Source: Candidatus Gottesmanbacteria bacterium
GTDB lineage: Bacteria > Patescibacteriota > Microgenomatia > UBA10105 > UBA927
Length of the DNA: 64,000 nt
Assembly: GCA_963714095.1 (NCBI GenBank)
Contig: OY970230.1
Coordinates: 198,206-262,205 of the forward strand
Direction of reading: 5' to 3'
The notes beneath the pieces were generated by a model. That model was not told the DNA's origin and did not search any database. It saw nothing but the letters and a program-made list of their open reading frames with translations. Below are positions 1 through 64,000 of the stretch, piece after piece. Numbering within the stretch: the stretch's first letter is position 1; every line of letters begins with the position of its first letter. The translations under genes were made by a program, and so were the position numbers.

Positions 1-2
1 TG

Positions 3-605
3 ATCTATCTCGTCCGTCACGGGGAAACGGAATGGAACGTGAAAAGAGTAATGCAGGGAAAGACAGACATCCGCTTAAACGCTTTAGGACGGAAACAAGC
101 TAGAACTGTAGCAATCACCCTTAAAAATATTCACTTTGATGCATTTTATTCTTCGCCTCTTACCCGCACGATGGAAACAGCAAAAATAATTAACAAATTT
201 CACCATCTATCAATAATTACTGACAGTGATCTGCAGGAAAGAAACTTTGGTAGCCTTGAGGGTAAGTCCTACGAAGAAGTAAATAGGTTTCATCCGGGTC
301 TCATATTTAGTGAAATATGGAATTATCCGAACTTTAGGCCACCGGATGGTGAAAGCGCGTCGGACGTACTCAAACGGGCGAAGCGATTTTCAGTTAAAAT
401 CTTACGGATTCATAAGGGCCAACATGTTCTTGTTGTTTCACACGGAGACGTGCTTCGCTCTATTATCGGATCTTTTATGAACATCCACCCTAAATATTTT
501 TTAGATGTGTATGTAGGAAACACCGGTTTAACCGTACTGGAAACATCAGGCAAAGGTGAACCAACATTACATGTCATGAATTATAAAACTCCAATAAATC
601 ATTAG
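3..605 (+). CDS. Histidine phosphatase family protein (phosphoglycerate-mutase-like). 5' end lies outside the window; frame is open from nt 3 (LIYLVRHGETEWN...).
   Basis: The RHGE catalytic motif is in frame at the window start, and VSHGDV occurs later in the protein. Both are hallmarks of the histidine phosphatase superfamily. Confidence 0.7.
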   Translation: MYLVRHGETEWNVKRVMQGKTDIRLNALGRKQARTVAITLKNIHFDAFYSSPLTRTMETAKIINKFHHLSIITDSDLQERNFGSLEGKSYEEVNRFHPGLIFSEIWNYPNFRPPDGESASDVLKRAKRFSVKILRIHKGQHVLVVSHGDVLRSIIGSFMNIHPKYFLDVYVGNTGLTVLETSGKGEPTLHVMNYKTPINH

Positions 606-1075
606 AGCGTGTAATCTTTGGAGAACTGGCTTTTGGCGCCGGAGGTGTCGGTAAATTCCAGATTCAGCGTTACTTTTGAAACTCCGGGGTCGGGTGTGCA
701 GACATTCCTTGAGCAGGTGCCCAGATAGATTTCCTGGCTGATGGCGTCCTTTCCGGTCACGTCCATCGGCTTACTTCCGCTCGTTACGCCTTTCACAAGC
801 CCGTTACTGTCATAGGTAAGCTCATAGGCAATGCTGGCCATTTTGCTGCCCATTCCCTTCACACTGATGTCGACGGTGTTGGCAGCAGTCGCACTTTTGG
901 TAAAATCAACGCTGATGGACGCGTCAACCGAAGGAACCGGGGTAGTGGTAATATCCGTCGTCGTTTGAGTCGTCGCGGGCGGCGTACCGGAAAAAACCGC
1001 TTTATACACAACAAATCCCGTAACCAAAAGTAAAACTACTAAAACGCTGATAATAATTCTGATCTTTTTGCTCAT
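602..1075 (-). CDS. Small membrane-anchored protein with a Thr-rich linker
   Basis: N-terminal hydrophobic anchor (IIISVLVVLLLVTGFVVY) is followed by a TPPATTQTTTDITTTPVPS linker. No recognisable enzymatic motif. Confidence 0.5.
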   Translation of the reverse strand: MSKKIRIIISVLVVLLLVTGFVVYKAVFSGTPPATTQTTTDITTTPVPSVDASISVDFTKSATAANTVDISVKGMGSKMASIAYELTYDSNGLVKGVTSGSKPMDVTGKDAISQEIYLGTCSRNVCTPDPGVSKVTLNLEFTDTSGAKSQFSKDYTL

Positions 1076-1084
1076 ATTTCCAGC

Positions 1085-2371
1085 TTACCCGTTTCCCAAT
1101 TTTTCGTCAATATAGGCCGCGAGTTTACTGATATTGACGCGGTCCTGGCGAGTCGTGTCGCGGTCACGCACCGTTACCGTATCATCCTCCAGGGTTGTGT
1201 AGTCGACTGTAATGCACCATGGTGTGCCGGCTTCATCCTGCGCCAGATACCGCTTGCCGATGTTCCCGCGGTCATCCCACGCAGTCAGAAAGCGCGTTTT
1301 GATGCTGTCATAGACAGTTTTAGCCGTACGAACGAGCTCAGGTTTGTTGGCAACCAGCGGGAATACGGCGGCCTTTTTTGGAGCCAACCGCGGATCAAGT
1401 TTCAGGACAATCCGCTTTTCCTCCTGAACATACGCCTCCAGTAGGAAAAACAACGCAGCACGGTCAACGCCTCCGGATGTTTCGATAACCCACGGCGTAT
1501 ATTCTACGCCTGCGATATCATCTCTGTATTTCAGCTTATGATTCCCCAAATCAAAATCGCCGCGGTGATGGATTCCCTCAAATTCGCTCCATCCGAACGG
1601 CGCATTATATTCAATATCCGTTGCGCGCCGTGCATAGTGCGCCCGCTCATCGTCCCGGTGATCCCGAAACCGCAGATGTGAAACATCCATACCCAGTGAC
1701 GTATACCATTTGATACGCGCTTCTTTCCAGTACTCAAACCATTTATCCCCTTCCGTATCGTCGGGTTTGACAAAAAACTCCAACTCCATCTGTTCAAACT
1801 CCCGTGAGCGGAAGGTAAAATTCCCCGGGGTTATTTCATTCCTAAATGCTTTTCCGATTTGGGCAATACCAAAGGGAATTTTTATACGGGTTGAATCAAC
1901 GACATTTCTGAAATTTACGAAAACCCCCTGTGTGATTTCTCCGCGAAGATACACTTTCTCTTTTGGCTCAGTAACACCCAAGTAAACTTCCGTCAGAAGA
2001 TTAAACTGTTTTGGCTGCGTCCATTCTATTTTCTCTTTATGCTCCTTCTGGTGATCTGTAAGGAGCTCCTGTTTATCAGCACGGAACCGCTTATGGCAAA
2101 TTTTACATTCAACTAAGGGATCGGCAAACGCTTTCGTGTGGCCTGAAGCTTCCCAGACGACAGGGTTCATGATGATGGCGGCATCCATGCCCACGACGTC
2201 ATCGCGCAGCTGCACCATCGTGCGCCACCACTCGTTTTTGATATTCTTTTTCAGTTCCACACCTAAGGGGCCGTAATCCCAGAACCCGGTAATGCCTCCG
2301 TAAATCTCACTGCCCGGATAAATAAATCCGCGGCGTTTGGCAAGAGCTACAATGCTGTCCAGACTGGTCAT
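1085..2371 (-). CDS. glyQS: Glycine--tRNA ligase, dimeric alpha2 (GlyQS) type
   Basis: The N-terminus (RRGFIYPGSEIYGGITGFWDYGPLG) and the overall 428-aa class II aaRS architecture match alpha2 GlyRS. Confidence 0.9.
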   Translation of the reverse strand: MTSLDSIVALAKRRGFIYPGSEIYGGITGFWDYGPLGVELKKNIKNEWWRTMVQLRDDVVGMDAAIIMNPVVWEASGHTKAFADPLVECKICHKRFRADKQELLTDHQKEHKEKIEWTQPKQFNLLTEVYLGVTEPKEKVYLRGEITQGVFVNFRNVVDSTRIKIPFGIAQIGKAFRNEITPGNFTFRSREFEQMELEFFVKPDDTEGDKWFEYWKEARIKWYTSLGMDVSHLRFRDHRDDERAHYARRATDIEYNAPFGWSEFEGIHHRGDFDLGNHKLKYRDDIAGVEYTPWVIETSGGVDRAALFFLLEAYVQEEKRIVLKLDPRLAPKKAAVFPLVANKPELVRTAKTVYDSIKTRFLTAWDDRGNIGKRYLAQDEAGTPWCITVDYTTLEDDTVTVRDRDTTRQDRVNISKLAAYIDEKLGNG

Positions 2372-2383
2372 AGTGAAATTGTA

Positions 2384-2944
2384 TCAAATGTTGAAGTGGG
2401 ACACCAGCCGCACGGTTTTAAGCCGCCGTTCCAACAACTGTTCAACATAGGAATCCAATGATCCTGTCGGGGGCCTGCGTCCCCGTTCCAAATATCCAAG
2501 CTCGCGAAGGAGGGCCGCGGCAAAACGCTCCCGAAGTACATCAATACGTTCACCTTTCACGGAGGAAAGAGCGGCAAGAGCATCGCAAAGAAGCAAAAAG
2601 ACATCTTCGTGCGCCTGCCCGGCTGGAAGTAATCCGTCAATAAGTTCGCACAGATAATAGGCGGCGCCGATGCGATGAAGATCCGACCGTACTCCTTGGT
2701 ATGAAGCAATCGGCGATACTTCCGTCAGGGTTTCCATCCCGCTTCCTATGTGGATCGTCGCAATAACGCGGTTAAATATCTCAATATGAGGTCCGCGTTT
2801 ACTGGATATTTTGCGTACCCCTTTTGCAAGCCACCGCATTTTGCCGGATTGTCTGGTAAATACCGTCAGAATTCTGTCTGCCTCGCCAACATTGTGTCGT
2901 TTGAGAATAACGCCTTCGACCGTATACACACGCGGAGGCGGCAT
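2384..2944 (-). CDS. recO: DNA repair protein RecO, short form (186 aa)
   Basis: The N-terminal OB-fold signature (EGVILKRHNVGEADRILTVFTRQSGK...AKGVRK) is typical of RecO. The protein is shorter than canonical RecO. Confidence 0.65.
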   Translation of the reverse strand: MPPPRVYTVEGVILKRHNVGEADRILTVFTRQSGKMRWLAKGVRKISSKRGPHIEIFNRVIATIHIGSGMETLTEVSPIASYQGVRSDLHRIGAAYYLCELIDGLLPAGQAHEDVFLLLCDALAALSSVKGERIDVLRERFAAALLRELGYLERGRRPPTGSLDSYVEQLLERRLKTVRLVSHFNI

Positions 2945-2945
2945 G

Positions 2946-4940
2946 TTAGAAGGTAAATTCTGTATCAGACAGGAGGGTTGTATTCACTTTTTCGTTCCCG
3001 TTTAGCTTCAGTATAAAATTCTGATCAGATGAACCGGACTGGCGCTGGACTAGGAGGTGATATTTTCCGTCAGTTTCTTTGACCGGCGACGAATACGTGA
3101 GTGTCAGTTGCGCAACACCCAACGGGTTCACGGTAAGGAAACCCTGGAACATCGTCTTTCCCAAACTCGACGCGGTGGTCATGGGTGTCGCCTTCCCGTC
3201 TTGCGGTGACTGGGTCCCCTGACTTTGCTTGAGCTGGCTCCCCGCCGGCACATAGATGCGGATCCAATCCCGAAGCGGAGCATTCAGACACAATCCGCCG
3301 CTGGCCAAACCGCAATCGCTGCCCGGATACGGATTTTTGTAGTCAATCGTGAGATTGGTCGTCATCGTGCCATCACCGTTCACCGTTGTATCTTTTGTGA
3401 TCTTTTCCGAAACGAACATATTGGATTTGGCGCCGCCCATGTTCGCTTCGTTAATCGTAAGATAATCCCACCCCTGCCCTTCCTTATACTTCAATATTGC
3501 GGCACTTTCCGATGCTGTCATAATACGTCCGGCCATATTAAAATTCTCTGCGGCTTTTTGGATTGTGGGGTCAGTAAAATACGTCTGTATATGTTTATCC
3601 GTAATCTCTGTCAAGAGCATCTGGAAGAGGTTTCCCCAATATTTTGACGGGGAAACGCCGAGGGCCATTTGTAACATCTGGCGCATCAGCTCACCGATTT
3701 CGCCTTTCCGGTCAGTACGGACATAATTAACCGGCCTCGAAGAATAATCCTCAAGCTCGTAAATCGCCTCAGCACAATTGCAGCGGGGATCAATAGCCGC
3801 ACTAAATACTCTCCCGCTTGCGTTGATGGGGCCCAATATTTTGAGCGCATCTACGAGTACATGCGTATCCATGGTGATAATACCGTCTATGTTGTGTTCT
3901 GTCCCGGACGTATTATCGTACATTGACTGAAATTGCTGCATGGAAATTTTAAAATCCGGTGATAAATTCGAATCCCGGATATTTAAATTGTAAACACCCG
4001 GCAAATACGCAAGAATTTCCGGTGGTGCAGGATATTTTTTGGTAAGCGCTGCATCGAGAGAATAAATATCATCGGATTTCTCCAGAATTGCTTTTCCGCC
4101 GACGAACCGAAACTGCGCATATGATGTCATGAATCCACCTGTCGGCCGCAGCTCCTTGTCATTTTGGAAAATCACCAGGTACCGCTTTTCCGCAGGATAC
4201 CCCAGAATTTTCGGCAGATTAGTAAGGAGGGGCTGGGCGTTCACAAACAAGTTCGCGGCATTTTCTATAACCTCCTTGGCTCCGACCAGCTGAGGCCGTA
4301 TAGAAGTTTTGCCGATGTGATCCGGATAGCGGTTGGGGTCGATATAATCAATTTCTTTCCGTAACGTATCGATACTCGACGCCATGGTGTTGATTTTCGG
4401 AACCAAGGCGTTCATGGTTTTGACTGCAGTCTGGATCCGGTCGTCTGCCGTTCCCGAAACGAAATTACTTTTACCCTTGAGTCCTAAAAGATCAGCGTTC
4501 GGTTCCAAAGCAGCGACAGCCGCGTCCCCCGCATCAAGCCCCGCAAATCCGGCTTTTATGGCATGATCGCCGTCTGAGATATACGCGCCTAAAAACGGAA
4601 CATGTTCCAAAGGAAGTACTTTGTTATATTCGTCTCGAAGTGCAGTCAGGCTCGTCCTCGTTGCCGCGAGCCCTTCTTTGGTTTTGACAATGTCCTGTTT
4701 TTTAATCGCCGCGCCAGTCTCACGAGCGGCGGCAATGACGGCCGGTGCTTTGGAAATCACTCCGCGCAGCGGTAAAAGCATAATGCCGATAATGACAAAA
4801 ATAAGGACAAGGATTCCCAAAGGAATAGCGATAATTTTCCACGGAAATGATTTTTTTGTATGCATAGGTGGCGGTACTATCGGCATCACCCGCGGAGCAG
4901 GTGTCGTCGGTAAATTAATTTTTTTCAGTTCCTCGGGCAT
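2946..4940 (-). CDS. Membrane-anchored extracytoplasmic protein of unknown function (664 aa), possibly DUF4012-like
   Basis: Pro-rich cytoplasmic N-terminus, a single TM (IIAIPLGILVLIFVIIGIMLL), then a large hydrophilic domain. The family assignment is from memory only. Confidence 0.55.
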   Translation of the reverse strand: MPEELKKINLPTTPAPRVMPIVPPPMHTKKSFPWKIIAIPLGILVLIFVIIGIMLLPLRGVISKAPAVIAAARETGAAIKKQDIVKTKEGLAATRTSLTALRDEYNKVLPLEHVPFLGAYISDGDHAIKAGFAGLDAGDAAVAALEPNADLLGLKGKSNFVSGTADDRIQTAVKTMNALVPKINTMASSIDTLRKEIDYIDPNRYPDHIGKTSIRPQLVGAKEVIENAANLFVNAQPLLTNLPKILGYPAEKRYLVIFQNDKELRPTGGFMTSYAQFRFVGGKAILEKSDDIYSLDAALTKKYPAPPEILAYLPGVYNLNIRDSNLSPDFKISMQQFQSMYDNTSGTEHNIDGIITMDTHVLVDALKILGPINASGRVFSAAIDPRCNCAEAIYELEDYSSRPVNYVRTDRKGEIGELMRQMLQMALGVSPSKYWGNLFQMLLTEITDKHIQTYFTDPTIQKAAENFNMAGRIMTASESAAILKYKEGQGWDYLTINEANMGGAKSNMFVSEKITKDTTVNGDGTMTTNLTIDYKNPYPGSDCGLASGGLCLNAPLRDWIRIYVPAGSQLKQSQGTQSPQDGKATPMTTASSLGKTMFQGFLTVNPLGVAQLTLTYSSPVKETDGKYHLLVQRQSGSSDQNFILKLNGNEKVNTTLLSDTEFTF

Positions 4941-4995
4941 GTTCTTTATTGTCTCGTATTTGCCAGGTACTTGTCAATGGACCGCGGACGGAAGA

Positions 4996-5634
4996 CTAGA
5001 CTGCGCCTTTACCGGAGATCATTGCCCACGGACTCCTGAAAAGTATGGCGATATCCATGAGCAGTGACCGTTTTTTTACGTAATCCGCATCCATTTTAAT
5101 CCGTTTATCAAAATTCACCTCGCTTCTCCCCGACACCTGCCAATGCCCGGTAATGCCAGGTTTGGCAGACAGCACAATTTTCACTAAATTTTTGGTATGC
5201 GGGTATTTCCGCTGCTGTTCCACGAGTTCGTCCGGATAATACGGACGGGGTCCCACGAGACTCATGTCTCCGCGGATCACATTCACAAGCTGGGGAATTT
5301 CATCAAGAGAATGTTTCCTTATAAACCGTCCCACCCGAGTGACCCGGGGATCATCCAACAGTTTGTAACTATTCCGTTTATATTCGCTGTACAGTTTTGC
5401 CAACTTAGGATCACTCCGGAGCTGTTCATGGGCATTCACGACCATGGAGCGGAATTTAAAGAGTTTAAAGAGTTTCCCGTTTTTTCCGACCCGCTGGGGA
5501 GTATCGGCAAATACCGGACCTTCACTATCCAAAACAATTGCGACGGCTGTAATAAGGCTGATCGGCAGAAACAAAAGGAATATGAATATGCTTCCCACAA
5601 GATCAATGCATCGTTTAATAAACGTGTATATCAT
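4996..5634 (-). CDS. Polyprenyl-phosphate sugar-phosphate transferase, small PglC/WbaP-C-terminal type (initiating transferase)
   Basis: Single N-terminal TM. The KFRSM motif and the [21 protein letters not shown] motif are hallmarks of the 'bacterial sugar transferase' family. Confidence 0.85.
5455..5475. repeat. Short in-frame tandem repeat (tttaaagag x2 + ttt) inside the sugar-transferase gene
   Basis: Direct 9-bp tandem duplication. It encodes KLFKLFKF immediately before the conserved KFRSM motif. Confidence 0.5.
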
Positions 5635-5646
5635 ACGTTGAACCCC

Positions 5647-6729
5647 TCAGGTAAGATGCTCGTTTTGGGTACCCTTTAAACTTTCAACGAGTTTTTTAAT
5701 TTTCGGAACGGAGGATTTGTTGCAGACCAGAATCACATCGTTTGTTGCAACGATAAGGGCATCCTTCACGTCTATCGTCGTCACCAGCTGATCCGTGTAA
5801 TTATAGACCAATGAATCTTCCGTGTCCGTCAGGAGCACTTTTCCCTCCGTTACGTTTTTATCCGCAGCCTCCTCAAGCGCTTCTTTTAATGCTTCCCACG
5901 CCCCGATATCACTCCATCCGATATCCTCAGAAATAACATAGGCAGTAGACGGATTCAGATTTTCCAGAATCAGATTATCAAAACTGTTTTTTTCCAATGT
6001 AGGATAGACGCTGGCAAGCGTTTCCTCGAACCGATCTGTATGCCAGCTCTCGGAAATACGGGAAAGTCCCGCATATATATTCGGTGCAAACTGTTTATAT
6101 TGCGACCATAAAAATTGCGGCGTGGTGACAAAGTATCCTAGATTCCAAGCATGATGATCACTTTCAAAGTACCGTTTCGCTGTTTTTGCGTCAGGCCGGT
6201 ATTGACAGTCAACAAACGAATAAATTGGAATTTCGTTGGCGGTCATCATTCTTTTACCGTACTCAATCCACCCCAAATTTTCACTGGCAAACCGTGGTTT
6301 TTGCGCAACAAACACTATCCTGTTGGAATCTTTTTTTACAATTTCTCCTGCAGCAACAAGAATTTTCCGGAACAGTGCTTCCTTTTTTACCAAATGATCG
6401 CTCCACACAATGACCATAGGCTCCAGAGGAAAATCCCGGACAAGGAGTGACGTAATCAAACCAACCGCAGGCCCGACATCCCGCATCTCCGGCTCGCCTA
6501 TCACGTGATCAGGCGGCAATTCCCCTAATTGTTTTTGGACGATCGCAACATACGGCGCGCCCGTGGAAACATAGATGTCCTTCCATGAAAAGTCCGGCAG
6601 CAATCTGTTGGCTGCCAGCTGCAAGGTTGAGGAACTTCCTATAATTTTTTCAAACTGTTTCGGAGATTTTTTCCGGGAAAGCGGCCATAACCGCGTTCCC
6701 ACTCCTCCTGCAAAAATGACTGCTTTCAT
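5647..6729 (-). CDS. manC: Mannose-1-phosphate guanylyltransferase (GDP-mannose pyrophosphorylase)
   Basis: N-terminal MKAVIFAGGVGTRLWPLSRKKSPKQF nucleotidyltransferase motif. About 360 aa, lacking the isomerase domain. Confidence 0.75.
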   Translation of the reverse strand: MKAVIFAGGVGTRLWPLSRKKSPKQFEKIIGSSSTLQLAANRLLPDFSWKDIYVSTGAPYVAIVQKQLGELPPDHVIGEPEMRDVGPAVGLITSLLVRDFPLEPMVIVWSDHLVKKEALFRKILVAAGEIVKKDSNRIVFVAQKPRFASENLGWIEYGKRMMTANEIPIYSFVDCQYRPDAKTAKRYFESDHHAWNLGYFVTTPQFLWSQYKQFAPNIYAGLSRISESWHTDRFEETLASVYPTLEKNSFDNLILENLNPSTAYVISEDIGWSDIGAWEALKEALEEAADKNVTEGKVLLTDTEDSLVYNYTDQLVTTIDVKDALIVATNDVILVCNKSSVPKIKKLVESLKGTQNEHLT

Positions 6730-7817
6730 TGTATTTTTGTGGCGAGTCTTTCAACCGTGACCCGCATTTCTTTTTTAAATCTTTCTATACCAAAACGTTC
6801 TGCGTTAGCTCTGCATGAACCGCTATCATACCACCCTTTGTTAAATATATGCAAAGCGCGGATCAACGATTCTTTTGTCTGTGCATCAAACAAAATTCCT
6901 GTTTTCCCTTCGATCACAGTTTCCGCCATGCCGCTCTGTCGATAACAGATAACCGGCTTACCGCACGATTGTGCTTCAAGAGCGATTAAACCAAAATCCT
7001 CATCGCCTGCGAACACAAAAGCACGGCACCTTTGATAATAGGCAACAAGATCTGCGTCTGTCAAATAACGCGTAATAAAAGTGATATTATTTTTTGCCCT
7101 CCTCTGCAACACCCGATTGCCCAATCCGCTCCCGATAATTATGAGCGGCCAGCCAAGCTCGTTAAACGCATCAATGACGAGATCTATGCGCTTGTATGGG
7201 ACAAAGCGGGATACCAAAAGAAAATAATTTTCCTTATTCTTTGCAATTCTAAATGTATTCGTATCTATCGGAGGATAAATCACCGTATCGACGTTGCGAT
7301 GATAATATTTCTTTATACGATCCGCGACGTGGCTCGAAATAGTAATGTAATAATCAGGCCGGGAAGAGGCAATTAAATCCCACCGCTTCAGGGTTGGTGT
7401 AAACATTTTCAACATACGTGCGGATACATAATCGGCCCGTTCCATATAGGTCGAATTTCCGCTCCATAAATACCGTGTCGGCGTAAGGCAATAGCAAATA
7501 TGGACGGTGCCCGGCTTGGTAATGATGTTTTTGGCTTCGGCAGACGTCACTGATAGAACCACATCGTACGCGTCAAAAGAAAATGACTCAAACGCCATAG
7601 GGGTAAGCCACGGAAACAGTTCGTGATGCCTTTTTGCAAACGGCACATGCTGCAGAAACGAAGTGTGAACGTCAAAAACGTCTGCCCATGACGCACGGCG
7701 CGGATCATAGACTGCGGTAAAAAGAGGCGCGTCCGGCCAAATCTCATGAAGAGCGAGTAAGACTCGTTCCGCCCCGCCCCATTTATTAACCCGGTCGTAC
7801 ACCAGTGCAATTTTCAT
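6726..7817 (-). CDS. Glycosyltransferase family 4 (GT-B fold)
   Basis: C-terminal domain carries the EX7E-type motif (FAGDEDFGLIALEAQSCGKPVI). ATGA overlap with the upstream manC. Confidence 0.8.
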   Translation of the reverse strand: MKIALVYDRVNKWGGAERVLLALHEIWPDAPLFTAVYDPRRASWADVFDVHTSFLQHVPFAKRHHELFPWLTPMAFESFSFDAYDVVLSVTSAEAKNIITKPGTVHICYCLTPTRYLWSGNSTYMERADYVSARMLKMFTPTLKRWDLIASSRPDYYITISSHVADRIKKYYHRNVDTVIYPPIDTNTFRIAKNKENYFLLVSRFVPYKRIDLVIDAFNELGWPLIIIGSGLGNRVLQRRAKNNITFITRYLTDADLVAYYQRCRAFVFAGDEDFGLIALEAQSCGKPVICYRQSGMAETVIEGKTGILFDAQTKESLIRALHIFNKGWYDSGSCRANAERFGIERFKKEMRVTVERLATKIQ

Positions 7818-8271
7818 ATATTTTTAACGTATCACTCGCCATTTTGTGCCAGGAATATTTTTTCACAATACTTGAATCAACTGGTGGTCTTTTTTTTGCT
7901 GCACGGGTCAAAATTTTTGCAAGATCCTCTGCGCTGTGCGGATCAAAATAGATTGCACAGTTCCCGAGTATCTCATGAAACACAGGAATGTCGCTTACTA
8001 TCACGGGACAATTATTTGCAAGAGCTTCAAGGGCCGGAAGACCGAACCCTTCCATAAGCGAAGGAAACACGAGCGCCTGGGCATTTTTATATAACTCTGA
8101 AAGTTCTACGTCGGTTACGGTTTTGGGTTGTACCCCTAATCGTTTATAGAAAAAATCATCGTTCCCGACAAAAACAACCCGTACACCGGCCTTCAATGCA
8201 GCGCGCATAAGTAACTCCACATTCTTATGCGGGTATGCATTCCCCACGTATAAAAAATAGTTATCCTTCAT
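7786..8271 (-). CDS. GT4 glycosyltransferase, C-terminal (donor-binding) domain only
   Basis: YFLYVGNAYPHKN...FPSLMEGFGLPALEALANNCPVI is the GT4 C-domain motif. The ORF starts 11 nt inside the end of the preceding N-domain ORF, in another frame. Confidence 0.6.
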   Translation of the reverse strand: MKDNYFLYVGNAYPHKNVELLMRAALKAGVRVVFVGNDDFFYKRLGVQPKTVTDVELSELYKNAQALVFPSLMEGFGLPALEALANNCPVIVSDIPVFHEILGNCAIYFDPHSAEDLAKILTRAAKKRPPVDSSIVKKYSWHKMASDTLKIYENCTGVRPG

Positions 8272-8782
8272 AAATAACTTCTATCTGCTCGGACAACACA
8301 TCAAAATGATCAAGAATTTCTTTTTTCGTACTTTCCGAAACGGCAATTATTTTTTCGCTCCAGAAAATTGCTTTTAACAGAGAAATATAATATCCCAGGC
8401 GGCGGATTTTGTAGAAAACATACGACAGCGTCGTTGCTTTTCCTGTGTCAAAATGCAAAATCGTCAGGTCGTGGATGGTCACGATACATTTTCCGAAATA
8501 GAAAAGCGGGACATTAAAATAGGGAACATGCAAAAGATCGAGATGCTCACTGTTAAAAATCGCCGGCATGAACAGCTGTTCAGTGACACTATGCCATGGA
8601 ATGTCCGCTAACCGTTTCGTCCATCTGGCATTAGGCAATGCAAACGAATCAAACGCAGATTTCCGTAAAAAAACCACGTAGGAATTTTTATCATCAATCT
8701 TCCCCAATTCTGCAATAAGATTGCGGACATATCGTCCGACGCCGGTCTCGTTTACAAGACGTGCATCTATGCCTATCTTCAT
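8261..8782 (-). CDS. GT4 glycosyltransferase, N-terminal (acceptor) domain only
   Basis: MKIGIDARLVNETGVGRYVRNL... ends at VIYEG exactly at the GT-B interdomain linker. It is a paralog of the N-termini at 17765..18325 and 16635..17768. Confidence 0.6.
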   Translation of the reverse strand: MKIGIDARLVNETGVGRYVRNLIAELGKIDDKNSYVVFLRKSAFDSFALPNARWTKRLADIPWHSVTEQLFMPAIFNSEHLDLLHVPYFNVPLFYFGKCIVTIHDLTILHFDTGKATTLSYVFYKIRRLGYYISLLKAIFWSEKIIAVSESTKKEILDHFDVLSEQIEVIYEG

Positions 8783-9648
8783 ATAGAAAATTGTTTTAAG
8801 AAAAATAACCGCATCGAATAAAATAGATTAATGACGAGAGATACAACCGGTCCGTATTTTTTCGCATAATGTTTTTTGTAAAACAGCCAGTTATACTCAT
8901 GAAAATAAATCTCGGTTATAACCGCCCGCGAACGAAGAGCACTGCTTCTTCCGCTCTGCTTCTTCTTATGAAGGACTATCGCCTCCGGATTAAACCACAC
9001 TTCCCAACCCTTCTGTTTAAACCGGTACGCCCAATCGATATCCTCAGCATACATAAAATAATCTTCATCAAGGAGACCCACCTCATGTATTGCCTCACTC
9101 CTAGCAAAGAAAAATGCACCGCTCACGCAGTCCACCTGATGGGGAATCGTGATATTTTTGTACCCCATGTGATACTGCCCGAAGATGCGCGACTCTGGGA
9201 ATAATTTTTCAAGACCAATCATATACGTGAAAGCTGCCCACGGCGTCGGGAATCCCCTGTGGCACGCCGGATCCATCTTTCCGTTTGCCAATTCCAGCCG
9301 GCAGGTGGCAGCCCCCGCCTTCAGGTGCCCGTCCATAAACCGCAGCATCGCGCCGATGGAGCCCTCCCGGATCTCCGTATCTGAATTTAACAGTAAAATA
9401 TATTTTCCTTTGGCAATTTTTATCCCTTTGTTATTCGCTTTGGCAAACCCTAAATTCTTCGTGTTCAAAATGAGCCGTATGTCGGGAATCTTTTTGAATA
9501 GTTCCGTGCTTCCGTCGGACGACCCGTTATCTACCACGATAATTTCCAACACTACTCCTTCCGACCACTTCCGTATCGAGTCCAGACATGCCTTCGTCAT
9601 GTCTTTTGTGTTGTAATTGACAATAATAATGGAAAGCTCAGTGTTCAT
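8779..9648 (-). CDS. Glycosyltransferase family 2 (GT-A)
   Basis: LSIIIVNYNT...EIIVVDNGSSDGS, with DXD-type context. ATGA overlap with the downstream gene. Confidence 0.8.
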   Translation of the reverse strand: MNTELSIIIVNYNTKDMTKACLDSIRKWSEGVVLEIIVVDNGSSDGSTELFKKIPDIRLILNTKNLGFAKANNKGIKIAKGKYILLLNSDTEIREGSIGAMLRFMDGHLKAGAATCRLELANGKMDPACHRGFPTPWAAFTYMIGLEKLFPESRIFGQYHMGYKNITIPHQVDCVSGAFFFARSEAIHEVGLLDEDYFMYAEDIDWAYRFKQKGWEVWFNPEAIVLHKKKQSGRSSALRSRAVITEIYFHEYNWLFYKKHYAKKYGPVVSLVINLFYSMRLFFLKQFSI

Positions 9649-10786
9649 ACGCTTCTATCCAAACTCTGTCCTGTTGTTGGGCTATCCTGTCCCACGAATA
9701 TTCTTTTTCTATAAGCGCACGGGCGTTATGTACGATATCCGCACGCTTTTTTGCGTCACGAAGTTTTACTATCGATTCCAAAATTTCATCAGTAGTATCG
9801 GCAACCAAAAAATGTTTTTCTGCTTCTCCCTGCATCCCCGCGATTCCCAAAGAAGAAGCTACAACCGGCAGTCCTGCTGCCATCGCTTCCAATATTTTAT
9901 ATTTTGTCCCGCCCCCGATACGTATAGGAGCCAGCATAATGTCTGCACCGTTGAGTTCATCCTGAATACTGTCTACGCTGCCGGCATAATACGGACCGCG
10001 CGGAGCATATTTACCCACGATACGAAGCTGAGCGTCGGGGTACACTTTGCCAATCGCTGGCCAAATATCATGGATAATGTACTGGGCTGCGTCCCTGTTT
10101 TCCATCCACCGGAAATTCCCGACATATAAAAATTTTGGATTTTTGGACATTATTTTTTTCGGACGGAATGCAAACGCCTTCGTATCTACGCCGTTGGGCA
10201 CGACGGAAACATTGGGCTGCCCTATATACGACCGGTCACTTTCCGACACGGAAATTATCTTTGTTGCCTTTCTCCACACATGCCGTTCCCACAATTTCAT
10301 TTTTATGACATCGCGTAAAAGCAGCGGCCGCAGTACACCGATTTTAAATTTCCTCACATAGGATTCATACACGGTATGTTCAATGTTATGTTCGGCTACA
10401 ACTATAGGAATACGGTGCTCCGTCGGAATCGAGGGCCATACGTATCCCGGCTCGATATGGATACAATCATAGTTACCCATGGAAATCTCATCAGATAAAA
10501 GCGCAAGCATCTCACTGTTATGATAACTTTGCCATAATAACGGGTATGAACCGATCATGGATTTTAATAGATATTTCGGCTGCCACACGCGTCCGCGGTG
10601 TACCGTTGTGACACTTTTACAAAATGACAATTCCGGCAAGTATTTCTTTTCACTTTCTGACCGGATAAACGAATAAAGATGGATCTCGTGTATTCCCGCG
10701 AGGCGTTTCAGTAAATTATATATGCGGATCTGACCTCCGGAGTACAGCGGGTATGGCAATATTGCTGATACGAATAAAATCTTCAT
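9638..10786 (-). CDS. Glycosyltransferase family 4
   Basis: FLYVGNFRWMENRD...GGTKYKILEAMAAGLPVVAS is the GT4 C-domain signature. Confidence 0.8.
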   Translation of the reverse strand: MKILFVSAILPYPLYSGGQIRIYNLLKRLAGIHEIHLYSFIRSESEKKYLPELSFCKSVTTVHRGRVWQPKYLLKSMIGSYPLLWQSYHNSEMLALLSDEISMGNYDCIHIEPGYVWPSIPTEHRIPIVVAEHNIEHTVYESYVRKFKIGVLRPLLLRDVIKMKLWERHVWRKATKIISVSESDRSYIGQPNVSVVPNGVDTKAFAFRPKKIMSKNPKFLYVGNFRWMENRDAAQYIIHDIWPAIGKVYPDAQLRIVGKYAPRGPYYAGSVDSIQDELNGADIMLAPIRIGGGTKYKILEAMAAGLPVVASSLGIAGMQGEAEKHFLVADTTDEILESIVKLRDAKKRADIVHNARALIEKEYSWDRIAQQQDRVWIEAYEH

Positions 10787-10790
10787 GAAT

Positions 10791-12236
10791 TTACTTTGCC
10801 GCAGCAGGTGTCGCTTCTTTTGGCTTTGTTAAATCAATGATTGCAAATGTATCGTTCCGTACTAATACCGTGTACTTTGCGGCAAGGTCGCGGGTCTCAG
10901 TATCGGCATCGGTTGGTGACACGGTGACGTATGCAGTTGCTCCCATGGCGATTTTCTTATCGATATCAAACCCCTCGGGCCAACCCTGACGCTGGGTCTG
11001 ATACAAAAATGTCGTGTCTCCGTTATATGGCGCTATCACTTTGGCATCTTTCGGAAGTATAGCGTCGGCGGCTTTCCCCGCCGCAACAATTTCAGGATGA
11101 TTAATCCAATAATATGTCCGTATCGTAAACCATGAAAAACCGAGCGCCGCGGCTATACTTAGAATCGCGACGATAATCCCGGGAATTTTCATTCTGAACA
11201 GTGATACGAAGCCTTTCGCGGTATAAATCGCGACAACCGGAAGAATAAGAATTTGATAATAATCATGCTGGACGTTGCCTGTGGCAAAAATAATAAAATA
11301 CAGAAGAGTTCCGACGGCTAACCATCGGAAAATCCATCCTTCTTTTTTATCCGCAGATGACGCCAGGCCTAAACCGAACGGGATAAGCCCCCAGAATCCG
11401 AGGATAAGATCTCCCAAACGGGTCGCAAAAAGCCAGTGAAACCATGCGCCTTTGAAGCGGATACCGTTGCCGTTTAATAACCATGTACTTGCCGGAATGC
11501 CTTCCGGAAATTGAAGTATCCAGCGGCGCCATAATAAAAGTGGGATCACCGAAATAGTGCCGTACAGAAGGTATTTAAAAAATGTTTGTTTCGAAATACC
11601 AGATTGCCTAAAAATAATATACGGGATGGGAATAAGAAGAAATACCGCCATGGGTTTAGACAACAATGCCAATGCGCCTGCAATAGCGCTGACAATGACC
11701 CAGCGAAAATTTTTCCTCCGCCCGACCAGCCACAAACTCAACACGGACCAGAATACCATCTGCGGATCCGGCAGTATGGTTCTGCCGTAGTACATACTGT
11801 ACGGCAGTACAGCAAAAAGAAATGCAGCAAACAAACCGGTAACAGGGTCAATATATTGGGCTACCAATAGTCCTAAGACAACCGTTGTTCCGGCGGATGC
11901 CGCGATCGTCACGATTCGGAGCCACACTTCAATCGGAATCTTCGGAATACTCAATTTGCCCAATACCGCAATAACCTGATAGATCGGGAATTCCACCATC
12001 CGCCAGCCCTGCGGGTTATCTTTACCGGATTGAATGTTCGAGAGGTCATCATATCTCGGGTGTAGTGGGTCTATCCCGAACCGCAAAAAATTCCGGGCAA
12101 CAGCAGCGGTATCGGCCTGGCGCCAACTATGCCAGTCCGCGACCGGATACGTAATATGGTATAACCGCACACCACAAGCCGCCACGCCAATACAAAACAA
12201 AAGGGGAATAAAATATTTAGCGATAAATTTTCCCAT
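10791..12236 (-). CDS. Polytopic membrane protein, candidate GT-C-fold glycosyltransferase (ArnT/PMT-like)
   Basis: About 12 predicted TM segments. An acidic loop motif follows TM1 (DWHSWRQADTAAVARNF), as in GT-C first periplasmic loops. Confidence 0.5.
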   Translation of the reverse strand: MGKFIAKYFIPLLFCIGVAACGVRLYHITYPVADWHSWRQADTAAVARNFLRFGIDPLHPRYDDLSNIQSGKDNPQGWRMVEFPIYQVIAVLGKLSIPKIPIEVWLRIVTIAASAGTTVVLGLLVAQYIDPVTGLFAAFLFAVLPYSMYYGRTILPDPQMVFWSVLSLWLVGRRKNFRWVIVSAIAGALALLSKPMAVFLLIPIPYIIFRQSGISKQTFFKYLLYGTISVIPLLLWRRWILQFPEGIPASTWLLNGNGIRFKGAWFHWLFATRLGDLILGFWGLIPFGLGLASSADKKEGWIFRWLAVGTLLYFIIFATGNVQHDYYQILILPVVAIYTAKGFVSLFRMKIPGIIVAILSIAAALGFSWFTIRTYYWINHPEIVAAGKAADAILPKDAKVIAPYNGDTTFLYQTQRQGWPEGFDIDKKIAMGATAYVTVSPTDADTETRDLAAKYTVLVRNDTFAIIDLTKPKEATPAAAK

Positions 12237-12239
12237 ACA

Positions 12240-15233
12240 TTATTTTTCGACTTTCATAAGCTGTTTCAACTGATAGTTTTCGAAAATAAATCTCTCCGCT
12301 GCAAACCCTACTTGTACTGGCGTGCTATATGCGGCTTCAGGCGTTGAAACGTTTGTCGTCGTATACCCATATGCATTCAACCGGAAAATATGCCACAAAG
12401 GATCCGCTAACCCTGTCGGGAAAATCCACGCGCGCCCGTACCTGATTGGCGTATTGATAAATATGAAACTGGTATATTGCCGAAGCGGGAAAAATTGCTT
12501 ACTTAAAGCAAGAAGTGTATTCTGGGAAACGGAACTTGCTTTTTTCCAATCAGTACTCAAACGCCCGATTTCCGACACATTCCATACGATAAGTCCTGCG
12601 ATTGCGGCAACGACAACGAATTTCACGGCGGCCTGCCGTGAGCGTTTCCACCATACAGATATCCCCGTACCCAGTGCCACAATAAAAAATCCGCTCGCGG
12701 CAAACACGTACCGTTCACTCATGTTTCCCAACCCGATAAATGCCAAAAGTGCAACGAAGCCGCATAATGCCCAGAAAAACACTGCGCGGTACGCGGCAAC
12801 GCGGCGCCAAACTTTCCATACGCATGCGGCAACGCCACCGATAAGCAATAACCCAGTCCCCACGGCAATCATGCGATGAATCCGCAGATACTCCCGCAGT
12901 ATTCCCCAGGATTCAATGACGCGGGTTCCGAAAAAGGTTGAGACGACATAGCCGACGGTGTTTCCGATAACGTTAAACGGCAACGTCGAGAGTTTGTAGC
13001 CATAATCTCCTGATGGAGGCACAGCACCCGAAGCAGTCCTGACAATCCAATACAGCGGTATTGCTATCAAAGGTAAGAACGTTGTCCAGTGGCGTTTACC
13101 CAGTATTACCCACGCAACGAGACAGTAAATAAGAGGCGCGACGATCATCCCATCATATGAGAGCATAGCGGACACGAGTAAAAGGAGTGACGCACAATAT
13201 ACTACCCATTTACCCCATGTAGGGCGCCGTCCGTACATCACCAAAAGAACGATACTGCCGAACAAACTGGCTGCAGAAAGTAAACTGCTCTGCCCTGAAA
13301 TCCAAAAAACATTTTCGTTGTGTATGGCAAGTGAAGTAAAGAGCAAGGCAAAAACCAGCGCTACCCAACGTTTGACGTCCGTCAGAACCAGCAGAAGATA
13401 CACAAAATACGCGCTTACGGCCAAAAGCAGGTACGACAAGAAGTGATACCCTTCGGGCTTCAGCCAAAACACCGCATACAGGACAAAATACCAAAACTTC
13501 GGTATCGGACGATAAAAAAATCCCTGGGCATTCGTAAAGTACGAAAGCAAACCCGAGAACGGCGTACTGGCTGCCCACCGCAGCCAGGTAAAATCATCCG
13601 CGACGAAATAGTTAGAAATGGAAGAACCGAAAAGCACAATGGCTGCCAGAAATAAATACATGGCATATGCGATATCATGCGTTAATGCGCGCCACATCAG
13701 TCTCATATAATCCGTAAACCGAAATTCAACCGTCGTAAGGAGTGCAAGCGCGACTCCAAGGAGTAACCATAACGTAAAGGCCACCTTCGACGCTTCAAAC
13801 ACGTCAATAAGAATCCCGTTAAATATTAAACCCGTGAGACCTCCGAATACGCCGACAACAAACGCCTTCTGATATCCGACGAGCGTTTCTTTCCGCCTGA
13901 AAAATATAACATAGGCGGCAAGAAGTATCCCTAAAAACGCAACAGTTCCCAATATGCCGGTTTCACCCAGCATCCTGACATAATCGCCGTCGGATGCCAC
14001 TGATAGCGTCGAATAGCCGCTCCCCAACAGGATATTCCGTTTGAAAGCGGTCATTGCTAGAGGCCACTCCCCCTGCAGACGCGTCGTGATGGAAATGTCA
14101 TAAACGAGCGCCTTCTGGATGAGGAAGCTTCCGGAAACCGTAGCGATTTCTCCCGTTCCGCTTTCGAGACTCACGCTGGTGTAAGAAATCGTCTTTACCT
14201 GGCTCGAAGCCGAAGCAGGCGCCTGCGACGCAGGCAAACCGATATATTCACTTCCTGTCGGCAAATTTTCCACAGCCGGAGATGCAGACTGCTGAACAAC
14301 CGCAGTTGTCCCTTCGAGGGACGCAAGTGTCCCGACCGGTTTACCGGTAGACAAATCCACAATGACGTCATTATATCTGAATGTTTTATAAAACCGATCC
14401 GATGCACCATTAAAAAAATTCAGCAGGAAAAAACTGAAGAGTATAACCGGAATGATAAACCATTTCTTTTTATACCAAAAAAGCATCACGCTTATCGCGA
14501 CAAGATACACGAGAAACGACGTCCGTGATTGTGTGAGAAACAGCATGACGAGCGATCCGACGGACACCATGAAAAATATAATTTTCTGCCACAGTTTATT
14601 GGCCGCAAATACAAACGCGGTAAGAATCGGAACGGTGAAAACGACAAATGCAGCAAGATCATAATGTCCTCCAAAGGTTGAAGGGATGCGCGCCGTAGGC
14701 GGAAGACGAAGCGGTATTCCCTTTGCGAACTGCTCGTTCATCGTCAAAAATGCCGGCCAGCCGAAAAATTTTTCACCAAGTCCGTATACGATAATGCCTA
14801 CTGTTGTTCCCACAAGCGTCCAGATGACCGCCGTAACCAACGACTTCTTCCTGGCAACGACGTCAAATGCTATAAAAAACAGCATCATGTATTCTATCCG
14901 CCGGAGCCAATGCAGCAAAACAAGATGGGGGAAATACCCGACAAGCTTTGGACCGATAAAAATCATGGAAAAGACAGCCGAAATAAGGCCGACGCCCCAA
15001 AAAACAAGAATCGGCCATGTAAGCGGCGTTTTCGGAATATGACGCTGCTGTAGGCGCAGCAGAACATACACACCAACTGCAGCCGCAACAAAAAAATCTT
15101 CCAGGCGTATATAAACAAACGTCCGGATAACATTAATAAGCGGCAACTTCGGATAGAGCGGAATAAACGCCAAAAAAAACAATATCGTCAGTCCGCCGAT
15201 GTTACTGGTTAACCAATGCAAGGCCTTCTTCAT
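12240..15233 (-). CDS. 997-aa fusion membrane protein: N-terminal O-antigen ligase/Wzy-like domain plus a C-terminal second polytopic (GT-C-like) domain
   Basis: The LTQSRTSFLVYLV motif and a large loop ending RMLGETGILG resemble the Wzy_C/WaaL family. A Ser/Thr/Ala-rich linker is present. The C-terminal half has about 10 further TM segments with a VADDFTWLRW motif. Confidence 0.55.
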   Translation of the reverse strand: MKKALHWLTSNIGGLTILFFLAFIPLYPKLPLINVIRTFVYIRLEDFFVAAAVGVYVLLRLQQRHIPKTPLTWPILVFWGVGLISAVFSMIFIGPKLVGYFPHLVLLHWLRRIEYMMLFFIAFDVVARKKSLVTAVIWTLVGTTVGIIVYGLGEKFFGWPAFLTMNEQFAKGIPLRLPPTARIPSTFGGHYDLAAFVVFTVPILTAFVFAANKLWQKIIFFMVSVGSLVMLFLTQSRTSFLVYLVAISVMLFWYKKKWFIIPVILFSFFLLNFFNGASDRFYKTFRYNDVIVDLSTGKPVGTLASLEGTTAVVQQSASPAVENLPTGSEYIGLPASQAPASASSQVKTISYTSVSLESGTGEIATVSGSFLIQKALVYDISITTRLQGEWPLAMTAFKRNILLGSGYSTLSVASDGDYVRMLGETGILGTVAFLGILLAAYVIFFRRKETLVGYQKAFVVGVFGGLTGLIFNGILIDVFEASKVAFTLWLLLGVALALLTTVEFRFTDYMRLMWRALTHDIAYAMYLFLAAIVLFGSSISNYFVADDFTWLRWAASTPFSGLLSYFTNAQGFFYRPIPKFWYFVLYAVFWLKPEGYHFLSYLLLAVSAYFVYLLLVLTDVKRWVALVFALLFTSLAIHNENVFWISGQSSLLSAASLFGSIVLLVMYGRRPTWGKWVVYCASLLLLVSAMLSYDGMIVAPLIYCLVAWVILGKRHWTTFLPLIAIPLYWIVRTASGAVPPSGDYGYKLSTLPFNVIGNTVGYVVSTFFGTRVIESWGILREYLRIHRMIAVGTGLLLIGGVAACVWKVWRRVAAYRAVFFWALCGFVALLAFIGLGNMSERYVFAASGFFIVALGTGISVWWKRSRQAAVKFVVVAAIAGLIVWNVSEIGRLSTDWKKASSVSQNTLLALSKQFFPLRQYTSFIFINTPIRYGRAWIFPTGLADPLWHIFRLNAYGYTTTNVSTPEAAYSTPVQVGFAAERFIFENYQLKQLMKVEK

Positions 15234-16071
15234 ATATTGTGACCAAATCCTGCTTTCCGAGGATTTTACCGATACTAATTGAAACGGTCGCCTTAACCGT
15301 CAACATAAATTTTAACACAGATACCTCCTGCGGTGTTTTGTGCTTCCGATAAAAATACAGAAGCCCGCGGAATATATTTGCCACTGGCGCCCGCTTATTG
15401 CCGCTGGAAGCGGCACCGGTATGAATAAAGCGCGCGTCAGGAGTAAAAAAGACGGAATATCCTTTTCGAGCCGCACGATAGAGAAATTCTATCTCATCCA
15501 TATACATAAATATCCCCTGATCGAATAACCCCACATCATAAAAAGAGTCCCTAGTGCCGAGTAAACATGCTCCTGACACCCAACCAACACGCCTCGTATG
15601 GTCCGGCGAATACCGGGTTATCGATATCTTATCTCCGCGGCAAAACAACATGAGAAATATATACCAAAGGGAAAACTCGGGCCCGCAGGACGGCTGAAGC
15701 GATCCATCCTCGTTGTAGAGTTTTCCTCCGACGAAAGATTTAGGATGTGCCAGAGCAAATTCATATAATTTTTCAAAAGCACCATTGAGCGCATCGATAT
15801 CGGAATTGAGCATAAGAACATAGGTCCCCTTCGCAATATGAAGACCCATGTTATTGGCGGTACCATAACCTACATTTTCCTTATTGAGTATTTTTATTAC
15901 CTGAGGAAATTGTGTATTCAACATCGCAACAGAACCGTCACGGGACGCATTATCGACAACAATGATTTCATATGTCAACTTGGAATGTTTAAGAGTCTCA
16001 ACGATTGACCGCAGACACCGCCCCGTCAAGTGTTTAGTGTTAAAACTGGGGATAATAATTGATAGATCCAT
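15202..16071 (-). CDS. Glycosyltransferase family 2
   Basis: MDLSIIIPSFNT...EIIVVDNASRDGS. Confidence 0.8.
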   Translation of the reverse strand: MDLSIIIPSFNTKHLTGRCLRSIVETLKHSKLTYEIIVVDNASRDGSVAMLNTQFPQVIKILNKENVGYGTANNMGLHIAKGTYVLMLNSDIDALNGAFEKLYEFALAHPKSFVGGKLYNEDGSLQPSCGPEFSLWYIFLMLFCRGDKISITRYSPDHTRRVGWVSGACLLGTRDSFYDVGLFDQGIFMYMDEIEFLYRAARKGYSVFFTPDARFIHTGAASSGNKRAPVANIFRGLLYFYRKHKTPQEVSVLKFMLTVKATVSISIGKILGKQDLVTIYEEGLALVNQ

Positions 16072-16074
16072 ACG

Positions 16075-16638
16075 TCACTGGAAGAGCCTCGAAAACTTCA
16101 GCGTATAGTGAAGATTTTTCGACCGGTCTCGGATATGGCTAGCCGGGACCCCCCCGACCACTTCGTAGTCTCCCACGTCTTTGGTGACGACTGCCCCGGA
16201 TGCTATGACTGCCCCGCGTCCTACATGGACACCGGGTAAAATCGTAACTCTCGTTCCTATGACTGCATAATCATCGATAACAACCGGCGCCGCGACTTCG
16301 ACAAAATCCGGGCTATCTATATCATGCTCCATGGTGTAAATGCGTACTTCACCGGCAATCGACACATTATTGCCTATTTTTAATGGGTGTCCATTCGATT
16401 TTAGATAGGTAACGAAATTTTTCATCCGGCCGTCTAAAAATGCATCATTACCTATCACGGTATTGTGCCCTATCGCGACACCCGCCGGCTGATTAAACTC
16501 CGCACGCCAGTGAATAGAAGAGTCCTTTCCGATTTTAATCCGGAAGAGTGTCCGGTAAAGAAATAAACGAATCGTATGACTCGGAATATAGCCGGTAAGC
16601 GTACAAAGATATACCCAAAAATCTATGAGTGCCCTCAT
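16075..16638 (-). CDS. Hexapeptide-repeat (LbH) O-acetyltransferase, WcaF/maltose-acetyltransferase-like
   Basis: Left-handed beta-helix repeats (IGNNVSIAGEVRIY...ILPGVHVGRGAVIASGAVVTKDV). Start set at the internal ATG (16638), which forms an ATGA overlap with the upstream GT4. The longer extension would overlap that gene by 60 nt. Confidence 0.7.
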   Translation of the reverse strand: MRALIDFWVYLCTLTGYIPSHTIRLFLYRTLFRIKIGKDSSIHWRAEFNQPAGVAIGHNTVIGNDAFLDGRMKNFVTYLKSNGHPLKIGNNVSIAGEVRIYTMEHDIDSPDFVEVAAPVVIDDYAVIGTRVTILPGVHVGRGAVIASGAVVTKDVGDYEVVGGVPASHIRDRSKNLHYTLKFSRLFQ

Positions 16639-17768
16639 ACTTTGCCTCCCACTTTTTCCAATACCTCCAGTGTCTGTTGTGCCGCTTTTTCCCATGTAAA
16701 TTTTTTCACCTGTGCAAGTCCCGCGTCCACACGCTGCCGCCCTTGTATCAGGTTTCTCTGCCGTACTGCCGTAAGAAGCCCGGCAGCGATACTTTCTGCA
16801 CTACCCGCGTCCACATAAATCCCTGCCCTGCCAGCTATCTCAGGAAGACTGGAAACGTTCGAAACGACTACTGGGCATTTATACGCCATCGCCTCCAGAA
16901 CCGGAAGCCCAAACCCTTCGTACAGGCTCGGGAGAGCAAAACAGAGCGCATGTTTGTAAAAAGACGGAAGTTCACCATCAGGCACAAAATCCAAAAATTT
17001 TACGCTCTGAATGACTCCGAATTTTTTCGGAGCGGCAAGGATATCCTCATACAGCCAACCCTTTTTCCCGATGATGACAAGCTGAAGATCGGAGAACTTC
17101 TGCTTATTGGTTCCGATAAACCGTGCAAACGCCTCGATGAGCTTCACATAATTTTTTCTTGGCTGAATCGTGCCTACAGATAGGATAAAATTCCTGCTCA
17201 TATCGTATTTTTTTGTCAACGTTTCAATTGGAACAGAGGAAGTCGTTTTTTTATCCATAGTGAAACCGGGATACATCACAAAAACCCTATCCCCGGATAC
17301 GTGATATTGCCTAATTATAGCATTTTTGCTGAACTCGCTTATCGTCAGTATCCTTGCCGCATGTGCGACTCCATACCCTGTCCATTGCTTCAGCTGATAC
17401 AGATCCTTCGGTTTAAACATTTCGGGATACAACAGGTACGACAAATCCATAATCGCCATCACCCTGGGAACGCGTACAAAACGGGGTATATAGTGCGTCG
17501 GAGAAAACATAACATCAAGTGCAGGCTCCTCTTTCCGAATCGCCAGAGGCAATCCCACCAACGTCCATAATTTCGACGGTCTGCATACGCGATACTGCCA
17601 GTACCTCGTTTCTTTCGGCATATCATTTTGCGCAGACCCGGGCAAAAACACAGTTACGTTGTGCCCAGCCATGAGCGGATAAAGATGCACAAGAATTTCG
17701 TACGCGTACCGGCCGATACCCACGCGGTTAACGACATTTGCTTCATACCCGTCGATTCCTATATTCAT
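16635..17768 (-). CDS. Glycosyltransferase family 4 (full length)
   Basis: MNIGIDGYEANVVNRVGIGRY N-domain plus FALPSLYEGFGLPVLEAMAYKCPVV C-domain. Confidence 0.8.
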   Translation of the reverse strand: MNIGIDGYEANVVNRVGIGRYAYEILVHLYPLMAGHNVTVFLPGSAQNDMPKETRYWQYRVCRPSKLWTLVGLPLAIRKEEPALDVMFSPTHYIPRFVRVPRVMAIMDLSYLLYPEMFKPKDLYQLKQWTGYGVAHAARILTISEFSKNAIIRQYHVSGDRVFVMYPGFTMDKKTTSSVPIETLTKKYDMSRNFILSVGTIQPRKNYVKLIEAFARFIGTNKQKFSDLQLVIIGKKGWLYEDILAAPKKFGVIQSVKFLDFVPDGELPSFYKHALCFALPSLYEGFGLPVLEAMAYKCPVVVSNVSSLPEIAGRAGIYVDAGSAESIAAGLLTAVRQRNLIQGRQRVDAGLAQVKKFTWEKAAQQTLEVLEKVGGKV

Positions 17769-18325
17769 AATGAAAACCCCGGATATATAACGTGGAGTTT
17801 GCTTTCAGGAATGTGCAACAGCTCCATAATGTCTTTTTTTGTCGATTCACTGTCACAAAAAATGGCTGCGCATTCTTTTTTCACCCACCTGAGCCTCCGT
17901 GCATGCGTAGCCACAATACCCATATCCATTTCCTTTAGAAAACGTATCGTCGAAAGATCATGAACGGTTGTCACACCTTTTGCATGGAATAGCGGCGGCT
18001 GCGTCCAATCGCTGCTCCAAAAAACATCCAACGGCCCGGTAAATGTTTCAACAGGCAGAACATGAAAACTGTTCCACATGATGTCCAAGAGTTTCGGCGG
18101 AAGAGGAATCCTCTTTAATTCTACATTTGGATTTATCTTCCTCATTTCCTGAAAAAACTCTTCAAATATATGTTTTTTCCGGAGTGATGCGCCGAATAAA
18201 ACATATGTATTTCCCTTATCAATTTTTAAAAGCGTTTTAACCATGCGCCGGACATAGGCTGCCACTCCGGTGCCCTCGTAGACTATCTGGCTGATATCTA
18301 TTCCGATACGCATATACCCTATCAT
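17765..18325 (-). CDS. Orphan GT4 N-terminal domain (186 aa), no C-domain
   Basis: MRIGIDISQIVYEGTGVAAYVRR... ends VIYPGFSL at the interdomain linker. ATGA-coupled to the downstream full-length GT4. Confidence 0.5.
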   Translation of the reverse strand: MIGYMRIGIDISQIVYEGTGVAAYVRRMVKTLLKIDKGNTYVLFGASLRKKHIFEEFFQEMRKINPNVELKRIPLPPKLLDIMWNSFHVLPVETFTGPLDVFWSSDWTQPPLFHAKGVTTVHDLSTIRFLKEMDMGIVATHARRLRWVKKECAAIFCDSESTKKDIMELLHIPESKLHVIYPGFSL

Positions 18326-18326
18326 C

Positions 18327-19940
18327 TCATTTTTCAGGTAAATAATACAAAAACTCCTGTGCTTTTGCCCGTTGCTGTTGTGTTAACCCTGATACTAAAG
18401 ACTTTTTTATATAGAGACATGTAGGTTTTCCTTCCGAATACCACTGTGCATAGAAAGGTAAAAATTGGGACGGAAAACGCGGATGAACCGGTGCGTCCGG
18501 AGTGCAAAAATCATACAGGATATCCGGCGGATCATGGGTAAACATATCGATCATGGCGTTATAATATTTATCTTTAAATCGGATCGGGTAGTAAAACGAA
18601 TATGAATAAGAAGAACTCCTGCCTGATGCGACATACAAAAACTCATCCGCTCCGTTGGTAAAAAGCGTTTGCTGAGGCACAGTTACTGCTTTAATAACTT
18701 CACTTATCTGCAAATAATTCCCGTAATTGGTGATAAACTCCGTCTGCTCGTCAACGTGCTGGTAGATGAAAGATCGCGGAGAAAATAACACGTAGGCAAC
18801 TAAGCACCCTATGATAATAAAAAATATGTATCGTTTACGGACTACCCAAAGCATTTCATAAAAAAGATACAACGACGAAAACAGGAAAATACCATACCAG
18901 TTTATTTCGTGAAACGCTTCAAAATATTGCAAACCCGGAATTGCAGGCCGGAGATTTGCCAAACCCAAAACAATAAAAAGGAATCCCAATACCCACATGT
19001 TTTTCTTTGTTTTCAGCCACAGAAAAACAGAAAAACCAAAAACGACAGTCAAACATATCAATTGAATACGAAAATCATTCCACCTTCCGGCAATAAGAAT
19101 ATAGAGGGGGTAAAAAAATGACTTAACGACGCCGGTACCGAAAAAATGACCCGCTTGCAGCTCGCTGGGTAATCCTGTCTGTAAATTCAGGGTAATAACA
19201 TTATAAACAAAATCACGGACAGGAAACAATATGAATAATCCCGCGGTTAAAATAAAAAATATAGCGAGGGCGATTTTACCGACATTTTTGAAAAACACAG
19301 GGCGGATAATAATGCCAAAAAGAAATATCGCTACCAACACGTACGGTTCTCGCATAAACACAACAAACCATAGACACAGGGCTGTTAAAACGATCTCCCA
19401 ATGGAACACAGGTTTCTTGCGGAGCGTATGCAATCCCAAACCGGTTAGGTACACGAGGGGATATACGATAAAACCTTCAGCCAGAAACCTATCACCAAAA
19501 ACATAAAATTTTGAAAATTCATATAAGAGTGTATATGCAAATCCGGTTATTCCGAACCTCCAACAGATAAAAACGTCAAAAACAAATCCAAACACTAATA
19601 AAAACTGCCGGTGTTGCAATAACAATGCATATATATTAACCGGATGCCCATAGTGCTGAATAACCAAACTAAGATATGCCATAAGCGGCATGTGGTTAAA
19701 GTAAATTTGTGAATACAGTTGCTTGCCCTTCCCAATAAAATATCCGCCAACATAGTTAAAACAGTCATCGAAACAACCAAACGCATTAATTTTCGGAATA
19801 TAGATCTTATAAAGAAAATAATACACAGGGATAAGAAGAATAAACCAGATCGTCAGGCGTACTAACGGATGTGATAAAACGGCGTTCCATGCAAAAGCAT
19901 TATTCTTTTTTTGCATAAGGATCAGGGGAATAACCATCAC
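18327..19940 (-). CDS. Polytopic membrane protein (537 aa), candidate GT-C-like
   Basis: More than 10 TM segments, with a FGCFDDCFNY acidic motif after TM1. Confidence 0.45.
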   Translation of the reverse strand: MMVIPLILMQKKNNAFAWNAVLSHPLVRLTIWFILLIPVYYFLYKIYIPKINAFGCFDDCFNYVGGYFIGKGKQLYSQIYFNHMPLMAYLSLVIQHYGHPVNIYALLLQHRQFLLVFGFVFDVFICWRFGITGFAYTLLYEFSKFYVFGDRFLAEGFIVYPLVYLTGLGLHTLRKKPVFHWEIVLTALCLWFVVFMREPYVLVAIFLFGIIIRPVFFKNVGKIALAIFFILTAGLFILFPVRDFVYNVITLNLQTGLPSELQAGHFFGTGVVKSFFYPLYILIAGRWNDFRIQLICLTVVFGFSVFLWLKTKKNMWVLGFLFIVLGLANLRPAIPGLQYFEAFHEINWYGIFLFSSLYLFYEMLWVVRKRYIFFIIIGCLVAYVLFSPRSFIYQHVDEQTEFITNYGNYLQISEVIKAVTVPQQTLFTNGADEFLYVASGRSSSYSYSFYYPIRFKDKYYNAMIDMFTHDPPDILYDFCTPDAPVHPRFPSQFLPFYAQWYSEGKPTCLYIKKSLVSGLTQQQRAKAQEFLYYLPEK

Positions 19941-20910
19941 GATGATTTTTATGCCATTTCCAGGCAGATGAAACGATAGTTTCTATATCTGAGTATTTTG
20001 GCCGCCAGCCGAATTCTTTCTTAAAATGTGTGGAGTCTGCAACGAGACTGTGCGGATCACCCGCCCGCCGCGGTGCCTCCCGCACGGCAAAATCTACCCC
20101 GGTCACCTTTTTAACCTCCGCGACAACTTCCTTATTTGTCATCCCATCCCCTGTTGCGAGGTTATATACGTCGGTTTTATGACCATGAGTTAATGCGTCC
20201 AGCGCCAATAAATGCGCCTCCGCAAGGTCCTCAATATGAATGTAGTCCCGCAGACACGACCCGTCGCGCGTCGGATAATCAGTTCCATACAGCAAAAATT
20301 CTTTCTGCTTTCCCATAGCCACACGGATCGCAACCGGAATAATATGTGTTTCAGGGAGATGATCTTCGCCGTTATCACCGCCCAGCGCTGCACCGCATGC
20401 ATTAAAATACCGGAGACTGATACTTCTTATATGATGCTGATAATCCGTCACGCGTAATAGCTCCTCGAAACACCATTTCGACAGCCCGTACGGGCTCGTG
20501 GGATTTTTTGCATGACTCTCCGGTATCGGAATAATTGTCGGATTTCCGTAGACGGCGGCAGTGGAAGAAAAAATAATTGTATCAACCCCATGCTCCTGCA
20601 TCACAGCGAGGAGTGTCATGGGCGCAATAATATTATTTTTCATGTATTTAATAGGATCCCGGACGGATTCTTCCACCATGAGGTATCCGGCAAAATGGAT
20701 GACTGCTTCAATCGAATATTTTGAAAAAATCGGCTCGAGCGTTGCTTTATCTTTAATATTACCCACGATAAGAGGCACCGTGGCCGGTAACGCCTGCCTG
20801 TGGCCGTATTCGAGGGAATCCACGACGATCGGGTGGTAGCCCCGCGCAACAAGCATCCGCACCATATTGCTTCCGATATAGCCGGCGCCTCCGGTAACAA
20901 GCACGTTCAT
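19900..20910 (-). CDS. galE: UDP-glucose 4-epimerase
   Basis: MNVLVTGGAGYIGSNMVRML..., a YxxxK SDR-extended fold, about 336 aa, typical of GalE. Confidence 0.8.
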   Translation of the reverse strand: MNVLVTGGAGYIGSNMVRMLVARGYHPIVVDSLEYGHRQALPATVPLIVGNIKDKATLEPIFSKYSIEAVIHFAGYLMVEESVRDPIKYMKNNIIAPMTLLAVMQEHGVDTIIFSSTAAVYGNPTIIPIPESHAKNPTSPYGLSKWCFEELLRVTDYQHHIRSISLRYFNACGAALGGDNGEDHLPETHIIPVAIRVAMGKQKEFLLYGTDYPTRDGSCLRDYIHIEDLAEAHLLALDALTHGHKTDVYNLATGDGMTNKEVVAEVKKVTGVDFAVREAPRRAGDPHSLVADSTHFKKEFGWRPKYSDIETIVSSAWKWHKNHRDGYSPDPYAKKE

Positions 20911-20914
20911 TCCT

Positions 20915-21136
20915 CTATTTTACTTTATTGGGCCGCAGGAGGGAAATCAGAAGGAAAGAGAGCGTGAACGCAGCACCATACCAAGTCAGACGCTCGGCGG
21001 TAAAAAAAGTCCACGTAGCAAATAACGGAATCGCCAAAACCCAGCTTGCGAGGCCGGCAAACAGAAATAACCGGGGCTTTCTAATTAAAAGTAATACGAC
21101 AAATACCAGAAAAAATCCTATATCCTGCGGCTTCAT
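20915..21136 (-). CDS. Small two-TM membrane protein (73 aa)
   Basis: Two hydrophobic helices. ATGA overlap with the upstream gene. Otherwise unsupported. Confidence 0.3.
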   Translation of the reverse strand: MKPQDIGFFLVFVVLLLIRKPRLFLFAGLASWVLAIPLFATWTFFTAERLTWYGAAFTLSFLLISLLRPNKVK

Positions 21137-22077
21137 TGTTTGTAATATGCAATCGTTTTATGTAACCCATCTTCGACGGTCACCTTTGGCGTCCATTGTA
21201 AACGGGTTTTTATCTTTGTTATATCCGGCTTACGCTGGGTCGGATCATCCTCCGGCAATGCTTCAAAAGTAATGGGGGACGCCGATCCTGTCAGCACCTT
21301 AATTTTTTGAGCAAGATCTTTAACCGTGTACTCTTCCGGATTTCCCAGATTAAATACTTCACCTTTGAGGTTGTCGGCGAGCATAACCGCCAGAATTCCG
21401 GATACGAGATCCGAAACGTAACAAAATGACCGGGTCTGTGAACCGCTCCCAAATACCGTCAACGGTTTTTCTTCAAGGGCCTGGTTAATAAAATTTGAAA
21501 CCACACGACCATCATCTTTGCGCATCCTCGGGCCGTAGGTGTTGAATATGCGGATAATACGGGCATCAAGGCCGTATTTCCGAACATAAACCATTGTGAT
21601 TGCCTCTGCAAACCGCTTGGATTCATCGTAACATGCGCGGACTCCGTTAGGATTCACGTTCCCCCAATACAATTCTGTCTGCGGATGCTCCTTTGGATCC
21701 CCGTATACTTCCGATGTGGATGCCTCTAAATATCGTGATGTATGATCCCGCGCAAACTGCAACATATGAATGGTCCCAACTGAGTTGACCAACGCAATTT
21801 CCTCGGAGAGTTTTTTAAAATCCATCGGCGAAGCCGGAGACGCAAGGTTAAAGACGTAATCAATGTGTCCTAGAATATCGGGAGCTGACTCGATAATATC
21901 GTGGCGCAAAAACGAGAAATTTGAGTTTTGTTTCGCCGATTCAATATTTTTTTCAGATCCTGTCAGAAGATTATCTATGCACAATACTTTGTGCCCGAGT
22001 CCCAGTAACGCATCACAAAGGTGCGATCCGATAAATCCTGCCCCGCCGCTAACTACGCTGGTTTTTTGATCTGTCAT
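21133..22077 (-). CDS. UDP-glucuronate decarboxylase (UDP-xylose synthase)-like extended SDR
   Basis: VVSGGAGFIGSHLCDALLGLGHKVLCIDNLLTG...YDESKRFAE is the UXS/ArnA-like pattern. The first ATG (22077) is used. The longer ORF in the track starts at TTG. Confidence 0.7.
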   Translation of the reverse strand: MTDQKTSVVSGGAGFIGSHLCDALLGLGHKVLCIDNLLTGSEKNIESAKQNSNFSFLRHDIIESAPDILGHIDYVFNLASPASPMDFKKLSEEIALVNSVGTIHMLQFARDHTSRYLEASTSEVYGDPKEHPQTELYWGNVNPNGVRACYDESKRFAEAITMVYVRKYGLDARIIRIFNTYGPRMRKDDGRVVSNFINQALEEKPLTVFGSGSQTRSFCYVSDLVSGILAVMLADNLKGEVFNLGNPEEYTVKDLAQKIKVLTGSASPITFEALPEDDPTQRKPDITKIKTRLQWTPKVTVEDGLHKTIAYYKQ

Positions 22078-22081
22078 GCAT

Positions 22082-22792
22082 CTATTGTAGCATACGGATA
22101 CGGATGGCTCCTGCAAGCGACCGCAGGAGTTCTTTCACGTTTGCATTGGAAGCTCCATGTGTTCTGTCCCGGAAACTTATGGGGACTTCCGTTATTCGAA
22201 AACTGTTCTGCTTCAGTTTATATGCTATTTCCGACAGTACGATAAACCCGGTTTCATGAAGGTGCACGCGCACCAAAAATTCCGCTGCTTTTCGGGAGTA
22301 TAATCGGAAACCGTTGGTATAATCCGTTAAGTGCAACCCAAGCCATATGCTTAACAAGGCGTTAATTACTCTGCTTTGAATAAGTCGACGCCACGGCCAT
22401 TTTACAATATGGCTCTGTTTAAGATACCGCGAACCGATAACCAAATCTGCCCCGCGGCGTACGGCTAAAAACCGTCCGAACTCTGCCGGTGAATGCGCTA
22501 GATCTGCATCCATCTCAAAACAATATTGTATTTCCTTATGTTTGAGGGCTTCAGCTAATCCCCGAATGACGGCACTCCCTCTGCCCATTTTGTGCTCGCG
22601 GGAAATAAGAACCACGTTGGGAAAATCCCTTTGAAGCATTCCTGACAGTTGTATTACTTCGTTGGCAGGAGAGTCATCAACAACCACGATCAGAGCATCC
22701 GGGAGGTATTTTTCTATATCTTTTAATAAAATACTTAAATTTTTTTGTTCGTTATACGCCGGAATAATGACTGAAATACCTTGATTATTCAT
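22082..22792 (-). CDS. GT2 polyprenol-phosphate sugar synthase (Dpm1/ArnC-like), soluble short form
   Basis: ISVIIPAYNEQKNL...VVVDDSP plus a C-terminal Dpm1-like segment. Confidence 0.7.
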   Translation of the reverse strand: MNNQGISVIIPAYNEQKNLSILLKDIEKYLPDALIVVVDDSPANEVIQLSGMLQRDFPNVVLISREHKMGRGSAVIRGLAEALKHKEIQYCFEMDADLAHSPAEFGRFLAVRRGADLVIGSRYLKQSHIVKWPWRRLIQSRVINALLSIWLGLHLTDYTNGFRLYSRKAAEFLVRVHLHETGFIVLSEIAYKLKQNSFRITEVPISFRDRTHGASNANVKELLRSLAGAIRIRMLQ

Positions 22793-22813
22793 ATAAGTAT
22801 TTAATATTCACGG

Positions 22814-25096
22814 CTAATTTTTTTCAAATATTGCTATTTGTGCGTTATCGAATATCTTTGTCAGGTGTAACGACGTAATTTCATAATCGGAAATATCAGA
22901 GCCCAGATATCTGGGGATAACAATAAGTTTACTGTCGTAATCTGATATCTTAAGAACGTTATCTTCCGGTCTCATAACCATTTCCCACTTTTTGCCGGTT
23001 ATCGTTTGTCCTATACGGTAGTCAGTATATACAATCGGTTTTACTGCTTTATATATCGGCAGTATCGAATTATCTACCTGCTCTACATACAACACGCTCT
23101 TTTTTTGATTTTTAATAATTTGCAGCGCATGTATTTCATACGTTGTAAGGGCATACTTGCTCCTTGAATAAACAACAGTTACTGCAAGAGACAACAGAAT
23201 GAGGGGAGGGATAATACTGCATAACACTAACATATTCCTCGTTTTGTACTTCCGGAATATAACGATAGCAATCGTAACCAGCACAATTGCAAGAACAGCG
23301 AGGGATGCAAATACAGCCCCGTATGTTGTTTTATCGAGAGGAAAATACGGAACATGCATATACAGAAATACCATCAGCGCATAATAGGCCCAATACAGAT
23401 ATTTCTTTACCTTTCCTGAAGGTCTAACGATGAATACATAATGAAGGACAAACAGGATAAAAAACGGCAGAACTTTACTGACGTACACGGTGGTTAAAAC
23501 GGGAAAAAGATGTAAAGAAAAAAGAATGATAAGTGGTATTGTCTCTTTTTTGTCAAAAAGAAAGGTTACATTTTGTACTAAAAACGGAAACGCAATAAGG
23601 AGCGGAAGGAGTAATAATAAAAACTCATTCACTGATGTCCGGATATTTTTTCTGATGCAACAGATGACGGCGAAATAGAGAATGTAGAGGACACAGAGAA
23701 TCTGAAATGGGCTCATTCCCGGTTTTTCCTGATCAAACGAGAAACTTTTTCCGCCGCGACTCTCAGGGTACACCTGTACTCCCGTCGGAGTAAAATATGC
23801 AACTTTATCGTTTCCTGCATACAGCTCTACATCGTTTCCTTTTTCCTTCGTCGTAAGCTGGTCGCTCGTTTTTCTGATGAAAATACCCTGATCGGGAAAG
23901 GTCATTGAATCAATAATTTCCTGCTCATTTATTCTTAAGGTTGGCTGACTGTTCGGAAGGATATCGAAATCCTCCGGAATCTTATCTGCGTAATTCCTTA
24001 GATCAACGAAAGAAACAACGCCGTTTATTTTCTGCACCGTCGCCCGGTAGTTTTCCGACATATACCAGAATGACTGATTGTTTGAGTCGTAATCCGTTGA
24101 GAGAAAATGGGTTCTGCCTGCAAATACTTTCTTCTGCGCCAAAAACCGCTGGGCGTACTCCTGTGCCGGCACTATATCTACTTTGCCGGATGCCTGTATT
24201 TCCCTGGCTTTGGTGAGCATCGTTTTATACGATTGCTGAAATGTTTCGAGTGTTTCTCCGTTCTCCAGTCCCATCACGAAATTGCCGAATGGTTTCTGCA
24301 AAAAAATCGAGGCAAGGTAGTCGACGTACTCCGGTGTATATCCTCTCGCCGAATAATCCTGCAGACTATACAAAGGATCTGCATACCCTTTAAGGGGATC
24401 CCGTATCGCCCACTGCAGAATTACCACCTTTGTGCTTTCGGCAAACGATGCTGCCGGTATTCCCTCATTCCCTTTTGAAGGAAGATACGGAATATCCCAC
24501 GGAGTCCCCCAAATGGAATACGTATCCAAATTAAATTGGTCTGCCGCCCTCAGAGCTGCGGTGATCCCGTATTTTTCCTGCATATAAGAAAGCGAGTCTC
24601 CGCCGATCCACCAGGCGCCGACTGTCTTGGGATAATATCCGAAAATTTCCTTAAATTTAAAAAAGGCCGCGTCTATCAACTTTCGTCTTTCGCTCTGATC
24701 ATAGGAGCTTAATAATAATCCGTCGGAAAAGTACCATTCCCCCTGTCCCCGAAACTGAACGTTGGATTTCTGGGCATAATTCCTGTCAATCTCAAACAGC
24801 AATCCGAATTCCTGGCCCTTCATTTCCTGTTTGGCAAATTCGGTCATGTCTTTATTCTCCAAAGCTCCATATTGAAACAGCCACGTCGCATAAACACCGA
24901 CCTCACTCGTAACCTGCCACTGAGCTTTCAGGCTGGCAAGCAAATCATCAGACGCGTGTCCGAGTCCGTTCCCCCGGACAAGATTGATGACGGTAATTGC
25001 GGGACGTGAGGCACTATCCTGAGCTTCGGAATGACACGGGAAGCAGAAAAAGAAAACAATGATTAAAAAAGTAAACAGAACAATTCTTTTTATCAC
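22814..25096 (-). CDS. Large secreted/membrane protein (760 aa): signal peptide, ~450-aa extracytoplasmic domain, C-terminal polytopic membrane region
   Basis: N-terminal signal peptide (IVLFTFLIIVFFFCFPCHSEA). The hydrophilic domain has no motif I can name. It is followed by at least 6 TM segments. Confidence 0.45.
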   Translation of the reverse strand: MIKRIVLFTFLIIVFFFCFPCHSEAQDSASRPAITVINLVRGNGLGHASDDLLASLKAQWQVTSEVGVYATWLFQYGALENKDMTEFAKQEMKGQEFGLLFEIDRNYAQKSNVQFRGQGEWYFSDGLLLSSYDQSERRKLIDAAFFKFKEIFGYYPKTVGAWWIGGDSLSYMQEKYGITAALRAADQFNLDTYSIWGTPWDIPYLPSKGNEGIPAASFAESTKVVILQWAIRDPLKGYADPLYSLQDYSARGYTPEYVDYLASIFLQKPFGNFVMGLENGETLETFQQSYKTMLTKAREIQASGKVDIVPAQEYAQRFLAQKKVFAGRTHFLSTDYDSNNQSFWYMSENYRATVQKINGVVSFVDLRNYADKIPEDFDILPNSQPTLRINEQEIIDSMTFPDQGIFIRKTSDQLTTKEKGNDVELYAGNDKVAYFTPTGVQVYPESRGGKSFSFDQEKPGMSPFQILCVLYILYFAVICCIRKNIRTSVNEFLLLLLPLLIAFPFLVQNVTFLFDKKETIPLIILFSLHLFPVLTTVYVSKVLPFFILFVLHYVFIVRPSGKVKKYLYWAYYALMVFLYMHVPYFPLDKTTYGAVFASLAVLAIVLVTIAIVIFRKYKTRNMLVLCSIIPPLILLSLAVTVVYSRSKYALTTYEIHALQIIKNQKKSVLYVEQVDNSILPIYKAVKPIVYTDYRIGQTITGKKWEMVMRPEDNVLKISDYDSKLIVIPRYLGSDISDYEITSLHLTKIFDNAQIAIFEKN

Positions 25097-25120
25097 AATG
25101 AATTATTTTAAAACATACCC

Positions 25121-26980
25121 TTATTTCGCATCTATACGAAGTATCAGGTATTTCGTGTCTTCATAGACTGTTTCGTATGTTGCGGTAAGCAATTTTTCGT
25201 CAACGGCATACGGAAAATCGTTTTTCTTCCATCTCGGAATAAGGATATATGAGATATTACTTGCTTTGGCAGCCGAGATATCACCCTGGTACACCCTAGA
25301 AACAACAGGCGACCGGTCTACCCAGCCGACATTCCCGTAAAAACCGAAATAATTGGTCCTCCCTGCTAAAACTACCGGGTCTATGATGTCCGAATATGAC
25401 ACAAAAATCGCGTCTCGTTGTGTGTTTTTTTTAATCCAGGAAATAACCGCGGCTGTATCCTTATCTACCAGCGGATACGCGAACTCATTCTTTACGACCA
25501 TAAGGTCGATAGCACCTGATACCGTAAGGGTAAATAAAAGAGCGAGTGCAAGCAGTCTAAATCCGACTCTTTTCCGCCGCAAAAGCCAAACAATTCCGCA
25601 TGCGGCACTGATATTGACACCGATGATGAGAACTGACAGAAATTTCTGGTCAAATCCATGCTTCCCGTACGCCGCATACAGGCATAGAGCAGCAAAAAAC
25701 AGAAAGAACGGAGCGATGACACCTCTTCGTTGTTTAGGAATTACGAAAAAACCCGCAACTGCAACGAACGGCAATATGCCGAGATTTTCCCACAAATACT
25801 GAAAAATGTTCCATTGCGGTAACCGGCCCGTTCCCTGTAATGATAACCCCAGTGACCATACGCTTTTCCATACGGAAACAAACGGCAAAACTGACATCAC
25901 AACCGTTCCTAGTGCGCACACGGAAAACGTAACCGACTCACGCCATCGTCTCCTCAAAAGCATAAGAAGAACAATGATTGCTCCGACAAGTGCACTGACA
26001 GGTATGTTCCAAAAAAACATACCGCCGGTTAATACACCCAATACGGCGCCGTTGAAATTCGTTAACCGTTTATCATCGGACAGCTTGAGGAGACACATAA
26101 TCAGGAAAAGCCCGAGCGCAATACTAAAAGCCAGATGCCGCTGATTCACATAATTATTGAGCGTCATAAAAACGGAAATAACGGATCCGTCATACGGTCC
26201 GGCAAACGGGTACGCGGGAAGTCTCCAGGTGGTATGAAAAAATGCAAAGTTAAAACCTTTTTGGGGTATGAAATACCAAAACGTCAGCGTACTGTGCGTA
26301 ATTGTCAACAATACCGCAACCCATCCGGCGAGTTTCGTTTGTTTCAGAAATACTTGCGGCAAAAAATAAACAATTATGAGAAGTGACGCAAATGAAACTA
26401 TGCTGGGAATATTCATAGCCCATACGATCGGAACACCGAAATATTCCCAGAGAGCGACGAAAAAATAGAAAAGGAAATGATAAAAAAATGGCAGTCCAGA
26501 CTGAAACGGAGACATAAACGGAATATTATTTCCCCATGAAAATGACCGCACGATCCCGAGTGAATGCCCGAAATCAAACACGTTATTACTTCCGACAAAT
26601 AATGTTCCGCCTGTTCCTGCACGAAACGTTTTCATCATCAGCCACGAACTGAAAAGAACTGAAAAAAGGACGATAAGTACGTCACCAAATGTCAGGACAG
26701 ACGTTGAATTCGATTTTTTTATTTTCACAAAACGGCTTAAGATGAATACTACTGCGATAAAGAGAACCGTGCTCCAAAGAATCGATTCTCCGGTTTGCCT
26801 CAGTAAACTTGCCAATATATAGGTTGTCGGTACTCCGATACCGATGCCGACTATCATGGAACCGACAAACGCAAGCAATACAGGCATTCCGGAAAACCAT
26901 TTTTTTACGACGATCGAACCCAAAAACGTTAATGAAATAATGTAGAGAGCAAGAATGAGCAAATGGATACCCTGTTGCAT
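25121..26980 (-). CDS. Polytopic membrane protein (619 aa), candidate GT-C-like
   Basis: More than 12 TM segments. VFDFGHSLGIVRSF motif in an early loop, and a C-terminal soluble domain. Confidence 0.45.
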   Translation of the reverse strand: MQQGIHLLILALYIISLTFLGSIVVKKWFSGMPVLLAFVGSMIVGIGIGVPTTYILASLLRQTGESILWSTVLFIAVVFILSRFVKIKKSNSTSVLTFGDVLIVLFSVLFSSWLMMKTFRAGTGGTLFVGSNNVFDFGHSLGIVRSFSWGNNIPFMSPFQSGLPFFYHFLFYFFVALWEYFGVPIVWAMNIPSIVSFASLLIIVYFLPQVFLKQTKLAGWVAVLLTITHSTLTFWYFIPQKGFNFAFFHTTWRLPAYPFAGPYDGSVISVFMTLNNYVNQRHLAFSIALGLFLIMCLLKLSDDKRLTNFNGAVLGVLTGGMFFWNIPVSALVGAIIVLLMLLRRRWRESVTFSVCALGTVVMSVLPFVSVWKSVWSLGLSLQGTGRLPQWNIFQYLWENLGILPFVAVAGFFVIPKQRRGVIAPFFLFFAALCLYAAYGKHGFDQKFLSVLIIGVNISAACGIVWLLRRKRVGFRLLALALLFTLTVSGAIDLMVVKNEFAYPLVDKDTAAVISWIKKNTQRDAIFVSYSDIIDPVVLAGRTNYFGFYGNVGWVDRSPVVSRVYQGDISAAKASNISYILIPRWKKNDFPYAVDEKLLTATYETVYEDTKYLILRIDAK

Positions 26981-26983
26981 ATG

Positions 26984-28672
26984 TTATTTCCGGCGTTTCA
27001 GTATAAGTATTACTGCTGAACTGACGAGCGTAATACTACTGATTCCGACACCTATATTTGCCAGTATTTGTTGTCTGGCGACGATCGGAGGAATTGTACT
27101 AATCATAGTAAACTGAGTATTTTTAAAAACCGCTACACCGGTAAAATCAGTGTCCTCAATAAGTGTCGTATTTTTAAGAGCATCTATTAGGAGGCTGCGT
27201 TCGTCGGGATTAAAACGGTAATCCGTAAGGAAAAACTGCTTCGTGAGATCAGTCGGCACGATCACATATCCGACTCCTGAATCTGCCAGACTCTTCATAA
27301 ATTCAGGCGTTTTAATCATGGCGATAACGGCAGATATTGAAGCGCCATTAAACAGTTCATTGGATGTCAGCAATGGGTGAACCTCTGACGTATATGCAAA
27401 CGGGTCGTTTTGAGGTATCCATAACGTGCGCGATGGTTTTGCATCCCCGACCAGTACATCTTTCAGGCGGACGTAATCGGCGGAAATTCGCGGTGGCAGG
27501 AAATTGCCCCGCATTTGGCCTAAAAAAACCGGCCGGATGGTAAAACACCAATACAACAGAAAGATGGTCCATATAAGTATTTCATTTATATGAATTTTTT
27601 CCGTGAGCCGCTGAAGTGTATACGGGATTAAAACGGAATATCCAAGAGCAGTAAAAACATATACTTTCGTGGGATCGCGGAACATGACAAATCCGGGTAT
27701 ATGGATAAACATCCACTGAAAAATTTCTCCGAACGGATCATTGACGCCTTTTGCAAGAAACACACCCAGAAGCGCGAGCACACCGAAAAAAAATATTTTT
27801 CTTGACCGATCCGCGGCTTTTTTTTCAACGAACAAAAACGCGCAAAATGCCAGGAGAGGCAAAATGAGAAATTCCGGCTGCAGGAAATAGACTTTTCCGA
27901 ATAAATTTTCCGGCCAATTCGGATGAAGAAGTGAAAGCGCATGGGAAAAATCCGCAGAGCTTAAAAATTTGAGCATGCCGGGACTCGTAAATTGATCTCC
28001 GAGTGATTGTATCCCACCTCCGCCAAACACCGTCGGCAAAATCCAAAAAGCGTGCGAACAAAGTCCGATGATGCCGGGGACAATAAACGTCGAAATAATT
28101 ATCGTGCCGATATATTTACTTCCGTACAGATACCAATGGAGAAAAAAATATAAACCTATAGCGATAACTGCAAGATATGCCAATCGTATATCGAGTACTA
28201 TTAACAACGCAAAATATAAACCGTTTCCAATAGACGTTCGTATATTCTGTTGTACGGGGGTATCAATACCCTCCGTAAACTTCAGAAACACCAAGGGCAG
28301 AAATGCAAATGCCCAGGCAACACCCAACTGACCTCCGCTGAAAAGAAGGAGAAAATATGTATTTGTGGTATAAATTACGGAACCCAACACGGCAAACAAG
28401 GGTCTATTAACACATCTTCTGACCAGCCGATATGATGAATACACTGCCAGAACAAAAGCGATGATCCAAAATAGTTTGTCTATGAAAAACCATGAAAATC
28501 CGAGCAGTGATAGTATTTTCAACACGAAACGGTACGGATATTCAAGCCACAAACGGGGCAACAGACTTTGCCCGAAACCTTTTGTCGTATCCCAAACGGG
28601 CGGCAACCATGAAAACTGCCGGATTTGTTCTTCAAACAAAAACGGCGCATCACCGGAAGCAAAAAATATCAT
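26984..28672 (-). CDS. Polytopic membrane protein (~563 aa)
   Basis: Many TM segments. Start chosen at the ATG that forms an ATGA overlap with the upstream stop. Confidence 0.45.
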   Translation of the reverse strand: MIFFASGDAPFLFEEQIRQFSWLPPVWDTTKGFGQSLLPRLWLEYPYRFVLKILSLLGFSWFFIDKLFWIIAFVLAVYSSYRLVRRCVNRPLFAVLGSVIYTTNTYFLLLFSGGQLGVAWAFAFLPLVFLKFTEGIDTPVQQNIRTSIGNGLYFALLIVLDIRLAYLAVIAIGLYFFLHWYLYGSKYIGTIIISTFIVPGIIGLCSHAFWILPTVFGGGGIQSLGDQFTSPGMLKFLSSADFSHALSLLHPNWPENLFGKVYFLQPEFLILPLLAFCAFLFVEKKAADRSRKIFFFGVLALLGVFLAKGVNDPFGEIFQWMFIHIPGFVMFRDPTKVYVFTALGYSVLIPYTLQRLTEKIHINEILIWTIFLLYWCFTIRPVFLGQMRGNFLPPRISADYVRLKDVLVGDAKPSRTLWIPQNDPFAYTSEVHPLLTSNELFNGASISAVIAMIKTPEFMKSLADSGVGYVIVPTDLTKQFFLTDYRFNPDERSLLIDALKNTTLIEDTDFTGVAVFKNTQFTMISTIPPIVARQQILANIGVGISSITLVSSAVILILKRRK

Positions 28673-31629
28673 ACGCGATGAATCCTTTGTTGATCTTTTC
28701 GCACTGTCAGAATAATAGCAACGCAAACGAAACCCGCAATGGTTATCACGGCCCCGATATAAAATATGCTCTGCGGTTGATAATAGATGGTTGCATCATA
28801 TGTTCCCTTTGTATCTATAATCCAACCGTTGGCAAAACCGTTTGTCAGGACATGCCGGCTTTCCTGTAAGGTCTCCCCGTTGATTTTTATCTTCCACCGC
28901 GCGTCGAAGCCGGCGTTGTAGAGTAACAAAAATGCTTTTTGGGCATTATTGATGTGCACTGTGACATTTGTAGGATTCTTTTGAATAAATGTAACAGCCG
29001 GCGAAGAGATGTTTATGGATTCATGATTCCGGTGGGCATAAACGGCGGGTTGCTGCCTGGGAACATTATCGGCCGCAGCAGTAAGTTCAACTGTGTGAAA
29101 GCCTGCGGTCAAATAGACATTTTTTGGATTGGTAACTAATGATCCGTCTAATTTGAGAGTCTGGGAGGAGACATCATAAACGAGCAGCTGGTAATTGGCA
29201 TCAGTATCCACGGTCAACCCATACCGGTATTCCTGTTGTCCGTCTCCCATCCAAACCAAAGGTTGTACGCGGACAATCATTGTCTGGAAATACGACTCAA
29301 ATTCCGGATCCTTCCCTAATTCTCTTTGCTGGGCCAGAAAATAAGCCAAAATACGGTTTGCATAGACCGTTTTATCGCGTCCGGAAAGATTGTCCATAAT
29401 CTTCACAGCATCGTTCATCGCCAATTCGTACCGCGCTTGTGCCGATTGTAACCGGGCAATATTATTTTCCGTGCGGAATTCCATATACTCTCCCAGTCTG
29501 GTCTGTGCGTGGGCAATAAGTACGTCGATCTTTGCAGAGCCGGTCTTCGCGTTATTATTTTCACGCTCTTCTTTCCATGTTATGTATGGATATGCCACGG
29601 AACCGGGGAGTATGCGCGGCCGGAGTATCGTGATTCCTGATACATATTTATTCCATTCTGCCGTTTTGCAAAAATAACATTCACCACCGTACACAATAGA
29701 TGTAGCCAGGGAAGTAGCCGGACCCGCTCCCGTTCCATCCCCGATTTCGACGACCGGCACCGCAGGTTCAACTCCTACGATATCCGAACCGCTCGCGGAT
29801 AAATCCCCCTGAAAATCTGTCACCGCACCTGCGGCTTGGACAATCGGAGGTGCGGATCCCGGCAAATCCCATAACTGCCACTCCCCTTTGTCAAACGTTT
29901 TCGTTAAACCGAAAGCGGTAGCAATAGGCACAAAATCAGGGGCAGGTTGAGGCTTGGAAAACTGAACATCGCGCCGGACCAAAATAGAACGGACTCGAAG
30001 TATGGATGCCAGATTGAAAAATGAACGCCTATCATGACTATCCAGTGCCTCATACATACGGTTCACCAGCTCGCCACCTGTACCGGTGGCGTCATTGGCA
30101 ATAATCGGAACGGTCGAGATTAATCTCGGAAGCACGTCGAGACTGTAAAACCCCCACCGATACGTATCAATCGGCTGATTAATAAACCCCGCGTCAAGCG
30201 GCGGATAGATGAGGATATTCCCTGAATACGGGTCTGCGCTATTCATAACTTTTGCCGTGTCTGTTACATAAGGCGGAACCGAGACGCGCGTGGTAAAATC
30301 TTTGGAGAATTGAAATATGTCCGATACAAAAAACGGATAGTGATACACGAATAAACCCGTAATGAAACCCGCGGCAATAAGAGCCTGCACCAGTCTTCCT
30401 TTTATGGATTGCAGAACGGAGTTCAGCATAAAACCGGAAAGAATAATCATCGGAATCCACACTAACGGCGCAAATTTATAAAAGCTTGAACGGAAAATTG
30501 CAAATCCCGGCACGTGACGCATCGCCCAAATAAATGCCACACCGAACGGGGGATGCGATCCAGCGGCCAGTACCAACCCTATGAGCAAAAGTATGTAGAG
30601 ACATACAAGGAACCAGATCTGACGGATATTTTTTCTTTTCCATAACAGGAATATTGAACCGACAAAAACGATAATTGCAGGAATAAAACTTGCAATAATC
30701 AAAAGATGGTTGGTAAGAAATTGATGCGCAAACGGATTATAGACATTGTCATACCAATCGGGGATTCCCTGTAAACGCAGAAGATTTATAATGCTCGCAT
30801 TTTTGCTGATCACACCTTCCCATGCAATGAGCCCCTCAATTCCCCCATAAGCTCCTACCGTCTGACTGTATGTTCCGAGATATAGACTGAGCTGCGGTAA
30901 AACCCAATAGGCATTGACAGTCAAAAACGAAACGGACATGCCGCACGCGATGAAACATAACCGCTTCAGCACCCCCCGTCCGTCTTTGCGGATTGCAATG
31001 ATAGAAAAAATAATAAATGAACATACCAGCCCGACAAGCGTTGCCCCATACAACGGCGGAGACCCTCCCCCGTTCAGAATAAAATAGAGAAGCCCGAAGG
31101 CAATTGCATGCCTGACAATATTCTTCTTACGGATAATTGTCCGGTACAGAAGAGCAACTGCTATAGGGAGCGCGGCAAACAGTGAAAATTCTGCCCGCTC
31201 CGCAATAAACCACCCCTGTAAAATATAAAAATTGTACATCGCAAATGCCGATGACCACAGACGTAAAAATCTGTATTGCTTCTGCGGAAATACGAGATAT
31301 ATACCTAGCCACATGCCGAAACCGATAAGAAAAAACCACAATACGAGAGCGATTCGTTGACCCCAAAGGATCGATCCTGTAAGTACTGAAAATAGCGTTT
31401 CCGGAAACTGCGTCACAAGAAATGCCTTGTATAACGCCCAATCTATCCCGAAGTTCACAATCGGATTCCACGAATAAAACAAATTTTTTAGATTTACCAC
31501 TGGCATCAGCCGGAATCCACTATCATGCCCGAGAAGCATCTGACTACCACTCAACCAATGAAGAGGTAAAAGAGATGTAATGAATATAAACAGGAGTTCA
31601 ATAAAATATGCACGTCGAATATATTTCAT
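28669..31629 (-). CDS. Very large membrane protein (986 aa): N-terminal polytopic domain, large extracytoplasmic domain, C-terminal TM anchor
   Basis: GHDSGFRLMPV motif after TM1, a central hydrophilic region of about 450 aa, and a final TM (IGAVITIAGFVCVAIILTV). Confidence 0.45.
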   Translation of the reverse strand: MKYIRRAYFIELLFIFITSLLPLHWLSGSQMLLGHDSGFRLMPVVNLKNLFYSWNPIVNFGIDWALYKAFLVTQFPETLFSVLTGSILWGQRIALVLWFFLIGFGMWLGIYLVFPQKQYRFLRLWSSAFAMYNFYILQGWFIAERAEFSLFAALPIAVALLYRTIIRKKNIVRHAIAFGLLYFILNGGGSPPLYGATLVGLVCSFIIFSIIAIRKDGRGVLKRLCFIACGMSVSFLTVNAYWVLPQLSLYLGTYSQTVGAYGGIEGLIAWEGVISKNASIINLLRLQGIPDWYDNVYNPFAHQFLTNHLLIIASFIPAIIVFVGSIFLLWKRKNIRQIWFLVCLYILLLIGLVLAAGSHPPFGVAFIWAMRHVPGFAIFRSSFYKFAPLVWIPMIILSGFMLNSVLQSIKGRLVQALIAAGFITGLFVYHYPFFVSDIFQFSKDFTTRVSVPPYVTDTAKVMNSADPYSGNILIYPPLDAGFINQPIDTYRWGFYSLDVLPRLISTVPIIANDATGTGGELVNRMYEALDSHDRRSFFNLASILRVRSILVRRDVQFSKPQPAPDFVPIATAFGLTKTFDKGEWQLWDLPGSAPPIVQAAGAVTDFQGDLSASGSDIVGVEPAVPVVEIGDGTGAGPATSLATSIVYGGECYFCKTAEWNKYVSGITILRPRILPGSVAYPYITWKEERENNNAKTGSAKIDVLIAHAQTRLGEYMEFRTENNIARLQSAQARYELAMNDAVKIMDNLSGRDKTVYANRILAYFLAQQRELGKDPEFESYFQTMIVRVQPLVWMGDGQQEYRYGLTVDTDANYQLLVYDVSSQTLKLDGSLVTNPKNVYLTAGFHTVELTAAADNVPRQQPAVYAHRNHESINISSPAVTFIQKNPTNVTVHINNAQKAFLLLYNAGFDARWKIKINGETLQESRHVLTNGFANGWIIDTKGTYDATIYYQPQSIFYIGAVITIAGFVCVAIILTVRKDQQRIHRV

Positions 31630-33266
31630 ATCTTTTCTCGTTTCTTAAAAATTTCAATAGTTGATCCATCGATGGGAACGAAAACGTCACGAAAACGATC
31701 GTATCCCAACGATTCTATCACTGTGGCATTAACGCCCCCAGGTACTTTATCCAACACATAATCGGCCTGATGTAACTCCAACTTTTTGGGCAATACGGCA
31801 TCTTTCGGCACTTCTGTGTCCATAACCATTATATCTCGCTGCTCGTACGTCAGAATGGACAGGAACGCATTATCAAGCGGCTCAAAGGCAAACAGCTTAA
31901 CAACGTCTGGCTTTCCGGGCCCTTTCCAATCATTACGAATTGTTGACACCATCACATCCGCATTAACAAATTCTTTATTCGGCGGCCACACTATGGGCGT
32001 CAGATATATACGGCGCGGATGATGAATAAATTCCGGGAGAACAATATCCTTTAAACCCTGTTTCCCCATCGGACCAATTGCCCAAAACGCACCGAAATAA
32101 CTGCAAACGGCAACCACCACGAAACAAACCGTGAAAAATCTTCTGACCGCCGAATGTTGGATGCCCGCAAGGGGTAATACGGCCAAAAAAGCCATATAGG
32201 GATACAAAGGCACGATGAACCGGTCTTCCTTCCACACCGCCATACCAGTAAAAAACAGATACGGCACCGCGACACCCAGAAGGGGCACCCCATATCGTTT
32301 CCATTTCCATAGTGCAATAAGCACACCGACCGCAAACGGAATAAAAATCCAAACCGTATTCTGGGACATAATGTTGAAATAATACATGACGGATCTTGTT
32401 GATAACGTATTTGCCATATCGGGGCTGCGGTATTGTGCCACCCACTCTGCTCCGTACGTCTGGTTGTTCTTAACGTATACGTCAAAAAAAATGTGGGCGT
32501 TGGGAATGTAATATGCAAAAATCGGTACAACTACTCCGATAATCAAAAATAAGACAATGTTAACGATAATGTTCTTTCTGACTTTCTTTTCCCTCACAGC
32601 CTGCCCGACAGACATAATAAATACCGCCAGCGCCGGCCCCAACACAAATACCGGTCCAACCCAACGCGTCAGTGATGCCAGTGCCAGAAAAACTGCCGCA
32701 ACGAGAGTTTCTTTTGTTTTTACGAAACTATTTGTTTTGAGAAGAAATACGACCGACCATATACAGAACGTGCTCACCGCTGTTTCCGTATATGTAAAAT
32801 GTGAATAAAACAATACGTTTCCTAAACTTGCAAATACTATTGCGACAAGAAGTGATTTTTTTTGAGTAAAATACGTTCTGGCTATTACATACGTCCCGAT
32901 AATCGCCGCAAGGTAAAAAAGTCCGTTCAGAAGCAATGCCATCTTGTACGTATACGCTGTTCCGAAAATCAGTAATAATAGTGCTATAACAATACTGAAT
33001 ACCGGCTGCCGGTATCCGCTCGCCGCAAGAATACTCCCCCACGAAACTGACAATGGATGACGGAATTGATCATACAAATTCACTGCCAGAGAAAGATATT
33101 GATGTTCGTCCCATTGGGGATATTGATGAGATCTATAGATATAAAAAGCAAATGAAAGATAAACAAAAACAAGAAGACTTATACTTATCAGACTAAAAAG
33201 TTTATGGTGCGATTGAAGCTGACCCTTGTTGTTTTTTTGTAGCTCTCTTTCATAAAATAACCTCAT
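31626..33266 (-). CDS. Polytopic membrane protein, candidate GT-C glycosyltransferase (PMT/ArnT-like)
   Basis: HQYPQWDEHQYLSLAVNLYDQF is a DE-type motif after TM1. Start placed at the second Met to leave a divergent promoter region. The longest ORF would start at 33356. Confidence 0.5.
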   Translation of the reverse strand: MRLFYERELQKNNKGQLQSHHKLFSLISISLLVFVYLSFAFYIYRSHQYPQWDEHQYLSLAVNLYDQFRHPLSVSWGSILAASGYRQPVFSIVIALLLLIFGTAYTYKMALLLNGLFYLAAIIGTYVIARTYFTQKKSLLVAIVFASLGNVLFYSHFTYTETAVSTFCIWSVVFLLKTNSFVKTKETLVAAVFLALASLTRWVGPVFVLGPALAVFIMSVGQAVREKKVRKNIIVNIVLFLIIGVVVPIFAYYIPNAHIFFDVYVKNNQTYGAEWVAQYRSPDMANTLSTRSVMYYFNIMSQNTVWIFIPFAVGVLIALWKWKRYGVPLLGVAVPYLFFTGMAVWKEDRFIVPLYPYMAFLAVLPLAGIQHSAVRRFFTVCFVVVAVCSYFGAFWAIGPMGKQGLKDIVLPEFIHHPRRIYLTPIVWPPNKEFVNADVMVSTIRNDWKGPGKPDVVKLFAFEPLDNAFLSILTYEQRDIMVMDTEVPKDAVLPKKLELHQADYVLDKVPGGVNATVIESLGYDRFRDVFVPIDGSTIEIFKKREKI

Positions 33267-33381
33267 ATTGTTTCGTTGGTTCGTATGCAATACTATGTAC
33301 CTATTATATCCTGACTTTACCGAAAATCTTGATAATAAATAATAACACAGTTGCAAAAATTTAACTAAACCGCAAAGCCTT
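33267..33381. promoter_or_regulatory. Divergent promoter region between the GT-C-like gene (minus) and the acyltransferase-3 gene (plus)
   Basis: One of the few non-coding gaps in the window, and it is AT-rich. Its length depends on which start is chosen for the minus-strand gene. Confidence 0.2.
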
Positions 33382-34593
33382 ATGAACCGACAACCCTCTC
33401 CCCATTATGCATTTTTAGACGGCCTCAAAGGAATTGCTATTGTCATGATTGTCGCGTTTCACCTACAATTTATATATTCAGGATTTTCCGATTATTTAAG
33501 CAAGCTCCTAGCGTTTAGCGGTGTATGGGTAAATATGTTTTTCGTAATTTCCGCGTTTACCCTCACGGCGAGCGTCTATAATCAGCGTTTATTTAATTTT
33601 TTCCGGTATTTCTATAAACGTTTTCTTCGGATAACACCAGCATATTACGTAATGCTTGTTATTGCGTTTATCGTTATGCCAACTATGGTCAGAACATTTC
33701 TGTGGGGAAATAATATCCAGAATCTATTTCAACACATTCTCTTCATTAACACAGCCCCGTTTAATCATACCAATCAAGTTTCAATTCTGGGAGTGGAATG
33801 GTATATACCGGTACAATTTTGGCTCTATCTTGTCATACCATTTATCGTAATCACCCTTAGGGGAAATGGTATTATATTTTCGGCGCTTTTATTGGTATCG
33901 TTGTTTCTTCATTCAGATAAAAACGCACTCTTCCATTATCAGAATTTTTTTGATTTCGCCTCAAGTATACAGAACTTTCTCTGGGTCTATGTATTTGCTA
34001 TCGGTGCTCAAATGGTGCGTATGAATAAAAAAATTCATCTGTCGTTCTCATCCATTATCACAGGACTGGGAATTCTGGCAGGCTCTGTTTATTTTATTCT
34101 CACTATCCAAACTAAAAGTGAACGGTTCTATATAACTGCATTGATCGTCATGTTATATCAGATCCTCTTGAAAACACGCATTATCCGCCGCGTATCAACA
34201 ACCCATTCCTCGTTGGTACCGATACTCGAACATATTGACGTTCTTATATTATTTATTTTGTTTTATAAATATATCCTGAATTGGTACTTTGTAAAAAACC
34301 CTCATGAATTTATGGCATTCTGGTCAATTGCGCTGGTTATTGCGTCATATGCCCGCCCATGGTTCCTCCAGAAGTTATTGGAAAATCGTGCTGTTGTACT
34401 GCTGGGGAAATATAGTTATGAGATCTATCTCACGCATTTTTTCGTTATTACGGCGGTAGGTTATATTATTCCAAAACAAGGGCCATACATCCGCACGCTC
34501 TACATTCTTCCCATCATCGCCATTCTCTCGTATCTTTTACGCCAATTTGTTTCCAAACCTGCGCTGGATTTATATCCACTCAAAAATCAATAA
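33382..34593 (+). CDS. Acyltransferase family 3 (OafA/OatA-like) membrane O-acyltransferase
   Basis: FLDGLKGIAIVMIVAFHL start, 10 TM segments, plus-strand. Confidence 0.75.
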   Translation: MNRQPSPHYAFLDGLKGIAIVMIVAFHLQFIYSGFSDYLSKLLAFSGVWVNMFFVISAFTLTASVYNQRLFNFFRYFYKRFLRITPAYYVMLVIAFIVMPTMVRTFLWGNNIQNLFQHILFINTAPFNHTNQVSILGVEWYIPVQFWLYLVIPFIVITLRGNGIIFSALLLVSLFLHSDKNALFHYQNFFDFASSIQNFLWVYVFAIGAQMVRMNKKIHLSFSSIITGLGILAGSVYFILTIQTKSERFYITALIVMLYQILLKTRIIRRVSTTHSSLVPILEHIDVLILFILFYKYILNWYFVKNPHEFMAFWSIALVIASYARPWFLQKLLENRAVVLLGKYSYEIYLTHFFVITAVGYIIPKQGPYIRTLYILPIIAILSYLLRQFVSKPALDLYPLKNQ

Positions 34594-35612
34594 CTTATGT
34601 ATCGTTTCATTACCCTATGATAACCATAACGTACTTCAGAGTATCCGTACGCCATGAGCGTCATGAAACATGCAATAGGATGCAGGAACCATGCGCCTTC
34701 ATGAACCGCAATGTAGCCTCGGATACTCAACGAAAGCGGTTCAATAAATGTCAGTGAATAGATAATAAACAGTAATAAATTTTTCCGGTCTGTGGCAGAA
34801 TGAGGATCGTAGACCAAATAATGACGCTTGGATTTTAACGGATCATAATATCGCCCCTTATACTCAACACGGCGTTTAAGAAATGAGACAATACTCGATC
34901 CTGTATAATGAATTATCGAATTATTAACAGCAGCAAATTCGGTATATCCCTTCTCAACAAGCATCGCAAATGCGTCGGTATGGAGGAAGGTATCAGGATT
35001 CAGATTGACCTTCATTATCAGATCTCTCCGGAACATATGTCCGTTATCACCAAGAGTGGGTAACGTATCCTTTGTATAAGATAAAATTGTATACCCATGT
35101 GTTCGCTTTCGTTCAATTCCTTTATGATATTCCGATTCAAACCGCGGAAGCTTATCGGATTTATCAAGATAGTAAAGAAGAGGGTCATTAATACCGAATA
35201 ACGCACAATATTTTGTAAAGGCGGGCATTGATGCCTCGTACGTATTATATTTACTGAACGCGCAAACGACGTTCCTGTTTTGAACAAACGGTTGAACCAT
35301 CTGTTGTAACCAATTTTTGCTGGGGAGAATATTATCCGGTTCAAGAATCAAAATAAGTTCTCCCCTGGCAAGTTGAATCCCCAGAGATATCCGTACCTGT
35401 GCCTTTTCTAATAAATCTTTTCGTACAACGACGCGTGTATTATATTGTTTAATAAAATCAAGCGTCTCTTTGGGTGAACCGGCGTCCATAACGATATGTT
35501 CGATTTTTGAACAGGGATAATCCTGATTACGAATTGCTGTAAGCATCTTTCTCCATAGAAAAATTGGTGTATTATATGATCCAGTAATAATAGTTATAGA
35601 CGGATGAACCAT
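34587..35612 (-). CDS. Glycosyltransferase family 2-like
   Basis: ITIITGSYNT...IVMDAGSPKET, a GT-A N-terminal pattern. Confidence 0.6.
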   Translation of the reverse strand: MVHPSITIITGSYNTPIFLWRKMLTAIRNQDYPCSKIEHIVMDAGSPKETLDFIKQYNTRVVVRKDLLEKAQVRISLGIQLARGELILILEPDNILPSKNWLQQMVQPFVQNRNVVCAFSKYNTYEASMPAFTKYCALFGINDPLLYYLDKSDKLPRFESEYHKGIERKRTHGYTILSYTKDTLPTLGDNGHMFRRDLIMKVNLNPDTFLHTDAFAMLVEKGYTEFAAVNNSIIHYTGSSIVSFLKRRVEYKGRYYDPLKSKRHYLVYDPHSATDRKNLLLFIIYSLTFIEPLSLSIRGYIAVHEGAWFLHPIACFMTLMAYGYSEVRYGYHRVMKRYISY

Positions 35613-35768
35613 AATAAAATTATAAATTCTCTTTTTTATGATCCTCGTAGCGTTGAGAATAATATTTCGCTATTATCGAACATATTTTAAAAATGAATGT
35701 ACGATATCTAAATAATTTGGTTATTTACAATAATATTAACTTCATCTCTGATATTTGTAGGGAAAATA

Positions 35769-36455
35769 TTATTTAATTCGTCGAATAAATTTAGCAGGAA
35801 TACCGGAAACAATTGTATAGCTTTGTACATCTTTTGTAACCACCGATCCGGCACCAATAATAGCACCTTTACCTATGGTTACCCCACACAAAATAGCCAC
35901 TCCCGTTCCAATCCACACATCTTCACCAATATGTACTCCGCCGGTACTACCTGTTTGAAACCGTTTAGGAATTTTTGTATTTTTATAACCATGGTCCAAT
36001 GTATACACTCGTACGTGATCCGAAATCATCGTATTATCTCCGATTTCAATAAGCCCCCCTAACCCATCAATAAAACTACCGATGGAAAGCGAAAAGTTTT
36101 TCCCAATTCGCACTCCGTCCGGTCCCGACCATATAGCGGCCCTGTCATAAATCATACTATTATCACCTATTGATATTTTTCCTGAAGCGAAAAGTGTTAC
36201 ATAATCCTTAATCCAGATGTTACGGCCAAGATGAATTTTTGAACCTCGAATAAATTTACACCCACGTCCGATCAGAATTAACCCATTGGAAGAAATTTGA
36301 ATTTTGGAAAATAAACCTCGTAAAATACACAAAAATAATCCTGAACCGGAGGAGAATATATGAGAAATCAAGTCATCAACTAAGGCATGAACCAATTCAT
36401 CGTTGTTCGATACATGATAATACTGCCGTAACAAACTTATTCTTCTTGATTTCAT
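35769..36455 (-). CDS. Hexapeptide-repeat (LbH) acetyltransferase
   Basis: Repeated [LIV]GxxxxI hexapeptides ([14 protein letters not shown]...[29 protein letters not shown]). Confidence 0.7.
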
Positions 36456-36577
36456 AGTTAAAATAGAATATTACGCAATCACCTTGATCACTTGAATATA
36501 AAATCACCTAATTTTAATTTCGTTTTATTCCAATATCTATCGTAATAGTTTTGCATATATGACAGCTATGATAAGAT
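36456..36577. promoter_or_regulatory. AT-rich divergent intergenic region, likely holding promoters for the LbH acetyltransferase (minus) and the GT4 (plus)
   Basis: 122-bp AT-rich gap between divergent starts. It contains TTGCAT...TAAGAT and TTGATC...TAATTT hexamer pairs. Confidence 0.25.
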
Positions 36578-37765
36578 ATGTTGCATTATACAAATACCGA
36601 AGCAAGAATGAAACATCTCAAAAGTGTACTGTATATTAATTTCGCACCGTACGATAACGCGGGAAAAATTCTGGATTATCTGCTCACGCGATATGAATAT
36701 GTTTATCATTTTTCCTTCAATTTCCATTATCTGCATAATGCGGAAAATGATAGTTCTTTGGTTATTTACAAACACCGTGTCATTATATCGAGACAATCAA
36801 TATTTCAACTCTTACCCCACCCCGGACTTATCTTTCTTCTTTTGCCGATACGATCGATTATATTTCTTCTGGAAATAATCCGTTATAGCAAAACAATAAA
36901 TAAACGGTACGGTGAAATAGATGATTATTTTACTGTTAATGCTTATACGGCATGGTGCGGCCTAATCCTTAAAAGATTACATTTTGTAAAGAGAACGATA
37001 TTCTGGGTATGGGATTATTATCCGCCGCACGATAAAAGCAAAGTTGTTACCTTTATGCGGTGGCTCTATTGGCACTTCGATAAACGAGCAACCCATTCTG
37101 ATAGGCTTATTTTTCTTAATCACCGGCTTGAAAATCTCAGAAAAAAAAATGGGATTTTACCCGCCTCGAAGCGTTACCCTATTATCGGAATCGGAACCAA
37201 TCTCATACAGATGAAACGAAAAATATCCGATTCACTCTTATTTATAGGCGTATTGAAACATAGTCAGGGGTTGGAATTACTTATACGGAATAGCGATAAA
37301 CTTCACCGCGCATATCCAAAACTGGATGTGCATATTATTGGCACCGGCCCGGAAGAAAATTATCTTAAAAGTATTGCAACACAGAGCTCTGTACCGTTTT
37401 ATTTCCATGGAATTCAGGATGTGTTTTCAACGACAGCAAAAAATATTATCAAAAAAACTTCAATCGGAATAGCACCATATAAACCAGAGGCGGGAAACGT
37501 TTCTTATTACGGTGACCCGTCCAAAATAAAAAACTATATCGGATACGGATTGCCGGTCATCACAACAAATGTCTTTGAATTTGCCAAAGAGATTCGCAAT
37601 TCTCATGCGGGCATAGTCATACAATATGATATTAATGCTTTTATCCGAGCATTAAACACAATCTATAAAACGTACGGCGAATATGCCGAAAACGCACATA
37701 ATTTGGCTAAAAAATACGACTACAGAACTAACTATGCAGATATGTTTGAGGATAATGAAGGGTAA
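36578..37765 (+). CDS. GT4-like glycosyltransferase (plus-strand, AT-rich)
   Basis: LFIGVLKHSQGLELLI...IIGTGPEE...GIAPYKPEAGNVSYYGDPSKIKNYIGYGLPVI is a GT-B C-domain. Start is uncertain (Met1 or Met11). Confidence 0.6.
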   Translation: MLHYTNTEARMKHLKSVLYINFAPYDNAGKILDYLLTRYEYVYHFSFNFHYLHNAENDSSLVIYKHRVIISRQSIFQLLPHPGLIFLLLPIRSIIFLLEIIRYSKTINKRYGEIDDYFTVNAYTAWCGLILKRLHFVKRTIFWVWDYYPPHDKSKVVTFMRWLYWHFDKRATHSDRLIFLNHRLENLRKKNGILPASKRYPIIGIGTNLIQMKRKISDSLLFIGVLKHSQGLELLIRNSDKLHRAYPKLDVHIIGTGPEENYLKSIATQSSVPFYFHGIQDVFSTTAKNIIKKTSIGIAPYKPEAGNVSYYGDPSKIKNYIGYGLPVITTNVFEFAKEIRNSHAGIVIQYDINAFIRALNTIYKTYGEYAENAHNLAKKYDYRTNYADMFEDNEG

Positions 37766-37773
37766 TAGAAAAC

Positions 37774-38823
37774 TCAATGTTTTCCTGCATTAAAACACAT
37801 ATCTGACAGAATCTGATCAATAGTATATGTATAATTCCACTTGGGGTAATGTCGTTTAAATTTATTTACATCAGATATATACCAAATATGATCTCCTATC
37901 CGTGGTCTATCAACATATCGAACACGAATTTTTTTGTCAAGTAATTTTTCAACTTTCCGGATTGCTTCAAGAATAGAAATACTGGCATGTCTGGATCCGC
38001 CGATATTGTAAACCTCACCGCTCCTTGGTTTCTTATATACCTCATAAAATGCTCTTATCAGATCCATTGAATGGATATTGTCGCGAACCTGTTTCCCCTT
38101 ATAACCCAGAATAGTATATTCCGTGTCTTCTTTGATGCATTTTACAAGATATGCTAAAAACCCGTGAAGTTTAACTGCGGAATGCATTGGTCCTGTAAGG
38201 CATCCGCCCCTAAACACGGTTGTTTTCAAGCCAAAATATCTTCCGTACTCCTGAACCATAAGATCAGCAGAGGTCTTTGAAACTCCAAAAATACTGTGTG
38301 TTGTATGGTCCAGACTCATCGTTTCATCAATTCCGTTATATAAGTGATGGCTGCGAGGAAGTTCCCATCGTGTTTGTTTTTCAATAAACGGCAGCAGGTT
38401 CGGGCTGTCACCATAAACTTTATTGGTTGAGGTAAATATAAATACCGCTTTCGGACAATATTTTCTGTATTGCTCTAATAAGAGAAGTGTCCCATATGCA
38501 TTAACCGAAAAATCCGTTAATGGTTCTTTTGCTGCCCAATCGTGTGACGGCTGGGCCGCCGTATGTATAATTAAATCAAAGGTATGATGAGAAAATAGAT
38601 TCCGTATTTTTATTTCATCACGTATATCAATTGTATGATGGTGATAATTACTAAATAATTTTATTAATCGTTTTTTGCTCCACGTTGTGTCACCATCTTT
38701 ACCAAAAAAATACGATCGCAGGTTATTATCTATACCATGAACGTCAAAATCTTTTGCACAAAAAAAAGCTACCGCTTCGGATCCAATAAGGCCATTCGAT
38801 CCTGTTATGAGAACTTTTTTCAT
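37774..38823 (-). CDS. NAD-dependent sugar-nucleotide epimerase, CDP-tyvelose/paratose 2-epimerase (RfbE)-like
   Basis: [37 protein letters not shown] and YNIGG blocks align with my memory of RfbE. Confidence 0.65.
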
Positions 38824-39983
38824 ACCTTCTGAAATGCTTGATCAAATAAATTATCCCAATTATAGGATTCCGCCATATGACGTGCAAGCAATCGGGCACG
38901 ACAGATTTTCTTTGAATCCTTCATAAGCGAAGTTAAGAGCGTAACCAACGCATTCTTTGTATATGGTATTACATACCCACAGCCTTTTTTAACAAGTTCT
39001 TTTGCAACGTATGGCACCTTTGTGGTGATAACGGGTATCCCTGCCAAAAGATATTGCTTTATTTTTGACTGATCAGCATAAAAGGAAAACGGATGATCAG
39101 AGGTATATAGTGCTAATCCAATGGCCGATTTTGAGAGTCGACTAATAATATATTTTTGGTCATCGGAAAATCCAAGGAAATGGACTCTCGACGTTACGCC
39201 ATACTCATGTGCAATTTTTTTTAGAGTACCTTCATAATACCCCGAACCGATAACAATCAGACAAACCTTTTTAAATCTGCCAGCAAGTTGAGGTAACGCT
39301 TCTATTGCCAGTTGTACACCCTGTTCTTTTGTTAAAAACCCAAGATATGCGATTTCAAATGGATTAAACACTGTTAAATGGCCCGCGGACCTTCGTGATA
39401 AGTGAACACCATGAGGAACCACTATTTGATGCGGAAACTTCACACCCCATCTTTGTTCCCTTGCTTTTATCATACGGGGTGTGAGATTCCATGTTGAAGT
39501 AGCATAACGAGCACATAACATCTCTAAATAATGATAAAAACGATTTACTATTTTATTCTTAAATCTAACAGGAACATAATCGATAACGTAATATATTGTT
39601 TTTTTTACAATACCTATTCGCATAAGAATAATTCCGCAAAATGCGTTAAGGTTACCGGCTCCTATAAAGTAATCGACACGCCCTTTTAAAACATAAACAG
39701 ACCAAAACAGTGTAACAAATGAATCTTTTAGATACGCAATAAATTCAGGAAGCCTCATTCGGATAAAATGACCGCGTTTTTGGAGAACACCGAATTCGTA
39801 TAACGAATACGAAGATTCTACTATTGGATTGTGTGCTGTTTGATATGGATGGCTAATGAAAAGCACTCTCAGGGCGTGCTTCTTTAATAAATAATCACGA
39901 ACTTCATGCGGTATACCATGAACAATATCATGGCAGACGACAACTGCGCTTTTTGAGGTAAAATCCATATTCATATCACTCAT
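38820..39983 (-). CDS. Glycosyltransferase family 4
   Basis: GT-B C-domain ([13 protein letters not shown]...[33 protein letters not shown]). Confidence 0.7.
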
Positions 39984-40020
39984 ACCTCGTATAATATATT
40001 TCTACCATGGTAGTCTGAAG

Positions 40021-41694
40021 TTAATATTCCTTGCTCAATTGCTCACGAACAACACCACGAATATCGTTTGATATATCCCTCACAATATGTATGTCTCCGA
40101 AATAAGATAATGCGATGATTTGGTCGGTTTTTAATAAAGAATTATGTTTAAATAGATCTATTAACGCGTGAGTGTCCGTAAAATATCCGAAACCCATACC
40201 GTTAACTTCTCGATATCCTTGTTGATTTACCCCCCACAAAAAAGCATCTTTTTGAGACAGCAATGCAGGGGACACTTTACCGCTTTTGTAGTACATGCAC
40301 ATCAGCGTATACCCTATCCCCTGTTGAAACGGTAAATGTTGATTCGGAATCAGATAAAAATTCTCCACGTTACCGGATATATAAAATATCGGGTTTTTGG
40401 GAGGCATAGGTATAATAGTTAAAACCTGTTTAATAACGGATTGGCGTTCCTCTGCAACAACAATCTGGCCTCCGACATCTCGTCTGATGAATTGTATATT
40501 CTTATACAAATATCCAAGGCAAATCAACAAAATTAAAGAAACAACGCTTCGACGTATAAACGCAGACGTTGACTTTAGCTTGCTTAAGAAAATATCCGTA
40601 TAGATACCAAGTAATATTCCCCCTCCCGCCATGCTGAAGTAAAAATATCGGGAATCCAAATAACTTGACCCTCTTATAAGGACGGCATATGGTAAAAAGC
40701 TACAAAGAATCAAAAATGTTCCAGCAAAAATTACATTCCTCTTGTCTTTCAATATAACTGCTGTAATTGCGATACCTATTAATAAAATAATCGAGACGGA
40801 AAGAAATAGCGTATCTGTATAATGAGAAATTAAACCCAACGACGGGCTTATTTTGACAACTAACGGGTAAGGAATAAATACCTGTGAAAAAGAAATAACC
40901 GGATAAAAAATTACATTCTTACTAATTTGTACAACACCACCGGAAGACTGACCGACAAAGGCACCAACTTGCGTCGATGGCTGCATGAATTGGATAATAT
41001 TGACAAAAACGATAATAGAAAAAAATAGTATTAATGGCAAAAACAGTTTGATAATTTTTCGTAATTTCAATTTCCCGCGATTGAGCAACAGAAGCAGTAC
41101 AGGCAAAAAAATAACCAGACTGATACTAAGCTCTTTCAAATAATAGGACATAATCAGGCATAATTGAGCCCAGACAACATATATATTTTTATTTTTCCGT
41201 ATATACATGACGGTCAATAAGATAGAAAACAAACTTAAAAAAGATGATGCAAGCGTAGGTGGACTCGTGGCAAACCAACTTAAGGCCTGAATTCCGTTAT
41301 ACGATGCAACAAAAAACATCCCTGCTACCCATGCGGCAATAAGATTTCCAGTGAGCAGACTGACAATCCCAAATACAAGAATTCCGTTTGCAGCGTGCAT
41401 AATGATAGAAAATAGGGCAAACGGCCATACCTGGAACGGGAAAATACGAAAAAATATGTAAAGGATTGGCACCGTCAGCGGGCGCCCAGTTCCCAATAAA
41501 AGCTGAAACCACGTTTCCCCTTTTAAGTTTCCGCTTAGACCGTTCGATAGGAACAACCCTAATCCAGCCCACTCGTCCTGTTGATAAAACGTTTTGAATA
41601 ATCCGCTGTATGCGGTGATAGTCAATACAAGGGAACACAGAGAAAAAATAATAAAAGATGTCTTTGAAAAACTAGACTGCTTCTTCATAATCAT
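40021..41694 (-). CDS. Polytopic membrane protein (557 aa), candidate GT-C-like
   Basis: About 12 TM segments, with a YQQDEWAGLGLF acidic motif after TM1. Confidence 0.45.
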   Translation of the reverse strand: MIMKKQSSFSKTSFIIFSLCSLVLTITAYSGLFKTFYQQDEWAGLGLFLSNGLSGNLKGETWFQLLLGTGRPLTVPILYIFFRIFPFQVWPFALFSIIMHAANGILVFGIVSLLTGNLIAAWVAGMFFVASYNGIQALSWFATSPPTLASSFLSLFSILLTVMYIRKNKNIYVVWAQLCLIMSYYLKELSISLVIFLPVLLLLLNRGKLKLRKIIKLFLPLILFFSIIVFVNIIQFMQPSTQVGAFVGQSSGGVVQISKNVIFYPVISFSQVFIPYPLVVKISPSLGLISHYTDTLFLSVSIILLIGIAITAVILKDKRNVIFAGTFLILCSFLPYAVLIRGSSYLDSRYFYFSMAGGGILLGIYTDIFLSKLKSTSAFIRRSVVSLILLICLGYLYKNIQFIRRDVGGQIVVAEERQSVIKQVLTIIPMPPKNPIFYISGNVENFYLIPNQHLPFQQGIGYTLMCMYYKSGKVSPALLSQKDAFLWGVNQQGYREVNGMGFGYFTDTHALIDLFKHNSLLKTDQIIALSYFGDIHIVRDISNDIRGVVREQLSKEY

Positions 41695-42709
41695 ATTTTC
41701 CCGAAAGAAAAGATGCGTAATAACGGTAATTCGGATACTTCATGATCATGGGAAATAGTTGTGAGTCTGCTTTTTTCCGTATAACCCGCTGAATATAGGC
41801 ACGTTGATGCATCGTTTTCCCAATTGAACGAATATTCCACCATATTGCCCGATGAATTGCCAACCATAATGAAAATTTACCTCTGAGGAGCATATACCAT
41901 GCCATACAAAGGGACAAAAACAGGTGAAACGGAACTATTTCAAAAATCGCGGGCGTACCAAGATTCTTGGTATAGGAATTAATCCTGTTTTTAAACGAAT
42001 GAAACTGAATAAATGCGTTATTCATGGAACTGCTCGTTGCGCCCATTTTGTGGTAAATAATGGATTTATATGCATACACAATTTTATACCCCGCAAGCCA
42101 CACACGGTGACACATATCAGTTTCCTCAAAATATGCAAAATAATCAGGATCGAATATATTTCCATTAATAGATATCAGGCTCAAAACAGATTTTTTAAAC
42201 ATCATACATGCGCCTTTGGCTGTATAGAGATAAATCTGTTTATCGTATTTCGGCTGGTCTTTTTTTCCGAAACCGTAATGATACAAAAAACCCGTCGGCG
42301 TCAGAAATGCGCCCACACTATCGTATGTATCGGGCCTATCCATAAGAAGAATTTTACTTTGAGCACACGCGATTTTTTTATCGGTTTCCAATATCTCAAC
42401 TAATTCCGTGAGAAACGTTTTCGTCACCCGCGTGTCGTTATTAAGAAACAAAACATATTTCCCTTTCGATTCCCTATACCCGATGTTATTGGCATCTGAG
42501 AAACCAAGATTCTTTTTGTTTATAAGAATTTTAGTTTTGGGGTACTGTTTTTTAACCCAATCCACCGAACCGTCTTTAGAAGCGTTATCAACGAAAATTA
42601 TTTCATAATTTTTATAGTCCTGTTTCGCAAGCGAACCAAAACATTCCGGCAACCACTGTATTCCGTTCCAATTTACTATAATAATAGATACTAACTGATT
42701 GATTTTCAT
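41672..42709 (-). CDS. Glycosyltransferase family 2
   Basis: VSIIIVNWNG...EIIFVDNASKDGS. Confidence 0.75.
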   Translation of the reverse strand: MKINQLVSIIIVNWNGIQWLPECFGSLAKQDYKNYEIIFVDNASKDGSVDWVKKQYPKTKILINKKNLGFSDANNIGYRESKGKYVLFLNNDTRVTKTFLTELVEILETDKKIACAQSKILLMDRPDTYDSVGAFLTPTGFLYHYGFGKKDQPKYDKQIYLYTAKGACMMFKKSVLSLISINGNIFDPDYFAYFEETDMCHRVWLAGYKIVYAYKSIIYHKMGATSSSMNNAFIQFHSFKNRINSYTKNLGTPAIFEIVPFHLFLSLCMAWYMLLRGKFSLWLAIHRAIWWNIRSIGKTMHQRAYIQRVIRKKADSQLFPMIMKYPNYRYYASFLSGKYDYEEAV

Positions 42710-42771
42710 ATAAACGGACCTGTGTTCATTTATTTCTTATTGCAAATGCTAGAATTATATACGTATCAATA

Positions 42772-43587
42772 CTATCTTTTTGTAAATACGAACAATCCGC
42801 ATCCGTAATCCGAATTTGCTAAAATACGCTGAGCTATGTGCTCTCGAAAATTTCCTTGATCATCAACACCAGATAGTTCAACAAGTTGTAAATCTTTAAA
42901 ATAATCAAGTATTTGTTGGGGAGAATGGACCCTGTGGGCATTAAAACATAAACGTGGTTTTCCTACCGGAAGAGAAAAATAGAGTTTACCATGTTTAGAA
43001 AGCACACGAACGAGTTCTTTGCATGCTTTCTTTGTCCCATAAGGATCTAAACGATCACCATATCTGCCCAACCCAATATGTTCAGCAACGTGAAGGCAAG
43101 ATAAGGAATCAATTGAGTTGTCCCTAAACGGCAAATCAAGTATATTACCCTTCTGTGAATCAAGATTATGTAATTTTGCCTGGAGTGGACGTATATCAAT
43201 AAACGTTACTTTAGTGAAAGAAGATAAATGACCAACCAAAAAAATACTTGATCCTATATCATAGTGGTGTTTTACACGGGATTCATAAATTTTTTTACTT
43301 GCCCATGTATCCTGATAAAAATAGTGCTTATCAAAATCTGTTTTTGGTGTCCGGTCATAAATCATAGGATATGTATCAAGTAATGCAAGAGGCTCCGCCC
43401 CTTTCATGGCGGCGTATCGAATCATATCGTAAACGTACCGACCATATCGGGGTATCGAAATAAATAACCTTATTGGATCGATGATAGGATTAATGCTTCG
43501 ATATATAAAGTATTCAACATCAAGACGAACGTTATGGAATTTCTTCATAGGGAGGATTGTATAGTTTTTCCATTTCGTTGTATACAA
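42772..43587 (-). CDS. Putative SAM-dependent methyltransferase
   Basis: Weak class-I MTase pattern (DIGSS...ILDLPFRDNSIDSLSCLHVAEHI). Confidence 0.45.
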   Translation of the reverse strand: MYTTKWKNYTILPMKKFHNVRLDVEYFIYRSINPIIDPIRLFISIPRYGRYVYDMIRYAAMKGAEPLALLDTYPMIYDRTPKTDFDKHYFYQDTWASKKIYESRVKHHYDIGSSIFLVGHLSSFTKVTFIDIRPLQAKLHNLDSQKGNILDLPFRDNSIDSLSCLHVAEHIGLGRYGDRLDPYGTKKACKELVRVLSKHGKLYFSLPVGKPRLCFNAHRVHSPQQILDYFKDLQLVELSGVDDQGNFREHIAQRILANSDYGCGLFVFTKR

Positions 43588-43593
43588 ATCCCT

Positions 43594-44421
43594 TCATAAA
43601 GTTATCCTTCCAACTAAATAGCCAATCCCCAATACTCCCATTTCGCATGACTTCATAAACAACATACCTATTCCAACGAAAGGATTTGTAAATAATAGGC
43701 GAGGTTGAGAGAAAAATAAACCAAAACGGGAATGAATACTTCCCTGCCGCCGTCCATATTGTGCATTAGATTTCTTTTTCAGATATTGCGGCACTCGTTT
43801 ACCGTAATAATATTTCTTACTCAGAGTTTTAATAAGCGATAACCGTCCTTCATTATGGAAGATATATGAGGCAATTCGTCCGATAGAGTCTTTCCCGTAT
43901 CTTTCTTTTAGTCGCTGCGGCAAATCATAGTCTTCCGGTCCTGTAAGTTCTTCATCATAACCGCCGAGTTTAATAAATATATCCTTCCGGTAAAAACGTG
44001 CCGCTTCGATCCATTCAACACCTTCGTAAAAGGATCTCTCCAATGCCTTACAGTCTGACCAAAATCCGGCACCGACCGATCGCTCGGGAATAATAACGGC
44101 AGTGTATTTATTCGTTAGCACTGTTTTAACACACTCCAGAACAATATTGGGTGATAATATCATGTCGGCGTCTACGAAAAGAAGATAGTCTCCTTTTGCC
44201 TTTTTTGCACCAAAATTACGCTGGGCAGACCGTTCCGGCCCCCTATCATAGACCAAAGCATCCAGTTCTTCCGCTATATTTTTTGTCCCGTCTGAAGATG
44301 CATTATCTACAACTATCAATTCAATGAACTGATATGATTGTTTTTGTATACTGGAAAGGCATGCGCGAATATTAGCTTCCTCATTACGCGTTGTAACAAT
44401 GACAGATACGAGTGTTTTCAT
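43594..44421 (-). CDS. Glycosyltransferase family 2
   Basis: MKTLVSVIVTTRNEE...ELIVVDNASSDGT. Start set at the internal ATG, which is preceded by AAGGAAA. The longer ORF to 44670 looks like a spurious extension. Confidence 0.7.
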   Translation of the reverse strand: MKTLVSVIVTTRNEEANIRACLSSIQKQSYQFIELIVVDNASSDGTKNIAEELDALVYDRGPERSAQRNFGAKKAKGDYLLFVDADMILSPNIVLECVKTVLTNKYTAVIIPERSVGAGFWSDCKALERSFYEGVEWIEAARFYRKDIFIKLGGYDEELTGPEDYDLPQRLKERYGKDSIGRIASYIFHNEGRLSLIKTLSKKYYYGKRVPQYLKKKSNAQYGRRQGSIHSRFGLFFSQPRLLFTNPFVGIGMLFMKSCEMGVLGIGYLVGRITL

Positions 44422-44500
44422 AAGTACAATTTCCTTGATTGTATCAAAAGCCGGACATTTCTTCTTGTAAGACATATAGAAGCGTCCTATACTTATCCGC

Positions 44501-45010
44501 ATGAATCGTTCAGGTATTACTTTTGTCTTATTATTCATTCTATTACTGTCCCTTTGCACAACCGTACATGCCACGTCATGCCAAACGATACCAATGGAGC
44601 AAAAAATGTATCTTAAAATTATGGATCTTCGTGATAGGGCAATGATCTTTTTTCTCATGGACCCGCTCAAGAAAATTTCATATAGGCAAAAACGGGCGGA
44701 TGAACTCTATCAACAGGCTTCCCAAACTACCAATCCCTCGCTCACATATGCGGAAGCACTTCGGGCGGAAGATTCAATAACGCAACTTGTGAGTGATATT
44801 CGGTCATTACCAAATACCGAAAAAGTTGATATCGTTAGTTTAGAACAGTCAATGCGGCAGCATCAGCAAATTATTTCTTCAATGAAAACTAATTGTGATT
44901 GGAGCCTGATTAACCAGTTTATTCAAAAAAACAGATTTATTGCAAGACAACTCTATTTTGAACGATTACCGACTGATAAAAACCAGCAGTTATTTAAGGA
45001 AATCCGATAA
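44501..45010 (+). CDS. Secreted protein of unknown function (169 aa)
   Basis: Clear signal peptide (ITFVLLFILLLSLCTTVHA). Plus-strand, inside the AT-rich segment. Confidence 0.45.
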   Translation: MNRSGITFVLLFILLLSLCTTVHATSCQTIPMEQKMYLKIMDLRDRAMIFFLMDPLKKISYRQKRADELYQQASQTTNPSLTYAEALRAEDSITQLVSDIRSLPNTEKVDIVSLEQSMRQHQQIISSMKTNCDWSLINQFIQKNRFIARQLYFERLPTDKNQQLFKEIR

Positions 45011-46979
45011 CACGAATAGAAATATCTTTCCATTGACATGTGCCGAGATTCTGTTGAAATATCCGGATACCCTGAAGTTCCTCTCCTGCAAATTGTTCTA
45101 CTGCGCGTGAATCGGGATAGACATTTAGTTCACCGGCAAAATCCGCCGGTTGTTCAGAAAAACGATACCACGTAGTGCCGTCCGAGGAACCAAAAATATA
45201 CGCACTTGCGATAGGGTACGCACATTCGGGCTTAACAAAGTTAAACTCAATTCTTTTCACCCTGTTTTGCTTTTCCATACGCAATTCCAACAGATCAGAC
45301 GCCTTTTCCGTCACCTCAAACTTCTCATTTCTTTCATGGGTCATATCTACGCCGTGCGCAAGATGCAACGGGTCGTTTTTCCATATATACAGAAGCGGAA
45401 CACCATCAATCTGAACCGTATAAACCGGAGTGAGCATATTACGCAGAAAACGCATCCGGAAAAAATCATTGACGTTCAAACCCGGATATGTCAATTCCAT
45501 TACATATTCTCCTTGTTGCGCATAGAGGTCGGAATTCGTACCCACGAGGACTAAATCGTTCCGAAAATAGACCGTTGGAACCGCCGAAAAAATTGCGGTA
45601 CCGAGAGCTATCTTTGATCCGAGTTCGGCATGAGCATTAATCCAAAGAGCTCCCTGTTTATATGCATTTCCATACGTATTATTTGCGCCATCCAAACCAT
45701 ATTTCATGGCGCCGGGTAATCCTCCGATGAGTGCGTTATAATACACGTTTTCGTTCGGATGTAATTGAACCATTGTATAGATAATCGGTATATATCCCGA
45801 AATCGCAATCAGAATAATGATCTGCCGTATCGCCCGCCTTTTTTGCAATCGCATAACATGTTCAACTGCTACTCCACAAAGGAGTGATAAGGGGATCATA
45901 TACTCCATAATTTGACGCAGGCTGCCGCCATATAAATACTCGAGGGGAATTGTTGCCCGACCTACTGTAACAAAAATCCAAAGTAACCAAAGAAAAACCG
46001 CGCTGCTTTTACCGAAAGCATATTTCCAGCCAATAACACTCCCCGTCAAAAAAAACAGAAGCGTCGGAATTGGCATCGACGTGCATAACACTACTATGGT
46101 ATTCCAGTCTGAACAATGCACGAACCAGGGAATCGTACCAAAATAATATCCGCAGCTATTTGCGGCATTGGATACTCCCAAATAATACTGAATTACCTGG
46201 AATGTCTTCTGAATCGGCGATGACCACAATGCCGGATACGATATGAAAAACATCCCATATGCAATAATCGGAATAACGATACAGGAGGTAATAACTATCC
46301 GCCGGAGCGGTTTTTTCTCCCACCACCTCAGGGATATAAACCACGGAATGAGAATAAATACAGAAAATACTATATTGAACTTGGTCCCGAGGGATAATCC
46401 GAAAAAAATTGCCGAAACGAAAACCGGCCAATATTTTTTGTATTCAACGGCGAACCATAGAAAAAATAGCGCACCTGTATAATATGAAGCAACCAACGGA
46501 TCCTTAATATTAAAATGCTGTTCGGCAAACAACAGCGGCAACGTGATTAAGGAACACACCGAAAAAAAAGACGCTACAGGACCAAAAACCAGATATGACC
46601 AGCATCCGACTAGGACGACCATGAAGAGAGTCATAAGCAAAACATACACTTCATAGCTTTCAATATCTCCGACTAATCCAAATTTACCCCACAGAATTCT
46701 GTTTGTTGCCGCCATCAAAATGTCAGAAAGCGGCGGGTGACCAATAGTCATTTTCGTCGTCCATGCCCAATCTAACGGACTATTCTGGTAATAACTTAAC
46801 CTTTTGGATTTGAGATCAGGCTTGTCAGTTTTACCAGTTTCAAAAAATCGTAAATAGATATTTCCCCGGACCAAATGCTGATACGTGTCCCAATTTACAC
46901 CGTAATCGTAGATGGTTTTAAACGATAATACGGAAAAAACCGCGATAAGGAAGAGTGTCGGAAATATTCGCCATTTCAT
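44994..46979 (-). CDS. Polytopic membrane protein with a C-terminal extracytoplasmic domain, candidate GT-C-like
   Basis: GVNWDTYQHLVRGNIYL motif after TM1 and more than 12 TM segments. Start placed at the ATG that forms an ATGA overlap with the upstream stop. The longest ORF runs to 46997. Confidence 0.45.
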   Translation of the reverse strand: MKWRIFPTLFLIAVFSVLSFKTIYDYGVNWDTYQHLVRGNIYLRFFETGKTDKPDLKSKRLSYYQNSPLDWAWTTKMTIGHPPLSDILMAATNRILWGKFGLVGDIESYEVYVLLMTLFMVVLVGCWSYLVFGPVASFFSVCSLITLPLLFAEQHFNIKDPLVASYYTGALFFLWFAVEYKKYWPVFVSAIFFGLSLGTKFNIVFSVFILIPWFISLRWWEKKPLRRIVITSCIVIPIIAYGMFFISYPALWSSPIQKTFQVIQYYLGVSNAANSCGYYFGTIPWFVHCSDWNTIVVLCTSMPIPTLLFFLTGSVIGWKYAFGKSSAVFLWLLWIFVTVGRATIPLEYLYGGSLRQIMEYMIPLSLLCGVAVEHVMRLQKRRAIRQIIILIAISGYIPIIYTMVQLHPNENVYYNALIGGLPGAMKYGLDGANNTYGNAYKQGALWINAHAELGSKIALGTAIFSAVPTVYFRNDLVLVGTNSDLYAQQGEYVMELTYPGLNVNDFFRMRFLRNMLTPVYTVQIDGVPLLYIWKNDPLHLAHGVDMTHERNEKFEVTEKASDLLELRMEKQNRVKRIEFNFVKPECAYPIASAYIFGSSDGTTWYRFSEQPADFAGELNVYPDSRAVEQFAGEELQGIRIFQQNLGTCQWKDISIRVIGFP

Positions 46980-47680
46980 ATTTTTTGCATACAGCAATAA
47001 ATATTGGTAAACCCCCGTTCCTTTTGATATTCCTCGTCCAATTTTCGCTCAAAAAATCGGGCGAAAAATGGGGATCTGCGGAAAATCCATTTTGATATAT
47101 AAAGATTTAAAATCCAGGCTGTTTCCCACCATGCACCGGCACATTGGATTTTAACAATCTTCATGCCTGACCCCCGGACATACGCGATAATCGAACCTAC
47201 CGTATAATGCCTGTGGCCAGTTAACCAAAACGCCGGATCCAATAACGTGCTAATAATAAACCGGTGCGGCGTAGAAATATAACACGCACCACCCCGTTTC
47301 AGTACGCGGGAAATCTCCCGAAACATTATATATTCCGTTCCTTTTGGAATGTGCTCGAGAACTTCCCACGATACGACTGTATCAAACGAACGTTTTGGAA
47401 AAGGTATTACTGTGGCGCTGCCGACGATAAAATGAATTTTTTTGTCATAAATAGACCGCTTCGCCGTACGAAAATCTTCCTCAGTCAACTCAGTTCCCAC
47501 GATAGATCGGACGTTATTTTTTTTCGCAAATACCTCAAACCACCCATACCCGCAGCCGATATCGAGAACTTTTTTATATGTTATATCACCGATCCGTACA
47601 AAAGAAGCCGTAAAACGCAGACGTTCATGAAGCGGAGCATATGGCGATACCTTGGTGATATTTTTCATACAGGGCGACAA
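46976..47680 (-). CDS. Class I SAM-dependent methyltransferase
   Basis: VLDIGCGYGWF (motif I)...VVSWEVLEHIP. The start codon at 47680 is TTG. An in-frame ATG lies at 47668. Confidence 0.7.
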   Translation of the reverse strand: MSPCMKNITKVSPYAPLHERLRFTASFVRIGDITYKKVLDIGCGYGWFEVFAKKNNVRSIVGTELTEEDFRTAKRSIYDKKIHFIVGSATVIPFPKRSFDTVVSWEVLEHIPKGTEYIMFREISRVLKRGGACYISTPHRFIISTLLDPAFWLTGHRHYTVGSIIAYVRGSGMKIVKIQCAGAWWETAWILNLYISKWIFRRSPFFARFFERKLDEEYQKERGFTNIYCCMQKI

Positions 47681-47720
47681 ATAACTCCTTGCTTATACCT
47701 ATGATTCGCACAAAATACCC

Positions 47721-49031
47721 TTATCGCAGGTTTTGTAATCGGAAAAATGATTCCAATGTTTTTTCTATATATCCGATCATTTGAACTGTAATACCGGGCC
47801 AGACTCCTATCCAAAATCCGTAATTCATAACCGTGTCTGAATTTTTCATAGATCCGGAAATACGTATATCTTTTCTACCGATATAGGCGGGGTGACGAAG
47901 AAGGTTTCCGGCAAACAGATTTCGGGTCCCGATGTTATGTTCCTCCAAATACTTGACCAATTCCAGCCGTGTAAATGGCGCAGTATCTTTGACAACCAGC
48001 ATAAATCCGAACCAGCAGGGGTCAGAGACCGGATCCCACTCGGGCAAAATAAAATATTTCTCATATTTTTTGAAAAAATCATATAGAAGGGTGAAATTTC
48101 TCTTACGCTTTTTTATAAATACGGGAAGTTTTTTTAACTGGGCAACGCCGATAGCCGCCTGAAAATCAGTCAGCTTGAGATTGTAACCGATTTGAGAATA
48201 AATATATTTATGATCGTATCCTTTCGGCAGTTCCCCAAGCTGCCAGCCAAAACGCCGTTTGCATGTATTGTCCTTCCCCGTATCGCACCAGCAATCCCTC
48301 CCCCAATCACGGAACTGACGCAGAGCCTTATGAATCAGAGGATTATTCGTCACAATCGCCCCGCCTTCGCCCATGGTAATCTGATGTGCCGGATAAAAAG
48401 AAAAGGTCCCGATATGGCCAAACGTGCTTAACTTTTTGCCCTGATATGTCGATCCGAGCCCGTCGCAGCAATCCTCAATAAACCATAGATTATACTTCAC
48501 TACGAGCCGCATAATGCCCTCTATGGGCAAAGGATTCCCGAGGGTATGTGCAAGCATGATAACCCTTGTTTTCTTCGTTATAGCCTGTTCTATAGCCTCA
48601 CACGTAGGATTTCTTGTCCCCAAATCAACATCTACGAATACCGGCACGCATTTATTCTGAATAATAGGATTAACGGTCGTCGGAAAGGCACACGCTGCGG
48701 CGATGATTTCATCTCCCGGCTTGAGTGCTTTTTTGCCGAATACGGAAGACGTGAGGGCGGTCAATGCCAGCAAGTTGGCGGAAGATCCGGAATTTACCAG
48801 TGTTACGTATCGTATGCCGAGATACGAAGCAAAATTCTTTTCAAACTTTTTGGCAAACTCCCCCTCCGTCCACCACCCGTCCAGCACTGCTTCCGCACCA
48901 CTGAGCAATTCCTGTTGGTCAAACACTTTCCCGGAAACCGGTACTGAAGACTTTCCGGGTTTAAATGGACGGGTGGAATATTTCTGACGTGCGTATGAAC
49001 GAATTAGCCCTGCAATATTTGCTGGCATCAT
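47721..49031 (-). CDS. ddhC: CDP-6-deoxy-D-xylo-4-hexulose 3-dehydrase (E1, DdhC/RfbH-like), PMP-dependent with a [2Fe-2S] motif
   Basis: DegT-family fold. The active-site position has His (SFYPAHQITMGEGG) instead of Lys. A Cys cluster (DCWCDTGKDNTCKRRF) matches the E1 iron-sulfur motif. Confidence 0.75.
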   Translation of the reverse strand: MMPANIAGLIRSYARQKYSTRPFKPGKSSVPVSGKVFDQQELLSGAEAVLDGWWTEGEFAKKFEKNFASYLGIRYVTLVNSGSSANLLALTALTSSVFGKKALKPGDEIIAAACAFPTTVNPIIQNKCVPVFVDVDLGTRNPTCEAIEQAITKKTRVIMLAHTLGNPLPIEGIMRLVVKYNLWFIEDCCDGLGSTYQGKKLSTFGHIGTFSFYPAHQITMGEGGAIVTNNPLIHKALRQFRDWGRDCWCDTGKDNTCKRRFGWQLGELPKGYDHKYIYSQIGYNLKLTDFQAAIGVAQLKKLPVFIKKRKRNFTLLYDFFKKYEKYFILPEWDPVSDPCWFGFMLVVKDTAPFTRLELVKYLEEHNIGTRNLFAGNLLRHPAYIGRKDIRISGSMKNSDTVMNYGFWIGVWPGITVQMIGYIEKTLESFFRLQNLR

Positions 49032-49954
49032 ATATTTTTCTTCAAAATCGACTGAATTGTTTCTATAATTTGGTTGACAGTCAAACCGTTGGCCTCTCTC
49101 ATATATTCCTGCAAACCCATACCTTTCGTAAACCTATCGGGTACACCGATTCGCCTGAAAGGAATTGCATTACCGTGTTCCGCGAGTATTTCCGATACTG
49201 CGCTTCCTAATCCTCCGATTACACTGTGTTCCTCCAAAGTAAATATCGCTTTCGTGTATTTTGCGGAATCCAAAATCAATTGCTGATCTATGGGTTTTAT
49301 TGTATGCATACTGATCAACCGTCCCTGCATTCCCTGAATGGCAAGTTTCTCAACCACATCTATACCGCGTGCGACAAGCGTTGATGTTGCAATAAGACAA
49401 TAGTCCTTTCCTTTCCTCAGGATAATACCCTTACCAATTTTAAAATGCGGCGGCTTATCATACAAACGAGGTTCTCCGGCTTTCCCGATCCGCAGATAGA
49501 CGGGACCTTTGTGCATCAAGGCGGCCCGCGTCGCTAGCTCCGCCTCTATCGGATCTGCCGGGCAGACTATTGTCATGTTCGGGAGGGTTCGCATTATACC
49601 GATATCTTCCAGACTATGATGTGTATGTCCGTAGGGACCGTATGCGAATCCCGCCCCAACACCGACAATTTTAACATTCAAATTTTGATAGCAAATATCA
49701 TTCCTCACCTGTTCAAAATTCCGCATGGTAACAAACGGAATAATAGAATAGATAATAGGAATTTTTCCCTCAAGCGCCATACCCGCCGCGACCCCTGTCA
49801 TGTTCTGCTCGGCAATCCCCATATTAATATATTGCCGGGGCACCTCATGAATATACTTTTCAAAAACGGAATATCCCAAATCTCCTGTAAGCAGGATGAT
49901 CCGTCTATCTTGTTTTGCCAACTGAAGTATCGTTTTCGTAAATGCTATTCTCAT
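49028..49954 (-). CDS. Transketolase, C-terminal (pyrimidine-binding) subunit
   Basis: GIAEQNMTGVAAGMALEG is the transketolase Pyr-domain signature. ATGA overlap with ddhC. Confidence 0.8.
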   Translation of the reverse strand: MRIAFTKTILQLAKQDRRIILLTGDLGYSVFEKYIHEVPRQYINMGIAEQNMTGVAAGMALEGKIPIIYSIIPFVTMRNFEQVRNDICYQNLNVKIVGVGAGFAYGPYGHTHHSLEDIGIMRTLPNMTIVCPADPIEAELATRAALMHKGPVYLRIGKAGEPRLYDKPPHFKIGKGIILRKGKDYCLIATSTLVARGIDVVEKLAIQGMQGRLISMHTIKPIDQQLILDSAKYTKAIFTLEEHSVIGGLGSAVSEILAEHGNAIPFRRIGVPDRFTKGMGLQEYMREANGLTVNQIIETIQSILKKNI

Positions 49955-50784
49955 ACTGCTTCCAAATCCTTTAATGCTTTATCAAACTCCTTTTCCGTCG
50001 GAGCTTTATACTGGGACGAAACTGTGCCTATATACCTGGCTACACCCCCAAGACCTTTTATCGTATGAGCGATAATTACCGATGGCTTTCCGTTTCGGAA
50101 TGGAAGAGTTCTAAACGTTTGGATAACTTTCTTAATATTATGCCCGTCTACCTCCGCGACTTCCCAATCAAAACTTTGCCATTTTTCTTTCAACGGTTCC
50201 AGATCTAACACATCTTTGGTGAATCCGAAGCCCTGCAGCTTATTATAATCGACGATAGCAATAAGGTTATCCAGCTTATGATATCCGGCAAACAATATAG
50301 CTTCCCATGTAGAACCTTCATCACATTCACCGTCGGACAGTACAGCGAATACTCGATAAGCCTTTTTATCCTGTTTCCCTACCCACGCCATTCCTGCAGC
50401 CATGGGTAACCCGTGGCCCAGAGAACCGGACGAAATTTCAATACCCGCGATACCTCGTACCGAATGTCCCGGCAATAATCCGCCGTCATGCTCATAGCCT
50501 TTCAACAGTTTTTTATCAAAGAAGCCACGTTCTGCAAGTACGGCATACAGAGCTTTAGCGTCATGCGCTTTGCTGAATACCAGCCTGTCCCGACGTGGAT
50601 TCACCGGATCGCCGGGATATACCTTCATTATCCGAAAATACAACGCTACCAAAATTTCCACACACGATAGCGCGCCGCCCGTATGTGCACTCTGAGCCAG
50701 ATAGCTCATCGTCAGAATATCCCGACGGATATCTCTTGCAATAGTTTCTAACGTTTTTCTTTTACTACGGGTAATTGTTCTCAT
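49951..50784 (-). CDS. Transketolase, N-terminal (ThDP-binding) subunit
   Basis: SAHTGGALSCVEIL...GSLGHGL...SDGECDEG is the ThDP/PP-domain motif. First ATG is used. The track ORF starts at TTG (50796). Confidence 0.8.
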   Translation of the reverse strand: MRTITRSKRKTLETIARDIRRDILTMSYLAQSAHTGGALSCVEILVALYFRIMKVYPGDPVNPRRDRLVFSKAHDAKALYAVLAERGFFDKKLLKGYEHDGGLLPGHSVRGIAGIEISSGSLGHGLPMAAGMAWVGKQDKKAYRVFAVLSDGECDEGSTWEAILFAGYHKLDNLIAIVDYNKLQGFGFTKDVLDLEPLKEKWQSFDWEVAEVDGHNIKKVIQTFRTLPFRNGKPSVIIAHTIKGLGGVARYIGTVSSQYKAPTEKEFDKALKDLEAV

Positions 50785-50921
50785 CTTCAGTATCAATATA
50801 ATAATTATTTATCGTTTTACGCATGATCAACCTCACTATACTTTTTTAAACCCTGCATTCGTTTCAGAAACATTTTCCTCTTCGTTCTATCAGGGGATGC
50901 ACGCTTCTCTGCTTTTCTTCG

Positions 50922-52034
50922 TTACCGATATCGAATAAGTTTTGTGAGCTTCTCACAAATGAATGCAACGTCCGATTCTGTTATATCGGCGGCAGACGGC
51001 AGGTTGAATCCATATTTCTCTACTTTTGCGGCTTCAGGATTAGGGAATCGGCGCTCGTACATGGGAAATCCGCTCATCCGGGGAAACGCGACCCTTCCAT
51101 GAATATTCCATCGTTCCAATTTACTTACCAAATCCTTATTGGATATTTTTTTTGAAGTGAGTAAAGCGGAGGGATATGCGTAATTACTGCGGCATCCGGG
51201 CCTTTCTTTAATGAGTTTTAATTCATGTACATCTTTCAGCCGTGAGTAATACCAGCCGAATATTCTCCGTTTTTTTGCAACGAGTTCTTCTATGCGCTCG
51301 ACCTGAGCAAGCGCCAGGGCTGCTGTCACATTTGCCATTTGATATTCATATCCCAGTGAATCACACCAAAAATTGAATTTCCTATTCGTTCTGCCCATGT
51401 TACTGAAAAGAATAGCTTTATCAAGGTATGCCTTATTATTTGTAATAAACATCCCGCCTTCACCAGAAACGGCGATTTTTGCCCCATGAAATGAATAGGC
51501 GCCGACGTCACCGAACGTGCCCACTTTCTTTCCTTTATATAAGGAGCCGAGCGAAGGAGCCGCATCTTCAATAACTTTAAGTTTATACTTTCCGGCAATT
51601 CGCATTATTTCATCCATTTCCGCCGGATGCCCGAAGGTATGAACGAGCATAATACCTTTCGTCTTTTTTGTAATTGCGCGTTCTACGGCTTTGGGATCAA
51701 TACACCATGTATCAGGATCAATATCAACAAATACAGGAGTTGCACCCGTATATGCGATCACGTGAGCGGTTGCGGCCCAACTGGTATCCACACATATTAC
51801 CTCGTCACCTTTTTGAAAACCGCAGACCAAACATGCAAGATGGAGTGAATGTGTTGCACAAAAACCGGCTAAAGAATACTTCGCACCGGTATAGTCACAC
51901 ATACGTTTTTCTAGTTTCTTTATATGCTTGTCAAATGTTGAGTACCACCCTGTCTTAACAGCATCGACAACATAATCAACTTCTTTTTGAGTCATCGATG
52001 GACCTGCAAAACTAATCCTTTTATATTTTTTCAT
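50922..52034 (-). CDS. DegT/DnrJ/EryC1-family PLP-dependent sugar aminotransferase
   Basis: Catalytic Lys is retained (YSFHGAKIAVSGEGG). Confidence 0.75.
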   Translation of the reverse strand: MKKYKRISFAGPSMTQKEVDYVVDAVKTGWYSTFDKHIKKLEKRMCDYTGAKYSLAGFCATHSLHLACLVCGFQKGDEVICVDTSWAATAHVIAYTGATPVFVDIDPDTWCIDPKAVERAITKKTKGIMLVHTFGHPAEMDEIMRIAGKYKLKVIEDAAPSLGSLYKGKKVGTFGDVGAYSFHGAKIAVSGEGGMFITNNKAYLDKAILFSNMGRTNRKFNFWCDSLGYEYQMANVTAALALAQVERIEELVAKKRRIFGWYYSRLKDVHELKLIKERPGCRSNYAYPSALLTSKKISNKDLVSKLERWNIHGRVAFPRMSGFPMYERRFPNPEAAKVEKYGFNLPSAADITESDVAFICEKLTKLIRYR

Positions 52035-52719
52035 ACGGTAATTTCATAACTACACTATATCGTTTTATTGTTCCTTTATAACCTTTGGGTGCATTTTGCC
52101 ATTCAATTCTATCAGATTTAACAATCCTGATCATGGGCGTCCGTTTCACTTCAGTAAAATCAAGCTTTCGGTAAAGGCGAATGGCTCTTATATTATCAGA
52201 CGTTGTAGACAGCATATACGTTTTAATTCCAAATTCAACCCTGCCCCAACATATCATATGACGTATCGCATCTTCTATAATTCCGGGGTATAAATTCACA
52301 CCACGCACAATATTATCTATTTCGCAGATACGTTTTTGAAAATTAAAACGATACAAGCCGATATGACCGATGTACCGGTTTTTTACTTTTATCATAAATA
52401 AAATCCTGTCGGGTTCATTCACAACTTTATCGCGCAACCATTTTTCGGTTCCTTCCAAGGTAACCGGGAATATTGCAGGAAACCATTGCTCATGCTTTTT
52501 TCTCCATAACGCGAGTAGTTTAATAATTTTTTTATCAGTTCTCTGGTTGTCCGTAACGAGAACTAAATAATAACGAATTTTTCTAAAAATTATTTTAATT
52601 TGTAATTTTTTTCCGTGTTTAAGCAATGAAATTTTGTCTTTCACCAAACTGCTGATATCTCGCTCCGTTAATTTCATAATCAACCTAATGCTCTGTCTTT
52701 TATTCTTTCGATATATCAA
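52021..52719 (-). CDS. GNAT-family N-acetyltransferase (putative amino-sugar N-acetyltransferase)
   Basis: C-terminal GNAT-like block (IGHIGLYRF...YMLSTTSDNIRAIRLYRKLDF). Weak. Confidence 0.45.
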   Translation of the reverse strand: MIYRKNKRQSIRLIMKLTERDISSLVKDKISLLKHGKKLQIKIIFRKIRYYLVLVTDNQRTDKKIIKLLALWRKKHEQWFPAIFPVTLEGTEKWLRDKVVNEPDRILFMIKVKNRYIGHIGLYRFNFQKRICEIDNIVRGVNLYPGIIEDAIRHMICWGRVEFGIKTYMLSTTSDNIRAIRLYRKLDFTEVKRTPMIRIVKSDRIEWQNAPKGYKGTIKRYSVVMKLPYEKI

Positions 52720-52723
52720 CTAA

Positions 52724-53686
52724 TTATTTCAAGATAGAATTATACCAGCGGCGGATTAAAGGAAGTGTGTTTTTAATCGAATATGTAGGTCTCCATCCCA
52801 GATTGATAATCTTCCCTGCATTCAAATGCTGGTACGGAATTTCGTTCTTCGCCGAGTTTTCTATAACATACGGTATTTTTCTTTTTAGTATCCTTTCTGT
52901 TTGCCTGATGAGAGCTATCACTGAACACGAGTCGCTGGAGGATAAATTAAATGCCTCCCCATTAGTTTTATCTCTATGTTCAAGAAGGAACAAATAGCCG
53001 GATACTACATCTTCAACGTAAATATAGTCCCGGACATATGAACCGTCACTTCGAATAACCAATTTTTCTTTCGTGACAACTGCTTTCATTATTCCCGGAA
53101 TAATCCGTGAAAAATTCAGATCACCTTCTCCGTAAATATTTCCTGCCCGTGTAACGACGATAGGCAAATGGTATGTTTTTGCGTATGCGTGTGCGAGAAG
53201 ATCCGTTGCCGATTTAGAAACCTCATATGGATGGTCGCCTCTCAAAGGATCCGTCTCGATATAGGGTTTCCTGCTTTTTCCGTAGCTTTTATCAGACGAT
53301 GCAACAATGACTCCTTTCACATGAGTAAAAAGTCGTGCCGCATCGAGAATATAGGTGGTACCCATGATATTAGTTTCAATTGTTTCCACGGGATTTTCGT
53401 AGGCAGTAGGCACTATTGCCTGAGCGGCTAAGTGGAAAATATAGTCAATTTCATATTTTGACACGATATCAAAAACCCGATCTTTATCTTTAAGGTCACA
53501 TGAAACAAGAACGGTATTTTTTGATAACCGTTCGGTCATGAAATATGAACGGGGGTCTAATGATCGAAACGGCACAAATACCGTTGCATGCCTCCCTAGT
53601 AAGGCTTTCACAAGATGACTTCCAACAAACCCCGTTCCGCCTGTGACCAGAATGTTCTTTCCTGTTAATCTTTCCATATTTTCCAT
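52724..53686 (-). CDS. ddhB: CDP-glucose 4,6-dehydratase-like (DdhB/RfbG-like) extended SDR
   Basis: LTGKNILVTGGTGFVGSHL...YENPVETIETNIMGTTYILDAAR, compared with the RfbG pattern EPVETYSTNVMGT. Confidence 0.7.
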   Translation of the reverse strand: MENMERLTGKNILVTGGTGFVGSHLVKALLGRHATVFVPFRSLDPRSYFMTERLSKNTVLVSCDLKDKDRVFDIVSKYEIDYIFHLAAQAIVPTAYENPVETIETNIMGTTYILDAARLFTHVKGVIVASSDKSYGKSRKPYIETDPLRGDHPYEVSKSATDLLAHAYAKTYHLPIVVTRAGNIYGEGDLNFSRIIPGIMKAVVTKEKLVIRSDGSYVRDYIYVEDVVSGYLFLLEHRDKTNGEAFNLSSSDSCSVIALIRQTERILKRKIPYVIENSAKNEIPYQHLNAGKIINLGWRPTYSIKNTLPLIRRWYNSILK

Positions 53687-54441
53687 TCAGGATTCCGTTT
53701 CCATAATGTATTAAGACGTTCCAAATCCGCATATGTATCCATCGATTGCCAAAAACCTTTATGGACAAAAAGAGATAGCTCCCGGTCTTTAACAAGCCTT
53801 TTTAGTGCCTCATGTTCATATTCAGCCGGCCGCAGATAATTAAAAAACTTTTTATCAAATACCATAAATCCGCCGTTTACCCAATCCTGTAAAACAGGTT
53901 TTTCGACAAACTCCGTTACCCTGTGTTTAACATTTTGCCGGACCATTCCGTATTTACTTTTCGGATACACGCCAGTTATGGTACCGATTGTTTTTTGTTT
54001 TCTGTGAAACTGAACTAATTGCCGGATATTGATATTAGACACACCGTCCCCGTACGTAACCATAAAATCTTTATCAGTTTTCGGGATATAATCTTTTACA
54101 CGTATTATTCTTTCACCCGGAAGTGTCCCCTCTCCCGTATCTACAAAGGTAATTTTGAAATTATCGGCGGCAGATGGGTTTTTATGAAAAATCGCTGAGC
54201 CGGATTTTGTGGATAACGTAAAATTTTGTGAAAAATATTTTTGATTTAAAAAATACTCCTTAATCATATCCCCCTTATACCCGAGGGCAATGATAAAATC
54301 ATTAAACCCGTAGTACGCATACATTTTCATGATATGCCACAGGATTGGTTTATTGCCGACCAACACCATGGGTTTTGGTTTAAACTCTGTTTCCTCCTTT
54401 AATCTGTATCCTATACCGCCACATAAAATAATCGTCTTCAT
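53665..54441 (-). CDS. ddhA: Glucose-1-phosphate cytidylyltransferase
   Basis: MKTIILCGGIGYRLKEETEFKPKPMVLVGNKPILWHIMKMYAYYGFNDFIIALGYKG closely follows the RfbF/DdhA pattern (257-aa class). Confidence 0.85.
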   Translation of the reverse strand: MKTIILCGGIGYRLKEETEFKPKPMVLVGNKPILWHIMKMYAYYGFNDFIIALGYKGDMIKEYFLNQKYFSQNFTLSTKSGSAIFHKNPSAADNFKITFVDTGEGTLPGERIIRVKDYIPKTDKDFMVTYGDGVSNINIRQLVQFHRKQKTIGTITGVYPKSKYGMVRQNVKHRVTEFVEKPVLQDWVNGGFMVFDKKFFNYLRPAEYEHEALKRLVKDRELSLFVHKGFWQSMDTYADLERLNTLWKRNPEWKIWKD

Positions 54442-54453
54442 ATTTAGTGGCCT

Positions 54454-54482
54454 ATTATAACATTTATTGTCTTTTCGAAAAG
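54454..54482 (-). promoter_or_regulatory. Candidate internal promoter upstream of ddhA, with a perfect 12-bp palindrome
   Basis: The minus strand reads cttttcgaaaag (perfect palindrome, 54471..54482), then 16 nt, then TATAAT (54459..54454), 12 nt before the ddhA ATG. Confidence 0.2.
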
Positions 54483-54498
54483 TTTTACCGGGGCAGTT

Positions 54499-55608
54499 TT
54501 AGATGTGTATTGCTTTATTTAATAAATGGAGACTTTGTTTAACGGCATCTGTCCAACGCAGGTTGGCTACCCACTTTCTGGCGTTTATTTGATATTCTTT
54601 ATAGTGTAATTTGTCTCTATATAATTTCACCGCCTCCCGTGCCATTTCTCGGGGCGAGCAGCTTTCGATAACCATCCCTGTTTTTCCATGAATGACAACG
54701 TCCCTCAATCCGGGAACGTTATAAACAATTGCAGGTGTGCCTACGGACGCAGCCTCAAGAACAACAAGTCCCCACCCCTCTTTCACAGATGCGTGAAGAA
54801 GAAGGTGTGCCCGTGCCATACGGTTATATTTTTCTTTTTCAGAAACGTTTCCAAAAAAGATTACCCGTTCTTTTATACCGTATTCCGTTATCATTCTTTT
54901 CAATTCATCGATATACTCAGGCTCACCGCCTCCGATAATCCATAACACTGCATCCGTCTGTTCACGCACAATAAACGAAAACGCTTTAATAACCTCCTCG
55001 ATACCCTTCATACGGACGACACGGGATACAAACAGGTATGTAGGATGTATTTCTTTATTTTTCGAGGTTATATGAAACCGGCCGTGTACGGTAATCGGAC
55101 AGGGAATATTTACGCATTGTGATCGGGGAATACCGCGGGATACCAGTTCATCAATCGTCGACGGCGCATCCGTCCAAAAATAACAGTGACGATACAATCG
55201 GAAACACCATCGTTCCAGAAATTTTCCGATGACGTTTTTGGGAAACGAAAACATATAATCCCATATTTCTCCTGCTATCTCATGAATAAAAACGACGACC
55301 GGTTTCCCAGTGAAGAGCGTAGAAAAAAAAGGAAATCCGTGCACCTCGTCGACAATGATATCAAAAGCATTCCTGTGAGTAAGCAAGTAAAATGGGACGT
55401 ACAGATATATTGTGAGTGAGCCCGCCCGCCGGATAAAACGGACACTCTGAACCGTTTCTTCTTTTTTAGCACCGGAATATGCGGCAGTGAGCCATGTCAC
55501 ATCATTCCCCGCTGCCACCCACCCCTTTGCATGCTCAAAGGTCACTACTTCGGCCCCTCCGGATTTCGGATGACGAACATCACGCCAATTAAGTATTAAT
55601 ATGCGCAT
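54499..55608 (-). CDS. Glycosyltransferase family 4
   Basis: HASVKEGWGLVVLEAASVGTPAIV is the C-domain motif. Confidence 0.75.
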   Translation of the reverse strand: MRILILNWRDVRHPKSGGAEVVTFEHAKGWVAAGNDVTWLTAAYSGAKKEETVQSVRFIRRAGSLTIYLYVPFYLLTHRNAFDIIVDEVHGFPFFSTLFTGKPVVVFIHEIAGEIWDYMFSFPKNVIGKFLERWCFRLYRHCYFWTDAPSTIDELVSRGIPRSQCVNIPCPITVHGRFHITSKNKEIHPTYLFVSRVVRMKGIEEVIKAFSFIVREQTDAVLWIIGGGEPEYIDELKRMITEYGIKERVIFFGNVSEKEKYNRMARAHLLLHASVKEGWGLVVLEAASVGTPAIVYNVPGLRDVVIHGKTGMVIESCSPREMAREAVKLYRDKLHYKEYQINARKWVANLRWTDAVKQSLHLLNKAIHI

Positions 55609-55616
55609 AATTCTTC

Positions 55617-56807
55617 CTATTTATGTCCGGCAGTAAATACCTTTATGATTGTTTGGATTTCTCCAGTCGTCAGTTCCGGATTATTGCCAAAATATAATCC
55701 TTGTTCATGTATGAGCTTCACGTTGACGCATTCGCGGAAATTACCCTTCACGTATTTGGTAAAAAACGGTTGTTCTGTCATATCGCCGCCGACAACCGGC
55801 CTGATTTCAATCCTGTTACCGCAGGCCTTTACTAACGAATCCCGGATTGCGGTTGATTTGCATATAACGGGCACGGCAAAATTTGAAATTGTATCCATGT
55901 GATCATATCGTATAGGATAGTAATCCGGCGACTGATAAATTCTTCCGGCAATTTTTTTAAAATTATTCTGCCGTTTCTTAATTATTTCAGGGAGAAATTT
56001 AATTTGAATTTGTCCTAGATACCCGGTAATTTCCGTCGGACGGAAATTATACCCTAAATCATAGAACGTATACCGCCCATAAAACGACGGGTTTGCAAGA
56101 AATTTTCTCCGGGCCGTCTGTTCCGGAACTGACAGATTTCTATCCCAACCGTGAGCCCGCACCATGATGAGCATACTCGCGAGATCACTGTTATCTGTAC
56201 AAACCGCACCTCCTTCGACTGTTGACATGTGGTGTCCAACGTAAAACGAAAATGTACCTGCCTCTCCGAAATTACCGAGTTTTTTGGCATGATAAACAGA
56301 TCCCAGAGATTCACAGTTGTCTTCTACGAACAGCATGCCGCGTTTATTGCAGAGATCCATAACTTTATCAATATCGTCACATAATCCGAGAAGGTTTGTA
56401 AGGAGAAGTGCTTTTAGTTTATACCTAGCTAATGTGTTTAACAGGGTTCTACTGGATACATTCAGGGTGTCTAGTTCCACGTCAACTGGTACCGGCTTCA
56501 GACCCAACTGAATAAGCGGCATAACGTTGGTAGACCATGTGACGGCGGAAAATCCGACCATGTCTCCTTTGTGAATTTTACCTAGATTAAGAAGGGCCTG
56601 AATAAGCGCTAAATTTGCGGAACTGCCGCTGTTGAGCAATACACAGTATTTTTTCCCCTGCCAGAAAGCAAATTGTTTCTCAAATGCTTCGCACTCCTTA
56701 CCGAAACTTAACTGTTTGGCGACCAATAAAAATTGGATCAGCTTCCGTTTTGTTTCGTTTTCTTTATAAAATGTCGATTTTATAAGTGTAATCATGTTAA
56801 TGAACAA
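55617..56807 (-). CDS. DegT-family sugar 3-dehydratase-like enzyme (ColD/E1-type active-site His, no Fe-S motif)
   Basis: The NSGSSANLALI block is paralogous to ddhC. The active-site position is His (FSFYVGHHMSTVEGG). The Cys cluster is absent. Confidence 0.65.
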   Translation of the reverse strand: MFINMITLIKSTFYKENETKRKLIQFLLVAKQLSFGKECEAFEKQFAFWQGKKYCVLLNSGSSANLALIQALLNLGKIHKGDMVGFSAVTWSTNVMPLIQLGLKPVPVDVELDTLNVSSRTLLNTLARYKLKALLLTNLLGLCDDIDKVMDLCNKRGMLFVEDNCESLGSVYHAKKLGNFGEAGTFSFYVGHHMSTVEGGAVCTDNSDLASMLIMVRAHGWDRNLSVPEQTARRKFLANPSFYGRYTFYDLGYNFRPTEITGYLGQIQIKFLPEIIKKRQNNFKKIAGRIYQSPDYYPIRYDHMDTISNFAVPVICKSTAIRDSLVKACGNRIEIRPVVGGDMTEQPFFTKYVKGNFRECVNVKLIHEQGLYFGNNPELTTGEIQTIIKVFTAGHK

Positions 56808-56823
56808 AATTGCGCGTCGTAAA

Positions 56824-57615
56824 TTACCCTATGTTTATGCGGAAATTCAATTCCGGATCAAACCGCCACTTTCGTTTGCTTGCATCATCATAATAATGAA
56901 GAATACGCAAACGATAAAATACTGCAAGAGTATCATTCAGCGTATTGTAAATGACCGGCAGAAATTTTCTCCAGGAAATGCTCGATTTTGCGGAAAATAA
57001 ATTAATTTCTATCGGCGCTTCATATATTTTTCTGTATCCTAAATAATATGCCACGGCAAGTATTTCAATATCGAAGGCAAATTGTTTTACGAGGAGTCTC
57101 GGAAGAACATCTTCTAGAAGCTTTCGCCTGTATATTTTCATCCCCACCTGCGTATCACGCACATTTAGTCCGAATAATATTCTCGTAATTTGTTGATATA
57201 CCCACGAAATAATTTTTCGTATATACGGATACTCTACTTTTGAATCCGGGTGGCGTTTACTTCCGATAATTGCATCCGCATGTTGAAACTCAAATTCTGC
57301 AAGCATGAGAGGAAGTGCTTCCGGCTTAAGATCTCCCCCCGCATCCATAAAACCGACAACATCTCCTTTTGCCTGAGAAAAACCGAATCGCACTGCATAT
57401 CCCTTTCCGTGATTGGTTTGATAACCTGTTATATGAACCCGAGAATCATGTATTGTTTTAATTTCTTCTGTGCTCTTATCCAATTTTCCGTCAATGACCG
57501 GAATAATCTCAAAATCTCTATGCATCTTTGATAATACGTTGATGATATCCGTGATATCACGTTTAATTGTTTTTTCCTGTTTATAGACCGGAATAATAAG
57601 ACTAAATTTTTTCAT
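56824..57615 (-). CDS. Glycosyltransferase family 2
   Basis: FSLIIPVYKQEKT...VIDGKLDKS...DAGGD. Confidence 0.75.
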   Translation of the reverse strand: MKKFSLIIPVYKQEKTIKRDITDIINVLSKMHRDFEIIPVIDGKLDKSTEEIKTIHDSRVHITGYQTNHGKGYAVRFGFSQAKGDVVGFMDAGGDLKPEALPLMLAEFEFQHADAIIGSKRHPDSKVEYPYIRKIISWVYQQITRILFGLNVRDTQVGMKIYRRKLLEDVLPRLLVKQFAFDIEILAVAYYLGYRKIYEAPIEINLFSAKSSISWRKFLPVIYNTLNDTLAVFYRLRILHYYDDASKRKWRFDPELNFRINIG

Positions 57616-58858
57616 GGGATCCTAAAAGATAATATCCTCCGGCAATTATATCGTAAAGCATACATACGCTGATATTAATATAAATAACTCCGATTATACT
57701 CGAATGGAACATACTTATACCGATAATCTGCACGACCGCCGCTCCCATAGAAAATAACCAAATATGCAGTTTTCCAACGGCCAGACATGACATTGCGATG
57801 ATGTTGGCCACGGAAAACAGGCCCAGGAAAATCCCGAACAGCCCCAGCATTGCCCCTGCCCCGGCATATGCGTTTCCAAAAAGCATACCTACGATAAAGT
57901 TCGGGAACACAAAATAAAGAATGGTTATGGCAACCGATATTGCTCCAACTATTCCGACGGCAGAAAAAATAAGTTTTTTTGTTTTGGAGCCCGTGGCTAC
58001 CCGCTCAGAAGCAATCGGAAAAAGCACTATTGGAACAGCCGATGACGCGTAAAATATAATTTTTCCGAGAATCGCCAGCGCGGCATACAATCCTGCGTCA
58101 TGCGCACTGAAAAAATGTCTGACGAGTATGATATCCGTTGAGTAAAGTGATGTAATACCAAGCTGCATGAGAAGCGTTGGTACTGCAAAGGCAAACATAT
58201 CACGGCCTTTAAGTTTTGTTGGCCGCGCCTTTACCGACAACACGAATCGAAGCGGAATAAAATACAAAGCGTAAACAATAATACTCGCCAGTACCGCAGC
58301 CAACATCACTCCCGGGACTCCCCACGCGACCAAAGGAATACTCACCAAAAGTTTTACAAGGATGGCAAGAGCTCCCATAACGCCCACCCAAATAAATTTT
58401 TGATATCCGTTCAGCATGCCTGCTGTTGCAACTGTTACCAGTGAAACAACGAACAATGCATAGAGGAGCATAATCAATACTGAAGACGATAAATGAAGAA
58501 ATGATGTTATATACGGTCCTGTTATGAGAATAATCGGCACACCAACCACGGTGACTATCACAAATACTTTCGTTGCTTCAATGAAGAGCGATTTCGCCTG
58601 TCCGACTTCGCCATGTGCTTTAAAACCTGAAACAAATTTCACGATCACGGTTTGCGCAACCGTCAGCGGCACGGTAAATATATAGAGGAGCGATAAAAGA
58701 GAAGCTAATGCGCCATAGCCGGACGGACCAAGAAGTCTTCCCATTATCAGGTGATACAGGTACGAAAGCACATTGGCGCTCATGGTCCCGACAAAGACGA
58801 TAGCGCTGCTCCGTGCTAATTTATTTGAGGTAAACTTCTGTATAAATCCTTTATTCAT
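57602..58858 (-). CDS. wzx: Polysaccharide flippase (Wzx / MOP-superfamily PST)
   Basis: 418 aa with about 12 TM segments. The N-terminus (KLARSSAIVFVGTMSANVLSYLYHLIMGRLLGPSGYG) is typical of Wzx/RfbX. Confidence 0.7.
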   Translation of the reverse strand: MNKGFIQKFTSNKLARSSAIVFVGTMSANVLSYLYHLIMGRLLGPSGYGALASLLSLLYIFTVPLTVAQTVIVKFVSGFKAHGEVGQAKSLFIEATKVFVIVTVVGVPIILITGPYITSFLHLSSSVLIMLLYALFVVSLVTVATAGMLNGYQKFIWVGVMGALAILVKLLVSIPLVAWGVPGVMLAAVLASIIVYALYFIPLRFVLSVKARPTKLKGRDMFAFAVPTLLMQLGITSLYSTDIILVRHFFSAHDAGLYAALAILGKIIFYASSAVPIVLFPIASERVATGSKTKKLIFSAVGIVGAISVAITILYFVFPNFIVGMLFGNAYAGAGAMLGLFGIFLGLFSVANIIAMSCLAVGKLHIWLFSMGAAVVQIIGISMFHSSIIGVIYINISVCMLYDIIAGGYYLLGSHEKI

Positions 58859-58872
58859 ACGTTATCGCGTAT

Positions 58873-60336
58873 CTAGCGCCATTCCTCTGTTTGCCTGTAT
58901 ATCTCACTGGAGTTGATACGTTGATACCCCGCCTTACTAAGCTCTGCACTTGAACTGCCGGACAAATCCAAAAAAGACGTGCCCCCTATACGAAATGATT
59001 GCCGATTTTCAACATTATTTGATGGTATCATATTCATTCCGATTTTAATTCCTGCCTCACCTGCCCGCCCTTCCGCCTCCAGGAACAGCTCTAGGGCTAA
59101 GGGTAAAGGATATTGAGCTTTATAATCATACAAAGCAATGTGTTTTCCTGGGTACCGTGAATATAACGATGTTTTCCAAATCTTAACTAATTGATCTACC
59201 ACATTAACTTTTCCTGTAATCTCTCTACAATCGGATGTAAAGCTCATTATAACAACGAATAGACAAACTAGAATTCCCAGGAATCGAGATTTCATAAATA
59301 TCTTATAAACTACCCAGGCGGAAAGGGTGAGGATAAATGGCTGAAGAAATACCGTATAGCTATCGAATAAAGGAACGTGTGAGTAGCGGAGCATACCTAA
59401 AATTCCGAAAAAAGAACAAATAATTACAATAAATTCAGCAACAATTTTTTTTCTGATGCATCCATATATAAATAACACCGAGACCAATATCATAAAGCCT
59501 GCTCCTATAAATTGATTGCCTCCGATTATTCTTCCCCATGTCGTTGGCCAATAAATTGTAAGGTATGTCAACCATCTTCTTCCTAAAGCTTCCAGTGGTA
59601 TGCGATACTGATCAAAACGGATGTAATAGATCATATTTCTCATATTAACGAACCCGTTCCGTATATCGAATAGTAATATCGGTAATGCACCAATAATACC
59701 GCCTGCGAGTAACAAAAGAACATTTGATACGTGAAATTTTTTCTCCGTGATTTGTGCGATTAAAACACAAATTCCGAGGATAAAAAGACCGCTACCCTGA
59801 AGATGAAAAGACGCACCCGTTGAAATCAAAAAACCTAATGCAAAGATATAACGGTTCTTACCTGATCGTAAAAAACGAACAACTGACCATAATGCGAATA
59901 TCGATATTATTGCCAAGGGAGATTCATTTGTCAGGCTGACTGATTGAGCGATTTGAGCGGTTGATACCGCGCTAAATAATCCCAATAAAATTCCAAACTT
60001 CGTATCAATTAACTCTGTACCAAACTGAATCATCAAGTAAACAAAAAAAACATATATCAAAGTCAAAACTATCCAGGGAGTTAAGACAGAAGCCGGATAT
60101 AACGCGGTTGCCGCCATAATAAACCAATACCACTGACCACCTGTTTGAAATGGTCCAGCTGACGAAAAAGGTCCGAGAAGCGGAATTTTATGTTCAGCGA
60201 GAGCCGCACGGGCAACAAGAGCGTCATGAGCTTGATCATACCCGAGCTCCCAACGATTACCATAATCGTAAAACCTCAAAATAAATGCCAAGAGAACAAT
60301 GCCTACTGTAACGATAATTATGCTATGTTTCTTCAT
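58873..60336 (-). CDS. Polytopic membrane protein, candidate GT-C glycosyltransferase (ArnT/PMT-like)
   Basis: YDYGNRWELGYDQAHDALVARAAL motif after TM1, and more than 11 TM segments. Confidence 0.5.
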   Translation of the reverse strand: MKKHSIIIVTVGIVLLAFILRFYDYGNRWELGYDQAHDALVARAALAEHKIPLLGPFSSAGPFQTGGQWYWFIMAATALYPASVLTPWIVLTLIYVFFVYLMIQFGTELIDTKFGILLGLFSAVSTAQIAQSVSLTNESPLAIISIFALWSVVRFLRSGKNRYIFALGFLISTGASFHLQGSGLFILGICVLIAQITEKKFHVSNVLLLLAGGIIGALPILLFDIRNGFVNMRNMIYYIRFDQYRIPLEALGRRWLTYLTIYWPTTWGRIIGGNQFIGAGFMILVSVLFIYGCIRKKIVAEFIVIICSFFGILGMLRYSHVPLFDSYTVFLQPFILTLSAWVVYKIFMKSRFLGILVCLFVVIMSFTSDCREITGKVNVVDQLVKIWKTSLYSRYPGKHIALYDYKAQYPLPLALELFLEAEGRAGEAGIKIGMNMIPSNNVENRQSFRIGGTSFLDLSGSSSAELSKAGYQRINSSEIYRQTEEWR

Positions 60337-60352
60337 GAAGACTACACAGTTA

Positions 60353-61039
60353 CTAATTTATAAACCGGTATTTAATGATCGTCCAGAAAGCAATAATGCC
60401 GTCACGCCATGTCAGTTTTTTCCCTTCATTAAACTTTCTTCCGTAATAGGAAATAGGGACTTCATATATTTGGTACCCGTTTTTAAGTACTTTGACTGTA
60501 AGTTCCGGTTCGACATCAAACCGCTTGGCACGAATCGTGATTCCGTTCAGCACCCCATGCCGGAATACTTTGTAACAGGTTTCCATATCCGTGATATCGG
60601 TATTGAATAATATGTTTGTTACAAATGTCACAAATTTATTCCCCTGCGCATAAATGAACATAGTTGAAAGATGTGGGCCCAAAAATCGCGAGCCGTACAC
60701 CACATCAACGTGCGGGTTGTCAAATGGAGATAAAAGCACGGGGTAATCGTTCGGACTATATTCCAAATCCGCATCCTGAACCAAGATCACGTCTCCCGTA
60801 GCTTTTTTAAATCCGATGCTTAAGGCGTTTCCCTTTCCTTCATTTTTTTCTTTGTAAATAACACGTACCTTCTTCTCCCAGGATTTCAAAACCGTTTTTG
60901 TGCGGTCTTTTGATCCGTCATCAACAACAATTATTTCCTTTGACCAGCCGGGTATGGCAACCTTTTCGATCCGCTGAAGGATTTCGTTAATCGTATGTTC
61001 TTCGTTATACACGGGTACGATAACGGAAAGTTTTTTCAC
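60353..61039 (-). CDS. GT2 polyprenol-phosphate sugar synthase (Dpm1-like), soluble
   Basis: LSVIVPVYNEEHTI...IIVVDDGSKDRT...VQDADLE. 228 aa, no TM. Confidence 0.7.
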   Translation of the reverse strand: MKKLSVIVPVYNEEHTINEILQRIEKVAIPGWSKEIIVVDDGSKDRTKTVLKSWEKKVRVIYKEKNEGKGNALSIGFKKATGDVILVQDADLEYSPNDYPVLLSPFDNPHVDVVYGSRFLGPHLSTMFIYAQGNKFVTFVTNILFNTDITDMETCYKVFRHGVLNGITIRAKRFDVEPELTVKVLKNGYQIYEVPISYYGRKFNEGKKLTWRDGIIAFWTIIKYRFIN

Positions 61040-62076
61040 ACCAATGCCCTTTCATACGCCGCGACAGTCTCCACTACGACTCTTTTCCAGGTAAACTGTT
61101 TTACCCATACCAATTGACGCATCGCCTGAGCTCGTCTGTCGACAGTAAGCATTTTCTTTATGCCCGCAAGGATCTCTTCCGGTTTTGGTGACACCTGTAA
61201 CGCCGGCCCTGCTATCTCTTTGAGGCTTGAGGTATTTGTGCAAACAACCGGGCAACCGCAGGCCATAGCTTCCAGTACCGGCAGACCGAATCCCTCATAG
61301 TAAGAGGGTTGTACATAGACCGAAGCCATGGAGTAAAAACCAGCAAGATCAGCCAGAGGCACGTTTCCCGGACAAATAACCACGTGTTCCAAATCATGCT
61401 CAAGAATAAACTGATTGATTTCCTGCGTTTCGGTGAGCGTCTCGCAAAATGCTCGGCCGACAAGAACTAATTTATATTCTAATAATTCACTGTGTTGACG
61501 AAGCGCTGCAAAAGCCTGCAATAGCCCGATCACATTTTTATTCCAATTGACGTCCCCGACAAAAAGAATATATTGTTTTGGTAAGGCATATTTCTTTCGT
61601 ATAGCAGCTACTAATTTTGAATCGGTAACCGGATGATACATCGCGTCACGAGCTAAATAAACAGTATCGACAATCTCTTTTTTAACGCCTACAATCCGTA
61701 CAATATCATTTTTTGAAGCGTTTGAGTCAGCAATAATTCGACTCGCGCCTCGAAGTGACAATTTCTGGACCTGCCATTTGATGTTGCCGCGGATGCCTGC
61801 CGGAAATTTGTACGGGAACACCAGAGGAATAAGGTCGTGAACCGTCACCAAAGTCGGCTCCGGTTTAACCAGAGGCAACGTCAGGAAAAACGGGTCAAAA
61901 TACGGATAATGCACGATATCTGCATCGTCCGGCACACGCTGATGACCTGTAAAATAAATATATGTGTGCTGTTTTCCGTATTTTTCCAACCCATCAATAA
62001 GATTCTTCGTATACACACCGATCCCCCGTGCGCGATGCGCGGATTCCAAAGGAGTTATGTCTATTGCTACCTTCAT
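61036..62076 (-). CDS. Glycosyltransferase family 4
   Basis: MKVAIDITPLESAHRARGIGVYT...YVQPSYYEGFGLPVLEAMACGCPVV. Start set at the internal ATG, which forms an ATGA overlap with the upstream stop. The ORF to 62169 looks like a spurious extension. Confidence 0.75.
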   Translation of the reverse strand: MKVAIDITPLESAHRARGIGVYTKNLIDGLEKYGKQHTYIYFTGHQRVPDDADIVHYPYFDPFFLTLPLVKPEPTLVTVHDLIPLVFPYKFPAGIRGNIKWQVQKLSLRGASRIIADSNASKNDIVRIVGVKKEIVDTVYLARDAMYHPVTDSKLVAAIRKKYALPKQYILFVGDVNWNKNVIGLLQAFAALRQHSELLEYKLVLVGRAFCETLTETQEINQFILEHDLEHVVICPGNVPLADLAGFYSMASVYVQPSYYEGFGLPVLEAMACGCPVVCTNTSSLKEIAGPALQVSPKPEEILAGIKKMLTVDRRAQAMRQLVWVKQFTWKRVVVETVAAYERALV

Positions 62077-63641
62077 TGTAAAGAAGTATACCCTAAAATG
62101 ACCAGAACGGCCACGCTTATAACTGAAAGCGCATCCGCGACTTTTCGCACGGGCGTATCGGCAAACCACACGCGGATAGCGTGAGTTCCCTGCGGCACGG
62201 ATATATGTATGATGCCGTCACCTCTATAGTTGATGGGGACTTCTTTGCCGTCAACGGATGCTGTCCATCCGGGAAAATACAGCGTACTCACCGTTACAGT
62301 ACCGGCTTTGTCCATAAGGACGGTAAAATCCTTTTCCATGTACTCCCAACGAGTCTTCTGGGTCATCTGCCCGTTTTCAATTGCATACGGTGCTGCCGGC
62401 CGAGTAGTTTTCCATCCTGTCCAGATCGTCGAGAAACTGTTTCCCATAGACGAGGTTCCGTCGGTAAAATTCGGCCTTGCCAGGTAGTATGCCTCGTTTC
62501 GCGGTTCATAAAGAACCGGACGTGCGTAGGACGCGGCAAGCGCGACACTCAAAACAGCCAAGAATAACCCCCACCACGGACGTTTTAGTCTACTAGTCCA
62601 TACTGCCGCGCTGAAACCGGCAACCGGAATAACAAATGATAACAATCTCCAGGGGTATTGCACAAACGAGAGAGGCTTTATAAGCTCCCACAGAGGAGTA
62701 GAAATCGGCAACATAAAAACGATGCACAAACCGATGATACTCAAAAAATACGCAAATAATTTCGTGTAAGCGCTTTTTGGCTTACGCAACAAAACCCATA
62801 ATGCTCCTGCCATTGCCAACATCGGGGCTATTCCTATCTGTACGGACATGGCAGTACCAAAACTTCCGGTTCCTGAAAAACCTGTTCCCCAGGATGGAAT
62901 TAATAGTTCATACCAGTCAACAAAATATTGCCGGAAGTTCACGGTATTGAGACCCACAACATATTTGGATTCGATAAGTGCCGGCAGCCAGAAAAATGCG
63001 GAAAGTCCGATCCCACCAAGCATCCATAGGGCTCCTTTTTTATTCCGAATAAGAGCATACCCCAGTAAAAACGGCGTATAAAGCATCGCCATGATGTTGT
63101 GCGAAAGAATAAGGAGCCCATATACAATAGCGAACCAGAATAACTTTTTCTTTTCCAGCAGGTAAAAGCACAACAAAAGAAATGCAGTCGCCCAGACTTC
63201 ACCGATCGATCCGCGCACGTACATATCGACAAAAAGATACGGGACAAAGGCGGCAACGATTGATCCGACTGCGGACGGAAGGGCACCAAACAGGGTCAGT
63301 AGCCAGAGAAAAGCCGCCGCTGAGAGTGCTATATACCCCAAACCCATACTCATCTGAAATGCGTATACAGCATCATGAGTCAACATGCGCATAAATGAAC
63401 CGATATAGTCAGGCATGGGGTACTGATAATTAAAAATGGGTATCCCGTACCCGCTGTTCATATCCGGCGCCCATCGGGGAACTATGTATCCGGCTCCCAA
63501 CATCCGGGAAAATTCGACGATGCGGATAATATGATATTCACCGTCATGTGTCGGTATATACGCCTTACCAAACAGTGGACTGACCGCAAAAAAAATTGCC
63601 GCAATACATATGACGGCGGAGAGGACTACAGTTTTTTTCAT
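62073..63641 (-). CDS. Polytopic membrane protein (522 aa) with a C-terminal extracytoplasmic domain, candidate GT-C-like
   Basis: PTHDGEYHIIRIVEF motif after TM1, about 12 TM segments, and a C-terminal beta-rich domain with a final TM. Confidence 0.45.
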   Translation of the reverse strand: MKKTVVLSAVICIAAIFFAVSPLFGKAYIPTHDGEYHIIRIVEFSRMLGAGYIVPRWAPDMNSGYGIPIFNYQYPMPDYIGSFMRMLTHDAVYAFQMSMGLGYIALSAAAFLWLLTLFGALPSAVGSIVAAFVPYLFVDMYVRGSIGEVWATAFLLLCFYLLEKKKLFWFAIVYGLLILSHNIMAMLYTPFLLGYALIRNKKGALWMLGGIGLSAFFWLPALIESKYVVGLNTVNFRQYFVDWYELLIPSWGTGFSGTGSFGTAMSVQIGIAPMLAMAGALWVLLRKPKSAYTKLFAYFLSIIGLCIVFMLPISTPLWELIKPLSFVQYPWRLLSFVIPVAGFSAAVWTSRLKRPWWGLFLAVLSVALAASYARPVLYEPRNEAYYLARPNFTDGTSSMGNSFSTIWTGWKTTRPAAPYAIENGQMTQKTRWEYMEKDFTVLMDKAGTVTVSTLYFPGWTASVDGKEVPINYRGDGIIHISVPQGTHAIRVWFADTPVRKVADALSVISVAVLVILGYTSLQ

Positions 63642-64000
63642 ACCTTTCGTTTCGCAAGATACCGGAATCCGAGATATCCCGCATAGAAGACTAAAGGAAT
63701 GACGGTTAATCCGGAACGAAGAGCGGGCCCGGGTCCTTCATAATACCCCATCCACATATACGGAAGATTCCGTAGTTCCAAGGCAAATGAGAGTACTATC
63801 GTAAATCCCCACAAATACCGATGTGACGCAAACGGCAATAATGCTGCGGTTGCAACGAGCCATACTGCATACCATGGATACAATTCTTCGCGGATCGGGG
63901 CAACGATAAAAAAGACCGCTGCCAGAAAAATATATGCATATACGAGCATCCGTTCAAAAGAGACATTCCGGAAAAACAGAAGTGGCGCCAATACAACCGT
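63638..64000 (-). CDS. Membrane protein, partial (N-terminus outside the window)
   Basis: The frame stays open to the window edge (…TVVLAPLLFF). Three hydrophobic helices are visible. Confidence 0.4.
   Translation of the reverse strand, partial: TVVLAPLLFFRNVSFERMLVYAYIFLAAVFFIVAPIREELYPWYAVWLVATAALLPFASHRYLWGFTIVLSFALELRNLPYMWMGYYEGPGPALRSGLTVIPLVFYAGYLGFRYLAKRKV

Follow-up and report, generated by a model that had tools for sequence, protein, structure and literature searches.

The whole stretch of DNA analysed here (64,000 nt; hereafter the window) carries eleven complete genes, and one gene cut by its edge, for membrane proteins of the GT-C superfamily. They span at least five very divergent families; those represented are PMT_2-like, PTPS_related/YfhO-like, AftD/MmpA-like and MptA_B proteins and the families of genes 25121 and 18327, the last two having no Pfam model. 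The genes lie within a sugar-polymer cluster of more than 64 kb in a ~1.09-Mb contig of a tiny-genome CPR bacterium, probably of the Microgenomates group (Patescibacteria). This cluster is almost entirely on the minus strand, runs beyond the window edge, and also holds donor-supply and pathway genes, mostly on the same strand, with about 15 soluble glycosyltransferase ORFs and sugar-tailoring enzymes. The window probably represents most of a single supercluster for biosynthesis of a cell-envelope glycan. The same gene sets co-occur among Roizman-, Levy- and Gottesmanbacteria, and on further CPR contigs. Sequence comparisons support the proposal of an earlier note on this DNA that the proteins are GT-C-like extracytoplasmic glycosyltransferases, with activity, donors and acceptor being predictions.

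The earlier note had listed ten genes as paralogous polytopic proteins with an acidic/His motif after the first transmembrane helix (TM1). All ten minus-strand ORFs, named here by their lower coordinates, are present and polytopic by hydropathy, and each quoted motif string occurs in the gene to which it was ascribed, at residues 34, 544, 54, 134, 34, 82, 38, 35, 32 and 31 in gene order from 10791 to 62073. The motif of 12240 lies in the C-terminal half, as had been described. Placement after TM1 fails for 25121, where three additional N-terminal helices come ahead of helix 98–118 in the AF2 model, so that the motif, in the loop/helix following it, comes after the fourth helix. One GT-C gene, 26984, was absent from the list; it is a paralog of 28669. 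The term paralogous holds at the superfamily level but not pairwise: in all-versus-all blastp/phmmer comparisons 26984 and 28669 form the sole significant pair (E 3e-8). The remaining GT-C genes, linked to one another through profiles alone, are ancient superfamily relatives, each separately conserved across Microgenomates.

Lysines or arginines precede TM1 at the N-termini of the motif proteins, consistent with an N-in topology that leaves the motif loop outside. A lone D/E in such a loop proves nothing, since it is expected by chance in 58% of 15-residue loops; an adjacent acidic/His dipeptide, expected in ~6% of loops, was observed in six of ten. In the 40021, 18327, 25121, 44994 and 26984/28669 families, where mean column identity is only 26–50%, conservation of the loop Asp is complete or at least 90%; the residue is also retained by the small number of relatives available for 12240, 31626 and 62073. 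Every GT-C carries an Asp motif in the loop after the helix that opens its module, and the motif is conserved in each case with relatives to compare; for 10791 and 58873, searches retrieved none. Motifs of different families align with one another. Solely from its position, we infer that this residue is the counterpart of the catalytic GT-C Asp.

Structural comparison pointed to the same superfamily. The AF2 model of 40021 (40021–41694, minus strand, as are all genes below unless stated; 555–557 aa, motif FYQQDEW) has pLDDT 88.9 and pTM 0.90, and its best 31 Foldseek matches are all GT-C-fold proteins, including STT3, PglB, DPY19, AglB, ArnT, Pmt4, ALG12, AftA, EmbA/B and the non-catalytic PIG-U. 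Profile searches against PDB sequences gave no matches. Both 40021 and 25121 (25121–26980, 619 aa, motif VFDFGH) are assigned as GT-C_A-fold enzymes, and the other nine complete genes fall into the same superfamily on HMM and profile evidence. That the proteins are instead unrelated transporters with acidic residues after TM1 by chance is highly improbable. The 58% expectation and the near absence of pairwise similarity between genes would fit it, but invariance of the Asp inside families and alignment of motifs between them would not; moreover, Foldseek returned transporters at probability ≤0.13, ranked under every GT-C match, and the searches correctly identified two genuine transporter/acyltransferase families in the window. 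For the proteins tested by AF2 models and fold searches the transporter reading is refuted. Neither of the outcomes that the earlier note had named as fatal, membership of unrelated transporter families or non-conserved motifs, was found.

Five genes are PMT_2-like. Gene 10791 (10791–12236, 481 aa, motif DWHSWRQAD at residue 34, after TM1) passes the models for both PMT_2 (35.5 bits, cut-off 26.1) and PMT (24.4 bits, cut-off 22.7), while the sequences of the other four fall short of the PMT_2 gathering score and are connected to it by weaker matches or through relatives. Gene 40021 is a divergent case, with PMT_2 matched by 19 of 35 relatives and F36, D40, E41 and W42 invariant. Gene 44994 (44994–46997, 667 aa, motif YGVNWDTYQH) scores 22.1 bits; 15 of its 16 relatives match PMT_2 (best 1e-10) and two match PMT, and Y32, G33, N35, D37, H41 and R44 are invariant. 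Gene 58873 (58873–60336, 487 aa, motif GYDQAHD; 20.5 bits) is probably of the same type and aligns with the 40021 family (hhalign 86.6%, E 4e-6). Gene 31626 (31626–33356, motif WDEHQY) scores 25.2 bits, and its 576-aa relative on another contig bears PMT_2; P(Q/E)WDE is retained in three relatives. Its motif position, residue 82, is an artefact of an over-long ORF, and the true start is probably M31 (about 33266), because relatives align from residue ~41–49. With ArnT and bacterial PMT_2 enzymes and the PMT enzymes of eukaryotes and actinobacteria (CAZy GT83/GT39; PF13231, PF02366) these proteins have in common the GT-C_A fold, an acidic DE/WDE motif in the first outer loop and a predicted polyprenyl-phosphate-monosaccharide donor. 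They differ in that most score under the gathering threshold, that 44994 has a large C-terminal extracytoplasmic domain (weak discoidin-like F5/8 type C matches in two relatives), and that the genes sit inside a Wzx/Wzy cluster rather than an arn or pmt context.

Gene 12240 (12240–15233, 997 aa) encodes a two-domain membrane protein. Its N-half resembles O-antigen polymerases/ligases (Wzy_C, GT-C_B type), with an IctB-like match of 30 bits, a Wzy_C score of 23.7 bits, below the 31.7 cut-off, and Wzy_C matches in two of four relatives. Like Wzy/WaaL proteins (PMC10920833), it has the typical large outer loop and is accompanied by a Wzx flippase and an initiating transferase; unlike them, it is fused to a GT-C_A domain. 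This C-half (about aa 510–923, motif ADDF) aligns with the 40021 family (hhalign 98.8%, E 4e-17), ADDF lying opposite QDEW, and DDFTW is retained in relatives. The fusion is kept in Microgenomates: full-length relatives in contigs L003 and L009 span both halves, and in L008 a 995-aa ORF, unaligned, occupies the equivalent position. A non-systematic literature search found no published description of this architecture.

Gene 18327 (18327–19940, 537 aa, motif FGCFDDC), a probable GT-C, has 410 cluster representatives as relatives (E ≤ 1e-3). D58 is invariant in the 65 sequences of the family, which aligns with that of 40021 (hhalign 89–94%) with the DE motifs in register. Instead of transferring sugars from lipid monophosphates, the 18327 and 25121 families could be polymerases or ligases of the Wzy type (GT-C_B and related clans), with sugar-diphosphate-lipids as donors. 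Wzy proteins are well known for their divergence and frequently escape annotation, and the cluster itself is of Wzx/Wzy type; among the 65 members of the 18327 family, no relevant Pfam match was found apart from one weak, chance-level Wzy_C match (E 0.0067). We regard this as improbable and keep the GT-C assignment for both families. In P0001 an 18327-type protein is fused to one similar to 62073 (62073–63641, 522 aa, motif THDGEYH). The latter is a PTPS_related/YfhO-type GT-C (PTPS_related 30.3 bits, cut-off 26.4; YfhO 24.8 bits, below cut-off), and THDG(E/Q)xH is retained in P0001 and in a paralog upstream of 62073. The gene cut by the window edge (63638–64000) is the C-terminal end of a further GT-C. 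In L001, a contig identical in this region, a 380-aa PF26314 MptA_B_family gene lies immediately upstream of 62073, with a 162-aa ORF, a GT2 and the 542-aa 62073 paralog farther upstream.

The paralogous pair is AftD/MmpA-like. The 986-aa product of 28669 (28669–31629, motif GHDSGF) has a GT-C domain at about aa 1–450, then a large extracytoplasmic domain and a C-terminal TM anchor. Gene 26984 (26984–28672, 562 aa from M19) lacks TM1 and opens right at its motif, SGDAPF; its ATG overlaps the 28669 stop codon (ATGA). By hhalign, 26984 matches 28669 (98.3%), the 25121 family (95.5%, E 1.5e-8) and 62073 (93%), and 28669 matches the 25121 family (70.7%). G7 and D8 of 26984 are invariant in six relatives, all sharing its start point, and D36 of 28669 is at least 90% conserved among 15 family members, of which two match GT-C_AftD in Pfam (best E 1.1e-6) and five match DUF5667. 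The closest named relative, MmpA, has been described as acting in lipid transport and not as an enzyme; it is reportedly required for trehalose-lipid surface transport and is homologous to the AftD membrane domain (PMC8698533). Some members, especially these two, might be non-catalytic GT-C-fold scaffolds or lipid-delivery factors partnering active enzymes, as MmpA and PIG-U are. MmpA is the sole named NCBIfam match, 26984 is without the first helix, and PIG-U and GAB1 are among the fold matches. Against this, the loop Asp is kept in both proteins and across the family, the model matched by two relatives is that of a catalytic enzyme, and MmpA scores just 36.7 bits for 26984 and 24.5 for 28669, far under the 210 cut-off. 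We consider such a role unlikely and favour active enzymes.

Candidate donor-supply genes accompany the GT-Cs. Three GT2s resemble polyprenyl-phosphate sugar synthases: 22082 (22082–22792, Glycos_transf_2), a candidate maker of the lipid-phosphate-sugar donor by its best NCBIfam matches (AglJ, PpgS, ArnC and dolichyl-P hexose transferase, all below equivalog cut-offs); 56824 (56824–57615; ArnC, PgfS, PpgS, AglJ); and 60353 (60353–61039; AglJ 111, dolichyl-P hexose transferase 69 and ArnC 65 bits), between GT-C genes 58873 and 62073. In the three-component YfhO/CsbB/GtcA and GtrA/GtrB/GtrV systems a GT2 polyprenyl-P-sugar synthase serves a GT-C acting outside (PMC11127046). The window is similar in that 62073 is PTPS_related/YfhO-like and the DPM1/ArnC-like GT2s 60353 and 56824 adjoin GT-C genes and a flippase. 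It differs in having three such synthases for at least twelve GT-Cs, not one for one, and no small GtrA/GtcA-type flippase in the window (gaps ≤323 bp, no Pfam matches); its sole flippase is the Wzx/MOP-type 57602 (57602–58858; Polysacc_synt_3 37.2 and Polysacc_synt 28.8 bits, both above cut-off). This protein and the membrane O-acyltransferase 33382 (33382–34593, plus strand; Acyl_transf_3, 98.4 bits) are polytopic yet not GT-C. A small PglC/WbaP-C-type initiating phosphoglycosyl transferase lies at 4996–5634 (Bac_transf, 202 bits). A 760-aa polytopic protein (22814–25096), with a signal peptide, a ~440-aa domain outside the membrane, some six TM helices and a further domain at the C-terminus, found no match in Pfam, NCBIfam or PDB sequence searches and reached just 19% hhalign probability against the 40021 family. 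At 602–1075 the window encodes a membrane-anchored protein whose stalk is rich in Thr and Pro.

The likeness to mycobacterial arabinogalactan/LAM assembly drawn in the earlier note is an analogy. The window proteins have no close sequence kinship with AftA, AftB, AftD, EmbA–C, MptA/B, PimE or MmpA (structural-alignment identities ~7–16%), no UbiA/DprE-type decaprenyl-phosphate-arabinose genes are among the window's Pfam matches, and the genes form a single operon-like cluster with Wzx/Wzy-type genes in a CPR bacterium with a ~1 Mb genome.

PMT/GT39 enzymes and oligosaccharyltransferases glycosylate proteins. The GT-Cs might likewise act chiefly on S-layer proteins, pilins or Thr/Pro-rich surface proteins rather than on polysaccharide, a reading that we regard as rather unlikely. 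The five PMT_2-like genes, the closeness of STT3/PglB, DPY19 and Pmt among structural neighbours and the Thr/Pro-rich-stalk protein would agree with it. However, the genes are part of a polysaccharide cluster of the Wzx/Wzy type that includes an initiating transferase and numerous soluble glycosyltransferases, one of the GT-Cs is joined to a Wzy-like polymerase/ligase domain, known AftA/AftD/MptA-like members work on glycans, and PMT_2 includes ArnT, a lipid A modifier. The two roles are mutually compatible.

A pathway built on a polysaccharide can be proposed. Transferase 4996 would initiate a repeat unit on polyprenyl phosphate, and soluble GT2/GT4 enzymes would lengthen it using unusual sugars, made by nucleotidyl transferases, dehydratases/epimerases, three DegT aminotransferases, methyl- and acyl-transferases and a split transketolase. 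The unit would be flipped by Wzx (57602) and polymerised or ligated by the Wzy-like N-half of 12240. In parallel, the DPM1/ArnC/AglJ-like GT2s 22082, 56824 and 60353 would attach single sugars to polyprenyl phosphate. Once flipped, these lipid-phosphate-sugars would be used at the outer face of the membrane by the GT-C enzymes, with the loop Asp as catalytic base or metal ligand, to extend, branch or decorate the polymer, or surface proteins. The 12240 fusion and the translational coupling of 28669 and 26984 suggest physically coupled steps. The GT-Cs of the locus add new and so far unannotated members to an established enzyme class, unusual in their density, and their number in one cluster suggests an elaborate cell-surface glycan that has yet to be studied.

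The long ORFs of the window are almost all on the minus strand and form a single compact array, in which no gap exceeds 323 bp (genes are named here by the low coordinate of their ORF). According to Pfam and NCBIfam scans, a polysaccharide-type cluster reaches from ~4996 to the end of the window and is flanked by RecO and a class II tRNA synthetase (1085–2944). Some 15 of its ORFs encode soluble GT2/GT4 glycosyltransferases, and a small phosphoglycosyl transferase of the initiating type is encoded at 4996 (Bac_transf). The cluster further includes two nucleotidyl transferases, five NAD-dependent epimerase/dehydratases and three DegT aminotransferases, as well as methyl-, acetyl- and GNAT transferases, the Wzx flippase 57602 and, on the plus strand, a membrane O-acyltransferase (33382). 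The protein identical to 25121 is on record from a contig of 1,088,247 bp, and the window probably makes up ~6% of a Microgenomates (CPR) genome of ~1.1 Mb. Hydropathy analysis revealed 14 polytopic proteins in the window. In contig L001, which is identical to the end of the window, the cluster goes on upstream of 64000: an MptA_B-family gene is found there along with a 162-aa ORF, a GT2 and a 62073 paralog of 542 aa. The overall density of GT-C glycosyltransferase genes is at least 13 in ~70 kb of the genome.

Several features of the cluster deserve mention in their own right. A DUF4012 protein (2946–4940; one TM helix and a large outside domain) adjoins the initiating phosphoglycosyl transferase, and this position suggests that members of this uncharacterised family act as chain-length or export co-factors. 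The N-half and C-half of one GT4 are encoded by two short ORFs (7786–8271 and 8261–8782) that are in different frames and share 11 nt, so that the gene has either been split or become a frameshifted (pseudo)gene. A stand-alone GT4 N-terminal domain (Glyco_transf_4) of ~185 aa (17765–18325) is encoded immediately upstream of a complete GT4 (16635–17768); the pair is kept in three other Microgenomates loci (L007, L008 and L009), and the small protein may serve as a GT4 subunit, either regulatory or heteromeric. Separate genes for the N- and C-terminal parts of transketolase (49028–50796) lie between DegT aminotransferases, an arrangement repeated in another locus (L011), which suggests that a branched or two-carbon-extended sugar is made. 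The G+C content is 0.36–0.40 at ~32000–44000 and 52000–54000 compared to 0.44–0.49 in most other segments, and the cluster has no plus-strand genes other than 33382 (Acyl_transf_3) and 36578 (GT4), both in the first of these blocks. This block looks like a mosaic or variable segment within the cluster, of the kind known from O-antigen loci. The small protein encoded at 602–1075, at the window edge and ~4 kb away from the cluster, has a membrane anchor and a stalk rich in Thr and Pro (TPPATTQTTTDITTTPVPS), and is a conceivable O-glycosylation substrate.

It had been proposed from the sequence that the cluster encodes about a dozen paralogous GT-C-like extracytoplasmic glycosyltransferases, each with an Asp/Glu(-His) motif in the loop after the first transmembrane helix (TM1). 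All ten motif strings quoted in the earlier note were found in the genes concerned, and the one ascribed to the C-domain of 12240 does lie in the C-terminal half of that protein. The placement after TM1 holds for eight strings, which are located 5–20 residues past the first hydrophobic helix, but not for 25121, where the motif comes after the fourth helix. The N-termini are K/R-rich, which fits a location of the motif loop outside the membrane. The gene list itself had to be amended: the 31626 ORF was over-extended as listed, 26984 had been overlooked, 57602 and 33382 are polytopic but of another type, and the likewise polytopic 22814 gained no GT-C support.

By chance, at least one Asp or Glu is expected in 58% of such loops, so the real test of the motif is its conservation; an adjacent acidic/His pair, with a chance of ~6% per loop, was seen in 6 of the 10. 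Wherever relatives could be collected, the acidic motif proved to be conserved. The loop Asp is invariant or present in at least 90% of sequences in the 40021, 18327, 25121, 44994 and 26984/28669 families, a family being a window protein together with its relatives. Invariant positions are F36, D40, E41 and W42 in the 40021 family (35 sequences), D58 in the 18327 family (65 sequences), Y32, G33, N35, D37, H41 and R44 in the 44994 family (16 sequences), and G7 and D8 in the 26984 family (6 sequences), while D136 of 25121 and D36 of the joint 28669/26984 family are found in ≥90% of 75 and 15 sequences, respectively. The few available relatives of 31626, 62073 and 12240 keep WDE, THDG and DDFTW. 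We consider the conserved loop Asp a candidate catalytic residue.

GT-C_A enzymes are defined by a polytopic fold with an N-terminal helical module common to STT3/PglB, ArnT, PMT, ALG and Aft/Emb enzymes. This fold was recovered in both proteins subjected to a direct fold test, 40021 and 25121. The AF2 model of 40021 (pLDDT 88.9) retrieved with Foldseek 31 consecutive top matches that all have the GT-C fold, including STT3, PglB, DPY19, AglB, ArnT, Pmt4, ALG12, AftA, EmbA/B and the non-catalytic PIG-U. For 25121 (pLDDT 94.2) the top 12 matches are all GT-C; this protein also has a three-helix N-terminal extension and a C-terminal domain similar to the globular domain of AglB, and none of its 111 cluster representatives carries a Pfam domain. 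The competing reading, that these are transporters with fortuitous acidic residues, was rejected for the proteins tested, as in the fold searches transporters appear at Foldseek probabilities of 0.13 or lower only and GT-C proteins rank above them.

Assignment of the remaining proteins to GT-C_A was made by other means. For 10791 and 62073 it follows from Pfam matches above cut-off: 10791 scores 35.5 bits with PMT_2 (PF13231, gathering threshold 26.1 bits) and also passes the PMT threshold, while 62073 scores 30.3 with PTPS_related (PF10131, threshold 26.4), its YfhO score (PF09586) being 24.8 against a threshold of 28.5. PMT_2 scores of 31626 (25.2), 44994 (22.1) and 58873 (20.5) lie below the gathering threshold, and 40021 has no match; among relatives, PMT_2 is matched (E<0.01) in 19 of 35 from the 40021 family and in 15 of 16 from the 44994 family (best E 1e-10). 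The C-half of 12240, 18327, 26984, 28669, 44994 and 58873 were assigned through profile–profile alignment or Pfam matches of relatives, and 31626 through its near-threshold PMT_2 match and one PMT_2-carrying relative; confidence in these indirect assignments is lower than in those made by fold. The case of 18327 (410 cluster representatives, none of the Pfam models applicable) rests on profile–profile evidence and on a natural fusion that together make it a putative GT-C. In the 1096-aa relative P0001 from another CPR metagenome (L005:3210–6500, L006:2209–5499), a 62073-like PTPS_related/YfhO domain (37% identity) is joined to an 18327-like part (40%), which suggests that 62073 and 18327 act together though they are 42 kb apart in the window. 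The GT-C character of the battery, as proposed, is supported by two AF2 models, Pfam, relatives' Pfam matches and profile–profile alignment.

Kinship of the GT-C candidates to proteins in the PDB was detected by fold comparison and not by sequence search. Searches of PDB chains with the 26984, 12240 and 22814 sequences, or with profiles built from relatives (A1, A2, A3, A4 and A7), gave nothing meaningful, the best match being TMEM260 for the 44994 family (E 1.7). The 22814 product (22814–25096, 760 aa) is predicted to have a signal peptide, a ~440-aa outside domain, about six TM helices and a C-terminal domain, and its gene neighbours a polyprenyl-P-sugar synthase-like GT2. Searches of Pfam, NCBIfam and PDB sequences gave no match for it, and the fetched loci contained no relatives; with an hhalign probability of 19% and no family matches, it was not counted as a further GT-C.

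The term ‘paralogous’ is justified at the superfamily level, but not by pairwise comparison. In all-versus-all blastp/phmmer searches 26984 and 28669 were the sole significant pair (E 3e-8). When alignments of relatives were compared by hhalign, the C-half of 12240 was linked to the 40021 family (98.8%, E 4e-17), 26984 to 28669 (98.3%), to the 25121 family (95.5%) and to 62073 (93%), the 18327 family to the 40021 family (89–94%), 58873 to the 40021 family (86.6%), and 44994 to 10791, 62073 and 31626 (64–77%). The alignments superpose the motifs themselves (FxFxDE/FYQQDEW, ADDF/QDEW, SGDAPF/GHDSGF and GHDSGF/THDGEY). Since the links are seen in profiles and are almost absent pairwise, the genes are ancient superfamily relatives rather than recent duplicates.

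Two arrangements stand out among these genes. The first is the 28669/26984 pair. GT-C_AftD (PF11847) is matched by 2 of 15 members of the family (E 1e-6) and by neither window protein, and scores with MmpA (NF053599; cut-off 210) are 36.7 for 26984 and 24.5 for 28669. MmpA is reported to be homologous to the AftD membrane domain (PMC8698533); judging by these scores, 26984 and 28669 are related to the GT-C_AftD/MmpA family without being members of it. At its conserved start, 26984 has an ATG overlapping with the TGA stop of 28669 (ATGA, 28669–28672, minus strand); read from the TTG listed as its start (28726), it would carry 18 further residues, which are absent from relatives. Read from the conserved start, 26984 begins at the motif of the putative catalytic loop and has no first TM helix. 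The second is 12240, whose N-half scores 23.7 bits with Wzy_C (PF04932) over residues 224–428 (gathering threshold 31.7) and is IctB-like at a sub-threshold score; 2 of 4 relatives match Wzy_C at E<0.1. This half resembles the Wzy_C O-antigen ligase–polymerase family and can be called Wzy-like only. In the current classification Wzy_C/IctB-like proteins represent the GT-C_B side of the superfamily (PMC10920833). The Wzy-like/GT-C_A fusion is conserved among relatives of 12240.

Every family is conserved separately in other Microgenomates, with relatives coming from records of Roizmanbacteria, Levybacteria, Gottesmanbacteria and the ‘Microgenomates/Patescibacteria group’. No relatives of 10791 and 58873 were retrieved, a scan of viral contigs with 58873 gave no match, and a genome-contig scan with 26984 returned two loci only. 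Three other genomes keep the order 28669-like, 26984-like, 25121-like, epimerases, stand-alone GT4 N-domain with GT4, hexapeptide acetyltransferase, GT2 and 12240-like gene, and 44994-, 40021- and 28669-like genes occur together in many metagenome contigs. Thus, GT-C arrays are a recurrent Microgenomates feature. A 28669-, 26984- and 25121-like trio (33–52% identity) in the Microgenomates order is also present in a contig labelled ‘uncultured Gammaproteobacteria’ (L002, CAYWVJ010000029.1), which is probably a mis-binned CPR contig.

Three GT2s (22082, 56824 and 60353) have as best matches AglJ, dolichyl-P-hexose transferase, ArnC, PpgS and PgfS, enzymes that load sugar on polyprenyl phosphate. 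Two of them are placed among 58873, Wzx and 62073, so that the Wzx-type flippase 57602 sits between adjacent synthase-like genes and GT-Cs (56824, 60353, 58873, 62073). Three-component periplasmic glycosylation systems combine a GT2 synthase, a GtrA-type flippase and a GT-C; in the window GT2 synthase-like genes adjoin GT-Cs, the flippase is of the Wzx type, and no small GtrA-type flippase was found in the window gaps, window ORFs or upstream ORFs (the 162-aa upstream ORF is soluble). The earlier note had likened the locus to mycobacterial arabinogalactan/LAM assembly, where a pathway for decaprenyl-P-arabinose or polyprenyl-P-mannose donors (UbiA, DprE1/E2, Ppm1) goes together with Emb/Aft/Mpt enzymes. 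Scanned window ORFs gave no UbiA- or DprE-type Pfam matches, and the counterparts here are generic DPM1/ArnC-like GT2s and one MptA_B-family gene only; the likeness is a functional analogy and not membership in that system.

From established knowledge of Wzx/Wzy and GT-C enzymes, and of three-component systems (PMC11127046), we infer the following mechanism. In the cytoplasm, a repeat unit would be assembled on polyprenyl phosphate; Wzx would then flip it, and the Wzy-like domain would polymerise or ligate it. DPM1-like GT2s would make lipid-P-monosaccharides, and with these the GT-C battery would lengthen, branch or decorate the polymer or surface proteins outside the membrane, the loop Asp acting as a base or metal ligand. 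The data establish fold, family, motif conservation and gene context; glycosyl transfer from lipid-P-sugars at the outer face is putative, being derived from gene context and N-terminal topology, and so are the donors, the acceptors and the order of action.

GT-Cs are a known enzyme class, to which the window adds new members that are mostly unannotated; three of the families are without usable database models. What is unusual is the GT-C density, the Wzy-like/GT-C_A fusion, the TM1-less GT-C with its ATGA overlap and the N-terminal extension of 25121. A fold and a candidate catalytic residue can now be assigned to three sizeable ‘hypothetical protein’ families (18327, 25121 and 28669/26984), which gives HMM building, CAZy classification and biochemistry concrete targets. 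CPR/Patescibacteria genomes are tiny, and, to our knowledge, the chemistry of their cell surface is essentially unknown. The commitment of more than 64 kb of ~1.09 Mb, with at least 12 GT-Cs, to a single glycan locus implies a central place of the surface glycan in the biology of these cells, host attachment or phage evasion being plausible reasons. In the literature searched, mannosyltransferases of CPR genomes are mentioned in passing (PMC6031116, PMC4736985); papers dealing with GT-C arrays in CPR were looked for and not found.

A bolder reading, which we put forward tentatively and consider rather doubtful, is that most of the construction of a major envelope glycoconjugate in Microgenomates takes place outside the cell, on a one-locus assembly line of at least 13 GT-Cs (~6% of the 1.09-Mb genome) that is a CPR counterpart, of independent origin, of the mycobacterial arabinogalactan/LAM machinery. 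It would include non-Pfam GT-C families (25121, 18327 and the AftD-like 28669/26984, which a Pfam model touches marginally), a Wzy-like polymerase/ligase–GT-C_A fusion coupling polymerisation to side-chain addition, and an obligate heteromer of a full-length GT-C with a TM1-less paralog, by analogy with EmbA–EmbB or Pmt1–Pmt2. If the bolder reading is true, the GT-C assembly line may underlie host attachment.

What the first reader, a model, noticed from the sequence alone, without database searches (positions are those of the whole stretch)
12240..15233. 997-aa fusion of an O-antigen-ligase/Wzy-like domain with a second polytopic domain
The N-terminal half has the TQSR motif and a large periplasmic loop typical of the Wzy_C/WaaL family. 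After a Ser/Thr/Ala-rich linker comes a second block of 8–10 or more TM segments with a DD motif like the GT-C candidates. The locus has a Wzx flippase and a PglC-type initiator but no separate Wzy, so this fusion is the best polymerase/ligase candidate. A covalent polymerase-plus-GT-C fusion is unusual.
Basis: partly seen in the sequence, partly recalled or inferred. Interest (0 to 1): 0.6.

Follow-up and report, generated by a model that had tools for sequence, protein, structure and literature searches.

The report
Fused WaaL-like and GT-C glycosyltransferase
This gene encodes one 23-helix membrane protein that joins two different kinds of outward-facing sugar-transferring enzyme; it is conserved in hundreds of ultra-small (Patescibacteria) genomes, has never been studied, and probably performs two linked steps in building their surface glycan.

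Summary
The 997-aa ORF (12240-15233, minus strand) is real and is a true two-module fusion. Residues 1-502 form 12 TM helices; the model's only PDB fold matches are WaaL and FtsW (GT-C_B). The E. coli WaaL TQTR215 motif appears here as TQSR237, but the ligase's catalytic His is absent. Residues 521-997 form 11 TM helices plus an outside tail; AlphaFold confidence is high (pLDDT 92). The top 20 PDB matches are all GT-C_A enzymes (STT3, PglB, ArnT, PMT, AftA). An invariant DD546/547 opens the first outside loop. No Pfam family covers this module. The Ser/Thr/Ala-rich stretch is not the linker. It is a variable insert inside the N-module's outside loop. The real junction is a constant-length, roughly 20-aa cytoplasmic connector. 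The fusion is intact in 80 of 80 Microgenomatia species genomes examined. It sits in a conserved GT2-fusion-PMT_2 triad within a PglC-initiated operon. In another, taxonomically unidentified set of contigs the two modules are separate adjacent genes in the same operon, and the C-module type also occurs alone. Both modules keep invariant outward-facing charged residues. Best reading: a coupled two-step extracytoplasmic glycan assembly enzyme. The exact reactions are unproven. It is a new variant of known kinds.

The parts
12240..15233 (-). Whole ORF: 997 aa, 23 predicted TM helices, N-terminus inside and C-terminus outside (stop codon 12240-12242)
   Evidence: ORF list. Hydropathy. AF2 helices of both halves. 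An identical protein, P0001, is present in public assemblies.
13728..15233 (-). N-module, aa 1-502: 12-TM GT-C_B (WaaL/Wzy/SEDS-like) module
   Evidence: Weak Pfam Wzy_C hit, aa 224-428, 23.7 bits against a GA of 31.7; 18/26 homologues also hit it. Foldseek gives WaaL 7tpg_B at E 3.6e-4, TMt 0.57, and FtsW 8p1u_A at E 0.027; every other match has E above 1.
14658..14762 (-). Outside loop aa 158-192 (GWPAFLTMNEQFAKGIPLRLPPTARIPSTFGGHYD): the most conserved segment of the protein
   Evidence: Mean column identity is 0.81 over 81 species. R182, H190 and D192 are identical in 80 of 81. pLDDT is below 50 when the N-half is modelled alone.
14523..14534 (-). TQSR motif (aa 234-237) at the outer end of TM8. 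R237 is the counterpart of E. coli WaaL R215.
   Evidence: hhalign pairs LTQSR with LTQTR215. Conserved in 81/81.
13986..14420 (-). Large outside loop of the N-module (aa 272-416), with invariant R280, D379, R385 and D415
14154..14327 (-). Ser/Thr/Ala-rich variable insert (aa 303-360) inside that loop.
   Evidence: It is among the least conserved regions (mean column identity 0.38, against 0.37-0.38 for two C-module TM blocks). The enclosing R280-D379 stretch varies from 88 to 148 aa among 81 species. pLDDT is about 32-42. It lies within the Wzy_C match.
13962..13991 (-). DGDYVRMLGE (aa 415-424) at the start of the TM10 helix. D415 and R420 are invariant and E424 is identical in 80/81. This is the region where WaaL carries its catalytic His.
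   Evidence: Position 419, which a forced alignment pairs with Ec H338, is L/F/H/M/V/I.
13674..13727 (-). True inter-module junction (aa 503-520): a short cytoplasmic connector containing an amphipathic helix
   Evidence: AF2 helix at residues 2-13 of the C-half. The K483-to-D547 spacing is 63-65 aa in 81/81 species.
12576..13673 (-). C-module membrane part (aa 521-886): 11-TM GT-C_A fold
   Evidence: AF2 pLDDT 92.4, pTM 0.91. The top 20 Foldseek matches are all GT-C_A enzymes at probability 1.00: STT3, AftA, PglB, ArnT, Pmt, DPY19, AftD. hhalign against the neighbouring PMT_2 family gives probability 87%, E 3.9e-6.
13440..13613 (-). First outside loop (EL1, aa 541-598) with the catalytic-type DD546/547 (13593-13598) and R575/K579
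   Evidence: D547 is 81/81. D546 is 80 D plus 1 E. R575 and K579 are 80/81. D546 and R575 are also invariant across free-standing relatives at 14-30% identity.
13302..13325 (-). IHNENVFW (aa 637-644) at the outer end of TM3 of the C-module. E640 and W644 are invariant.
12708..12731 (-). LGNMSERY (aa 835-842), an outside turn between TM9 and TM10 of the C-module. R841 and Y842 are conserved.
   Evidence: 79/81. R841 is invariant in the broad C family.
12243..12575 (-). Outside C-terminal tail domain (aa 887-997), mixed strand and helix, with the PIRYGRAWIFPTGL-D-LWH motif
   Evidence: AF2 strands at C-half residues 417-487, pLDDT above 90. Conserved in free-standing relatives.
15202..16071 (-). 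GT2 glycosyltransferase (289 aa). Its end overlaps the fusion start by 32 nt. It is a conserved upstream partner.
   Evidence: Pfam. Immediately upstream in 71/80 genomes. Its orthologue also precedes the split and the free-standing C-module forms.
10791..12236 (-). PMT_2-type GT-C (481 aa), 3 nt downstream. It is a conserved downstream partner and a remote paralogue of the C-module.
   Evidence: PMT_2 at 35.5 bits, above the GA of 26.1. Immediately downstream in 76/80 genomes. hhalign.

Best explanation
The gene encodes a two-module extracytoplasmic glycan-assembly enzyme of a Gottesmanbacteria-like Patescibacterium.

Shown: the N-module (12 TM) has the WaaL/Wzy/SEDS (GT-C_B) fold. The C-module (11 TM plus an outside tail) belongs to an unnamed GT-C_A family with the ArnT/PMT/STT3 fold. 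Both carry invariant charged residues on the outside face. A constant-length cytoplasmic connector joins them. The gene sits in a conserved operon with a PglC-type initiator, GT4 and GT2 enzymes, an acetyltransferase and a second GT-C.

Inferred: the operon builds an undecaprenyl-diphosphate-linked oligosaccharide, which is flipped outward. The N-module uses it as donor. R237, R280 and R385 would hold the diphosphate and D415 would act as base. The most likely reaction is polymerisation, since the ligase His is missing and the host has no LPS. En-bloc transfer is the alternative. The C-module then acts on the same nascent glycan. DD546/547 with E640 would be catalytic, and R575, K579 and R841 would bind phosphate. 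Most likely it adds a sugar from a polyprenyl-monophosphate donor, as most GT-C_A families do.

Fusion keeps the two steps physically coupled. I put about 0.85 on 'both modules active and coupled in one pathway' and about 0.4 on this particular division of labour.
For: Sequence-level links are TQSR aligned to WaaL TQTR215, the weak Wzy_C hit, and the C family against the PMT_2 family at hhalign probability 87%.

Both modules are under selection. There are 125 columns at 95% identity or more across 81 species with a median identity of 37%. R237, R280, R385, D415, R420, D477, K483, D547 and E640 are 81/81; D546, R575 and K579 are 80/81 and R841 is 79/81. The outside loops are the most conserved regions.

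Evidence for coupling: the modules are fused in 80/80 genomes with a fixed junction length. In other contigs they are separate but adjacent genes, in the same order and the same operon, with all key residues kept. This is seen in L008, L009, L090, L091 and one JGI locus.

A PpgS/ArnC/AglJ-like polyprenyl-phosphate sugar synthase lies at 22082-22792.

From the literature: GT-C_B enzymes use lipid-PP-oligosaccharide donors. In that clan the His of the O-antigen ligase aligns with the catalytic Asp or Glu of SEDS proteins and polymerases. Most GT-C_A families use lipid-P-monosaccharide donors (PMC10920833).
Against: There is no biochemical data. Donor, acceptor and product are all inferred.

The N-module outside loops were modelled poorly (pLDDT below 50). 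The active-site geometry and the equivalence of D415 to the WaaL His are therefore unverified. The only alignment to WaaL beyond TQSR has probability below 1%.

No Wzz-type co-polymerase was recognised. The Wzx gene is 42 kb away.

The best Foldseek matches of the C-module are STT3 and PglB, which use lipid-PP-oligosaccharide donors. That would fit a ligase role instead, although TM-scores (0.32-0.51) do not discriminate among GT-C_A families.

The upstream GT2 looks like an EpsD/WbbL-type enzyme rather than a GtrB/ArnC-type lipid-P-sugar synthase.

No full-length model could be made, so contact between the modules is not shown.
Confidence: 0.4

Rival explanations
1. Polymerase plus ligase. 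The N-module is a Wzy-type polymerase. The C-module is a WpsJ-like GT-C that transfers the finished lipid-linked polymer en bloc onto its final acceptor (another wall glycan, a lipid or a protein). This would replace WaaL or LCP in these monoderm-type cells.
For: A precedent exists with separate proteins. In Lactococcus lactis, WpsI polymerises the flipped subunits and the GT-C-fold WpsJ transfers the polymer onto rhamnan (PMC9574508). The top structural matches of the C-module are oligosaccharyltransferases. The adjacent PMT_2-type GT-C could then be the decorating enzyme. No LCP or WaaL candidate was seen in the window.
Against: Fold rank among GT-C_A families is not discriminating. The OST signature WWDYG is absent by direct reading of the sequence. 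Free-standing C-type proteins occur in ABC-transporter loci without any N-module (L007). The acceptor is unknown.
Confidence: 0.25
2. A protein O-glycosylation machine. The N-module is a PglL/WsaB-like O-oligosaccharyltransferase that moves the Und-PP-linked oligosaccharide onto Ser, Thr or Tyr of an S-layer protein or pilin. The C-module is a PMT-like enzyme that adds or extends sugars on the same protein.
For: Wzy_C-family proteins include O-oligosaccharyltransferases, and PMT-type GT-C enzymes O-mannosylate proteins (established knowledge). The operon has a small PglC-type initiator and roughly seven cytoplasmic glycosyltransferases but no recognisable chain-length regulator. That fits a single defined oligosaccharide.
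Against: No target protein or sequon has been identified. No sequence-level match to PglL, WsaB or PMT families reaches threshold. The operon is also typical of polysaccharide loci.
Confidence: 0.15
3. Only one module is catalytic. The other is a degenerate membrane scaffold, or a lipid-carrier or acceptor-binding domain that positions substrate.
For: The canonical WaaL His is missing. The N-half loops did not fold confidently.
Against: Both modules keep sets of invariant outward-facing Asp, Glu, Arg and Lys residues over 81 species at about 37% identity. These residues are also kept when the modules are encoded as separate genes. The most conserved segments of the whole protein are N-module outside loops.
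Confidence: 0.1
4. An artefact, or a single family: an assembly or frameshift chimera, or simply a large Wzy with a long C-terminal extension.
For: None was found. Only one Pfam family (Wzy_C) is detected by sequence.
Against: An identical protein occurs on independent assemblies. The ORF is uninterrupted in 80/80 species genomes. The C-half folds on its own as GT-C_A at pLDDT 92. It also exists as free-standing genes.
Confidence: 0.01

Closest known systems
WaaL O-antigen ligase (CAZy GT121; PDB 7TPG; E. coli WaaL)
   Same: A 12-TM GT-C_B fold; it is the best and nearly the only structural match of the N-module. There is a large outside loop before the last three helices. The first diphosphate-binding Arg sits in the same TQ(S/T)R context. 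The Pfam Wzy_C hit is weak.
   Different: There is no His in the large loop or anywhere in aa 191-504. The N-module has an extra, very highly conserved outside loop (aa 158-192). The host is a Patescibacterium, for which no lipid A-core acceptor is expected. The module is covalently joined to a GT-C_A module.
Wzy-type polymerases and SEDS proteins (CAZy clan GT-C1: GT119, GT125-129)
   Same: The same fold class; FtsW is the second structural match. According to PMC10920833, these families carry one or two conserved Arg residues plus a conserved Asp or Glu where WaaL has His. The N-module has invariant R237, R280, R385 and D415.
   Different: No sequence-level match to any polymerase family was obtained. 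The equivalence of D415 is not structurally verified. No Wzz-like partner was seen.
GT-C_A glycosyltransferases (STT3/PglB GT66, ArnT GT83, PMT GT39, AftA/Emb GT53)
   Same: The fold. A long first outside loop with short helices opens with an invariant acidic pair. Basic residues sit in outside loops. There is an outside C-terminal domain. The C-module shows remote homology to a PMT_2-family neighbour.
   Different: No Pfam, NCBIfam or PDB sequence match, even with a diverse profile. It has 11 helices and a small tail of about 110 aa. There is no WWDYG motif. The family comprises over 3,000 50%-identity clusters and has no name.
Lactococcus lactis WpsI (polymerase) + WpsJ (GT-C ligase), and CsdA/CsdB-type three-component glycosylation systems
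   Same: The same logic of two successive outward-facing, lipid-linked-donor-dependent steps on one wall glycan. A GT2 gene is encoded next to its GT-C partner (PMC9574508). Here a GT2 precedes the C-module in the fused, split and free-standing forms.
   Different: The lactococcal proteins are separate polypeptides. Homology to them was not tested. The GT2 here lacks the clear two-helix anchor and the ArnC/GtrB-type full-length match.

Membership tests
O-antigen ligase WaaL (GT121 / Pfam Wzy_C) | 12-TM GT-C_B fold with a large outside loop before the last helices | tested here: met
   The AF2 N-half model has 12 helices. Foldseek's top hit is 7tpg_B at E 3.6e-4, TMt 0.57.
O-antigen ligase WaaL (GT121 / Pfam Wzy_C) | Pfam Wzy_C match at the gathering threshold | tested here: not met
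   23.7 bits against a cut-off of 31.7 for the window protein. 18/26 homologues match at E below 1, and many homologues carry a precomputed PF04932 hit.
O-antigen ligase WaaL (GT121 / Pfam Wzy_C) | First diphosphate-binding Arg (Ec R215 / Cm R191) | tested here: met
   LTQSR237 aligns with Ec LTQTR215. R237 is 81/81.
O-antigen ligase WaaL (GT121 / Pfam Wzy_C) | Catalytic His in the large outside loop (Ec H338 / Cm H313) | tested here: not met
   The window protein has no His in aa 191-504. The forced-alignment position 419 is L/F/H/M/V/I across the family. The invariant D415 lies four residues upstream.
O-antigen ligase WaaL (GT121 / Pfam Wzy_C) | A lipid A-core acceptor is present in the organism | not testable with these tools
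   Relatives are Gottesman-, Levy-, Woese- and Shapirobacteria. Absence of LPS in this group rests on general knowledge and was not checked genome-wide here.
Wzy-type polymerase / SEDS (clan GT-C1) | Conserved Arg(s) plus a conserved Asp or Glu at the position of the ligase His | tested here: inconclusive
   Invariant R237, R280, R385 and D415 exist. Their spatial equivalence could not be checked because the loops have pLDDT below 50 and the alignment probability is below 1%.
Wzy-type polymerase / SEDS (clan GT-C1) | Works with a Wzx flippase and a Wzz-type co-polymerase | tested here: inconclusive
   Wzx is present at 57602-58858 but 42 kb away. No Wzz-like protein was recognised among the ORFs scanned.
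GT-C_A glycosyltransferase superfamily | Conserved N-terminal TM module with a long first outside loop, and overall fold similarity to solved members | tested here: met
   pLDDT 92.4. The top 20 PDB matches are all GT-C_A at probability 1.00. hhalign against the PMT_2 family gives probability 87%.
GT-C_A glycosyltransferase superfamily | Invariant acidic residue(s) at the start of the first outside loop | tested here: met
   D546 and D547 follow TM1 directly. D547 is 81/81 and D546 is 80/81. D546 is invariant in free-standing relatives at 14-30% identity.
Oligosaccharyltransferase STT3/PglB/AglB (GT66) | WWDYG motif in a large C-terminal outside domain; 13 TM helices | tested here: not met
   The sequence contains no WWD. 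There are 11 helices and a tail of about 110 aa.
PMT_2 / ArnT-like (Pfam PF13231, GT39/GT83) | Pfam family match | tested here: not met
   None of 26 fusion proteins or 10 free-standing relatives hit it. Only profile-profile similarity to the neighbouring PMT_2 protein family was found. UniRef's automatic name for P0067 is 'Glycosyltransferase RgtA/B/C/D-like domain-containing protein'.
IctB family (TIGR00947) | NCBIfam equivalog score | tested here: not met
   30 bits against a cut-off of 366.

The most novel reading that the evidence does not exclude
The fusion is a self-contained 'polymerise-and-attach' machine. A Wzy-like module hands the growing lipid-linked chain directly to a covalently tethered GT-C_A module. 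That module ligates the chain to the wall, S-layer or lipid acceptor. It would be a single-polypeptide substitute for the Wzy plus WaaL/LCP division of labour, specific to Microgenomatia and their relatives. It would define how these ultra-small bacteria anchor their conserved surface glycan.
Probability: 0.25. Interest if true: 0.75.

Novelty: new variant of a known kind. Interest (0 to 1): 0.55.

Why it matters
Outward-facing steps of bacterial glycan assembly (polymerisation, ligation, late decoration) are normally carried out by separate membrane enzymes. How these enzymes are coordinated is poorly understood.

This protein ties one GT-C_B module and one GT-C_A module together at a fixed spacing. 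A sister group encodes the same pair as two adjacent genes. That gives a ready-made system for studying substrate hand-off between the two GT-C classes, by structure or by heterologous reconstitution.

The analysis also exposes a large GT-C_A family with no Pfam or CAZy-style name: over 3,000 clusters at 50% identity. And it delineates a roughly 15-gene operon conserved across Microgenomatia. That operon probably makes a major surface glycan of organisms whose envelopes are almost unknown and whose lifestyle depends on cell-surface contact.

Tried and rejected
- Sequence searches of solved structures found nothing relevant. This was tried with the full-length family profile and with a diverse C-module profile.
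- Pfam and NCBIfam give only a sub-threshold Wzy_C hit and a very weak IctB hit. Nothing was found for the C-half in 26 fusion proteins and 10 free-standing relatives.
- hhalign of the N-module against a single E. coli WaaL sequence gave only the TQSR anchor. The forced global alignment has probability below 1% and was used only to locate the His region.
- hhalign and hmmsearch of both modules against the other unassigned polytopic ORFs in the window found nothing, except a weak C-module-like hit at 40021-41694. A separate Wzy can therefore be neither shown nor excluded.
- I considered that the 'split' loci might be fusions read with the wrong genetic code. This is rejected. L008 has TAG and TAA stops followed by its own ATG. 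L090 has TAA. L091 has an ATGA overlap in a different frame.
- I considered the upstream GT2 as a GtrB/ArnC-type lipid-P-sugar synthase. This is not supported. It matches EpsD, HpsE and rhamnosyltransferase models over its full length and ArnC only over the generic N-terminus. It has no clear TM pair.
- Both structure-prediction jobs went on the separate halves, so no full-length model was obtained.
- Four literature searches found no description of this architecture.
Full report
**The object.** The ORF at 12240..15233 on the minus strand is real and encodes 997 aa. An identical protein (P0001) occurs on independent public assemblies, on contigs of up to 1.09 Mb. The nearest named relatives are Candidatus Gottesmanbacteria, at 69-71% identity. 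The window is almost entirely one minus-strand glycan-biosynthesis island. It holds GT4 and GT2 glycosyltransferases, sugar-nucleotide enzymes and acetyltransferases. It also holds a PglC-type initiator (4996-5634), a Wzx-type protein (57602-58858) and at least six other GT-C-like or unassigned polytopic proteins.

**Anatomy.** Hydropathy and the AlphaFold models give 12 TM helices in aa 1-502, a short cytoplasmic connector (aa 503-520), 11 TM helices in aa 521-886 and an outside tail (aa 887-997). Loop charges follow the positive-inside rule. The topology is N-terminus inside and C-terminus outside, so every strongly conserved polar residue faces outward.

It sits inside the N-module's large outside loop (aa 272-416) and inside the Pfam Wzy_C match (aa 224-428). 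It is among the least conserved parts of the protein. The enclosing R280-D379 stretch varies from 88 to 148 aa among 81 species. By contrast, the spacing across the true junction (K483 to D547) is 63-65 aa in all 81 species.

**N-module.** By sequence there is only a sub-threshold Wzy_C hit (23.7 bits against 31.7) and a very weak IctB hit. 18 of 26 homologues also touch Wzy_C. The model has confident helices (pLDDT about 90) but poorly modelled outside loops. Its only meaningful PDB fold matches are the O-antigen ligase WaaL (7tpg_B, E 3.6e-4, TMt 0.57) and FtsW (E 0.027). That places it in the GT-C_B class.

hhalign aligns LTQSR237 with E. coli WaaL LTQTR215, an essential Arg. T234, S236 and R237 are identical in 81/81 species.

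The ligase's catalytic His is not present. The window protein has no His between aa 191 and 504. The position that a forced alignment pairs with Ec H338 is variable. Instead D415, R420, R280, R385, D379, D477 and K483 are invariant and E424 is identical in 80/81. According to PMC10920833, the ligase His aligns with the catalytic Asp of SEDS proteins and with an Asp or Glu of inverting polymerases in the same clan. The N-module's residue pattern therefore looks more polymerase/SEDS-like than ligase-like. This equivalence is unverified.

**C-module.** No Pfam, NCBIfam or PDB sequence match exists, even with a diverse profile. The AlphaFold model is very confident (pLDDT 92.4, pTM 0.91). Its top 20 PDB matches are all GT-C_A glycosyltransferases at probability 1.00: STT3, AftA, PglB, ArnT, Pmt, DPY19 and AftD.

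DD546/547 lies directly after the first helix, at the start of a long outside loop with short helices. This is the classical catalytic position in GT-C_A enzymes. D547 and E640 are 81/81, D546, R575 and K579 are 80/81, and R841 and Y842 are 79/81. D546, R575 and R841 remain invariant in relatives at only 14-30% identity. A profile-profile comparison links the family to the neighbouring PMT_2-type GT-C family (probability 87%, E 3.9e-6, 313 columns). The OST-specific WWDYG motif is absent.

**Distribution and architecture variants.** The protein search returned at least 1,972 homologues, and the best 120 are nearly all full-length proteins of about 1,000 aa, with three shorter sequences among them. 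A scan of species-representative genomes found at least 589 with a relative. The best 80 (33-71% identity) are Gottesman-, Levy-, Woese- and Shapirobacteria and unclassified Patescibacteria. All 80 carry both modules in one uninterrupted ORF. A GT2 lies immediately upstream in 71 and a PMT_2-type GT-C immediately downstream in 76.

The wider operon is conserved: epimerase, a 73-aa membrane protein, GalE, GT4 N-domain protein, GT4, acetyltransferase, GT2, the fusion, PMT_2, GT4, GT2, GT4, GT4, ManC, PglC.

An exhaustive search with the C-half alone found 3,214 clusters at 50% identity. I classified the best 149:
- 48 are full or partial fusions.
- About 20 are convincing free-standing proteins of roughly 450-640 aa, most of them 450-500 aa, starting with their own Met and first TM helix.
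- The rest are fragments.

**The split form.** In four independent loci (L008/L009, L090, L091 and one JGI locus without DNA) the same operon encodes the two modules as separate adjacent genes. The N protein is 524-540 aa (HMM E of 1e-126 to 1e-131). The C protein is 457-480 aa. They keep the same order, between the same GT2 and PMT_2 neighbours. Genuine stops and own start codons are present, and all key residues are retained. This is classical Rosetta-stone evidence that the two modules work together.

In contrast, L007 carries a C-type protein with the orthologous GT2 upstream but no N-module nearby, in an ABC-transporter locus. The window's own ORF 40021-41694 is a distant C-type paralogue, also with a GT2 upstream. 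The C-type enzyme can therefore work without the N-module.

**Mechanism.** Shown: two distinct GT-C-class modules, both with conserved outward-facing charged residues, rigidly tethered and co-inherited, within a PglC-initiated glycan operon.

Inferred from family knowledge (PMC10920833):
- The N-module uses the flipped Und-PP-oligosaccharide as donor.
- The C-module most likely uses a polyprenyl-monophosphate sugar.
- A PpgS/ArnC/AglJ-like synthase is encoded at 22082-22792.

I therefore favour an 'assemble and decorate' enzyme. The N-module polymerises the unit, or transfers it en bloc, and the C-module adds a further sugar to the same nascent glycan. I put about 0.4 on this division of labour and about 0.85 on the more general claim that both modules are active and coupled in one pathway.

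Three rivals remain:
- A polymerase plus en-bloc ligase pair, analogous to the separate WpsI and WpsJ of Lactococcus (PMC9574508).
- A protein O-glycosylation machine.
- One inert module, which the conservation data disfavour.

An artefact, or a single-family reading, is excluded.

**Novelty.** Both modules belong to known superfamilies, so this is not a new kind of system. The covalent GT-C_B plus GT-C_A architecture was not found in the literature searched. The C-module family has no curated name. Public records call these proteins hypothetical, 'O-antigen ligase', or, in one UniRef entry, 'RgtA/B/C/D-like'. I rate it a new variant of a known kind, of moderate interest.

**Limits.**
- There is no full-length structural model, because both prediction jobs went on the halves.
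- The N-module active-site loops are poorly modelled.
- Donor, acceptor and product are all unassigned.

Noticed in passing
window 7786-8782 (-): A GT4 glycosyltransferase is split into two ORFs that overlap at ATGAAGGATAA. One is 8261-8782 (173 aa, N-domain) and the other is 7786-8271 (161 aa, C-domain). Homologous operons have one gene of 363-375 aa here. This may be a frameshift, a pseudogene or a genuine split.
   Followed up: partly
window 20915-21136 (-): A 73-aa ORF with two or three hydrophobic helices lies between the two epimerase genes. A 73-aa gene sits at the same place in three homologous operons (L004-L006). It could be a small membrane partner of a glycosyltransferase or a flippase component. 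Its function was not tested.
   Followed up: partly
window 18327-19940 (-): A 537-aa protein with about 8 TM helices and no Pfam or NCBIfam match is inserted between GalE and the GT4 N-domain gene. It is absent from this position in the homologous operons L004-L006.
   Followed up: partly
window 38820-42709 (-): A second, free-standing and very distant paralogue of the C-module lies at 40021-41694 (557 aa; local HMM E 4e-5, hhalign 391 columns). It has its own GT2 upstream (41672-42709, overlapping) and a GT4 downstream. The layout is the same as in the unrelated locus L007.
   Followed up: partly
window 22814-31629 (-): A run of four large polytopic membrane proteins (760, 619, 580 and 986 aa). 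None has a family assignment apart from a weak DUF5667 hit in the last. Any of them could be a flippase, a polymerase or a further GT-C.
   Followed up: partly
window 12243-12575 (-), aa 927-953: The tail motif GRAWIFPTGL-D-LWH resembles the repeated blade motif of the Photorhabdus PLL/PHL lectin beta-propellers (GRLEVFARGTDNALWH). The match is not statistically significant (E 1.5), and only one copy is present.
   Followed up: no
window 22082-22792 (-): A 236-aa GT2 matches polyprenyl-phosphate sugar synthases (AglJ, PpgS, ArnC) over its whole catalytic domain. It is a likely source of lipid-monophosphate sugar donors for the many GT-C enzymes of this island. It is not at this position in L004, where the large upstream ORF abuts the epimerase gene; in L005 and L006 the fetched flank does not settle it.
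   Followed up: partly
loci L011-L089 (genome contigs): Many third-party-assembled MAG records that carry this Patescibacteria-type gene and operon are titled 'uncultured Gammaproteobacteria'. These are probably placeholder or erroneous organism names.
   Followed up: no
window 17765-18325 (-): A stand-alone 186-aa protein consists only of the GT4 N-terminal domain (Glyco_transf_4). It precedes a full-length GT4 and is conserved as a separate 182-194 aa gene in homologous operons.
   Followed up: no

What the first reader, a model, noticed from the sequence alone, without database searches (positions are those of the whole stretch)
47721..54441. CDP-3,6-dideoxyhexose (ddhA–ddhB–ddhC) module without a recognisable E3 reductase, interleaved with non-canonical partners
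ddhA (Glc-1-P cytidylyltransferase), ddhB (CDP-Glc 4,6-dehydratase-like) and ddhC (E1) are all present within 7 kb. ddhC has His in place of the PLP-binding Lys (AHQITMGEGG) and a CxC...C iron-sulfur motif. In the classical pathway E1 needs the flavin/Fe-S reductase E3 (DdhD/AscD), then a 4-reductase such as RfbS or RfbJ. I see no ferredoxin-NADP-reductase-like ORF anywhere in the 64 kb. Instead the module is interrupted by a split transketolase, a Lys-type aminotransferase and a GNAT. This suggests the CDP-4-keto-3,6-dideoxy intermediate is diverted to an unusual product, for example a 4-amino-3,4,6-trideoxy or C-branched sugar, rather than abequose, paratose or tyvelose.
Basis: partly seen in the sequence, partly recalled or inferred. 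Interest (0 to 1): 0.75.

Follow-up and report, generated by a model that had tools for sequence, protein, structure and literature searches.

The report
Transketolase-linked branched dideoxy-sugar gene module
This seven-gene module in an uncultured Gottesmanbacteria genome most likely builds an unusual branched, amino-modified dideoxy sugar for the cell surface using a specialised transketolase-like enzyme, and the "missing" E3 reductase is also missing next to every close relative examined, so that absence is ordinary.

Summary
On the minus strand, 54441→47721 encodes a DdhA-like cytidylyltransferase, a short DdhB-like 4,6-dehydratase, a GNAT, a Lys-type DegT aminotransferase, a split transketolase (N and C chains) and a genuine RfbH/E1. 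RfbH has His216 in place of the Lys and the exact E1 Cys-x57-Cys-x-Cys-x7-Cys motif. No E3-like protein is encoded anywhere in the 64 kb.

The missing E3 is not special. None of 85 RfbH loci outside Salmonella, from more than 10 phyla, has an E3 within 10 kb, and SpnQ is a precedent for an E1-type enzyme that uses general reductases.

The interesting part is the transketolase. It belongs to a distinct clade I call class III. This clade has lost the phosphate-binding His and the acceptor Asp of canonical transketolases. It recurs next to RfbH, DdhA and DdhB in many phyla, including cultured Methylovirgula, and is fused to a sugar SDR in Paenibacillus. It fills the genomic niche that YerE-like branching enzymes fill in about half of RfbH loci. 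The aminotransferase and GNAT travel with it and are fused to each other in two loci.

Most likely product: a CDP-3,6-dideoxy-4-C-(acylamino-hydroxyethyl)hexose. All chemistry is inferred. Verdict: new variant of a known kind, moderate interest.

The parts
53665..54441 (-). DdhA/RfbF-like glucose-1-phosphate cytidylyltransferase (258 aa)
   Evidence: It matches TIGR02623 end to end at 272.8 bits (cutoff 300.25). Orthologues of 40-71% identity sit beside DdhB and RfbH in most of the 80 genome loci. The family clusters in 55 of 81 sources.
52724..53686 (-). Short-type DdhB-like CDP-glucose 4,6-dehydratase (320 aa SDR)
   Evidence: Its best NCBIfam match is TIGR02622 at 189.5 bits, below the cutoff of 278. 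Its best PDB match is 1RKX, a CDP-glucose 4,6-dehydratase. It has the S-D-K dyad of the CDP type, not the T-D-E of the dTDP type, plus YxxxK. Orthologues of 40-60% identity are syntenic with RfbF and RfbH in many phyla.
52021..52719 (-). GNAT N-acyltransferase. The start is uncertain; the identical Logan contig aa, which equals a start at 52677.
   Evidence: Pfam gives Acetyltransf_3 and Acetyltransf_1. Orthologues lie next to the aminotransferase and the transketolase in L006, L064, L088, L089, L091, L110 and L132. It is fused to the aminotransferase in L064 and L132.
50922..52034 (-). Lys-type DegT/DnrJ/EryC1 sugar aminotransferase (370 aa, motif HGAKIAVSGEGG)
   Evidence: It matches PF01041 at 330 bits and the LegC-like model at 303 bits, below cutoff. 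Its best PDB matches are a sugar aminotransferase (7B0M) and perosamine synthases. Orthologues of at least 39% identity were found only in loci that also hold the class III transketolase.
49951..50796 (-). Transketolase-like N-terminal (ThDP/PP-domain) chain
   Evidence: It matches PF00456 and scores 200 bits to the C. hydrogenoformans split transketolase N chain 6YAK. The ThDP/metal Asp and Asn and the equivalents of donor His26, His66 and His100 are conserved.
49028..49954 (-). Transketolase-like C-terminal (Pyr + TKC domain) chain, class III
   Evidence: It matches PF02779 and PF02780 and scores 244 bits to 6YAJ. Its active-site loop reads GVGAGFAYGPYGHTHH where canonical enzymes read THAGLTVGEDGASHQ. 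The EcTK H461 equivalent is Gly, D469 is Tyr, R520 is Lys and H473 is kept. Its stop overlaps the RfbH start by 4 nt.
47721..49031 (-). RfbH/DdhC (E1), CDP-4-keto-6-deoxy-D-glucose 3-dehydrase with PMP and a [2Fe-2S] cluster
   Evidence: It matches NF011936 at 650.5 bits, above the cutoff of 423, and 3BCX at 521 bits. It has His216 and Cys189-x57-Cys247-x-Cys249-x7-Cys257.
46976..47680 (-). Class I SAM methyltransferase, a possible tailoring enzyme and not a conserved member of the module
   Evidence: Pfam gives Methyltransf_11 and Methyltransf_25. It is not conserved in the other module-bearing loci. The identical-RfbH contig L001 diverges inside this gene.
55617..56807 (-). ColD-like PMP-dependent 3-dehydratase paralogue (motif GHHMSTVEGG, no Fe-S cysteines). 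It is a neighbour whose membership in the module is uncertain.
   Evidence: It scores 210 bits to ColD 2GMS and 216 bits to the RfbH model, below cutoff. No GDP-mannose 4,6-dehydratase is present in the window.
54499..55608 (-). GT4 glycosyltransferase between the ColD-like gene and DdhA, a candidate transferase in the same transcription direction
   Evidence: Pfam gives Glycos_transf_1 and Glyco_transf_4.

Best explanation
The seven genes at 54441→47721 (minus strand) form one conserved module in a surface-glycan island of a Candidatus Gottesmanbacteria genome. I propose that it makes a CDP-activated, C-4-branched 3,6-dideoxyhexose in six steps.

1. DdhA makes CDP-glucose.
2. The short-type DdhB makes CDP-4-keto-6-deoxyglucose.
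3. RfbH, a genuine E1 with a PMP-His and a [2Fe-2S] cluster, removes the 3-OH. Its two electrons come from a non-dedicated cellular ferredoxin- or flavodoxin-type donor encoded elsewhere, as shown for SpnQ, and not from a cluster-encoded E3.
4. A specialised 'class III' split transketolase-like ThDP enzyme adds a two-carbon ketol (hydroxyacetyl) unit to the C-4 carbonyl. This creates a tertiary alcohol, the role YerE plays in yersiniose synthesis.
5. The Lys-type DegT aminotransferase converts the new side-chain ketone to an amine.
6. The GNAT N-acylates that amine.

Steps 1-3 rest on family membership and conserved catalytic motifs. Steps 4-6 and the electron source are inferred from conserved gene linkage, gene fusions and active-site substitutions.
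For: **Family assignments and motifs**
- RfbH scores above the curated cutoff and has all E1 signature residues.
- DdhB has the CDP-type S-D-K dyad.

**E3 is generally not clustered**
- E3 is absent near RfbH in 0 of 85 loci outside Salmonella by tblastn, phmmer and motif scans.
- The SpnQ precedent is described in PMC8987622.
- Clustering all neighbourhood ORFs found no conserved redox partner family.

**Linkage between the transketolase and the CDP-sugar genes**
- The full seven-gene module recurs in Gottesmanbacteria L006 and in Anaerolineales L064.
- The transketolase chains lie adjacent to RfbH in Omnitrophota, Margulisiibacteriota, Acidobacteria, Nealsonbacteria and metagenome loci L091, L095, L101, L104, L120 and L132.
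- Cultured Methylovirgula sp. HY1 has rfbF-rfbG-SDR-rfbH-TKN-TKC.
- In the reciprocal test, 14 of 21 class III transketolase loci have a DegT-family neighbour against 0 of 16 class I/II loci (Fisher p = 2e-5).

**Rosetta-stone fusions**
- An SDR::TKN fusion sits beside rfbF and rfbG in Paenibacillus cellulosilyticus.
- GNAT::aminotransferase fusions occur in L064 and L132.

**Active site**
- Class III keeps the ThDP, metal and donor-His residues. This includes the His100 equivalent that distinguishes transketolase from pyruvate-using DXPS (PMC7661550).
- It has lost the H461 equivalent (phosphate binding) and the D469 equivalent. These are positions whose mutation in E. coli transketolase opens it to non-phosphorylated, non-hydroxylated acceptors (PMC3657141, PMC5073344).

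**Niche equivalence with YerE**
- 35-44 of 80 RfbH loci carry a YerE/AHAS-like ThDP enzyme. Seven carry the class III transketolase, and only one carries both.

**Branch tailoring**
- Transketolase loci without the aminotransferase and GNAT carry an extra SDR instead. This matches the known reduced-versus-transaminated branch ketones of αKADH2 systems (PMC12247030).
Against: - There is no biochemical or glycan-structure evidence for any member of the clade.
- No transketolase has yet been shown in vitro to accept a keto sugar (PMC12247030).
- The aminotransferase's closest solved relatives are ring C-4 aminotransferases such as perosamine synthase. Direct C-4 amination therefore cannot be excluded.
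- DdhA and DdhB score below NCBIfam's curated cutoffs.
- The donor substrate is unknown. His100 conservation is only suggestive.
- The window's module has no dedicated reductase. The methyltransferase is not conserved.
- The rest of the genome, which might hold an E3, could not be searched.
- A second, ColD-like dehydratase two genes upstream complicates assignment of the 3-deoxygenation step.
Confidence: 0.55

Rival explanations
1. Two products arise from one intermediate. The aminotransferase and GNAT act on the ring C-4 ketone to give CDP-4-acylamino-3,4,6-trideoxyhexose (or, bypassing E1, a 4-amino-4,6-dideoxyhexose). The transketolase independently makes a 4-C-hydroxyacetyl-branched sugar from the same pool.
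For: The aminotransferase's best solved relatives are C-4 aminotransferases (perosamine synthases and 7B0M). AT + GNAT pairs acting on ring amines are common, and the aminotransferase has PseC/LegC-like model hits. Transketolase-RfbH loci exist without the aminotransferase and GNAT.
Against: Aminotransferase orthologues of at least 39% identity were seen only where the class III transketolase is present. Only two weaker hits (36-38%) lack it. The gene order places the aminotransferase and GNAT directly beside TKN and TKC, and GNAT::AT fusions abut the transketolase. The Gottesmanbacteria module has no reductase to finish a separate branched product.
Confidence: 0.2
2. This is the classical abequose/paratose/tyvelose or ascarylose-type pathway. 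E3 and a 4-reductase are simply encoded elsewhere, and the transketolase, aminotransferase and GNAT serve unrelated sugars of the island.
For: The window covers only 64 kb of the genome. Three further SDRs lie elsewhere in the island. A Nealsonbacteria relative has an RmlC-like epimerase and an SDR right next to RfbH.
Against: The transketolase stop overlaps the RfbH start. The same seven genes are kept together in different orders in two phyla. No RfbS/RfbJ-like reductase lies in the module. SDR19900 is GalE and SDR21133 is UXS/ArnA-like.
Confidence: 0.07
3. The split transketolase is the organism's housekeeping pentose-phosphate enzyme and merely happens to lie in the glycan island.
For: Split transketolases are bona fide transketolases in some bacteria and archaea (6YAK/6YAJ; PMC7661550). 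Its ThDP and donor residues are intact.
Against: The equivalents of H461 and D469 are lost, unlike canonical split transketolases. Linkage to RfbH and DegT genes is significant and spans phyla (p = 2e-5). There is a fusion to a sugar SDR. Acidobacteria and Alphaproteobacteria that carry it are not expected to depend on a split transketolase.
Confidence: 0.04
4. The transketolase-like enzyme replaces E3. Oxidation of its dihydroxyethyl-ThDP intermediate would feed two electrons to the E1 [2Fe-2S] cluster, in a pyruvate:ferredoxin-oxidoreductase-like manner.
For: The transketolase and RfbH are tightly translationally coupled. E3 is absent. Transketolase carbanion intermediates can be oxidised artificially (my own knowledge, not tested here).
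Against: The same transketolase clade occurs with E1-like dehydratases that lack the Fe-S cysteines (L088, L089, L092). It also occurs with no RfbH at all in Paenibacillus. Most E3-less RfbH loci have no transketolase. The transketolase has no Fe-S or flavin motif.
Confidence: 0.03

Closest known systems
Yersiniose A pathway of Yersinia pseudotuberculosis O:VI (DdhA, DdhB, DdhC/E1, DdhD/E3, YerE, YerF)
   Same: It starts the same way, with CDP-glucose, a 4,6-dehydratase and E1 giving CDP-4-keto-3,6-dideoxyglucose. A ThDP enzyme then adds a C2 branch at C-4, and the branch ketone is tailored (PMC12247030).
   Different: The branching enzyme here is a split transketolase-fold protein, not an AHAS/decarboxylase-fold YerE (no TPP_enzyme_N/M/C). 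The donor is probably a ketol (hydroxyacetyl) and not pyruvate-derived acetyl. The branch is probably aminated and acylated, not reduced. No E3 is clustered.
Classical ddhDABC + rfbS/rfbJ/rfbE 3,6-dideoxyhexose pathway (Salmonella, Yersinia)
   Same: It has orthologous RfbF and RfbH and an analogous RfbG. The window RfbH is 52.5% identical to Salmonella RfbH.
   Different: There is no adjacent E3 (present at L086:4130-5104 in Salmonella). There is no 4-reductase or 2-epimerase. DdhB is a distinct short clade, 28% identical to Salmonella RfbG.
SpnQ (TDP-4-keto-2,6-dideoxyglucose 3-dehydrase, spinosyn forosamine pathway)
   Same: It is an E1-type PMP/[2Fe-2S] 3-dehydrase without a dedicated E3. 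It works with general ferredoxin/ferredoxin reductase or flavodoxin/flavodoxin reductase pairs (PMC8987622).
   Different: SpnQ uses a TDP-2,6-dideoxy substrate in an actinomycete secondary-metabolite pathway. Here the context is CDP-glucose-derived and the setting is a cell-surface glycan island.
Split-gene transketolases proposed for miharamycin/amipurimycin and 13 Streptomyces clusters
   Same: These are two-chain transketolases proposed to transfer a hydroxyacetyl unit to a keto sugar, forming a tertiary alcohol (PMC12247030).
   Different: Those are nucleoside-antibiotic or secondary-metabolite clusters restricted to Streptomycetes, and they are not characterised either. Here the enzyme is linked to CDP-hexose (rfbF/G/H) genes in surface-glycan loci of CPR, Chloroflexota, Acidobacteriota, Omnitrophota, Margulisiibacteriota, Alphaproteobacteria and Bacillota. 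Sequence relatedness to the Streptomyces enzymes was not tested.
αKADH2 branching plus transamination in kibdelomycin/amycolamicin sugar biosynthesis
   Same: A ThDP-dependent two-subunit enzyme installs a C2 keto branch on a deoxy-keto sugar, and the branch ketone is then transaminated (PMC12247030).
   Different: That enzyme belongs to a different ThDP superfamily (pyruvate-dehydrogenase E1 α/β) and uses a pyruvate donor, a TDP-sugar and an actinomycete antibiotic context.
Carboxydothermus hydrogenoformans split transketolase (PDB 6YAK/6YAJ)
   Same: It is the closest solved structure. It has the same two-chain architecture and the same ThDP and donor residues.
   Different: It has the canonical loop THAGLTVGEDGASHQ where the window has GVGAGFAYGPYGHTHH. 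Loci of class I/II enzymes, the classes with the His461 equivalent, have no sugar-nucleotide gene context.

Membership tests
RfbH/DdhC (E1) CDP-4-keto-6-deoxyglucose 3-dehydrase | Sequence scores above the curated equivalog model cutoff | tested here: met
   NF011936 scores 650.5 bits against a cutoff of 423. Yersinia E1 3BCX scores 521 bits.
RfbH/DdhC (E1) CDP-4-keto-6-deoxyglucose 3-dehydrase | Active-site His replaces the PLP-binding Lys (E1 His220) | tested here: met
   SFYPAHQITMGEGG aligns with E1 SFYPAHHITMGEGG, placing His216 on His220.
RfbH/DdhC (E1) CDP-4-keto-6-deoxyglucose 3-dehydrase | [2Fe-2S] ligand motif C-x57-C-x1-C-x7-C | tested here: met
   The ligands are Cys189, Cys247, Cys249 and Cys257.
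RfbH/DdhC (E1) CDP-4-keto-6-deoxyglucose 3-dehydrase | Dedicated partner reductase E3 (DdhD/AscD: Fer2 + FNR-like domains) encoded with it | tested here: not met
   No hit was found in the 64 kb by Pfam, tblastn, phmmer or motif scans. E3 is also absent in all 85 non-Salmonella comparison loci.
Glucose-1-phosphate cytidylyltransferase (RfbF/DdhA) | Scores above the TIGR02623 cutoff; full-length match | tested here: inconclusive
   It scores 272.8 bits against a cutoff of 300.25, with a 1-256/255 end-to-end match. Conserved synteny with DdhB and RfbH supports the assignment.
CDP-glucose 4,6-dehydratase (RfbG/DdhB) | Scores above the TIGR02622 cutoff | tested here: not met
   It scores 189.5 bits against a cutoff of 278.45. 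The protein is 320 aa against about 357 aa for the family.
CDP-glucose 4,6-dehydratase (RfbG/DdhB) | Catalytic (S/T)-D-K dyad and YxxxK of the CDP-type enzyme; placement between RfbF and RfbH | tested here: met
   SSDKSYG aligns with TSDKCYD of 1RKX, where the dTDP type has STDEVYG. Orthologues of 40-60% identity lie between RfbF and RfbH in many loci.
Canonical transketolase (EC 2.2.1.1) | ThDP/metal motif and donor-binding His residues (EcTK H26, H66, H100, H473) | tested here: met
   The motif reads SDGE...DYN, and the His equivalents are conserved in the window and in class III generally.
Canonical transketolase (EC 2.2.1.1) | Phosphosugar/α-hydroxyaldehyde acceptor residues (EcTK H461, D469, R520) | tested here: not met
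   H461 is Gly, D469 is Tyr and R520 is Lys. The roles of these residues are given in PMC3657141, PMC5073344 and PMC7661550.
YerE-like branching lyases (ThDP decarboxylase superfamily) | AHAS-like TPP_enzyme_N/M/C architecture | tested here: not met
   The window enzyme has Transketolase_N and Transket_pyr/TKC domains. YerE-like proteins with the N/M/C domains occur in other RfbH loci. The window enzyme is therefore an analogue, not a member.
YerE-like branching lyases (ThDP decarboxylase superfamily) | Carboligation onto the C-4 ketone of CDP-4-keto-3,6-dideoxyglucose | not testable with these tools
   This needs enzyme assays. Only the genomic niche equivalence is shown.
ColD (GDP-4-keto-6-deoxymannose 3-dehydratase), for ORF 55617-56807 | His in place of Lys, no Fe-S cysteines, and GDP-mannose 4,6-dehydratase in the pathway | tested here: inconclusive
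   The His is present (GHHMSTVEGG), there is no CxC motif, and it scores 210 bits to 2GMS. No GMD is present in the window.

The most novel reading that the evidence does not exclude
Class III split transketolase-like enzymes are an unrecognised, multi-phylum family of NDP-4-keto-sugar C-branching carboligases, that is, transketolases that use a ketone as acceptor. In this Gottesmanbacteria module, together with a fused-or-adjacent aminotransferase/GNAT pair, they produce a sugar type not yet described: a 3,6-dideoxy-4-C-(1-acylamino-2-hydroxyethyl)hexose. It is displayed on the surface of a CPR bacterium, and its E1 runs without any dedicated reductase.
Probability: 0.4. Interest if true: 0.7.

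Novelty: new variant of a known kind. Interest (0 to 1): 0.55.

Why it matters
ThDP-dependent branching of CDP-4-keto-3,6-dideoxyglucose is known only for YerE-type enzymes. A 2025 review states that transketolase-type sugar branching is still unproven and known only from Streptomyces clusters. It also states that ketone-accepting transketolases would open a new class of functionalised tertiary alcohols (PMC12247030).

This locus and its relatives supply several things that make that question testable:
- A sequence signature: H461 equivalent to Gly, D469 equivalent to a non-acidic residue.
- A defined predicted substrate.
- Dozens of natural variants.
- Two cultured carriers, Methylovirgula sp. 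HY1 and Paenibacillus cellulosilyticus KACC 14175.

The comparison also shows that most environmental RfbH genes, including those of CPR bacteria, sit in branched-sugar contexts and lack a clustered E3. This corrects the textbook expectation of a ddhDABC unit. It also raises the question of what reduces E1 in organisms with minimal redox metabolism.

Tried and rejected
- **Exact-sequence lookup of the 436-aa RfbH.** It found nothing. The 435-aa form (P0001) is on one 43-kb Logan contig with the same module.
- **Searches for E3.** I used Pfam on about 57 ORFs, tblastn and phmmer with Salmonella RfbI, and ferredoxin/FNR motif scans. All were negative in the window and in 85 loci. One 4Fe-4S ORF near RfbH in L082 was not followed up.
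- **Search for any conserved substitute redox partner.** I clustered all ORFs of 80 RfbH neighbourhoods. The recurrent families are DegT, SDR, DdhA, YerE-like, GT2, NeuB-like, FkbM-like, SIS/GmhA-like and shadow ORFs. None is a reductase candidate.
- **Literature searches linking transketolase with rfbH, CDP-dideoxyhexose or O-antigen.** They returned nothing relevant. Krug et al. 2024 is not held.
- **Promoter and terminator scan of 46.5-58 kb.** Counts equal the chance expectation, so it is uninformative.
- **Colitose pathway for the ColD-like gene.** I considered it, but no GMD is present, so this is left open.
- **The 'transketolase as electron donor' idea.** I considered it and largely rejected it (see rival explanations).
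- **Not done.** I did not run structure prediction or the representative-library search, because neither would discriminate between the remaining hypotheses.

Full report
**What is there.**
The window is one long minus-strand glycan island. It holds many GT2/GT4 glycosyltransferases, GT-C/PMT_2-like membrane proteins, a flippase, SDRs and acetyltransferases. At one end lie housekeeping genes: a histidine phosphatase, GlyRS, RecO and DUF4012. GlyRS (1085-2371) is 91% identical to a Candidatus Gottesmanbacteria protein. The closest RfbH homologues are also from Microgenomates/Patescibacteria. The source is therefore a CPR bacterium.

Within the finding's coordinates the gene order on the minus strand is:
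- 53665-54441: DdhA-like cytidylyltransferase
- 52724-53686: short SDR (DdhB-like)
- 52021-52719: GNAT
- 50922-52034: Lys-type DegT aminotransferase
- 49951-50796: transketolase N chain
- 49028-49954: transketolase Pyr/C chain
- 47721-49031: RfbH
- 46976-47680: SAM methyltransferase

Several of these genes overlap by 4-22 nt.

**Checking the observation.**
RfbH is a genuine E1.
- It scores 650.5 bits on NCBIfam NF011936 (cutoff 423).
- It scores 521 bits to the Yersinia pseudotuberculosis E1 structures.
- His216 aligns with E1 His220.
- Cys189-x57-Cys247-x-Cys249-x7-Cys257 reproduces the E1 [2Fe-2S] motif.

DdhA matches the glucose-1-P cytidylyltransferase model end to end, but just under the cutoff (272.8 against 300.25 bits).

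DdhB matches the CDP-glucose 4,6-dehydratase model best but clearly under the cutoff (189.5 against 278 bits). However, it has the S-D-K dyad of the CDP-type enzyme, where dTDP enzymes have T-D-E. Its orthologues (40-60% identity) sit between rfbF and rfbH in most related loci. The Salmonella-type RfbG is only 28% identical. It is therefore a distinct short clade with the same inferred role.

No E3 is present. None of about 57 ORFs has a Fer2, FAD_binding_6 or NAD_binding_1 hit. I recovered Salmonella RfbI/E3 from an annotated record (L086:4130-5104). It finds only itself by tblastn and by phmmer at E ≤ 10, and no ferredoxin motif occurs in any window ORF of at least 50 aa.

**Is the missing E3 remarkable? 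No.**
I fetched 80 genome loci around the closest RfbH relatives. They come from Patescibacteria, Chloroflexota, Acidobacteriota, Omnitrophota, Elusimicrobiota, Verrucomicrobiota, Planctomycetota, Bacteroidota, Cyanobacteria, Methanoregula and others. I also fetched several contigs for a Nealsonbacteria homologue and an Azospirillum plasmid. Outside the Salmonella record, none has an E3-like ORF within 10 kb. Neither does cultured Methylovirgula.

Clustering all neighbourhood ORFs revealed no conserved substitute reductase. The literature already documents an E1-type enzyme, SpnQ, that works with general ferredoxin or flavodoxin reductase pairs. It also documents ColD, which needs no reductase at all (PMC8987622). 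The simplest reading is that this RfbH lineage draws electrons from non-dedicated cellular carriers. That is an inference. The rest of this genome could not be searched.

**What the 'non-canonical partners' are.**
They are conserved partners, not interruptions.
- The same seven genes recur in a different Gottesmanbacteria (L006). They also recur, in a different order, in an Anaerolineales MAG (L064).
- The two transketolase chains lie next to RfbH in Omnitrophota (L021), Margulisiibacteriota (L077), Acidobacteria (L037, L052), Nealsonbacteria (L002-L004) and L014.
- As a reciprocal test, I fetched 80 metagenome loci by similarity to the transketolase C chain. The closest relatives again carry DdhA, DdhB, the aminotransferase, the GNAT and RfbH or an E1-like dehydratase.

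Alignment of the C chains separates three classes.
- Class I is canonical, with the loop THAG..VGEDGASHQ as in the solved C. hydrogenoformans split transketolase.
- Class II keeps the His but has lost the Asp.
- Class III has the loop GxGxGFxYGxxGxTHH. The equivalent of E. coli H461 (phosphate binding; PMC3657141) is Gly. The equivalent of D469 is Tyr, Leu or Ala, and R520 is often Lys. The catalytic H473 equivalent is kept.

All transketolases linked to RfbH or DegT genes are class III. Among loci with at least 2.5 kb of flank on both sides, 14 of 21 class III loci have a DegT-family neighbour, against 0 of 16 class I/II loci (Fisher p = 2e-5).

The N chains of class III keep the ThDP/metal Asp and Asn and the donor His26, His66 and His100 equivalents. 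His100 is the residue that is Phe in pyruvate-using DXPS (PMC7661550). In E. coli transketolase, mutations at H461, D469 and R520 are the ones that open the enzyme to non-phosphorylated and non-α-hydroxylated acceptors (PMC3657141, PMC5073344, PMC7661550). The natural substitutions therefore fit an acceptor such as a 3-deoxy-4-keto NDP-sugar.

**Further links to nucleotide-sugar chemistry.**
- Cultured Methylovirgula sp. HY1 carries rfbF-rfbG-SDR-rfbH-TKN-TKC on plasmid pHY1. Its transketolase is class III and its RfbH has an intact E1 motif.
- Paenibacillus cellulosilyticus KACC 14175 carries rfbF-rfbG-(C-methyltransferase)-(SDR::TKN fusion)-TKC-(TylF-like O-methyltransferase). Pfam confirms the fusion, and the locus has no rfbH. 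The acceptor is thus a CDP-4-keto sugar in general.
- L088, L089 and L092 pair the module with an E1-like dehydratase that has the His but no Fe-S cysteines. This argues against the idea that the transketolase serves E1 as an electron donor.
- 35 of the 80 RfbH loci by motif, or 44 by clustering, contain an AHAS/YerE-like ThDP enzyme. Five of five tested have the TPP_enzyme_N/M/C domains. YerE and its relatives branch exactly this E1 product (PMC12247030). Seven loci have the class III transketolase, and only one has both. The transketolase therefore occupies the YerE niche.

**Aminotransferase and GNAT.**
Orthologues of the aminotransferase at 39% identity or more were found only in loci that also hold the class III transketolase. 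Two weaker hits (36-38%) occur without it. The GNAT and the aminotransferase are fused into one protein in L064 and L132. Transketolase loci lacking this pair carry an extra SDR instead.

A C-4 aminotransferase and a C-4 carboligase would compete for the same carbonyl. After carboligation, the only ketone left is on the new side chain. The pattern 'branch ketone reduced or transaminated' is already known for αKADH2-type branching, for example in kibdelomycin (PMC12247030). I therefore favour side-chain amination followed by N-acylation. The alternative, ring C-4 amination as a parallel branch, remains possible. The aminotransferase's nearest solved relatives are C-4 aminotransferases.

**Proposed mechanism.**
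Shown, by family membership and motifs:
- Glc-1-P → CDP-Glc (DdhA)
- CDP-Glc → CDP-4-keto-6-deoxy-Glc (DdhB)
- CDP-4-keto-6-deoxy-Glc → CDP-4-keto-3,6-dideoxy-Glc (RfbH/E1)

Inferred:
- The electrons for E1 come from general ferredoxin- or flavodoxin-type carriers.
- The class III transketolase transfers a hydroxyacetyl unit to C-4.
- The aminotransferase aminates C-1' of the branch.
- The GNAT acylates the new amine.
- The non-conserved methyltransferase may tailor the product.
- A neighbouring glycosyltransferase transfers the sugar.

**Comparison with known systems and novelty.**
The module works like the yersiniose pathway, but it is not a member of the YerE family because the fold differs. 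It contains a true E1 but lacks the canonical E3/4-reductase context. Its transketolase is not a canonical transketolase, because the acceptor residues are not met.

The 2025 review lists transketolase-type sugar branching only as an untested proposal. It covers miharamycin/amipurimycin and 13 Streptomyces sequences. I found no paper linking a transketolase to rfbH or CDP-dideoxyhexose clusters. This is absence in the searchable library only. I rate the finding a new variant of a known kind.

**Verdict.**
The transketolase/aminotransferase/GNAT association is a solid comparative-genomic lead that can be tested experimentally. Interest is 0.55.

Noticed in passing
window 55617-56807 (-): This is a second, ColD-like PMP 3-dehydratase (motif GHHMSTVEGG, no Fe-S cysteines, 210 bits to ColD 2GMS). 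It lies two genes upstream of DdhA, yet the window holds no GDP-mannose 4,6-dehydratase. Its substrate is unknown, and it might give a reductase-independent 3-deoxygenation route.
   Followed up: partly
L088:11638-12945(-), L089:6257-7555(-), L092:12720-13931(-): These are E1-like DegT proteins (37-40% identical to the window RfbH). They have the active-site His (FGSHIITAGGNGG) but none of the [2Fe-2S] cysteines. They are paired with the same DdhA-DdhB-AT-GNAT-TKN-TKC module.
   Followed up: partly
L169:7097-9004(+) (Paenibacillus cellulosilyticus KACC 14175 plasmid): A natural fusion joins an NDP-sugar SDR domain to the transketolase N chain. It lies beside rfbF, rfbG, a sugar C-methyltransferase and a TylF-like O-methyltransferase, with no rfbH in the locus.
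   Followed up: partly
L168:3964-9939 (Methylovirgula sp. HY1 plasmid pHY1): A cultured alphaproteobacterium carries rfbF-rfbG-SDR-rfbH-TKN-TKC with a class III transketolase. It is a tractable organism for testing the branching hypothesis.
   Followed up: partly
L006-L085 (80 RfbH genome loci): About half of the loci (35 by motif, 44 by clustering) hold a YerE/AHAS-like ThDP enzyme within 10 kb of RfbH, including the CPR loci L007 and L009. Seventeen also hold a NeuB-like synthase, possibly for making longer keto-acid donors.
   Followed up: partly
Class II loci among L121-L167, e.g. L127, L144, L150, L158-L160, L163-L167 (metagenome loci): A second non-canonical split transketolase-like clade (class II, loop THAGISFGQAGTTHH, lacking the Asp469 equivalent) is common in gut and other metagenomes. 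It has no sugar-nucleotide genes nearby, and its function is unclear.
   Followed up: no
window 7786-8782 (-) and 16635-18325 (-): GT4 glycosyltransferase domains are encoded as separate adjacent ORFs. One pair is an N-domain at 8261-8782 plus a C-domain at 7786-8271. A lone N-domain at 17765-18325 lies beside a full GT4. These are either split genes or frameshifts.
   Followed up: no
window 22814-31629 (-): Four consecutive large ORFs (760, 619, 580 and 986 aa) have no Pfam hit at all, in the middle of the glycan island.
   Followed up: no
window 46976-47680 (-) versus L001:6666-7184: The Logan contig with an identical RfbH matches the window's methyltransferase at 96% over only the first 177 aa, and a shorter gene is called there. 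This points to strain variation or a frameshift directly downstream of the module.
   Followed up: no
window 34000-44000 versus 48000-52000: G+C is 36-38% across 34-44 kb but 43.5-45% across the RfbH-transketolase-aminotransferase segment. This is compatible with lateral acquisition of the module, whose RfbH and transketolase relatives span many phyla.
   Followed up: no
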